Origin: Asterionella formosa
Taxonomy: Eukaryota
Length of the DNA stretch: 39,037 bases
Direction: 5' to 3'
Assembly: GCA_002256025.1 (NCBI GenBank)
Contig: NKIB01014991.1
Coordinates: 1-39,037, forward strand
Shown: positions 1 through 39,037 of the stretch, one piece after another
How positions within the stretch are numbered: position 1 is the first letter of the stretch
Layout of the letters: each line of letters starts with the position of its first letter
Program-made: the position numbers and the translations under genes
Notes under the pieces: generated by a model
The model's database searches: none
What the model saw: only the letters and a program-made list of their open reading frames with translations
What the model was told of the DNA's origin: nothing

Positions 1-650
1 GACCTTTTTTGATAATCCAACACTGCGAGCAAACCAACTTCACCACCGTTTTCTCCGTAGTCTAAAACGTAAATAGCAATATTAAAAGATATTTAGTTGT
101 AGGTTCAAACAGTTTCTATGATCAATACAATTTCTGTTTTTGGTGCACCGGTGCGCCCGAGTTTTGTGATGGCATCAATAGTAATTCCAAGTGTGTGTAC
201 CCATTTGTACCTAATCCTACAACGGTATTAACTTGTGTAGACTCTACGACTTGGATCGTGATGGAAATTAATATAAGCCAACCACATCACTTATATGATT
301 ATTCGACCAGAATCATGACATGCACGAAATATTTCTGCATCATGAGGCAGCAGACGAAATGATTCTGTGAACACTTCCGGCAAGCCGACAACATCAAGGC
401 CAGAACTGCCTGAGCCTTTAGCATTCAGCTTGATAATCGCTCCACAACAAGCATGCAAGTTGCAGCTTCGACTTTTGAAATAGATCTCAGGACAAGGATA
501 TCGCCATCGCAAATGTCATTGGCATCGCTCGTGTTGTTGTTGATTGTTGTTTCATGGTGGTGACCGGTAAGAATACAATTATAGTAAATTCATTAATAAA
601 TAGCTAGAATACAATAATATGCTGTTATTTTTTCTGTAGACATAAAATAT

Positions 651-723
651 TTGGGGGTGTTGTGCCAGATGTACGAAGGGGGGTACAGGTATCTGGGGGG
701 ATACGAGACACCAGGTTTTACGG
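651..723. mobile_element. Probable terminal end of a Tc1/mariner-pogo-like non-autonomous element (other end not found in the window)
   Basis: Ends ...GGGGGG-ATACGAGACACCAGGTTTTACGG|TA, which reads TA|CCGTAAAACC... on the reverse strand. The CCGTA terminus, flanking TA and sub-terminal G-runs match the architecture of the MITE at 36352-37017. No partner TIR seen. Confidence 0.35.
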
Positions 724-743
724 TAAATAGTTATATACTAGCG

Positions 744-1097
744 AGGGAATTTCTTAGTGGTTTAGCACGTTGCCTTTGTTCTGAGGTTGTGAGGTTCGAT
801 TCCCGCAATCTTTTTGAGAAGCAATTGTTGGGTTCGACTCCCACACTCCTACCATCCCGCATGATCATGCCTGATGTGCAAGAAATAGTGGGTTCCCCCC
901 TTACAAACAGCTTGTGCTGCCTTCCTAGGGTGTTGGCGTTTCCACTGACCCTGCAGCTGAGACAATCATCATTCATGAAAGGTGGTTGGTGGGGACTCAC
1001 CTATGCTAACAAAACTAGGGAAGCACCAGTCTTGTTGGCAGGTAGCACATTGAAAGACTTGCCTAGAAATAGGGATTACAAATGGGCTATAAAAGAT
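744..1097 (+). mobile_element. tRNA-derived SINE-like element, copy 1
   Basis: A-box-like TAGTGGTTTAGCAC (755-768), B box GGTTCGATTCCC (793-804), second B box GGTTCGACTCCC (831-842). Aligns by eye over its whole length with the reverse complement of 27059-27425, ending in the shared AATGGGCTATAAAA. Confidence 0.7.
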
Positions 1098-3089
1098 AGT
1101 TTCCTTTACTTTATGTAAGGTATAATTGTATGTTGCTTTGTATGTATTGCTGTTGGGTGCACCAGCACCTACTAACTACATCATGTAGCCGCCTGTAGCT
1201 TATTGTATGATGGAAATAAAGCATCACCAAATATTTGATTTGCCAACATTAATTTGTAGTCAAATAATTTATGTTTTCCTCTTCATTCAAAAAATATGCA
1301 TGAATATTCAAACTCTCAGTGACAAGGGCAAAAGGATAGGAAGGAACAAGATTAATGAGAAAGAGAGAAACAAGAAGTCAAGAAGGCACAGAAGAAAATC
1401 CTTTCCAATTGGCATAAATCTAAAGCACATGTCCGAATACAAAGAGACAATTTATCAGAATTGCCAAAGCTTGCCAAGAACAAGGTGAACAATGTCTACT
1501 ACAAGTTTCAACAAAGTTCAGGGATATGAGAAAGATAACTACATGTTTCAACAAAAATTACAAAAAGGACACAATCCATTCAAAGATTGGAAAAAGTTAT
1601 GGGAAGGAGCAAGGCAAAATCAAAATATAAAATAAGACAATTGATCAGGGCGTCGTGGAAGTGAGGGTTAATTGATTTTCATGTCGATGAGAGAATGCCT
1701 TGGATCGATCAAGGATACACGGATGAAAACACTTTTCTAATGTAGTTGGAAATGTGAGTTCTTCATTATTGTTTGATGGAACAGGAACATGCATCCATTC
1801 TGAACTGGAGTGTACTCAACATATTTGATATATCACGACTGTACTTTCTGTTCTTGAATATCTTTGGAGGAACGAAAAAGAAGCAAGATGATTAAATCTT
1901 GAATGTATTCCATTTTGGTCATCATTGTTTGCCATGCATACTTTGATATACTTGTTGCAAGTGCAAAAGTGGACTCAAACCAGCATAGTACATCTACAAA
2001 ACACAAGATTTGGAATGGTTTATGTCATCAGACTTAGCTATCATATAAATCATTTTTCTGGACCCCCCTGTACATTTCTTGAGGTGTAACCAAACACCCA
2101 ATAATTTTTTAGAAATAGACGCAGCAGAGCACCCATGTGGTGATGAATATTCAGTTGTATGATCAATATAGATATGTGGAAGTGTCTTTCTGTTGACCTT
2201 TTTGGAAAAAATAGCTGTATACCACGCATGTCTTTGGAGTACGTATACAGGCACATCATGTATTACACACACATGAATCTACTAAACGTTACAATCATAT
2301 AAAAAATTGTAGATCACACAAAGATTTAGTATTCAGCCCCATAGTAATTATACCAACTGAAGTAATTGATGGCGCACCCATCATAGTAATATGCAAAACA
2401 TGTGCAACTGAATTTTATATATAATCAATCCATTATATCCCATCACAAACATGATGTCAATGGCAACAACAAAGAGGAAAGCACCAAAATATCCTATCTC
2501 TGATACTAGCCAGGGAGGTGATGAATCTCATACTCACAAACATAGTGTCAAAATTAGAGGTTCAGAGGGCAAACAACAAGGGCATTTTGCCCAATGGGAC
2601 TGTGAAGTAAATTTTCAAAAAAGGTGCCTCTGCCTTGGTTTACAAACAATTACTAGGAGTTGGAACAAGATTTCATCTCTATTTTTATGTGTATGAAAAA
2701 CTCCATACACCGTGCGTATACAATACTCGAGTAGAGTTTATATGTACAAAGAGTTCGATGCGGCTTGATGATCATAAGGCATCTTGGTAGGTCCAGGTAC
2801 TAGGTACCTGTACCTGATACCCACTGTACCAACGAACTGTAACCTGATGGCATTATGAAAAAGCTCAACTATGAAATACGACATGCCGGTCGTGTAATAT
2901 CCGCACACATTTCATTGTTGAGTTTGCAGCAAGCAGCTGTTAAGAGAGGAACCGCAACATCAGTTGGCTTAGTCTGAGCCCTCTTCTTATCCCTGTGCCT
3001 TTTCTGATATATCGTCGGCAATACATATAAATAGGCAAGCGTCATCTGGAAGCTAGTTTTAAATACTGCACCACTCTGGCACCAAAACA

Positions 3090-3854
3090 ATGGCTCGTCC
3101 CGAAGAAAAGGCTAACGCCATGATGAACAAGTGGGTCGCCATGAAGGATGCTGGAAATGCGCCCAAGGTTCAACGAAAGCGTCGGCCATTCTTAGCCAGT
3201 GAATGCTCGAATCGAGACGAAGCAGAGCACTGGCGCCGCCAATTGATTCGAGAAGTGTCGGAGCTCATTGCCAAGATTCAGAATCCTGGACTTGGGGAAC
3301 ATGCCATTCGAGATATGAATGATGAAATCAATAAGAAAATGAGAGAAAAGCATCACTGGAATTTGCGTATCAAGGAGTTGGGCGGTCCGGATTTTATAGA
3401 AATTGAGAGGAAGCAGCAGTTGGAAAATGCGTCGGATCCGACAGAAATTATGGGCACAGGGGGCTACAGGTACTTCGGCGCTGCCAAAGACTTGCCAGGT
3501 GTCAAGGAGGTGTTTATGAGAGCTCAAAAGCAGCGAATGAGTAAGAGGAAACGTGCGGATATATACAAGACAATTACACCAGATTACTATGGTTGGCGAG
3601 ATGAAGAAGATGGTGTTTTGATTGAGTTGGAGCGACATGCTTCGAAGGAAGCAAATATGAAACTGCAGGAGCAGAGAAATGAGTACAAGCGAATGAAGGT
3701 AGAGCGGGGAGAGGATCCAACGGAAGAGGAGAGCGATGACGACGAGTATGATGTTCTTATCGGTCAGTTTGAGGTTCCAACTCAAGAATTAGTAGCCCAA
3801 GCAATACTTGAACAAAAGAAGAGGGCATTGCTCGCTAGACTAAGTTTCACGTGA
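3090..3854 (+). CDS. ISY1: Pre-mRNA splicing factor ISY1 (NineTeen complex)
   Basis: Intronless 254 aa ORF with ISY1 hallmarks: MARPEEKA, RRPFLASEC, IRDMNDEINK..REK.HW, GYRYFGAAKDLPGVKE, DYYGWRDEEDG. Confidence 0.95.
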   Translation: MARPEEKANAMMNKWVAMKDAGNAPKVQRKRRPFLASECSNRDEAEHWRRQLIREVSELIAKIQNPGLGEHAIRDMNDEINKKMREKHHWNLRIKELGGPDFIEIERKQQLENASDPTEIMGTGGYRYFGAAKDLPGVKEVFMRAQKQRMSKRKRADIYKTITPDYYGWRDEEDGVLIELERHASKEANMKLQEQRNEYKRMKVERGEDPTEEESDDDEYDVLIGQFEVPTQELVAQAILEQKKRALLARLSFT

Positions 3855-3902
3855 GTAGAAACACAATAATTTTTGATTTCTTGTGAAAAGGAATCTTCTG
3901 CT

Positions 3903-6431
3903 TTATTTAATGCGGCGCATCATCTTACCCTTGTTGTGTTCCTGTAATTCACCTCGTCCGACCATCACACCCAATGCCTTCGCGATCGCACGGGGATCGT
4001 AGCCACTCTGAGTAGCTTCTTGTAACAGACGCTGCTTGTTTACCATAGATCCAACCGACAACCGACTTCGCAAAAAGCCTTCGGCACGGTCGAACTCAAA
4101 GTCTGAAACTTGCTGGACAGCCGACCAGTTTGTCTCCTGCCGATCAACTTGATTGGCGGCCATCGTAGATCTTTCAAATAGGCCATAGGCCGTTTCTACA
4201 TCTTCAATCTGAACTTCATCCTGTAAACGCATCTTCGCTAGTGACTCCGACAAACGAACCAATGCTTCCAACTGCCTGACTGTGATGGGAATGACGGGTT
4301 GCTCATCGGGCTTGGCATTCTTACGAACGCCTTCGCGAACTTGAACGTACTTGGCAGCAAGCTGCTCACCAGCCTGTTCAGAGAGACGAGGCGAACAACG
4401 GTACTTGCAGTATTGTATATACTTCTTCATCGATGGCATATCAAGCTCCCCTTGACCAGTAGTGGCCAGGCGAAGGACATTCTCTGCAATGGCTTCGGCA
4501 GCACTGGAAGTGTCCATGACATTACTGAAATTAGAGAGACACGATGGAGTTAGCTGTAGTCCATGTCATTACGGCAGACAAACCAGAAATGAAAACGTAC
4601 CCTCCACTCTGTTCTTGACTATTGTCCTGTCCAAACAATCCTTTTGCGAGCCCACTTCCTCTTGAGTTACTCATATGCACTCCCATGACGTGCTGGCAAA
4701 TCATGCGATCACGCTCTTCTTCTCGCACATCCCGTACCAAGAAAATCAAATCGAATCTACTCAAAATTGTTGTCATTAGATCAATTTGCTCTGCCGCCGT
4801 CTTCAAGTCATCGTACCTTCCGAAAATCGGATTGGCTGCTGCCAAAACACTCGACCGGCTATTCAAGACAGTCGTGATGCCTGCTTTTGCAATACTAATT
4901 GTTTGCTGTTCCATGGCTTCGTGGATAGCGACTCGGTCCTGCGGTCTCATTTTGTCAAATTCATCAATGGCAACAATTCCACCGTCGGCTAATACCATTG
5001 CGCCTCCTTCCAGATAAAACTCTCCCCGAGAGTCCTTCACAACACTAGCAGTAAGACCAGCAGCAGAGGATCCCTTTCCAGATGTATATATACCAATAGG
5101 AGCCACGCTAGATGCAAACTTGAGAAATTGTGACTTTGCTGTCGATGGATCTCCCAATAGCAAGACATTTATATCACCTCGCAACCTAACTCCGTCCGGA
5201 AGTCTTTTACGTGATCCTCCCATGAGCATGCATACAATCGCCTTTTTAATATCGACTGTATAATCTCCGCTAATACTCGGTGCGACACTTCGAGATAAAA
5301 TGTCATATACGTCATTTCTCGCGGCCAATCTTCGAAAGGCTTCCTCCTCTCTGGGTGTAAACGTGGCTGATTCCCCCGGTGCATGGTCTCGTTCCAGCCC
5401 CACAACTCTCAAATAGACAGTCTTGACACTATCCTTTCCTGTAGTAAAGAGAGTAGGGATACAAATGGCATTCAATCTCGTTCCTGGTGGTGCCTTATCC
5501 ACCAACGACCGCTCCACAGCCAAAACAATCGATCGTGGCATTTCCCCCGTGGGCACAGTTTCCGGCGACTCTTGTAATTTCCATGACTGTCGGTCCACAA
5601 AGTGCGAGTCATCGGGTACTACCGAATATGGAAAAAGACCACATTCCTTGGGGTTGACGACACAGGTGCGGGGTAACTGAACTCCAGCAAAGGGGCCGCC
5701 TGTAACGGGTATGACGAGTGCGTCGAAACATTTGGAGCATCGCAATTGCAACAAAGTGGCTCGTGACTTGACAGGCGAGGTCGAAATGACGATACCTGGA
5801 CATTTCAAGAGTTTGTTCATGTGCTCTGATTTGATGTGTCTGAGAGGTGTGAGGGCGAGGTTTCCCTTGAGAAGTATTTGAATGGATGATTTGGCAAACA
5901 ATAGGTCATCGTTGACTGCGGTAATAGGAGCGGTAGTGGCAGTAGTTTCCGTAGTATTCGCTGGAGTGTTGTCTTCGCTCGTGTCCTCTCGTTGATCAAA
6001 TAGAAGCGACTTTAAGGCATCCATGGCCGCCAATTCCAATGGTCCCAACACATTGGAGGGTTGTCCCAGCAAATATCCCAACAAGCCCGGATCATATTCT
6101 CCCACGTGTGCGAGATCGATTTCGAGCTTGGTCCCATCGCGGCGATGCATGCGCAAAAGGCGTTCCCTGTACAGAAATCGGTGAAGTCCCTGTCTGTAGT
6201 TCCCTGTGGGAGTGAATGGATTTCGTCAGTTCTATTAGTATGCAGTGGCAGCAGCAATGGTATAAATGAGCCACAAAACATACTCAAAAATTCTCTGAAA
6301 TGCCTTCGAACCGCATTCAAATCCACTTGCTCTTCGTCGCCATTGTCGTTGTCTTCAGGAGCATCTTCGTCGTTCTGCTCTTTCTGAAGCGCCTGATGCG
6401 AATAGTAGATGCGGGTTTCGTCAAAGTCCAT
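3903..6431 (-). CDS. MCM5: DNA replication licensing factor MCM5 (3 exons, ~790 aa)
   Basis: Exons 6431-6284, 6203-4601, 4524-3903; GT-AG introns 6283-6204 and 4600-4525 restore the frame. Zn finger, Walker A GDPSTAKSQ, IDEFDKM, SRFD arginine finger, PITVRQLEA. PETVPTGEMPR and GGSRKRLPDGVRLRGDINV favour MCM5 over other MCM subunits. Confidence 0.93.
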
Positions 6432-6602
6432 TGCAATGTGTTGGGGCTCTAATATATTTTGGATGATTCGTGGCTTTGTCGTGTGTTGTTCCAATGGAAT
6501 TACAAGTATAAACAGACATCTCAACAAAATTTTGTAACTGCTTTGTCACTTTTGTTATTCATGTATACATCATGGATATAGTTGTAATGTTACTGGTTTA
6601 GG

Positions 6603-6613
6603 CCGCGCCAAAA
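6603..6613 (-). promoter_or_regulatory. Putative E2F binding site upstream of MCM5
   Basis: Minus strand reads TTTTGGCGCGG, matching the E2F consensus TTTSSCGC, about 175 bp upstream of the MCM5 ATG. MCM genes are established E2F targets in plants and animals. Confidence 0.55.
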
Positions 6614-8408
6614 TTTCTCTCTAGACACCCGAACAAAATGAGGAGTTGTTTTCCATCCATTTGTACGCAAAACATATAAAGTACCTGGTACGGTATACTC
6701 CTCTGTTCATGTCTGCAGTACCCCCCTGGTATGGAATACCGGTAGTCACAACATAACTCTTAGGCTTGGCCAATCCTTGGCAAAGCACAAGTTCCAAAAA
6801 CTATATGGTTGACAACCACAGTCCCTTCTGATTAAATATTATTCCAAATCGAATAGTGTTTATAATTTATGTTTTAAGTGTTCTAAAAATAGGTGAACTT
6901 GACCTTGATTTCTTTGCACCTTTTTGTAGAATCAAGCCTTGATTGGAATTTTCGCTCTGGACCCCACCCCTTTCACTAACCAGCCAATAGACATAAGGAG
7001 AATGATTTTACACCAAAACAGCATCAATGCATCGGCGATTGCACATTTAACAACCTCAAAAGGGAGGCTGATGGAGACCCTGCCTCAACATGCATGAAGG
7101 CCAGCTCGCTCATCATAACTCCTGCTGGCATGATGCACAAAACATGAACTGTATTATTTGAAACATCTGGAGAACGAAATTTTTTGTCAAAAAATGCATG
7201 TTCATTAATTTATTTAGCTAATTCTCGCTCAGCCATGTGGATTAATAGTCAATAATTTATACTATGCTGGTGATGCTGAGAAGTTCTTCACTGGCCAAAG
7301 AAATTCATTAACCCTAAATGATCCACATGCAGGGTTATTTAGCATTATACTCGGCCACCTAACTACACAAATATAACGACACACCCATTGAATGCATTGT
7401 CATGCATCATACAAAATGCTTATTATTCCTATAGATGGCTTCTTAAAGAGGCATGGATTGAGCCAGCCAGTAGCTAGGCTAGTACATAATTAATATGCAT
7501 ACTGATGGCATCGAATTAATTAGCCAACAACCAAGGTGAATGATCCTGGATTGACTTGCTATGAGACCAGTTGTCCATTTTGTTCTTGTCATTGGCATCA
7601 CTTTTGAGGTTATGAAACAAGCAATTAAAAATTTATTGACATTGTTTTGGTGTCAAATCCTTGCTTCTTCTAGATCCTGCTGTAGTATTGGTTGTCAAAG
7701 GGTCAGGGACAATTAGGGGATCAGGAGCAGAAAAACAATGTAAAGTTTTAGTGTTTAGAGAAGATTTGGAACAACAACATTTAACAATATATATACCATT
7801 TGATTCGGAACAATTTTTTAGTAGGATGGGTTGTTGTAGTCGTAGCCAGTCCAGATAATTATCAAAGCTTTGCTTTGCTTCATGAAAGAGCATACCAGAA
7901 GGTTTGGACACAACTATTCGCTACAGGTGTATGATGGTTAAAAGTTGAGGGAGTAGACTTATAATTAATTATGCATTGACAAGCACATTTTAATCAATGA
8001 TCCCTTCGACTTGTCATTTCGAAATTCAGCGTATTTAGTACATACGTCATCCGATGATGAATGTATCATTCATAAAAGCGAGCAGGAACACCATGATCAG
8101 GAGGAGGCTACCTGGAGGTACCTGGTACCAGGTGTGGTGTACCTAGTGACGGCGGACATACCGGTATACCGGGTATGATAAGCATGCTACATTCCATCCG
8201 GCATATGTTCTTACATTTTATTTTTATAGATCCAAGATTCAGCCAACAACTGGAACCCTCGCTCATCGGCAGTGGTGGCCAAGAAATGAATCGTTCGACT
8301 CCCAGCATCACCCAGCTAATGCCGGTACCGGTAGTATATTATAGATTGGAGTACATATTACAAATCTTACGTACAAAAATTTATGTTTCTTTATTGTCTC
8401 GAGTCACC

Positions 8409-9011
8409 ATGATGAGAAAGTGTTCCATCCTTGCTGCACTGCTGTGCAGCAGTAGTAGTACTGCCTTTGTCAACAACAACCCCCATTATGTGTTGAAGCA
8501 TTCCACACAACTACCAGCACTCTTTGCGGTCTTCCAAGACAGACGAGCCTTTGTCGCATCCTCGTCGTCTCTACTCCTCCTCCTCACAGCAGGAGCACTC
8601 CCCGTCCACGCCATACCCATGGTCTCCACTCCTGAATTTGAATCTGTTCTTAGAGATAGCGCACGATCTGTACAAGTTGTGGAGTTTAGTGGACCACGAT
8701 CCACGATTGTAACTGTCAGACTTGTGGACGGGACTACCTTTGGCATTAACGATGTCATCGATTCCTCCACAGACCCACGCTCTCCACTAGGACTCGCCGC
8801 CACTTGTCGACAATACAAGGTGCCGTGCAAATTTACTATGCTTGAAGCGGCTCTTGCCTCTGTGCCGAAAAAGAAGGTGCTGTACCAAAATGATATTGTA
8901 CAAAAGGCAGCGGAGAAGGAGAAATTGAGAAAAGAAAGGATGCAAAAAGATGAAGAGGAACGTCTTGCGGCTATTTATAAATTGGAGGAAGCAGAAGCGA
9001 AAGCAATTTAA
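8409..9011 (+). CDS. Plastid (probably thylakoid-lumen) protein resembling the lumenal/N-terminal domain of FtsH, 200 aa
   Basis: ATG at 8409 gives a signal peptide ending STA-FV (ASAFAP-like), a transit peptide, then twin-arginine DRRAF + hydrophobic stretch + VHA cleavage. Mature part VSTPEFESVLRDSARSVQVVEFSG...DGT resembles the FtsH extracellular domain by eye; charged C-terminal tail. The upstream part of ORF 8175 is probably non-coding. Confidence 0.7.
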   Translation: MMRKCSILAALLCSSSSTAFVNNNPHYVLKHSTQLPALFAVFQDRRAFVASSSSLLLLLTAGALPVHAIPMVSTPEFESVLRDSARSVQVVEFSGPRSTIVTVRLVDGTTFGINDVIDSSTDPRSPLGLAATCRQYKVPCKFTMLEAALASVPKKKVLYQNDIVQKAAEKEKLRKERMQKDEEERLAAIYKLEEAEAKAI

Positions 9012-9309
9012 ATTGAATGATGGAGAAGATAGATGGATAGTCGCCTATCCTTATTAGTTTTCTGTTTGCCAACCACAAATCAAATATCGATTGCTAATTG
9101 GCATTTGTTACAATGAAACCATCCGGAGACCTGCTACCGATACTATTGCATGGTAGTTTTAGGTTAAAGGCTTTCTTGTCTTGTTTCATTTCGTTTTCCA
9201 AACATTGTTATATTTGAGAAAACCTCAAGTGTAGCGGACTCACACAACATGAGGATCGTGGCAAATAGTTTTTATTTCTTGTCCGGCTTCCGCGCCAACT
9301 CACTTCTTC

Positions 9310-10041
9310 TTAATTGTACTGAACGAGTTCCTCGTTCACATCAAGCAGCAACAGCTTCGAAAAGCTAGAGTCCGAAGATTTTGGTGCAATCCAACTAGCC
9401 TGAGGTTGAAATGACTTTATTTCTTCCAAGTACACTTCCCTCTGTGCCCGATCTGTCTGCGCAAAGACCCAAACTCGTGCTCCTCGTTCCAATGCATTTT
9501 TTGTCAGAACTGCTGCCCCCTTGGCCACAGCCGCCGATTCAAAGACATCCGACAACACATACAAGTCAGCCAAGGGCAAATAATCCTTTCTAAGATCGAC
9601 TTGGTCCGTGGTAAGTTGCGTCATTCCTTGTTCCGTCGCAGCGGCTTGGACAAGCTCCAGAGCAAATTTGTCCAAATCTGTGGCAATCACACCACGACAA
9701 TGCATTTTGGCAGCAGTAAGACTGGGCAATCCAGGTCCACATCCCAGCTCGCAAACTATCCATGATGGATTACAGTGTTGTTGAAGGAAGTGAGCCGCGG
9801 CTCTAGCAGAAGGCCAGACTTGCGTAGCGAGGAAGTTCTGTTGGGGTGTGAGATCATCACTAGAGGAGACAGCATAACAAAATGGTGATTGTGGGTCGGA
9901 TTGACGCAATGCAACCTTGTGGACGGGTAAATTTGTAATTTTTTGTACTAACGCTAAATGGAATGGTAGCAGAAGAAGAAAAAATCCCCAAAGTATGATG
10001 TGATTACCAGTACCACGATATGACACCATTGCCATCATCAT
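9310..10041 (-). CDS. SAM-dependent methyltransferase, family-16 / lysine methyltransferase-like
   Basis: QVWPSA motif, motif I VCELGCGPGLPSL, post-I VIATD, motif II YVLSDV. Start codon uncertain. Confidence 0.8.
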   Translation of the reverse strand: MMMAMVSYRGTGNHIILWGFFLLLLPFHLALVQKITNLPVHKVALRQSDPQSPFCYAVSSSDDLTPQQNFLATQVWPSARAAAHFLQQHCNPSWIVCELGCGPGLPSLTAAKMHCRGVIATDLDKFALELVQAAATEQGMTQLTTDQVDLRKDYLPLADLYVLSDVFESAAVAKGAAVLTKNALERGARVWVFAQTDRAQREVYLEEIKSFQPQASWIAPKSSDSSFSKLLLLDVNEELVQYN

Positions 10042-11320
10042 TCTTATGGAAGCTGATGATGGTCCTGCATCGTGTTGTGCAGGGTGATGGTTTCATTGAG
10101 CGATAATGGATGTGCAGTTTGCTTCAGTAGACTAGTCTACCGGTAGTAAGGAAGTGTCAGTAACATTAACTATGCTACCGGTACTTACTGACCGTAATAG
10201 CTACTACATACGAACGATGCGGGTTATTACCAACACTACCTAGCACAACGGGCGGTATACCACTTCCGGCCTATCAGCGGCAGCACTACCGGTATACCTG
10301 GTACTACCTAGTACGTACCCTAGTACCTGGTCCACTGCGTACTACCTAGTACTTCTGGCTTGTTGCTGAAGGCAAGCAAAACACACCTCAGGTTGTCGCA
10401 TGCCTGCGAGTATGACAAGCCATGCTGAGGAGACTTCTACATAAATCAATTTCATGATTTCGTATTACCAGTACTGGTAACAGGTACTGGCAATCAGTCT
10501 GGTGGTTTATGTACCGGTATTTGAGGGGCAAAAATAAAATTACCTCCACACATTGGTCTCATACACGTAAAGTTGTCTGCTGGCTGGATAACGGAAACGA
10601 TTTAAGAATCCGATGCTATTTGGCAGCTGTTCCGCTAAATAAGTCATTATGACATAATTTTTATTACCGGTATGTCCGTAGATAAACATGCCGGTATGTA
10701 TAGGTATGTACTCAGGGGTGGTGAGGATTGTCGTTGTTGCAAAAAAATATTTGGTGAAGTCAACCACTGAACTGGTACACCTCTCAGTACCGGTATCTAA
10801 GTTGTGATTTTCGTGCGTGCAGCAACCAACAAGTACGGCCTACCGGTACATCTTATTATTTGCTTCACTGGCTAGCAGAAAGATCCGACCTCACCAATTA
10901 TTTGTCGAGAATAGTCGTTTCAACGCAGCTCCCAACTGAGGACTTTTTTGAAAATTTTGAGCATGTTCGGTTTGGTGACGATTTTGACGATTAAGAGTAC
11001 CCAATGATACCATGACGTGAGCTGAACAGTCCCTCTCGCCCTTGACTGTTTATGCAGATACCGAGAGTGCGAGTATCCATTCTAGTTTCATGAAAATTCA
11101 AAACCAAACACATTAATAGATGTGAACAGCAACTAGCGACTTGTTCCAAGCTCAGGCTAGTAGAAATCAGTTTTCAAATAGTGTACCGGTACTCTTCGCC
11201 AGATTAGTTTTAGATTTGCTTTCTAGGACGTTGATACCATGTTGGTGCTTTCGCTTAGCTTGCTGGTAGGAATATACGTATGCATTTCTAGTGTCGGTTG
11301 AAGAATTCGAAGTCGGAAAC

Positions 11321-12142
11321 TCAAAAATTATCAAAAAGTAAGGATGGAGACAAGCACCTGTCTTCTCCGTCAGAATTATTGGGACTGCTTGTGGGGGATA
11401 TTTTCATGACCTTGCGAGATGGTTCACACGATTGTTCAAAATTGATCCTTTTCGTTGAGCAACAACCGCTGACGACCACGGCATCGGCAACACCGAGTAA
11501 TCTTGCAAACGCACGACTCTGCTTAGAGGCTCGTTGCGCCACCCGAGCAATCTCTTCATCGTCTCTGTCATCAATCAAAAACTGCCTGGCTTGCTCAAGA
11601 AGGACAGCGTGCTTGACTTCACGCACGTGCTTCCCTCGAAGGTATCCGTGCATCTTGGACGACCATCGTTCAAGACCTCGTGGGCTTTCCGAATCACTAC
11701 ACCAGTCAACGAGCGTCTGCAATATAATAAAAAATTAGTGCATGTTTTCATTAAAATTCAACTAGAAAAAGTGGGACGAACGTACCAAGTCTTCGCCCAC
11801 TGAAGCGTAATAGGTATGTAGCTCTTGTGTGTCTGTTTTAGCTTGTTCGTATGCTTCAGTCAGCGCACCCACGTATGTCCCCTTCTTGCGAAGCTCTCGA
11901 CACTTGATCTTGGACGCCATTTTGCTAGATTCGTACTCGTGCTTTTGCCACCATACCTGGAGCCGCTCGTCGTCGCTCAATTCTGAGAGGGGGCGTATCA
12001 GTGCAACAATCTGAGGCTCTGCTAAAATTCGGACGCGCTTGCGTTTACTGATCGGAAAAAAGGGAAAGGATTCCTCCTGTATCGGGCACATCATCAACTC
12101 CATGGCTTCCATTTGGTTGAGGCTTGTGTCGAAGGGCGCCAT
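11321..12142 (-). CDS. Hypothetical protein of a diatom-expanded family (2 exons, ~250 aa)
   Basis: Exons 12142-11786 and 11716-11321 joined by a phase-0 GTACGT...TTGCAG intron (11785-11717). Pattern KRVR..VWWQ..EY..RGLERW..H..AVLLEQ..SKQSRAFARLLG.ADA resembles recurrent diatom hypotheticals (recalled, not searched). Confidence 0.7.
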
Positions 12143-15101
12143 TTCTAGAATAGCCGGTTTCCTTTTTCCTTTTCGTGTTATTATCAGGTTGGAGTGCAAG
12201 GGAACCTGTTACTTGTCACCAGGTACCAACCGTGACAATCGCTCTGTCTCAAGCTGTTCGGGTAGTATATTTAGTACTTTTTATGGAGCAGTCTGGAGTA
12301 TAAATATGTATCGGTATTTGATACAAACATACCTCCGTTGCACTGAGTACTAAAGTAGACCAATGTATAGAGTATACCGGTAGTCAACCTGTTCATTTTT
12401 GCGTAAAAACAAGACCTAAAAAAATTTAATTTATCATTACATTTATGTCCCCAAACACTTGAAAATAGACTCTTCCAATTTTAGGACCAATGTCATGATA
12501 GGCTACATAAATTTGTACGGTTAATAAATATGCAGCAATTTTTGGTCCTCAACGAAAGCGACGCTTCTCGTATGCTATTGGTAGTTGGTACGAATGCTGA
12601 GTCACAATAGAACGCACCGAATACGATTTTTTGCTCGTAAGGAACAATAGAATGGGACCGAAAATTCGTTTCGTTCCATACATAAGGTTGATAATTTCGG
12701 TGACCAAAAAAACCATACTATTTAGGTCGGCCATTACTTTGTACATACATACATGTATAAATTAAAAAAAAATTACATAAAAGGATCGAAATGATCCTAC
12801 TGAAAGGCCTAAATACTGGTATGCTGTTTCCGATTAGGCTCATCATCATCCGATTTCTATATTCATGTCTTGTTTAAGGATTTTCTTACCCGATATGACG
12901 TTGTTAGTACCTGGCGTCACAAAGGGATCGACCAATTTACTTTTTAATACTCGGAGTACAAAGAAGGAGTCCTATTCTTCTGAGTCACGATTGGGAACCC
13001 AGCAACCTATTAATATTTCGTATGTACATATCGATCTGAACATTTATGACCAGAATCTAACCACACCCATGAGCTCAGCATACGGAATTTCTCAAAATAT
13101 GACAAATGCCATTGAAGGTACCTGGTACCACCGGTACGTAAGCAAGTTCTCCAAAAATGGACTGCTACATATGGTGACCTCGTGAATAGCCTACCGGTAG
13201 GTACCGGTACCGTTGCTCGGTAGTCAACTTCAGGCAATTCACGCATTTCTTCTTTCTGATGAACTGAATGTACGACAAATATTACGACTAAAAATTACTT
13301 CTGACACCTCATACAAGTGATTTCATCCTTTGGTTCACGTTTGAAAGACTCTGACTTCAAAAGCTCCTTGCAGTATGTATGGCTGTTCTCCATTCTTTGA
13401 TAACTAAATAAGCCTGTTGGGGAATAGCTAGCATCATGCAGCCACTTGGCTGTAGTCGTAATAATGAGTATGGCATGCTCAATTACATCACTAATATCAG
13501 CTAGCTACTACTACAAACTAGTTTTCAACAGGGCTGGTGCATTTGACATCCTACATATTTTCACCAAGCATTGTTGGTAGGCAGTAGGAAACTTTTGACA
13601 AAAGTCACAAATACCAACAAGGGCATTGCAGCAAAAATGGTTCCTCATACTGAAAGGAAAATCCAGCTAAATCTCTTCTTTACAACTTCATGCATGAAGT
13701 TGATATCATTAAGCTTACATTATGATTTTGAAATCCTCGAAAACTGCACCTGCTGCTGCATTACTCAGAATGAAAAGGCAGCCCAACTCCTTATAAAACA
13801 GTAGTATATCTTTCATGAGAAGCAGGCTTTAAACAGCACAGCAAAAAAGGAGATTCAAAGCATATTCAGTTACGATAACGATTATGACTTTCAATCAAAG
13901 CCAAAAAAAGAACATGTTATTACTACCAAAACTTTTGCAATATATTTTACTGTGTAAAATTTCCTATATAGTACTAGCTGTTCCTTTGGTTCCAGTTCTC
14001 GCATTATCATTTTTATTTTTTGAAGTTGGAACATACATATTATGCCTTTGTTGATCTATTGTTTGGCAAGAAGGGAAAGTATTGAATGCATGTGGACTGA
14101 TACACAAAAGAAGTACATTCAAGTTTCATTTGTGCACATTGTAGTGTTGGTCCTTCTGGTCCTTGCTGGGTTAGATGCGATGCAAAACCCAGCTTCATTG
14201 ATGACTCAAATGAAGCCAGTTCAAACAAGCAATGATGAACATGTGGTACCCCCTATCATGCCTACTGGACTAGCTAGTAGCGTATGGACATGTACATATA
14301 GCAACGAAAGCAGGGACCACATTAAACACTCGGCTTGCAGCAAAGTACATGAATGTTTGCAAATGAAAAGGATACCATGTGATTTCTTTCAGTAAAATCA
14401 TAGTAGACAGCTGCTTGACACAGACACAGACATCTGGGCCTAATATAGCCATGGGAGAGTTGAATTACAAAATATGATAGGGATTGCTTTTGAGGAGGAC
14501 TGCTGTGATTATCTTAGTCATTAATTCCCTTTGGTCGTTTGGAATCAAATAAGAAACATACAGGTCTTCACGCCACCTTGGAATATTTTTAGCATTGAAT
14601 TGCATGTAGGGATCCTCTGCAGCAGCTATTTCAGAATGCTTATTCGCAATTTGATTGTGAAGGAGATATTCCTATTACATAAGTAGGCGAGTACCAAGAT
14701 CACTTAGGGTATTGCTTCTTGTCAACCTATTGGCCCAATTCCAAGACATGAAATTTTTCTAATCAGATTGGATGACAAATACATGAAATGTCTTTTATTT
14801 TGTTTGAAATGGAACTTTATCAATCTAGCGCCAATTACTGTTCAATTTTTATTTTCAAATGGACCCTAAAATCATGGGAACTCACAGAAACAATAAATTT
14901 CCTGTTCCCTGCTAGTGAGATGTTTTACTCCAAATGATTGTGATGAATGTATCAACTAGTTGATAAAGGAGTTGAATAGTATTAATTCTTGAATTTGCAG
15001 TCAGGGTAGAAATTGATGAGGAATTTCCTGCCAACAACTGTGAATTATTGAGTGTCATAGCAGGTAATTGCACTAGTGAATTAGTTGCCTTTCCGCCTAA
15101 T

Positions 15102-15353
15102 TTAGCTTCTGCAAATGGTAGTGGACCATAGGTTTGCTTGCTTTGTTAGCCAAGTCAGTGTAGCCACCTTAGATGCAACAATATTTGATATTTCACCATA
15201 AGGCAGTTTGCCATTGTTATTTGCCTTTAAAATTTCTAATTCCATAAGTATATTATTTAAAGTAAATGACACTGCAGTCTTAACCAAAGAATTAGGAATC
15301 TCCTTGTACTTTTTGGATGGTTGAGGCTGTTTTCTTGCTGTAGGTTCCATCAT
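15102..15353 (-). pseudogene. Possible N-terminal remnant of a DNA-transposon protein
   Basis: Short ORF (NNGKLPYGEISNIV...WLTK) inside a ~3.8 kb AT-rich, gene-free spacer; reminiscent of N-termini of diatom DDE transposases. No catalytic domain could be read. Confidence 0.25.
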
Positions 15354-15841
15354 TGTTGATAATTTGATTGTAGTTTGCTTGCTTCATTTTGTGGTGTGTC
15401 AGAAGCAATTTCTGATGTGAATTAAGATCTCTGACATGTAAAGCGGTGTGTCAGTAGCACTTTTTGGTCCCTGACATATGGTGCGACTTTTTGGCCTTCA
15501 AGAAATATCATACTTATTTACCAAGAGTGGCTAATTTATTCATTTTTTGGTATGGTACATTGTCCATGGCGGTTACACGCAACGGAATATATATTAGATA
15601 TAAAGTTTTCTTCACAAATGTTTATGTGTATTTCCGAGAGATGCCGGCTCAGTCATGGTATTATATTTTTTCCACTTTTGGCCCGATCGCTACCGGTACT
15701 TTCCGACACATATACTTATCTAATATTACAAGACCGCCTACCGGTAATTAATCGACAACAAGATACCAGTATGTTGTATCCGGCGCTACATCACGAACAA
15801 CTTTGTCGCACCTGGTACCAGGTACTAAAAATAATTGTCGT

Positions 15842-15861
15842 GGTACCTGGTACCAGGTACC
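15842..15861. repeat. Perfect 20-bp palindrome of the (TACC[W]GG)n micro-repeat family
   Basis: GGTACCTGGTACCAGGTACC is its own reverse complement; further tracts at 15810-15825 and 15888-15899. Confidence 0.9.
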
Positions 15862-15975
15862 TTGAAAATTAGAAAGAGTCTATGTATGGTACCTGGTACA
15901 CACTTGGAAAAAATATAAATATCATAACAACCTTTAGCGATGATATGTGAGACGTGGAAAAGATCAAAATAAGAA

Positions 15976-17452
15976 ATGCCGCACATACCCGTTAAGCAAT
16001 CTACCATTATCGATCTGAATAGTGCAAAGACTCAAGTCATGCAATTCATTCCAGGAAACCGGCAGATGACAGATAGCAAATGGAGCGATGAAGTCTTTAA
16101 GCGAACCTTGCTGAGGAGTTCAAATACAGATGAAACCTCGTATTACAATGACGGCTATGTGTTTGACAACACCAGCCGCACCTACATTGACATGTGCGCG
16201 GAATGCCAGGACCAGCCAGTTATGATGGTCGCCTTGAGATGGGCGAAACTCCTTATATTGAAAGTAGGACGCATGTACTATGGAGCACCATTGTGTCTCA
16301 TGCTGCTTCCCCTGCTCGTGGGGACGTTTGTGGGGTACAGGATGGGAACCCGAGCAACCCCTACGACCACACGAAAGCCTAGTGGTGTGTCCTCCATCAT
16401 GGCAAGTCTATGGAGATCTGCCGTTCTCATTTTGCAGGACCTACCTTTGGCCACCTTTTGGCTGTCATTCCAAACGACCTTTGGCTCACAAGTCTTGGCG
16501 GAAAAGGAAGACATTACTAGGAAGACCCTCAGAAGTGATGTGCACACACATAGAGAAAGTGGGGTCCCTCTGGAGAAGGTTCCTCGGCATGTGGCTGTCA
16601 TTATGGATGGGAATCGACGTTATGGACGAAGTAAGTATGGAAATGCGACGCAGGTAAGTATTGCAATTGGATACGGATCAGTCAATGCTGCGAAACATGC
16701 TTTGGATGTTACCAAACCTAACCCTTTATTGACAGGGACACTGGGATGGAAGTAAAACTCTGGTAGATTTTTCCAAGTGGTGTATCGCGGAAGGTGTTCA
16801 AATTTTAAGCGTTTATGCGTTTTCGACAGAGAATTGGCACCGTGATCCAGTCGAAGTGGCCTCCTTGATGGCATTGTTCTGCAAGTACTGTGATGAATTA
16901 AGAAGCGAAGCCATTGATAGAAATATTAGAATACGTGTATTGTCGACCGAGACGGAAAGAGTGAGTCGTCCACGTGTGCTTATGGCGTTGTTTGTAGGAT
17001 GCTTGATGAAACTGCTAACATTCCACACAATAATTACCTGGCGCAACTTATAGATACCTGCTTCCGTCAAAGCAGGATTGGCACGAATGGAAAGAGAAAC
17101 TGCGCACTGTGAGGGAGGCCTGACTTTGAACATTTGTTTAAGTTATGGCAGTCGCGGCGAAATTGTAAAAGCCTGTCAACAAATGGCCACAGAAGTAAAA
17201 CACGGCATTCTTGAAGTAAATCAGATAGATGATCTTGCAATGAGTAGTAGACTCTTGACAACGCACTGTCCTGATCCTGATGTTGTGATTCGAACATCTG
17301 GGGAATACAGATTAAGTAACTTCTTGTTGTGGCAACTAGCCTACGCAGAATTGTTTTTCCTGCAAAAGACATGGCCCGAGTTGGAAAAGGGTGATTTAAT
17401 TGAAGTCATACGAGACTATGCAGAAGGACGAAGTAGGCGCTTTGGAAAGTAG
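15976..17452 (+). CDS. cis-prenyltransferase (UPPS / dehydrodolichyl-diphosphate synthase family), 3 exons
   Basis: Exons 15976-16653, 16736-16960, 17054-17452; introns 16654-16735 and 16961-17053 (GT-AG, phase 0). Motifs PRHVAVIMDGNRRY, GHWDG, YAFSTENWHR, LSYGSRGEI, PDVVIRTSGEYRLSNFLLWQ, C-terminal RRFGK. The true start may be 16039 or 16066. Confidence 0.92.
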
Positions 17453-18033
17453 AAAACTGCCAGCCAACTAGCCATTCCTAATGTTCTTACTCAATAAATC
17501 ACTTGACTAGAAATAGGGATATGACTTATCCCCCTTACCAGTTTATCTAAAGCAACTCTACCATTTTCGACACAATGCATACTTTTTTAATGCTTTATGT
17601 GGGCATCATTTAGTTTCAACTCTTCAACAAATGGGAAAGTCGACGATGTCAGCAATTCTGTTGTTTTCCGTCTTGGAGTGAAAGCCTGTGCGTTGAACAA
17701 TTAACAGAAGAGAACATGCTTCAAAAAGAGAATGATGCCTTGGTTTTGATGGTCATGAACGAGTACAGCTACACAGAAGAGAATCGTCTTAGACTTGCAG
17801 TGCACGACGAAGACGGAATCTTCGAAAGAATCGTTTTTTAGGCAGGAACTACATTCCTCCAAACAAGGGTGTGTCGAAGAATTCATGAGAATGCCTTCAT
17901 TGAATGATGAAGTACTTTTGCTTTGATGAACCCGTCATACTAACCCCCGAGTTGAGACAGATGACTTATCGCATAGTTTTCATCTTTCCGTTGTCGCAAA
18001 AGTCAAGTTCTCACATGTGAAACCCACATGAAG

Positions 18034-19770
18034 TTATTGCTCATCATACGCTGTTATCGCGCAATTAAAAAACTTAGGTCGACCATGAGGAGTGCGAACC
18101 AAAGTAACATTCATTCGAAGCTGTAATTTAAAAATGAGAAAATGAACAGTAACGCGACGGTGCAAGTCACAAATTTACATCAATGAACGTACCTTGAAAT
18201 CCTTTAGTCTGCTTTGAGATATACGACCGCTCCAAAAATCGCCAGATTTTTGATTAAGAGGTGCTGGGTATGTATCGTTTGCCTGCGGTAGCAACGGACA
18301 TTTCAACATTTGGCTCATTGCCTTAAACACTTGTGCCATAGTTTCGCGATCTAACAGATTAAATAGTGATAAGTTCCGAATTGGCTCATCCACTTTTGGG
18401 GAATCATCTCCGGTCATCGAAGATCCACAGTCGGACCCACTCGGCTCAGTACATGACAGAATAGTGTCAGCAATAGGTTCATGTTTCTTCGAAAAGCTGG
18501 GCAAGAGCTCTTTGCGGCTGTACCCCGTCAGGCGCTCAAACTCCGGATTGCAATCAATGAACCTCCCATCGATACTTGCGATCGCGAGAGCCATTCCGCA
18601 GTGTTGGAAGACTGCCTGGTAGTCAAGTCCACGAACAAAGACACCGATTTCACCTTCAAGAACTGGCCCTGAAGTGACAGGATCGCTCAGTAAGTCAGTA
18701 CCGATAGCAATCCCACCGTTCGCATCAGTCCGGTAGTGCGCACTGTTTACCAGCTCGTTTGTCTTGGTGATAGTATCAAGAAGTTTTTTGTGTCCTTCAT
18801 CCAAAGCAGCTGATCGTGCCTGCAATTCGGTGATGTAGTCCACCACACTGACCAAAGTAGAGTATTTGTCAGGCTTAAAATGGACATTGGCAGACACCAA
18901 GAGGTCTCGAAGCTGACTTATCTGCTCTGTAATTCGCTGTGACCGTTGCTGCTCGCGCTGATTTCGTCCCATTCTTCTGACTTTGCCTTCCCCCTCGTCT
19001 TCCGAGACAGCTGAGGCAAGATCTGGCAATGGTGCGGGAACTTGAGAATCAGAAGCTCCTCCGCTGGCTCGCTTCCTCTTTGACGACTGTGGAGGAGGAA
19101 GGTTCGCGCCGGATCTTGCAGCTGAGCCCGTGCCAGCCTCTATCAGTGTTCCTTGTTGTAATACCATCGGGACCTGAGGGACGACAGGATATTGAGGGGC
19201 AGCCGCAGTCGCCGTCATGGGGAAGTTGAGCCTTTCCGTTAATGGTGAAGGTGCTGTACAGTTCCCTTGTTTGTTCATTGTATGGGGTGGAAACATCGAA
19301 GCAAGCTGATCTTGAGTTTGCCCAGTTGGGAAGAAGGGTTGAGTTGGGATACTTGCAACTTGAACGATAGCGCGTTGCATCATCATCTGCCTTTGCTGGT
19401 TTTCTGGATTGACAGGAATTTGAACAGGCTCTGTATTGTATCGATATTGAGCCTGTTGGGAAGGAAGAGAAGGCAGAAGAGTAGTGGTAGAAGTTGACGA
19501 GAAACGCGACGAAGAATCTAATGAACTCATCACGGAGGACTGCACAGCCGAGTCGGTACTTCCGTCCGTAGAATCTACGAACCCAACGACTCCCTCATTT
19601 TCAAGTAACGCGTCCAGTGACGCATTGAATGCCATGTCATCCATCGTTGCAATGTCGCTCGCCGTACTATTCGACGTTTCATTCATGTTGACCTTCATCG
19701 ATTGATCAAAGTCTATGCGTAGATGAGTGGATGATGGTTGCGGTTCGCCGCTTATCATTCCTTTATTCAT
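18034..19770 (-). CDS. bHLH-PAS transcription factor, RITMO1/bHLH1a-bHLH1b type, paralog A (2 exons, ~554 aa)
   Basis: bHLH RRMGRNQREQQRSQRITEQISQLRDLL...KPDKYSTLVSVVDYI; single PAS GLDYQAVF..CGMALAIASIDGRFIDCNPEFERLTGY. Intron 18192-18121; last exon 18120-18034 reads LRMNVTLVRTPHGRPKFFNCAITAYDEQ*. Confidence 0.9.
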
Positions 19771-19835
19771 GGTTACTTTGCTGCTGTGTTGGGTATGTTT
19801 TGAGATAATTTTGTAAAAAATCAACTACCGGTACT

Positions 19836-19841
19836 CACGTG
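19836..19841. promoter_or_regulatory. E-box (CACGTG) about 65 bp upstream of bHLH-PAS paralog A
   Basis: Exact CACGTG. A single hexamer can occur by chance. Confidence 0.3.
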
Positions 19842-20130
19842 CAAAAACTTGAGAAGTGCAATTCGCTACATAGATGCAGCTTGGTTCAATTGCCAGATGA
19901 TATGAACCAATCAGAGTCGAGTGGTTTGAAAAATTGCAGAAGGCTTGGTTCATAAAAGCATGATCCGCTCTGACACATTCGCTAATATCCTCGCAACTGC
20001 AACAATTCTCCAACCCCTAACCTTATCCATTTTGTTTGATGTTTGATTTCTTGTATTCCTGCGCGCGGCGGTCCTGATGTCTGTTTAACTTTTCTTTCGA
20101 ATTCCACACCATCATTGGGCAAGTACCCCG

Positions 20131-20150
20131 GGTACCAGGTACCTGGTACC
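20131..20150. repeat. Perfect 20-bp palindrome of the (TACC[W]GG)n family
   Basis: GGTACCAGGTACCTGGTACC is self-complementary. Confidence 0.9.
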
Positions 20151-20439
20151 GTGCCAGGTGCTCATTTTATTTTAAAACGTAGGCATGTTTTGTCGTAACT
20201 TTCTATGTCCATGGTGTCCCAGGCATGTTTGTCAACGATGCAACCCGTACACACTGCACTAGGGGTGCTAAAATCTTCAGGTTCCTTAATTTGAACCCCT
20301 AGGTCAAGGTAGGGCTTAAAACATTATATTGATTCAGAATAATCAAGCATACACTTCTCATGTCTACACAAAATAAGTATATTGCTACTTGTAGCTTTCA
20401 CCTTTGGACACCCTTTCCATATGTTAAGGTTCACTCTTT

Positions 20440-23180
20440 CATCTAAGCCATGTATTACGTGAAGTGACCATCATGTAAATAAGCCTAGCTAGTTGATTTT
20501 GAATGGATCACATGAATTAGTTGAATTGATCAAAATGCTTACGTGAATATATCTATATATTATCTCAATACATCATGTTAATTATTTGATCAGAGTATCA
20601 TGCATGGTGCATTCATGATCATAACTATATTACGTCATCACCTTCACATCAAAATTATTTAAAATACTTCACGTAATTATTTGAAATCTTCAATTAGTCT
20701 AATTCTGTAATTTAGTTCACATTTCCATTACAAAATTTTTTTTCACGTAATTCTATAATTTTGGTCACATAATGTATTAAATTTGTTTACGTAATTTAAA
20801 AGTACAATCAAATAATGTTGATTACTAATTCAACTACTGGTATTTCACATGACAGCATGGGAAACAAATCTCGATATGCAATCAAACTAAGCAGTTCTTT
20901 CAGAATGGCATCTTCATTCTTGAGAAAGCAGGCATTATGAGATGTCTGTAAGGACAATGCAAGACAAACAGAAGCCATTCATTCTGAATGAAAAAATTAT
21001 TGTACGAAGTTGCAACATGAATGCATCACACACTGGCTTGTTCCTTCTTGTCCTTGAAATGACTTCGTCATTGACCTGCAAAGTTTTACATAACAACAGT
21101 GTGTCAGTAATTCATATGATAGAACTAGCAACAGCAGAAAGCAACAAACAGAAGTGGTAGTATTCAACTGTTTCTCGGGGCAGTCGAATTGAAACAACAA
21201 ACTGGCTGGTATCAGCCAGGCAGCACCACAACTCACTGATGCGTTCAAAAGAATGCTCCTGATGTGAAATGGACGGCTAAAATGTAAAATAAATGAAGAC
21301 AACAATAACAGAACCATGTGATTTATCGCTCGCTTTGCTGATACAATGACAAAAACTGAAGATTGAGCTTACCTTAAAGGCCTCCATTGCGGGTCTCCAT
21401 TTTGCATCATTTCACCCTCTATCACTTATGCTTTCCAAAAAAGAACACCCCTCTGAAAAGGCCTTTTCAAATTTCAAATGAATGTTGAAAACAACAGCAC
21501 ATCAGAATGAGTTATCCCTGGCTTGGTGATGTGATAGCAAAAATAGCAAAATAATAAATCTTACCTTAAAAGCATCGATTGCTTACGATCTCAATGTCGC
21601 AGCCATCATTCCACCTTCTGTTGTTGGAACAAACAATATGTGAGTTCTTGGCTGATGAAGGATTTGTTAATGGTGAGGCGCTGAAAATCTGGAAGGGGGA
21701 TGCTAGTTGTAAGAATCATCCCCATGTTGACATATTGTGTACAGTGGTGCTGGTTAAATGTTGTCTTTATGAATTCAGAGGGTCAAAAATCCTGGCGCAG
21801 CCATGACTTCATCTTCTTTGTACCAACAGAACCTACAATCTACACGAAAAAATCTGGCGCAGTCTTGCTAACAATTTCGTCGAGACAAATTTCTGAGGCT
21901 ACAATTGTGACTTGAACAAATATAACAAGAGGGATAGGACACAGCCAATAGTTACTCCTAATTGCACATGCACTGGATGATCTACCATCAGCCTCGTCCC
22001 ACTATAGTAAAAAATACGCCTGGATTTTATTTTGAAAACAATCAATTAATGAGTTAACCACCAATTCACTCGCATGATGAAACTTTAATCTGTTGTGTCT
22101 TCCTCAATTATGTGTGATTTGTACATTCAGAGCATTATAGCAAGAACTGCGTGGCAACCCATTGGTCCCATGCTTGCTCCGCCTAAAAAGAGCTCTTGGA
22201 TCCCTCAAGTGTCATTGACTCCATATGATGTTTTTCTCCTTCTCAGTTCATCTTCTAGAATGGCTTCTGTTATTGAAATCACTCCATCTGGCCCTGGTCG
22301 GTTTCCAGTCAAATACAGTTTGGTCACAGTGATAATTAATCTACCAATCGTGAGTACGGATGGAGTATTTGAGGTTAAAAAGCGCCAAGAGGTTAGAACA
22401 ACTGAGCCACGACACAGCGCAAGACAACAAAAACACGCACTCGGGGTGCTTGTGCCAGTACTTAACTTGGTTAGCTATCGTCGCATGAGTGCTGAGTGCT
22501 TCTGATAAGCGCTGAAGGACAATCTCTTGAGGCGGCGTTGCTTTGGCGTAGTGGTGCGACTTCAATTTGCAAATTTTACATGGACAATGCGAACTTACTT
22601 CAGCCTACAGCGGCGATGTTTATGGTTGCGTCAATTTGATGCATGAGGATGGCGAAAACTCTTTTCACAGTCATTTCTTGGCCGATTCATACCTTCTTGG
22701 CATATTTACCATACATTACTTGAGTTGTCTTTCGCAATGATTTATCCTTTAAAAACAATTTTATCTTGAACTTTTAAAATATGTAGTTGTAACATCAACT
22801 AGTTTTGTATTGTAAACCACTTTATGATTCTAAACCATCACATGAAAACCTCGAAGAGAAGTCTTGTTCACTATAATAGTTCATATTATTTGCGTGAAGT
22901 GCACAAATATAAACTGTAGATTGTCCATGCATGAAATAAGACACCACAAATATCCTTAATATTTCACAAAAAAGATGCATGTAGTAAATGAATTAGCCAC
23001 GAGAGCAGGATATTAGTTGAACTTTGAAATGAATTATTTGAAACATCAACTAATTCAGTCTCGAGTTCAAAGTTCATTGTGAAAACTTCACATGAAACCG
23101 TTAAAAGTAAACTTTTTTATGGGAAGAGTGGCATTAATTCATGTCAAGTACCCTATCATTAACACTCCTACGTAAATGAA
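20440..23180. mobile_element. Possible decayed DNA transposon with motif-rich AT-rich ends
   Basis: Both ends (20440-20850, 22830-23180) are AT-rich and carry repeated TTCACGTAAT / TCACATG-like motifs. The interior has broken reading frames. Boundaries and class not resolved. Confidence 0.3.
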
Positions 23181-23928
23181 ATTTCGAAATTTGGCGTATT
23201 TCGTGGCAAAGATGTTGGTCGAAGTGGGGGAGGGGGGGGGATATAGGCAGGCCCACTCTATATAATGTCAAGATAAAGCATCTGGCAAGAAACTTCAAAA
23301 AGGTAATTTGGGTTTTTAACTAAGCTGAAAATAGTGGATTTTACCAGGCCAAAAGGTTTAATAGGGCATAGTAAAAAACCAAGTTCATTTCTGCAGTTGC
23401 TCACCAAAAGTTAACTTCTGTGGCTATTTGAAGATTACCTATGTGTATAATACTTTTTCAAACTCAAACAACATTGAGCTATCATCGTACAAAAATTTGA
23501 TAAACTCGGTCTTTCCAATGGTCTCCAAAATATCAGAATCGCTACTCCCAAAAATGTCATCATTGGAACCACCAGATGACGAGGATCAATTGTTTTGTGA
23601 ATGGAAACCAAGACATGCTGCAACACCTTTTGATAAATGATTAGAGATACTCACTTATTGACAAGTGAATAATATTCTCTTTTATTTTCAAATTATGCAA
23701 TGTTAACTTATTGACAAATTAATATGCTTACAAGTAAAATATTTTATAAGTAATTAGGAAATAACAAGACTAGACTATTTCCAGATAGTTTACAATATTA
23801 CAAAGTATAAAGTGAAAATACATTTCAGCTTCAGTGATCTTACAAGCAATATCTGTGATATTCTCAACAAATAAAGCTAGACAATTGAACAAGTTTTAAA
23901 ATGAACCAACAGATCTAGAGACATTTTT

Positions 23929-24830
23929 ATGGCTGATGAGAAATCAGGTGAGACTGTTCGCTTGATCAATTTTGATGAAAGCAAGACTGCTTGGCATGAG
24001 TGGATTTTCAAGACTCTAGCTTGCGAAATCTAAAGGTGTTAGGAAGGTTTATGCAAAAGACACGAAGCCAATGAATGATTATGCTTATTTGGTGTTTACT
24101 GATGATGACGAGGAGAAGAATCATGAGTTAAATGACAAGGCATATCAGCTAATGATTCTTAGTGTCAGTGGATTGCATTTGGGATTGTGAATTCAGCTAA
24201 GACAAATGATATGATGGATGGAGATGCTTTTCTTGACTGGAGGATTGTCAATTCAGCTAACAGGCGAATTCAACAATTGTACTTTGGAGAATAACAAAGC
24301 ACACCCAGATGAATGGTTCATTGCTCTTGATAAATTCAGGAACATGATGCGTCAAATTGATACATCATTCGAAAACGAACAGAATGCGTCAAATTGATAC
24401 ATCATTCTAAAAAAAGGTTGACATCATTGCGCACATGATGAATGAGGTAACTAAAGACTACAGTGAATTCATTACTGACATTGAAGGAATGGATACTATT
24501 TTTTTCAGACTTGAAATCTTAACTTCGTGCATTCTACTAAAGGAATTTCAAGGAAGCAAATACCAACCAGATTGATTTGTTTGGAAATGTTAAATTCACG
24601 GGACTATGCAAGAATTTTGGAAAACAAGGACACAACCTCCCGATCCAAGAACAATTCAGCAAATAAAGAAACAACGAAAAGCAATGGTGGTGTAAGATGT
24701 TTCAATTGCAACAAGTACTCTGGACAAATTGCTAAAGATTAACCTAAAGAAAAGAAAGCGAAAGAAACTGGCATGTTTGTTGGTGCTGTTAAAACTATCG
24801 AAATTTACCCTGATAAACAGATATGTGTTG
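23929..24830 (+). mobile_element. Degenerate Ty1/Copia (CoDi-like) gag remnant
   Basis: Fragments read MADEKS..INFD..WHEW..K, NDKAYQLMILSVSG, FGIVNSAKT..DGDAFL.W, PDEWF, IIAH and a decayed zinc knuckle CFNCNKYSGQIAKD (24698-24740). Multiple stops and frameshifts; no pol or LTR identified. Confidence 0.75.
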
Positions 24831-26110
24831 GAGCATCTTTACCGCATCGAACAAATAGCAAAGAAAAATGCATTTGAATATATCAAAACACGTCACTTGG
24901 TCGAGAATTTTTCTGAATCGAAATTTTTCATCTTTTTCCCTACCGCATCGACCAAATCCTAAAATAGTCCAATCATGCGCCTAAAATTTTAGCAAAAAGA
25001 AATAGAGCTATATTTTCTTGTTTATATGTGTATCGTTGATATAGAAGTATGTACTGCATAGCTAGCTAAATATACACACAAGAATGAAACAATGAGCAAC
25101 AATAGCGACTCATCTGATGATGATCTCCTCTACCAGCCATATCCGCAAGATGCATCATCAACAAAGAAGTGAAAACGATGCAAAGAGAAAAGAAAATAGG
25201 GGAGGAAGTTCCAAAGTTGGCAAGGCTACTAGCATGCGTGAATAAATTTTGCGCAGAGTATGACAAGCAAGCTGTTGAAGGAGGACTATTTCGGCGAGAA
25301 CTCAATCTACTATCCTGCACATTTTAGGAGGTGATTCCGGATGCATCGCTCCATATTTGAAAAGATTCTTGAAGATTTGGTTGAGGCGAATCCATAATCT
25401 GAACAGAAGAAAGATGCCTTGCTTGAGTCTGGTCGGTTTTTCGACGCATCAACAGTTAACCGCAGCGCTTCGAATGTTGGCTTATGGAACTTCGGCGGAT
25501 CAGCTGGATGAACTCATCAGAATGGCTGAATCGACAACAATATACTCCACAACCTAAAAGTGTTTTGTAACTCAATAATCAGCAGGAATGGAACAGAATA
25601 TTTGCGAGCTTGCTCCTACAAAGGATGACATGGAAATTGTTTTATGTCTCCATGAAGCAAAGGGTTCTTGGCTGTCCGGGACTTCTTGCTTCATTGGATG
25701 TGATGCAATGAGAATTGAAGAATTTTCCCATGTCACCACACAGAGGAGCATTTCAAGGAAAAGATGTAGTCACTACTGTTGCTTTGGAAGCTGCTGTTGA
25801 TTGTAGGCTTTGGTTCTGGCACACATGGTTTAGAATTCCAGGTGCTAACAACAATCTCATTATTTTGGATCTTTCTCCGTTTTTCCGGGATTTGAAAGCT
25901 GGAAGGACTCCTGACGCCCATCAACTTCACAATCAACAATAAAGAGCACAATCAAGGTTAGTACTTTTTGGTCAATGGTGCTGTCTATTCAGACTGGCAC
26001 ATTTTTGTCAAAACGATTTCGGAACGACGAAGTGACAAGCGTGCACATCTTTCAATGAATCAAGAGGCCCAAAGCAGGATCTAGAGCAAGGCTTTGATGT
26101 GCTACAGGCA
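24831..26110 (+). mobile_element. Degenerate PIF/Harbinger transposon ('plant transposon protein' nuclease pseudogene)
   Basis: Fragments FRMHRSIFEKI, GFSTHQQLTAALRMLAYGTSADQLDELIRMAEST, KNFPM..RGAFQGKD..TVALEAAVD.RLWFWH, PGANN, FVKTI. Begins with GAGCATCT, resembling Harbinger/Tourist termini. Many frameshifts. Confidence 0.85.
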
Positions 26111-26473
26111 GGGTCCTGGCACTTCTGTGCAAGCTTTGGTCAGTAGGTGCAATAAATCTCATGTAACACATTAACCCATACGTTGACGATGTTGAATAAA
26201 TTTTGCATATATTTATGATTCAACACCAAACACAGCACAAGCTGATGTTTGAATTAGTCTAAATGAAGATTTTGCTGAAAATGTGTTCAACTATGTATGC
26301 ACTCATTTAACGGTGTCTGTTAGGTTGCCGGTACGAGCCACACAATCAATTTTTAGCACAAGACAAGCATTCTGATGATCACAGGTATACATAATTATCT
26401 AGTGACATCACATGTAGACATCATCTAGTATGGTACACATCACATCATTTGGATATACCTTAACAAAGTACAC

Positions 26474-27042
26474 AATAATTTTCTTGTCATAGACAATACA
26501 ACGTGCTATGGTTCTTTTGGTCCTCATAGGCTCTGCCTAGTATATAATTATTTATCTATCATTTTGCGATTTTTTGTACATACATACAAAACACAAGAGA
26601 AGACAGGTAGTGACTGTAAGCACTTTGAGAGTCCTTCATCATGTTGTCGCAACCTTGACCATGACGAAAATACGAATTATTTCCTCGAAAATTGAGAACG
26701 ACGCTTTGCTAGTATTTGCTATCTGTATTAAGAATGACATGGAAAATACAATCGTAAAAGAAGTAAAGTAATAACACTATTAATTAAAACGAAAGTTGAG
26801 ATTGCTGATAACAACATGAGGTCGCATTTTTCTTGCAAGGCGAAGAACTCTCTCATTTTTCACATCACGGAAAAAATTGTCGTATTAATACATCTTAGAA
26901 AAATGTGCGATATCCTGTAGAACTAATGAAATTTGCTAAGGTCTGGCATTAGGGAAAGCTCTTCATTGTCCGGTATGTAAAATCAGTCAAATTCAGTCAA
27001 GGCAGTGTACATTGGGGGGTCCAGGACAATGAAGTATATGGG
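26474..27042 (-). mobile_element. MITE copy A (truncated, inverted relative to copy B)
   Basis: Reverse complement aligns by eye with 36352-36940; retains one TIR (GGGGGGTCCAGGACAATGAAGTATA at about 27014-27038) and lacks the other. Confidence 0.85.
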
Positions 27043-27058
27043 TATATACCAGTATGTA

Positions 27059-27425
27059 TGATAATCTGTTTTATAGCCCATTCCTACTCCCCTTTTTCAA
27101 GTCAAGTACTCATGGTGCTGCCTGCCAACAAGACCTGCACCTCCCTATTTTTGTAGGCATAGTTGATTCCCAACCACCTTTCATGAAAGGTGATCATATT
27201 AGCTGCAGCATTAGGGGACACTCCGACTGCCCAGGAAGGTGGCACAAGCTGCTTGTAGGGGGGCAAATCCACAATTTCTTGCACACCAGGCAAGACATGT
27301 GGGACAGTAAGGAGTGTGGTAGTCGAACCCAATAATTGCTGCTCAAGAAAATTGCGGGAATTGAACCACACAACTTCAGATCAAAGGCAACGTGCTCAAC
27401 CAACTACTACCACAAGCCATTCCCT
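27059..27425 (-). mobile_element. tRNA-derived SINE-like element, copy 2
   Basis: Minus strand: AGGGAATGGCTTGTGGTAGTAGTTGGTTGAGCACG (tRNA 5' half / A box), GGTTCAATTCCC, second B box GGGTTCGACTACC, 3' end AATGGGCTATAAAACAGATTAT. Flanked by 14/16 direct repeats at 27043-27058 and 27426-27441 (candidate TSD). Confidence 0.72.
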
Positions 27426-27467
27426 TACATACCGGTATGTACTTCGCATGCATCTGAGTTCCAGATG

Positions 27468-27555
27468 CCTGGTACCCGTACCCATCCTAGACCTGGTACC
27501 AGGTACCAGGTACCAGGTATGATACCTATGGGCAACCCTGGTTCCTGGTACCGGT
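27468..27555. repeat. (TACC[W]GG)n micro-repeat cluster
   Basis: ACCTGGTACCAGGTACCAGGTACCAGGTA at 27491-27519 with degenerate units on both sides. Confidence 0.9.
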
Positions 27556-28133
27556 GTCAAAACCAAAAAGCTAATTATTTTGCTGATGCTGAGTGACGTG
27601 GTTCACCTGATGAAAAATTGATGTCTTCTGATGGCAATGTAATGGCCCCGTTGTTTCACATTTAAACAAATTAAATGCTCTGAGCATATGGGAAGAGATT
27701 TAATTAGCCACCATAAAGAGTTGGCTTTCACCGTAATGAACGATGTCGTCGTCAGCCCATTTCTTGGTAACACAACAAGACATTGCTTTTTAAGGCCAAA
27801 ATTAACGTGTCGTTTAGGTAACGGCCTACGATGAAATATACGAAGAAGGGGAAACGGAGCAACAAAACTCATGACATACTCAAAGAGAACGATAATTTTA
27901 CTTTGAATTTTACTTCGCATGTGGAAGAGCAGCTTGATCTCGTCAACACCTCTCTTACAAATAGCCTCGACAACCGAGTAGTCGGGAGTCCTGGACTTTC
28001 CAGAAATACGGCGAAGTTCTTGTGACCTAGTAGGGAGCATCACATCATCACATCAGCCAGTTGAATTCCACGAGCACACACTTGCGTTTGTTTCCTGTAT
28101 TCGTTACTAATTTCAGAGAAACGAAGCAAACCG

Positions 28134-30065
28134 ATGAACTACATGAACAATCTGCGTGAAAATCAAGGAGGTTCTGATAGTCTTCCTTATCATCCTATGC
28201 AGCAACAGTTGCAACAACAGCAACAGCCTCAGGGGAATAACAGAATTCTTGCGATCGCACCAAACACGAACCAAGCATGCGCTTATGCCATGAGTCCCTA
28301 CGATTCGCTACATACCCACGCCTTTCAACTGTCAGCATCAGCGGCGCTTTCGTCTTCTTATGAGCAGCCTCTAAACCCTCAGACATCTTTGATGTTTTCT
28401 GTTCCTCAAGGGCAGCAGATGCAGCAAGACCAGCAGATGCAGCAAGGTCAGCAAATGCAGCAAGGCCAGCGAATGCAGCAAGACCAGCAGATTCAACAAT
28501 GTCAGCAAATGCAACAAGGTGAACAAATGCAAAAAGGTCTGCAGATCCAACAAGGTCAGCAGATGCAACATTGTCAGCAGATACAGCAAGGTGAACTGAT
28601 GCAACAATGTCTACAGATACAACAAGGTCACCAAATACAGCAAGGCCAACAGATGCAGCAAGGCCAACAGATGCAGCAAGGCCAGCAGATGCAGCAAGGC
28701 CAACAGATGCAACAAGGCCAGCAGACGCAGCAAGGTCATCAGATACAAGAAGGTCAACAAATTTCTCAATCTGGCCACCAACAACTTCCGAATTTCCAAC
28801 ATGGCTCGACCCCTGGATTTCAAATGAGCATTCCAAACTTTGGTCAGCAGACGATGATGAATGAAACTACCCCATTGCAGCCTCCGCAATACTTTATAAC
28901 CGGAGCTCCTGTGCTAATGACGCAGCAAGGAATGCATCAGTATGCAACTAGCTATGTGCAGCAATGGCCGCTTCCAGTGGCAGCACTACCTCAAATTACT
29001 TATACGACCGATTCTGAGAAACGGTCGGCTTCTGAGGATGCTGAACACGACGTTTCTAAGAGACAGCATACTGCCCCTGAAGCACCTCATGTATTCTCGC
29101 CTGCGCCTATTCTTCCTCAAGTTTTTTCACAACCTCCAACTAACTATTCTGTACCTACACTCGCTACGCCTCTAGCTCCTGATACTTCAATTTCTTGTTA
29201 TGATATGTTTGATGAGGAGGAGGAAATGAATCCTGCGAACAAGCCGCCACCAGATTTCTCCACAATGTCCGCAGGAGATCGTCGTCGATACGAGCGCAAT
29301 GTTCGCGAACAGCAGCGCTCTTATAAGATTAGTAAGCAAATCAAAGTGCTGAAAATTGTTCTCGTGGAGTCAGGTGTGAACTACAAGCCCAACAAATTTT
29401 CTATCCTCATGAGTGTTGCCGACTACATCAAGCAACTTCAATCCCGCGCAATCATGTTGGACGCGGAGCACAGGAAACTGGTTGCGACGATTCGAGAAAC
29501 AAGCGAGATGGTGAATTCTGGTGAGACTCCAAGCGAAGAAACGGTTGAGCCGCCGCTATCGTACGTTTCAAGTATCGGTAGTGATCCCGACATGCTCTTT
29601 GTCCAAGGCTTAGACTATAAGGCAGTATTTGAACAATGCACTGCAGGTTTAGGTATTGCTTCTTTAGATGGAAGAATACTTGCATGTAATTCGGAGTTTC
29701 AAGCCTTATCCGGGCTTAGTAAAGACGAGCTGCTAAAGCAGAGTTTATTTGCCTTAATGCAGAATCATAAGGACGTTTTTGAAGCGATGGGATCAATGCT
29801 GAAGGAGCCTGGCCCAAAACCAATTCTCGACGTGAACGGTGAGCCAACTTCCGAAACTAAACCTGAGTACTGGAGTGGAACCGTTTTGCAAAAGGACCAA
29901 AGTAATGTAAGTGCCTTATTGTTTGCTGTTTTTGCTTAGTTTCCTAAATCTCACCATTTCCTCTGTCGCTGTTATTCGGATTAGCTCAACATGAACATTT
30001 CGTTGACAAGGACTCCGAAAGGACACCCCAAGTTCTTCAATTGCGCACTATCTGCTGATATATGA
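28134..30065 (+). CDS. bHLH-PAS transcription factor, RITMO1/bHLH1a-bHLH1b type, paralog B (2 exons, ~617 aa)
   Basis: bHLH RRRYERNVREQQRSYKISKQI...KPNKFSILMSVADYI; PAS GLDYKAVF..LGIASLDGRILACNSEF. Intron 29907-29984; last exon 29985-30065 reads LNMNISLTRTPKGHPKFFNCALSADI*. Confidence 0.9.
28410..28769 (+). repeat. Coding 18-bp minisatellite, 20 units, consensus GQQMQQ
   Basis: Consensus GGCCAGCAGATGCAGCAA; 20 consecutive hexapeptides counted in the translation. Confidence 0.95.
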
Positions 30066-30559
30066 GCCCCTGGCTAGACAGAAAGGGCGATGGAATTGGG
30101 ATTTTCACTGTACACATGGGGAATGCATGGCATTTCGTTTTTCTAGTACATTTTAATCTGCATGTAGAATGATACAATATTTTCGTGACAGTCCACAGCA
30201 GTCTTGAGCACTGCAGTAGAGCATTGCCAACAATAGAGTAGATCGACGGAAGGTGTCTCACGTTTCACTAAGGAGTTCACTACCTACATACTATGACCTT
30301 GTTCCTGTTGCAGGATGAGCATAACTTGATTGGGTGCTTCTTGAGGATGACCACAGTCCTTCCGCAATATCCCCTGTTGACCGAAATGTTCCTTGTGACC
30401 CGCCAACTGAAGGACTTGGTTTTGCAAGATAACAATTAATGATGCCATGACTTGTAATACTTTGAAAAGAAGCATTTGGTCAATGGAAATCAATACTTCA
30501 GAAACTACCTCATCCGGATCGCACACAAGTGCATTCATTATTCTCTGTCGCAATGGGGT

Positions 30560-31129
30560 TCACATGTCACAATGGTCATCACTATTGTTTATATTCTGTT
30601 GTTGAACAATTCCCCAACCGACTGATACGGCACACACTGCACCCTCCAGTGCTAGTGATGCATTGTTCCGTTCTCCTCGTGCTACATCCACAACACCACG
30701 AGCTACACCCAGTGCTACCAACGCCGTGACCCCTGGTAACAACGGTTGAAAGGAAATGACACCATTCTTGACAGACGCGGCCACAATTCCAGACAATATT
30801 CCAAAAGTGGAAGCGAATGGAATGTCATTTTCAATGAACAAGGCGGTCAAGAATATGAGACCAAAGGCATCGTCGTTGTATCCGAAATTAGATATTTGAT
30901 CGTCATCATTGTTGTTGTTGTTGTTGTACAAGGGTGGAAGTGGTGGTTTGGAGAATCCTTCAAGAGCCGTGCTTCGGTGCCCTTCCATGGCTGATGTCCC
31001 ATGATTTGCGTGAAAGGCGGTCACGCATCTAGTATTAGCTGTTACAGTATGCTCACACCACGCGATCAATAGTAGCAGCACTACAGTCACTTTAGTGCGG
31101 GTGTTGCTGTAGCGTTTCGTCGCCATCAT
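30560..31129 (-). CDS. Hypothetical membrane protein with N-terminal signal peptide (~189 aa)
   Basis: From ATG 31129: hydrophobic signal (VTVVLLLLIAW), poly-N/D linker, then 3-4 hydrophobic segments after GYNDDAFGLIFL. Confidence 0.6.
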   Translation of the reverse strand: MMATKRYSNTRTKVTVVLLLLIAWCEHTVTANTRCVTAFHANHGTSAMEGHRSTALEGFSKPPLPPLYNNNNNNDDDQISNFGYNDDAFGLIFLTALFIENDIPFASTFGILSGIVAASVKNGVISFQPLLPGVTALVALGVARGVVDVARGERNNASLALEGAVCAVSVGWGIVQQQNINNSDDHCDM

Positions 31130-31286
31130 GGTGGACACAAAGTCAGCGTTTGGGTTTGTTTTGCTTTGTATGATGTCTGTACTGTAGAATATATAAGAAG
31201 GATATACATTTATATTTACTGCATATATATTGTACGATAGTATTGCATGTCGCTCACACCATGATTTAGACATCAGAAAATTTCCA

Positions 31287-32030
31287 ATGTCATTGATAAC
31301 AGGGGCCATTTCAAACCCATTCAAGCATCATCAAGGATCGTGTTCGCCCCTCCAATTTCATGCACTGCTTCTGATGATACTTTGTGTTCGATTCACTTCT
31401 AGTAGTGCTGCCTTTGTCAGCACTAGGACAAGTGTTTGTACTAGGATTCGATACCAATCGTTGTTCCCATTCCCGACAATGATGGAACATCATCATGCAG
31501 CGGTGCAGCAGCGACGTCGGAATTGTGTCGTCGTAGTACAAGCCATGGATCCCTTCATCAAGACGTACGGACTCAAGGGAACGGGTCGGAAAAGCTTGGT
31601 ACAAATGGAAACAAACACTGGTCATGCCCTCACAACTGATATCCCAAAACAAATGGGTGGGTCTGATGTGGCCCCTCAGCCTGTGGAAACATTACTTGCT
31701 GCGCTGATTGGGTGTACACAAGCCACTGCTATTTTTGTTGGTAGACACATGACACCCAAGATTTTAATTGAACAAATGGACTTTGATATACGAGCTGAGC
31801 GAGATGAACGAGGAGCACTGACATTGCCCATTGAGGAAACACCCAGCATTTCTGCTAAACTTCAACGCGTTCATGGTACCATTCGAGTATTTGCAAAACT
31901 AGCACCGCTATCTCATGAGCAACTCAAGATCTTATCTGAGCAGACAGAAGCGAGATGTCCTGTGGCCAACATGATGTTGGCTAGTGGATGTGACATGCAG
32001 GTACAGTGGGTAGATGGGACAACGATATGA
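31287..32030 (+). CDS. OsmC/Ohr-family redox protein, probably plastid-targeted
   Basis: TDIPKQMGG..PQPVETLLAALIGCT and EARCPVANM carry the two conserved OsmC cysteines; presequence with SAA-FV. Alternative start 31374. Confidence 0.85.
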   Translation: MSLITGAISNPFKHHQGSCSPLQFHALLLMILCVRFTSSSAAFVSTRTSVCTRIRYQSLFPFPTMMEHHHAAVQQRRRNCVVVVQAMDPFIKTYGLKGTGRKSLVQMETNTGHALTTDIPKQMGGSDVAPQPVETLLAALIGCTQATAIFVGRHMTPKILIEQMDFDIRAERDERGALTLPIEETPSISAKLQRVHGTIRVFAKLAPLSHEQLKILSEQTEARCPVANMMLASGCDMQVQWVDGTTI

Positions 32031-32060
32031 ATCTTGTAACCACATTGATTCTTATGAGGT

Positions 32061-33503
32061 TTAGTTGCTTGATTTATCATGATCCCCCACGGTTGTAGCA
32101 TTATTGACATTCTCTAGATCATCCCCTGAAATCAACACAATAGCTTCTGTCTCATTGGATGTAGGCACTACATCGGGTGAAGCTTCAATCTCGTGTATAT
32201 GTTCCACTGCTGGTTCGGATTGGCTAGTTCCATAGAGGGACAGGTCTTGCATCATTTTTCGAAATGTTTCATCTGGTGCCAACAATGTATCAGTACTATC
32301 CCCTGCATTCCACATTTTGAACCAACTTTTGGAAGACTTTCCAAAGCTGGAAGATGAAGATGGCAATGTTGATGTTTCCTTGACTACTGTTACACGCAAC
32401 ACATCACAATGTCGGGCAAACCATACACGAAATGGTACAGACAATCCAAAACATGTAAAGACCCAAAACATGTGCAGTCGAAAAAGTTTTTCTCCCGTGG
32501 CTCGGACTGCCAACAAGTGAGATTTGAATCCAGGAACTTGAATATTGGTGGAGAATTCTGTATATTCGTCAGCTTGACCTTGGGTGGTAACAAAATTGGC
32601 TTGCTGCTGAAAGTAATCGATTCGAGCCTTGCTATTGGGCAATACCAGCAATTTAGACAGACTGATTTTCGTAAATGGAGCTTGCAAAGAAGTGGATAGT
32701 TCAGCTCGTTTCCAAAGTCCTGCAATGGTACTGTCATGACAATTGGTGTAGCTGTAGTTGGTTTGGGCACAATGTGTGACCACCTTTTTCGTCAACAGGC
32801 CCGATGGAGCCACGCCATCAATAGAAAGATCACTTATAGATTCTGTATTGCGAAATAGTAATTGCGGTGCCAAGAGAAAAGCTAACCACCATCGGTGTTC
32901 ATAATGAAAGCATCGGACCTTCCATGTTACTGATGGAGTTTCCGTTCGTAGCCGTTCAATGTACTCTTCAACACCTTGTGGACTGGAAATCGCGTTGGTG
33001 AGATATCTTCGAGTATTACAAGTCCAAGCCTCTAGCAAGTAAAATGCAAAAGTTCCAAGCATGAACCAATTGCTAAACGTGGGTACTTTGACTATCGTCA
33101 CTCTCATGAAAGCAATGGCTGCAATCACGGGCCAGGCAGTAGGCTCCCATCCTGCTAATCTCCCTCTAATGTATCGGGCTACCAAAGAAACAACTGACAA
33201 CCAAAGCACAATCGAGAGGGCGGTGCCTTTGAAATGTCGGATACCAAGGTCGCCGAGGAGCGGTGCGATACTGGCATGAATGGTACTTGTCGATCCGCCT
33301 TCCCAAAAAATGCGACCTGTCTCCTTATCGATCAACGCTGATTCTCCCATGACGGACGCTCCAATCTTTCCCATCATGGAATCATTTAGTATCGGATCAC
33401 CAGCACTATTGTGTTTTGTCTCCAAGGGTGAAGCCAAGCATGCTGATAGAAGGAACGTGCCGATCAACCAAACGAAGCTGACTGTTGTGCATGCACTGTT
33501 CAT
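32061..33503 (-). CDS. TMEM151-family membrane protein (~480 aa, intronless)
   Basis: FYLLEAW..TRRYLTN...YIERLR...PSVTWKVRCFHY, KKVVTH, D.T, FTKISLSK and FWVFT..LSVPFRVW match the TMEM151 domain pattern; N-terminal signal peptide and extra TM segments. Confidence 0.78.
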   Translation of the reverse strand: MNSACTTVSFVWLIGTFLLSACLASPLETKHNSAGDPILNDSMMGKIGASVMGESALIDKETGRIFWEGGSTSTIHASIAPLLGDLGIRHFKGTALSIVLWLSVVSLVARYIRGRLAGWEPTAWPVIAAIAFMRVTIVKVPTFSNWFMLGTFAFYLLEAWTCNTRRYLTNAISSPQGVEEYIERLRTETPSVTWKVRCFHYEHRWWLAFLLAPQLLFRNTESISDLSIDGVAPSGLLTKKVVTHCAQTNYSYTNCHDSTIAGLWKRAELSTSLQAPFTKISLSKLLVLPNSKARIDYFQQQANFVTTQGQADEYTEFSTNIQVPGFKSHLLAVRATGEKLFRLHMFWVFTCFGLSVPFRVWFARHCDVLRVTVVKETSTLPSSSSSFGKSSKSWFKMWNAGDSTDTLLAPDETFRKMMQDLSLYGTSQSEPAVEHIHEIEASPDVVPTSNETEAIVLISGDDLENVNNATTVGDHDKSSN

Positions 33504-33722
33504 TTTCGTCGGCAGCGGATCTGCGTGCAAAAGATTTCTAGTTGTGACTGTTATATTGCCTCTTGTCGATTATCGGGACAAGACCTTAAGCTATCGAAGG
33601 AGTGTGGAGGTACACTACTTGATCGATGATCATCAACAACACGATCGTAAGAATGATGATTGAATTGATGTCGAGCGATCAGCTTTCGATGAGAAAATAT
33701 GCATACATAGAGCTCTACATTA

Positions 33723-33773
33723 GTACCTGGTACCCTGGTACCAAGTACCAGGTACCTGGTACAGTACCGGTAT
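33723..33773. repeat. (TACC[W]GG)n micro-repeat cluster
   Basis: GTACCTGGTACCCTGGTACCAAGTACCAGGTACCTGGTACAGTACCGGTAT, about 220 bp upstream of the TMEM151-like ATG. Confidence 0.9.
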
Positions 33774-34337
33774 TCTGATCTGCTTTCTTTTGCTTCTTTT
33801 GCAGGATGATTGCTTTCTATTCCCATGATACCGAGTACCAGCACCGGTTTTATGTACAGCCTGCTAATTAACACGTTTTTTAAAGTAGTCGGTAACCTAC
33901 AGGAAATAGTTATGTTTTTGAATACATACCAGGTAGGAAGTACCACACTACCGATTACAGGCTCTGCCAGCCGCAGTAAATGAATAATTACGACTTTTAC
34001 TGGTAGTACGGAATACTAACTATGTAGGATTCTTGCCTTTTTTTATCACACCATTTTCTTCCGTACAGTTTTGGGATATGGGCTCTGCTCCTTTCAAATC
34101 ACCTGTATTAATTAATGATTTCTATAATACATAAATCATTTCTCACCATCAAGGGATTTGGAAATTGAGCTCTGTTTCAAATCACAGTCGAAGAAGAACC
34201 CCCCCCCCTCCCTCGCTACAGAATTTTCTGTATTTCAAATTCACAGCCTTACCGATAAATACATCTTATCATAGAGGCATGCATTCTAATTTAGCTTAAT
34301 GGTGGACAAATAGGATTGTCCCCTATTACCCCCCTTT

Positions 34338-35487
34338 CTAGTAAAGAGCACGAACACCATCGGCATCGTATTCAGCACCGGGCATTTTGATGACATTGCC
34401 ATCATCGTCAATGTATTCACTTTTCTTTTGAAGAACAAACCGTTCAAAGAACTTGGTCAAAATCTTGTCAGTTGTCAAGAACTCCACAGAACCCCCATTC
34501 TTATTGATGGACAAAATCTTGGGAACCAAATCGGACGCCACTTCTTCTGGTTGGGCAGCCAGCACACCAAATGGAAACTTTCGAAGTTCGGGGGTAGAAT
34601 CGTCTAACAAGAGCTTGGTAAAGACCATGCCGGGAGACAGATTGTGAACTTGAATTTTTCCAGCAGTACCAACCTTTTCCTTCCCCTGGACTCCTTCCTC
34701 AAGTTCCTTGACCAAACTATCCGTCAATTGAGGCAAACCACGTTTGGTCGCACCATAGCATGCGTATCCAGGCGTTCCACCTCCCTTGACTCCACTTCCG
34801 ACAGTATTGAAAATATGTCCGGTGATACCAGGCTAAATATAAATGTTTGTGTTTGGAGAAACATTATTAAATCAGTCACAAAATATTCGTTTTCGTTGTT
34901 AACAACGGATCGATCATCAGTAGGACACTAGAAAAGCCACACGCCAAACGTACCTGTTCGGCCATAATATCCATTGCAACTTTGGTACATAAAAGTGTTC
35001 CAATTAGATTCACTTTAACGACCATTTCCACTTGGCTGACAGGAACATCTCGAAGTGCCCTTCGGCCTCCATTGATTCCAGCATTGTTGATCCAATATTT
35101 GATCGTTTTCAAGTTCTTTTTGGCAAATTGTCCCAACTTGAGTACACTAGCGTTGTCGGAAACATCACATTTAGTATGGTACACAGTCCCGTTGGGATGA
35201 CGAGCCGCCAATGCCTTGGCGGCTTGGGAGCAGTCCTTAACATCACAAATCACAACATTGTATCCCCGATCCATGAATTCACCCGCATACGCAAAGCCCA
35301 CTCCACCTGCTGATCCAGTAATTACAACACCCTCAGCAGACATGGACAGGATCGATTCTTGTCGTGGCGAAGATGAAACTCCAAAGACATGATGAGATGG
35401 ACGGTTCAACAAGGAACGAGAAGTAAAAGCAGATACAAAGGGCACAAGTGCCAAAGTACAAATACTAGCGATGGCAAAGGATCTCAT
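34338..35487 (-). CDS. Plastid-targeted short-chain dehydrogenase, chlorophyll(ide) b reductase NOL/NYC1-like (2 exons, ~342 aa)
   Basis: Signal ending VSA-FT; TGSAGGVG Rossmann motif, WINNAG. Intron 34953-34833; exon 2 has GHIFN..G.G..G.GTP.YA.YGATKR (YxxxK) and VHNLSPGMV.T.LL, matching NOL/NYC1 signatures. Confidence 0.85.
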
Positions 35488-35884
35488 GAATGGATGTTTG
35501 TTGTGTTAGCTTTTTTGAGCTTTTAGCATATTGAATGCGAAGAAGCAAACGGTATCCCGATCGAGGATGCAGATACTAGATATTAGAATTATTACCGGTA
35601 GTCTATTTAGTATGCAGTAGATAAAAGGTAATGTGCCTCATCAGTGAGGAGATCCTCTACGGACGTACATCCAAACCATAGTACCGGTACATACATGTGG
35701 AACAACCACTGTACCTTCTGTTTGTGCGCTACTGGCGTATCGGTACTAAGTACAGTACCAGTGTGCATTATCTACTGGCATCTATGATGAGCGATGTGGA
35801 AACACTTTCTTTCGCTTTCAGATGTACTTACTACTGTTTATGATGTATGAACATATGTATGTACCGGTATGTATGTAGTCAGAC

Positions 35885-35918
35885 TACCTGGTACCAGGTA
35901 CCTGGTACCTGGTACCTG
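35885..35918. repeat. (TACC[W]GG)n micro-repeat cluster
   Basis: TACCTGG TACCAGG TACCTGG TACCTGG TACCTG, five tandem units. Confidence 0.92.
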
Positions 35919-36351
35919 TAAGATACTGAATGACTGAGTTTCGAGAATGTTGTGTGGGCAGACCGCATGTATACCGGTATTTGATTTGAGTGACACGTGG
36001 AAACCATCAAGGAGGACTGCGGAAGTGTCGGGCTTTACATACGTAGAAATTGAGAAGAGCAAGGAGGATCCAACAATGGAAAGGAACTTCAATTTTGGCG
36101 GGAAAATGTATGTCTCGAGATTTTGATTTCGGGGAGGAACTCGTTCATGAACTACAGTTCCTGGTACCAGGGTACCGGCAATTTACCACTTCTTTATCGT
36201 TATCTGAGTTGTATACCGCTATTACAGGTATTTTTGCTGTATAATGGGGCTATGTGTATTTCTTGTTTTCAACTACCAAGGTAGTACCATACCAGTACCT
36301 GGTCCATCTAGTATTGCTAAATGTATTTATTTCTCAACCGACCACCTGGTA

Positions 36352-37017
36352 CCGTATACTTATACTTCATTGTCCTGGACCCCCCAATGTACACTGCCAT
36401 GACTGAATTTGACTGATTTTACTTAAGGGGGGGGCCAGGACAATGACGAGATTTCCTCTATATTGGACCTAGGTAAATTTCTTTAGTTCTACAGGATAGC
36501 GCACATTTTTCTAAGATGTATTTTAATATGACAATTATTTCCGTGATGTGAAAAATGAGAGAGTTCTTCACCTCGCAAGAAAAACGCGACTTCATGTTGT
36601 TATTGGCGATCTCAATTTTCGTTGTCATTATAAGTGATATTACTTTACTTCTTTTACGATTGTATTTTCCATGTCCTTCTTAATACAGGTAGCAAGTAGC
36701 AAAGCGTCGTTCTCTATTTTCGTGGAGATAATCGTATTTTCGTCATGGTCAAGGTTGCGACAACATCATGAAGGATTCTCCAGCTGCTCACAGCCACTAC
36801 CGGTACCTGGTACCTGTCGTCTCTTGTACTTTGTGTTTACAAAAGAATCGCAAAATGGTAGCTAAATGATTATATACTAGTGCCTACGAGGACAAAAAGA
36901 ATTATAGCACGTTACTTTGTCTATGACAAGAAAATTATTTGGTGTTTGGTTCCACCTCGAGAAAAATGTACAGGGGGTCCAGCAACCATGGGGGGTCCAG
37001 GACAATGAAGTATACGG
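36352..37017 (+). mobile_element. MITE copy B, complete (~666 bp), Tc1/mariner-pogo type
   Basis: TIR CCGTATACTTCATTGTCCTGGACCCCCC at both ends (left end has a TATACT duplication); TA at 36350-36351 and 37018-37019 as TSD; no coding capacity. Confidence 0.92.
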
Positions 37018-37249
37018 TAACCCTCATCCCTGCTCCTTACCCTAAAGTACCGCTCCTCGGCTGGCTATGTTAAGAGCTCCGCTGTGCTAAAAGGTTTCAT
37101 TTGGGTTTACATTACATTGTTGGAAAAACTAATAATTTTGGAAACTGCGAAGTTGTTGGTACATACCGGCACCTATGATATACCCCACTATTCACAAAAA
37201 TGCACAAGTCCGTTTGATGGATGGGAAATATATGTATTGTAGTGTATTA

Positions 37250-38494
37250 CTAGGAAAACAAAGTAAACACCTGAATAGCTCCAACAATGGCACCTAAAAC
37301 ACCACCCAGCAAAATTAATATAATTTCGTCTTCTTCAAATGCTGGATGAAGGACTCCCTCGAACTCAGCCGGTGGCAATTCCTGCATTTTTGTTCTGATC
37401 GTCGTTTCCATATCAAGTGCTGCCTGTGTATATTCATAAGAATGGTCAATGATGAAGGGAATGTTATCCACCACCTTTTGCGCAATATCTTCCTTCATCT
37501 TTGCAAATTCCGCGGCACCCATTGCAGCAATTGCCATTGGTTTAATCTCAGCAATAAGTTTTTCGGTAAACAACAGAGTATGAGCCCGCAACATGGCAAA
37601 GAAGTTTTTGCTCAATTTTCCTGCAAAAATGGCATCCCAAATCGCTTTGATATGCAAAATCTCCACACAAACGATTCTTGCAAAGGTCGCCGATACTTCT
37701 ACCTGTCGTTTTAGAAAAATACCATGAAGCTCCCAATAGCATATTTGCTTGGGTTCTAACGGACTAAATATGATTTTGAGAGCCAGGTAATTGGTAATCC
37801 ATCCGACCATAAAACCCGCAAATGGCAACGTCCACCATGCATCGTAGAAGAACCAGATAGCCATTTGAATCAAACCAAAGAGGAATCCAAAGTAAAATCC
37901 TGAGCGTCGAATAAATACAAATTCCTTCTCCCCACATTCTTGGAATATCTTGTTTACAAGCGGTTTATTGGCCACACACGCTGCAACGGTCATGTCCTTG
38001 ATATCTACCACGTCGTCTACATGCAATTGCATGTCTCTCATAAATTCTGCAAGAAATATATTTGATTCTTTGTCCGTCATGATAATAATATCGTCCTTGA
38101 CATCTTGAGGCAATGCTGTCCATACTGTTGGCATGTACTGATTGGCTACCTCGTTAATGACCTTGTCCATGAGCAGTAATAGCCCATCTTCCATTTCTTC
38201 AGAAAATCTGACAGGGTCTAGCCTAAGAAATATTTCTTTAATGTTGAACAAGCGCGTGGTCATCAAATCAAAGCAGATGGAAGCCATTTTTTCCGCCTTG
38301 GTGGGAATGATCCCTTGCCATCCGAAGAGGCCCCACGGTTCTCCTTTGAGACGAAAAAGCTCAATGCCGAAGAATTCCACCGGACGGAAGGTCATTTCTA
38401 GTGCTACCACATTTGTACCCCAACCAACAAAGCCAGCAATGATGGGAATCAACAGGTAGCTCCACCACGTGTAGTCCCCAACGCCATAGCCCAT
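37250..38494 (-). CDS. DUF445 (UPF0754/YheB-like) membrane protein, 414 aa, intronless
   Basis: IPIIAGFVGWGTNVVALEMTFRP...GWQGIIP, internal repeat GFMVGWITNYLALKIIFSP...HGIFLKRQ, C-terminal EFEGVLHPAFEEDE..LILLGGVLGAIVG. First ATG at 38494. Confidence 0.85.
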   Translation of the reverse strand: MGYGVGDYTWWSYLLIPIIAGFVGWGTNVVALEMTFRPVEFFGIELFRLKGEPWGLFGWQGIIPTKAEKMASICFDLMTTRLFNIKEIFLRLDPVRFSEEMEDGLLLLMDKVINEVANQYMPTVWTALPQDVKDDIIIMTDKESNIFLAEFMRDMQLHVDDVVDIKDMTVAACVANKPLVNKIFQECGEKEFVFIRRSGFYFGFLFGLIQMAIWFFYDAWWTLPFAGFMVGWITNYLALKIIFSPLEPKQICYWELHGIFLKRQVEVSATFARIVCVEILHIKAIWDAIFAGKLSKNFFAMLRAHTLLFTEKLIAEIKPMAIAAMGAAEFAKMKEDIAQKVVDNIPFIIDHSYEYTQAALDMETTIRTKMQELPPAEFEGVLHPAFEEDEIILILLGGVLGAIVGAIQVFTLFS

Positions 38495-38912
38495 GGTTCT
38501 TTTTGGCTTCTTTGAGAGATGATCTGCGAGTTCGTCTTCACCAAAGGCTTTTCTATGCTGATGATAGAATGAAGGTGTCTTCAAGAGAAAGGAGAGGAGA
38601 GAGCGCGAGATAGAAGTAGAATAGTACCTCAGAAAGGTAATACGAAAATGGCGGAATTACTGTGGAAAGCTAAACGTTTGTCAATGTTTCTTATTTTTAG
38701 TCTCGATATCTACCGGTATACATTTATGATATACCGGTATTCATAAACGAGGACGGTGAAAATGTCTTCGTTCATGCATCCCCTGCTTGGATGATATTGA
38801 GTCCTGCTGGGCGGCAGGTGCAAAATAGAAATTACAAGCTATCATTCTGTTGGTTGCAATGATACGCTCATTTACATTAACAGTTGAACATCCGTACTAC
38901 GAAAAAGAAATA

Positions 38913-39037
38913 CCGTATACTTCATTGTCCTGGACCCCCCAATGTACACTGCCGTGACTGAATTTGACTGATTTTACTTAAGGGGGGCCCAGGACAATGA
39001 AGAGATTTCCCTTATAATGGACCTAAGTAAATTTCTT
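38913..39037 (+). mobile_element. MITE copy C (left end; runs off the window)
   Basis: TA|CCGTATACTTCATTGTCCTGGACCCCCCAATGTACACTGCC..., with only a handful of differences from copy B over 125 bp. Confidence 0.92.

Follow-up and report, generated by a model that had tools for sequence, protein, structure and literature searches.

Palindromic promoter-proximal repeats of Asterionella formosa read as probable excision footprints of TA-duplicating transposons

What produces the short palindromic units that recur in the spacers of the Asterionella formosa genome? The question is raised by 39,037 nt of contig NKIB01014991.1 (the window, that is, the whole stretch of DNA analysed), for which a preliminary description had proposed a single motif grammar. 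The tracts it listed were found in place or a few bases off, except that the one at 2791-2812 is degenerate, with no perfect TA-unit-TA, and the one at 6681-6690 is a single unit only. The repeat is real, but it comprises two classes, TA-CCGG-TA (class 1) and TA-CC(A/T)GG-TA (class 2), each with its own flanks; by flank signature, CCGG goes with CCSGG, and CCWGG with CCAGGG. Our best reading, which we consider probable, is that the units are serial excision footprints of TA-duplicating pogo-type transposons, class 2 rebuilding its own target. The features of the window are the following, with the strand where one was assigned.

36352..37017, + strand: non-autonomous, high-copy MITE with CCG...CGG ends, candidate maker of TA-CCGG-TA scars; TA flanks at 36350-36351 and 37018-37019
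36798..36812, + strand: CCGG unit followed by a CCTGG unit, together 13 bases inserted at a TA within the MITE and missing in 11/11 other aligned copies
15691..15698: class 1 unit; clean 6-base insertion at a TA when set against two paralogues
35885..35914: class 2 array of four units with T,A,T,T in the middle, direct and inverted junctions; DNA hairpin z -4.5
27492..27519: class 2 array with T,A,A,A in the middle (unit inventory)
33724..33772: class 2 cluster, one of its cores being CCCTGG, and a single class 1 unit (unit inventory)
15811..15898: three tracts of class 2 ahead of the gene that starts near 15976 (unit inventory)
20133..20148: class 2 doublet (A,T), gap-free in another run's contig
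8119..8333: units of both classes clustered ahead of the gene near 8409; 8303-8340 absent from run X3
10138..11191: a single spacer with eight units of class 1 and one of class 2 (unit inventory)
13119..13209: three units, one of class 2 and two of class 1 (unit inventory)
2786..2820: degenerate tract without a perfect unit (unit inventory)
38911..39037, + strand: second CCG MITE copy, start only, cut by the contig end (sequence match)
26462..27044, - strand: diverged CCG MITE copy (sequence match)
599..725, - strand: end of a second CCG-ended pogo-type family (sequence match)

The units far exceed chance. In the non-genic DNA of the window, TACCGGTA occurs 26 times, TACCWGGTA 22 times and the double W unit 12 times; 200 shuffles gave means of 0.09, 0.125 and 0. 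Enrichment over a Markov background was found as well: in a sample of 238 kb, made up of the window and 20 genome stretches, TACCGGTA was observed 101 times and TACCWGGTA 87 times, for 1.7 and 1.8 expected under an order-2 model. Exact counts over the whole genome gave 5,576 doublets (control, 2) and 1,141 triplets (control, 0), while no triple arrays were found in viral contigs. Class 2 alone accounts for 255 units in 0.68 Mb, and by extrapolation the genome would hold tens of thousands of unit copies.

Where they were checked, the tracts are no product of misassembly: run X3 yields a contig of 4,026 bases that covers 16448-20300, including the tracts at 19826 and 20133, with 5 differing letters and zero gaps. 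Between 2600 and 20300, contigs from the sequencing runs show 6, 7 and 21 gap letters across tracts, and none of the 12 indels listed from the reads of four runs is a unit-sized indel at a tract. Run X3 is without 8303-8340, which is part of a unit cluster. No allelic contig was found for 27420-36350, a metagenome scan returned a single locus at 38% identity, and across these comparisons we saw no locus in all three states, empty, element and scar.

As the preliminary description had it, the units avoid genes and gather at their starts. None of the 48 window units lies within the 15,555 bp of gene spans (p 2.5e-11; the spans are approximate, ORF-based estimates, and 8 of the 14 window ORFs have a Pfam match), and their density per kb is 5.3 up to 600 bp from a 5' gene edge, 1.9 around 3' edges and 0.5 at greater distance from 5' edges. 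Are the units then sites bound by a promoter factor and maintained by selection, while local copying errors raise their number? Their strong 5' bias and their absence from genes would fit, and so would two Phytophthora words read as factor sites, motif-1, TACATGTA, and motif-9 (accessible text of PMC3520976). However, the elements proposed as makers of the units show the same 5' bias, units are born de novo within transposon and LTR copies, one sequencing run lacks part of a cluster, and selection leaves the fixed core and the TA duplication unexplained. We regard this explanation as quite improbable; a secondary, exapted promoter role of the units is less far-fetched, though still rather unlikely.

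Footprints of transposons predict a fixed core inside a duplicated TA, and paralogous copies show class 1 units being born in this form. In 1,011 indels examined, 12 of the 68 six-base indels are clean insertions turning TA into TA-CCGG-TA; copies carrying the unit are fewer in 7 of the 12, and carriers and non-carriers stand at 1:1 in the other 5. The sequence-specific insertion activity invoked by the preliminary description is supported. Its view that the motif is not a transposable element is probably wrong, since the genome houses TA-duplicating transposons whose ends agree with the cores: that of class 1 equals the terminal bases of CCG-ended elements. CCG was found at 38/38 MITE ends among those listed, with TA outside wherever the flank is in view. 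The family is high-copy, with 145 exact left ends and 1,072 candidate matches, of which 40 were scored. A profile search gave 93 genome matches to DDE_1, and full-length DDE_1 elements of ~2.2-2.7 kb carry the same CCG TIRs as the MITE.

Units also lie near these elements (a unit within 150 bp of 26/82 element ends, against 213/3,322 random windows). Class 1 flanks lean towards the target profile of 83 CCG element ends (mean -0.30, versus -1.38 for 5,777 nearby TAs, p 3e-10), and class 2 flanks show no such lean. The match is diluted: W at +2 occurs in 63% of class 1 units, compared with 79% of elements and 62% of background, and this near-background value means that other makers are needed. 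An excess of C-to-T change at the CpG of TACCGGTA (166/217 single mismatches at this position) suggests methylation. Altogether it is likely that class 1 units are excision scars of CCG-ended elements. Two further points count against the footprint reading. By extrapolation, scars would outnumber elements by >20 to 1. CAGT-ended pogo elements are also present in the genome, yet the scars expected from them showed no clear enrichment in the 238 kb sample (TACAGTA, 1.1-fold).

Class 2 units, the ones that make up the arrays, require a separate account. Their flank signature is RG|TA|CY, and the preference is two-sided: among 98 single units, C stands outside on both sides in 53, on one in 35 and on none in 10, as fits independent sides. 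This specific G..C flanking argues against instability at palindrome centres, which was rejected; nor is class 1, which lacks the two-sided preference, depleted in that context (9/176). Paralogue indels include two class 2 insertions at GG|TA|CT sites, each with 1 carrier against 2 non-carriers; the class 2 insertion at locus L089 could alternatively be a 7-base duplication plus one substitution. We also considered a 4-base GTAC duplication around a CWG core, which is disfavoured by inner bases that stay constant where outer ones differ (47 one-sided and 10 two-sided sites, versus 5 mirrored sites). The longer core CCAGGG occurs 23 times, and CCCAGG not at all.

Could arrays of class 2 units be simple microsatellites? 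The preliminary description had denied it, rightly. Pure slippage is ruled out by junction orientation: 2,502 of the 5,576 doublets of the genome (45%) are inverted, whereas in bacteria, where the same heptamer forms arrays at 78 loci, only 18 of 230 junctions are (8%). Slippage does lengthen existing arrays, in which copy number shifts by whole direct 7-base units; unit number runs from 1 to 5, all direct, across 8 paralogous copies. Of the first 50 triplets listed, counted by hand, 19 are direct-direct, 27 mixed and 4 inverted-inverted; the best fit to this distribution attributes the third unit to slippage in about two thirds of cases.

The inverted junctions bring in another mechanism, already put forward in the preliminary description, namely fold-back template switching at TA-centred palindromes, which would copy adjacent sequence in inverted form. 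The arrays fold as stable DNA hairpins (z -3.4 to -4.5 in 4/4), but these scores follow from the repeat itself. A copied middle base should be the complement of the neighbouring flank base, and it is so in only 35 of 115 cases; it equals that base in 50, and is A/T beside a C/G flank in 30. C or G in the middle is rare altogether (14 versus 169). Moreover, among palindromes of the form TA-core-TA, strong enrichment is confined to CC..GG cores (60-fold, versus 6-fold for TACTAGTA, in the 238 kb sample), and class 1 insertions also occur at sites without CC. Despite the 45% of inverted junctions, the flank does not act as template for the middle base, and fold-back is therefore not supported; as the main route here it is largely refuted, and we find it very improbable.

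A further alternative accepts the footprint origin of class 1 and dispenses with a second transposon for class 2. A repair quirk on class 1 or GGTAC seeds, with an untemplated A at the CC|GG join, would be followed by heptamer growth as a microsatellite, with occasional flips of the middle base. The direct unit series among the 8 paralogous copies, the share of slippage in the triplets and the bacterial arrays of the same heptamer agree with it, and both well-polarised chain births start next to a CCGG unit. So does the scarcity of the CCA-ended donor family described below (six ends in about 0.8 Mb). However, growth of the bacterial kind (8% inverted) sits poorly with two-unit arrays, in which 25 of 47 junctions (53%) are inverted, nor does a quirk on class 1 seeds account for a G..C preference that class 1 lacks in a context where it is not depleted; and a CCA-ended element with a fitting target does exist. 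We deem this account improbable.

The footprint reading calls for a class 2 donor, and one candidate was found. It is a 963-bp element with TIRs (L037:3492-4454), the top score in a search for TA-CC(A/T) end pairs, with CCAC ends and the empty site GG|TA|CC. An alternative parsing of this element gives CAC ends and a duplication of 4 bases, GTAC. The family comprises this one full element and four further ends, whose partner ends were not found in the genome stretches examined. All of its ends (6/6) follow GG|TA, against 35/242 in the background. The family is old, and its CCAC ends leave the CCAGGG core unexplained. A donor transposase was not found among the about 37 of 93 DDE_1 places inspected, and genome profile searches gave no match to mariner PF01359, for which the control was uninformative, or to DDE_3 PF13358. 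That class 2 units are scars of this candidate donor family is, on balance, the likelier case.

Two other mobile families sit inside the units. One is a 90-bp MITE, inserted in class 2 arrays, which has identical CWG on both sides in 16 of 28 full copies and CAG opposite CTG in 0 of 28, most of its loci having been chosen by a pattern that fixes one side. Its ends were first read as CC(A/T), which made it a possible class 2 donor; this was rejected, as the middle base is equal on both sides independently of orientation and is therefore part of the target. The other is an LTR family that duplicates CCWGG. In the accessible parts of PMC4482050 and PMC3016246, the PHIS transposons NuwaI and Harbinger3_DR duplicate CWG, and the 90-bp MITE resembles them in duplicating it at the centre of a palindromic CCWGG target. 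The arrays serve as its targets.

How might the units have accumulated? Pogo-type elements would land by preference in open 5' spacers. CCG-ended elements would excise with short 3' overhangs, the repair of which would mostly leave TA-CCGG-TA and in fewer cases TA-CCSGG-TA. TA-CC(A/T)GG-TA would be left by a second family, with CCA ends and the target preference RG|TA|CY; its middle base would depend on which way an A:A mismatch or a 3+2 join is resolved. The class 2 scar would remake the half-sites GG|TA and TA|CC, so that the same spot could be hit again and units would chain through shared TAs, the middle base being independent in each; slippage then changes the arrays. The self-propagation claimed in the preliminary description is plausible for class 2 in this restricted sense, because each unit rebuilds GG|TA|CC half-sites.

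Parts of this scheme have precedents. According to the accessible text of PMC6943129, Tc1/mariner footprints equal the outermost 2-4 nt at the start or end of the element, those of Sleeping Beauty, TA-C(A/T)G-TA, having an A/T middle; Tc1/mariner and pogo footprints and our units are alike in the TA duplication around a core equal to element ends and in the A/T middle. The pogo-family transposon Passer, as described in the accessible part of PMC9976928, targets AAGTACTT, favours gene 5' ends and leaves 0-4 bp footprints; it shares with the units a GTAC-centred target and the 5' bias. The class 2 core has 5 bases, however, against the 0-4 of footprints in these portions of the two papers. Also unlike known footprints, the units form chained arrays in tens of thousands of extrapolated copies, the class 2 core remakes the target, and the donor is only a candidate. 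The bacterial intergenic heptamer repeats, so termed in the abstract of PMC4692102, have an identical 7-base tandem unit, but 92% of their junctions are direct versus 55% here. A literature search, mostly without subscription papers or supplements, found no description of algal arrays of such units or of genome-wide stacked footprints.

Phytophthora motif-1 and motif-9 are likewise abundant TA-core-TA palindromes upstream of stramenopile genes, going by the accessible portions of PMC3520976 and PMC10031896. The former presents motif-1 as a candidate factor site and sets a footprint origin aside; the latter gives motif-9 as GTACCGGTA, which includes the class 1 word. As a tentative idea, which we would put at somewhat below even chances, a scar that rebuilds its own target acts as a footprint ratchet and writes a new class of promoter-proximal repeat genome-wide, its arrays being old and dense enough for unrelated Harbinger-type and LTR families to have specialised on them as landing sites, and this origin may extend to abundant TA-core-TA promoter motifs of other stramenopiles, the two Phytophthora motifs among them.

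For stramenopile palindromic promoter words in general, paralogue or allele comparison, flank signature and junction orientation offer a cheap test between factor site and scar. Footprints have so far been known as single events in assays. If the footprint reading is true, they would be a main source of upstream sequence here and would open a route to repeats distinct from both plain slippage and the insertion of elements, while preserving traces of transposon activity that has since vanished.

The palindromic units, TA-core-TA words in which neighbours are chained through shared TAs, are a real and genome-wide feature of the 68.4 Mb eukaryotic assembly to which this contig belongs. The tracts listed in the preliminary description exist, in an abundance well beyond chance expectation: genome-wide, the seven-base unit forms 5,576 doublets and 1,141 triplets, against 2 and 0 respectively in the control. 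What was claimed of their position holds as well, since the approximate gene spans, 15.6 kb in all, contain none of the 48 units of the window, and density reaches 5.3 units per kb up to 600 bp from 5' edges versus 0.5 per kb farther off. As a check on assembly artefacts, two tracts were found bridged gap-free by one contig from another run. The genes of the window include Isy1, MCM and two bHLH-PAS genes, the latter typical of diatoms, which would fit a diatom as the source, and the sequencing runs that hold its sequence are mostly freshwater or algal metagenomes. Other features of the window are as follows.

8303-8340: about 4 bases stand in its place in another sequencing run (X3), which thereby lacks a CCGG-TA-CCGG-TA cluster
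14988-15600: high-copy repeat (depth 120-660, four runs)
18175-19772: bHLH-PAS gene
25090-26150: degenerate frames that by eye resemble, we presume, a PIF/Harbinger transposase
28134-30065: second bHLH-PAS gene, 8 kb from the first, with an 18-base glutamine-rich repeat at 28407-28759
36352-37017: MITE with CCG ends and a TA duplication

In 550 kb, TACC is followed directly by GGTA in 201 cases and separated from it by A/T in 169, by AG/CT in 23 and by C/G in 14, the sampled DNA being a non-random draw of large contigs and loci flanking transposons. Two classes of unit can be told apart. Class 1, with core CCGG, occurs chiefly as singles with flanks close to random; class 2, with core CCWGG, builds chains, and among its singles 71% of sides have C as the base beyond the TA. 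Among the rarer cores, CCSGG has flanks as in class 1 and CCAGGG as in class 2.

Units arise by de novo insertion. A comparison of paralogous repeats covered 1,011 indels of 2-40 bases. Of these, 68 are six bases long, and 12 of the 68 turn TA into TA-CCGG-TA, one of them at window position 15691; carriers are the minority in seven, and five are 1:1 pairs without polarity. The MITE of the window, whose CCG-ended family has 1,072 candidates in the assembly, carries at a TA a 13-base, two-unit insertion absent from 11 of 11 other aligned copies, and a 205-base solo LTR contains three or four unit insertions. Two class 2 insertions were found between paralogues, both at GG-TA-CT, although one of these could alternatively be a duplication plus a substitution. 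The commonest stereotyped indel among paralogues (L021-L194) changes XY to XY-GC-XY. Of 199 four-base events, 68 are of this kind, 21 at TA and 47 at other dinucleotides; GC is also the top-enriched core between repeated dinucleotides (1.33), and the pattern resembles an excision scar, as if left by an element that ends in GC and duplicates 2 bases.

Tc1/mariner excision is described as leaving footprints identical to the 2-4 nt at either terminus of the transposon (PMC6943129), so that CCG ends would predict CCGG and, less often, CCSGG. The genome has 93 matches to the pogo-type transposase domain DDE_1; elements of about 2.2-2.7 kb with this domain bear CCG terminal inverted repeats (TIRs), which in one family are identical to those of the window MITE. 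A target profile was built from 83 element ends, and class 1 flanks lean towards it (p 3e-10). Their score lies, however, at only about 40% of the distance between background and the elements themselves, with no W excess at +2. A unit lies near 26 of 82 element ends and in 213 of 3,322 random windows, that is, five times more often. Another pogo-type element (L042:297-2628), whose DDE_1 frame looks intact and whose ends read CAGT, follows G-TA at three of five ends; the scars expected of it show no clear enrichment.

For the tracts in general, the preliminary description had proposed fold-back template switching as one of two possible origins. The middle base of class 2 units is no copy of the flank, which is evidence against that mechanism. 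Inner bases are constant while outer bases vary, and C stands outside on both, one or no side in 53, 35 and 10 of 98 singles, the two sides being independent, as a symmetric target preference would give. A search for TA-CC(A/T) end pairs ranked first a 963-base non-coding element (L037:3492-4454) with imperfect TIRs beginning CCAC and an empty site GG-TA-CC. Four further ends are related to it, and GG-TA precedes 6/6 ends versus 35/242 in the background. CCAC ends could leave CC(A/T)GG scars, each of which would restore the GG-TA and TA-CC half-sites. However, they leave the CCAGGG core unaccounted for, and the five-base footprint is longer than the 0-4 bases reported for transposon footprints. 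The family is scarce and old, and the roughly 37 of 93 DDE_1 places inspected yielded no transposase for it. Its ends can also be parsed as CAC ends with a 4-base duplication. CAC ends mark CACTA, Chapaev and Transib elements.

Slippage makes a real contribution to class 2 arrays. Of their junctions, 1,500 are T-A, 1,002 A-T and, by subtraction, 3,074 direct; inverted junctions number 25/47 in two-unit arrays, 17/38 in longer ones and, counted by hand, 35/100 among the first 50 triplets listed. Bacterial arrays of the same heptamer served as the control for plain slippage, and in 78 loci only 18 of 230 junctions are inverted, a contrast that speaks against slippage as the sole origin of the arrays here. 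These intergenic, mostly direct arrays come from Gemmatimonadota, Acidimicrobiia, Planctomycetota and others (L195-L272). At one site, eight paralogous copies hold 1, 1, 1, 1, 3, 4, 5 and 5 direct units, and the make-up of the triplets is compatible with slippage as the source of about two thirds of third units.

Units are also targets for other elements, in which the role seen is that of user. An LTR family has CCWGG before its start in 5/6 ends (L110:910-1115, L088, L002, L152); L110 holds a solo LTR whose right-hand duplication was later invaded by a 90-base MITE. This MITE, with 575 exact ends that include the full half-site, sits mid-unit with a CWG duplication that is exact in 16 of 28 full copies, most loci having been chosen with one side of the duplication fixed. 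Several copies frequently share one array (L157, L160, L174, others). A separate repeat family, possibly Kolobok-like, has ends adjoining TTAA then GG (L082, L090, L058). The CWG duplication of the 90-base MITE resembles those described for NuwaI and Harbinger3_DR (PMC4482050, PMC3016246).

In the literature searched, no earlier description of these arrays was found. In Phytophthora, TACATGTA and motif-9 were taken as factor sites by Seidl et al. (PMC3520976, PMC10031896), who dismissed a footprint origin for motif-1 (PMC3520976). No locus among those compared was seen in both states, element and scar. Our preferred reading, which we regard as probable, is that the units are stacked transposon footprints from two families, to which slippage has added. 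Passer, a pogo-family element, is described as favouring the 5' side of genes and targets centred on GTAC (PMC9976928); a similar landing preference would give the units their 5' bias without any promoter function.
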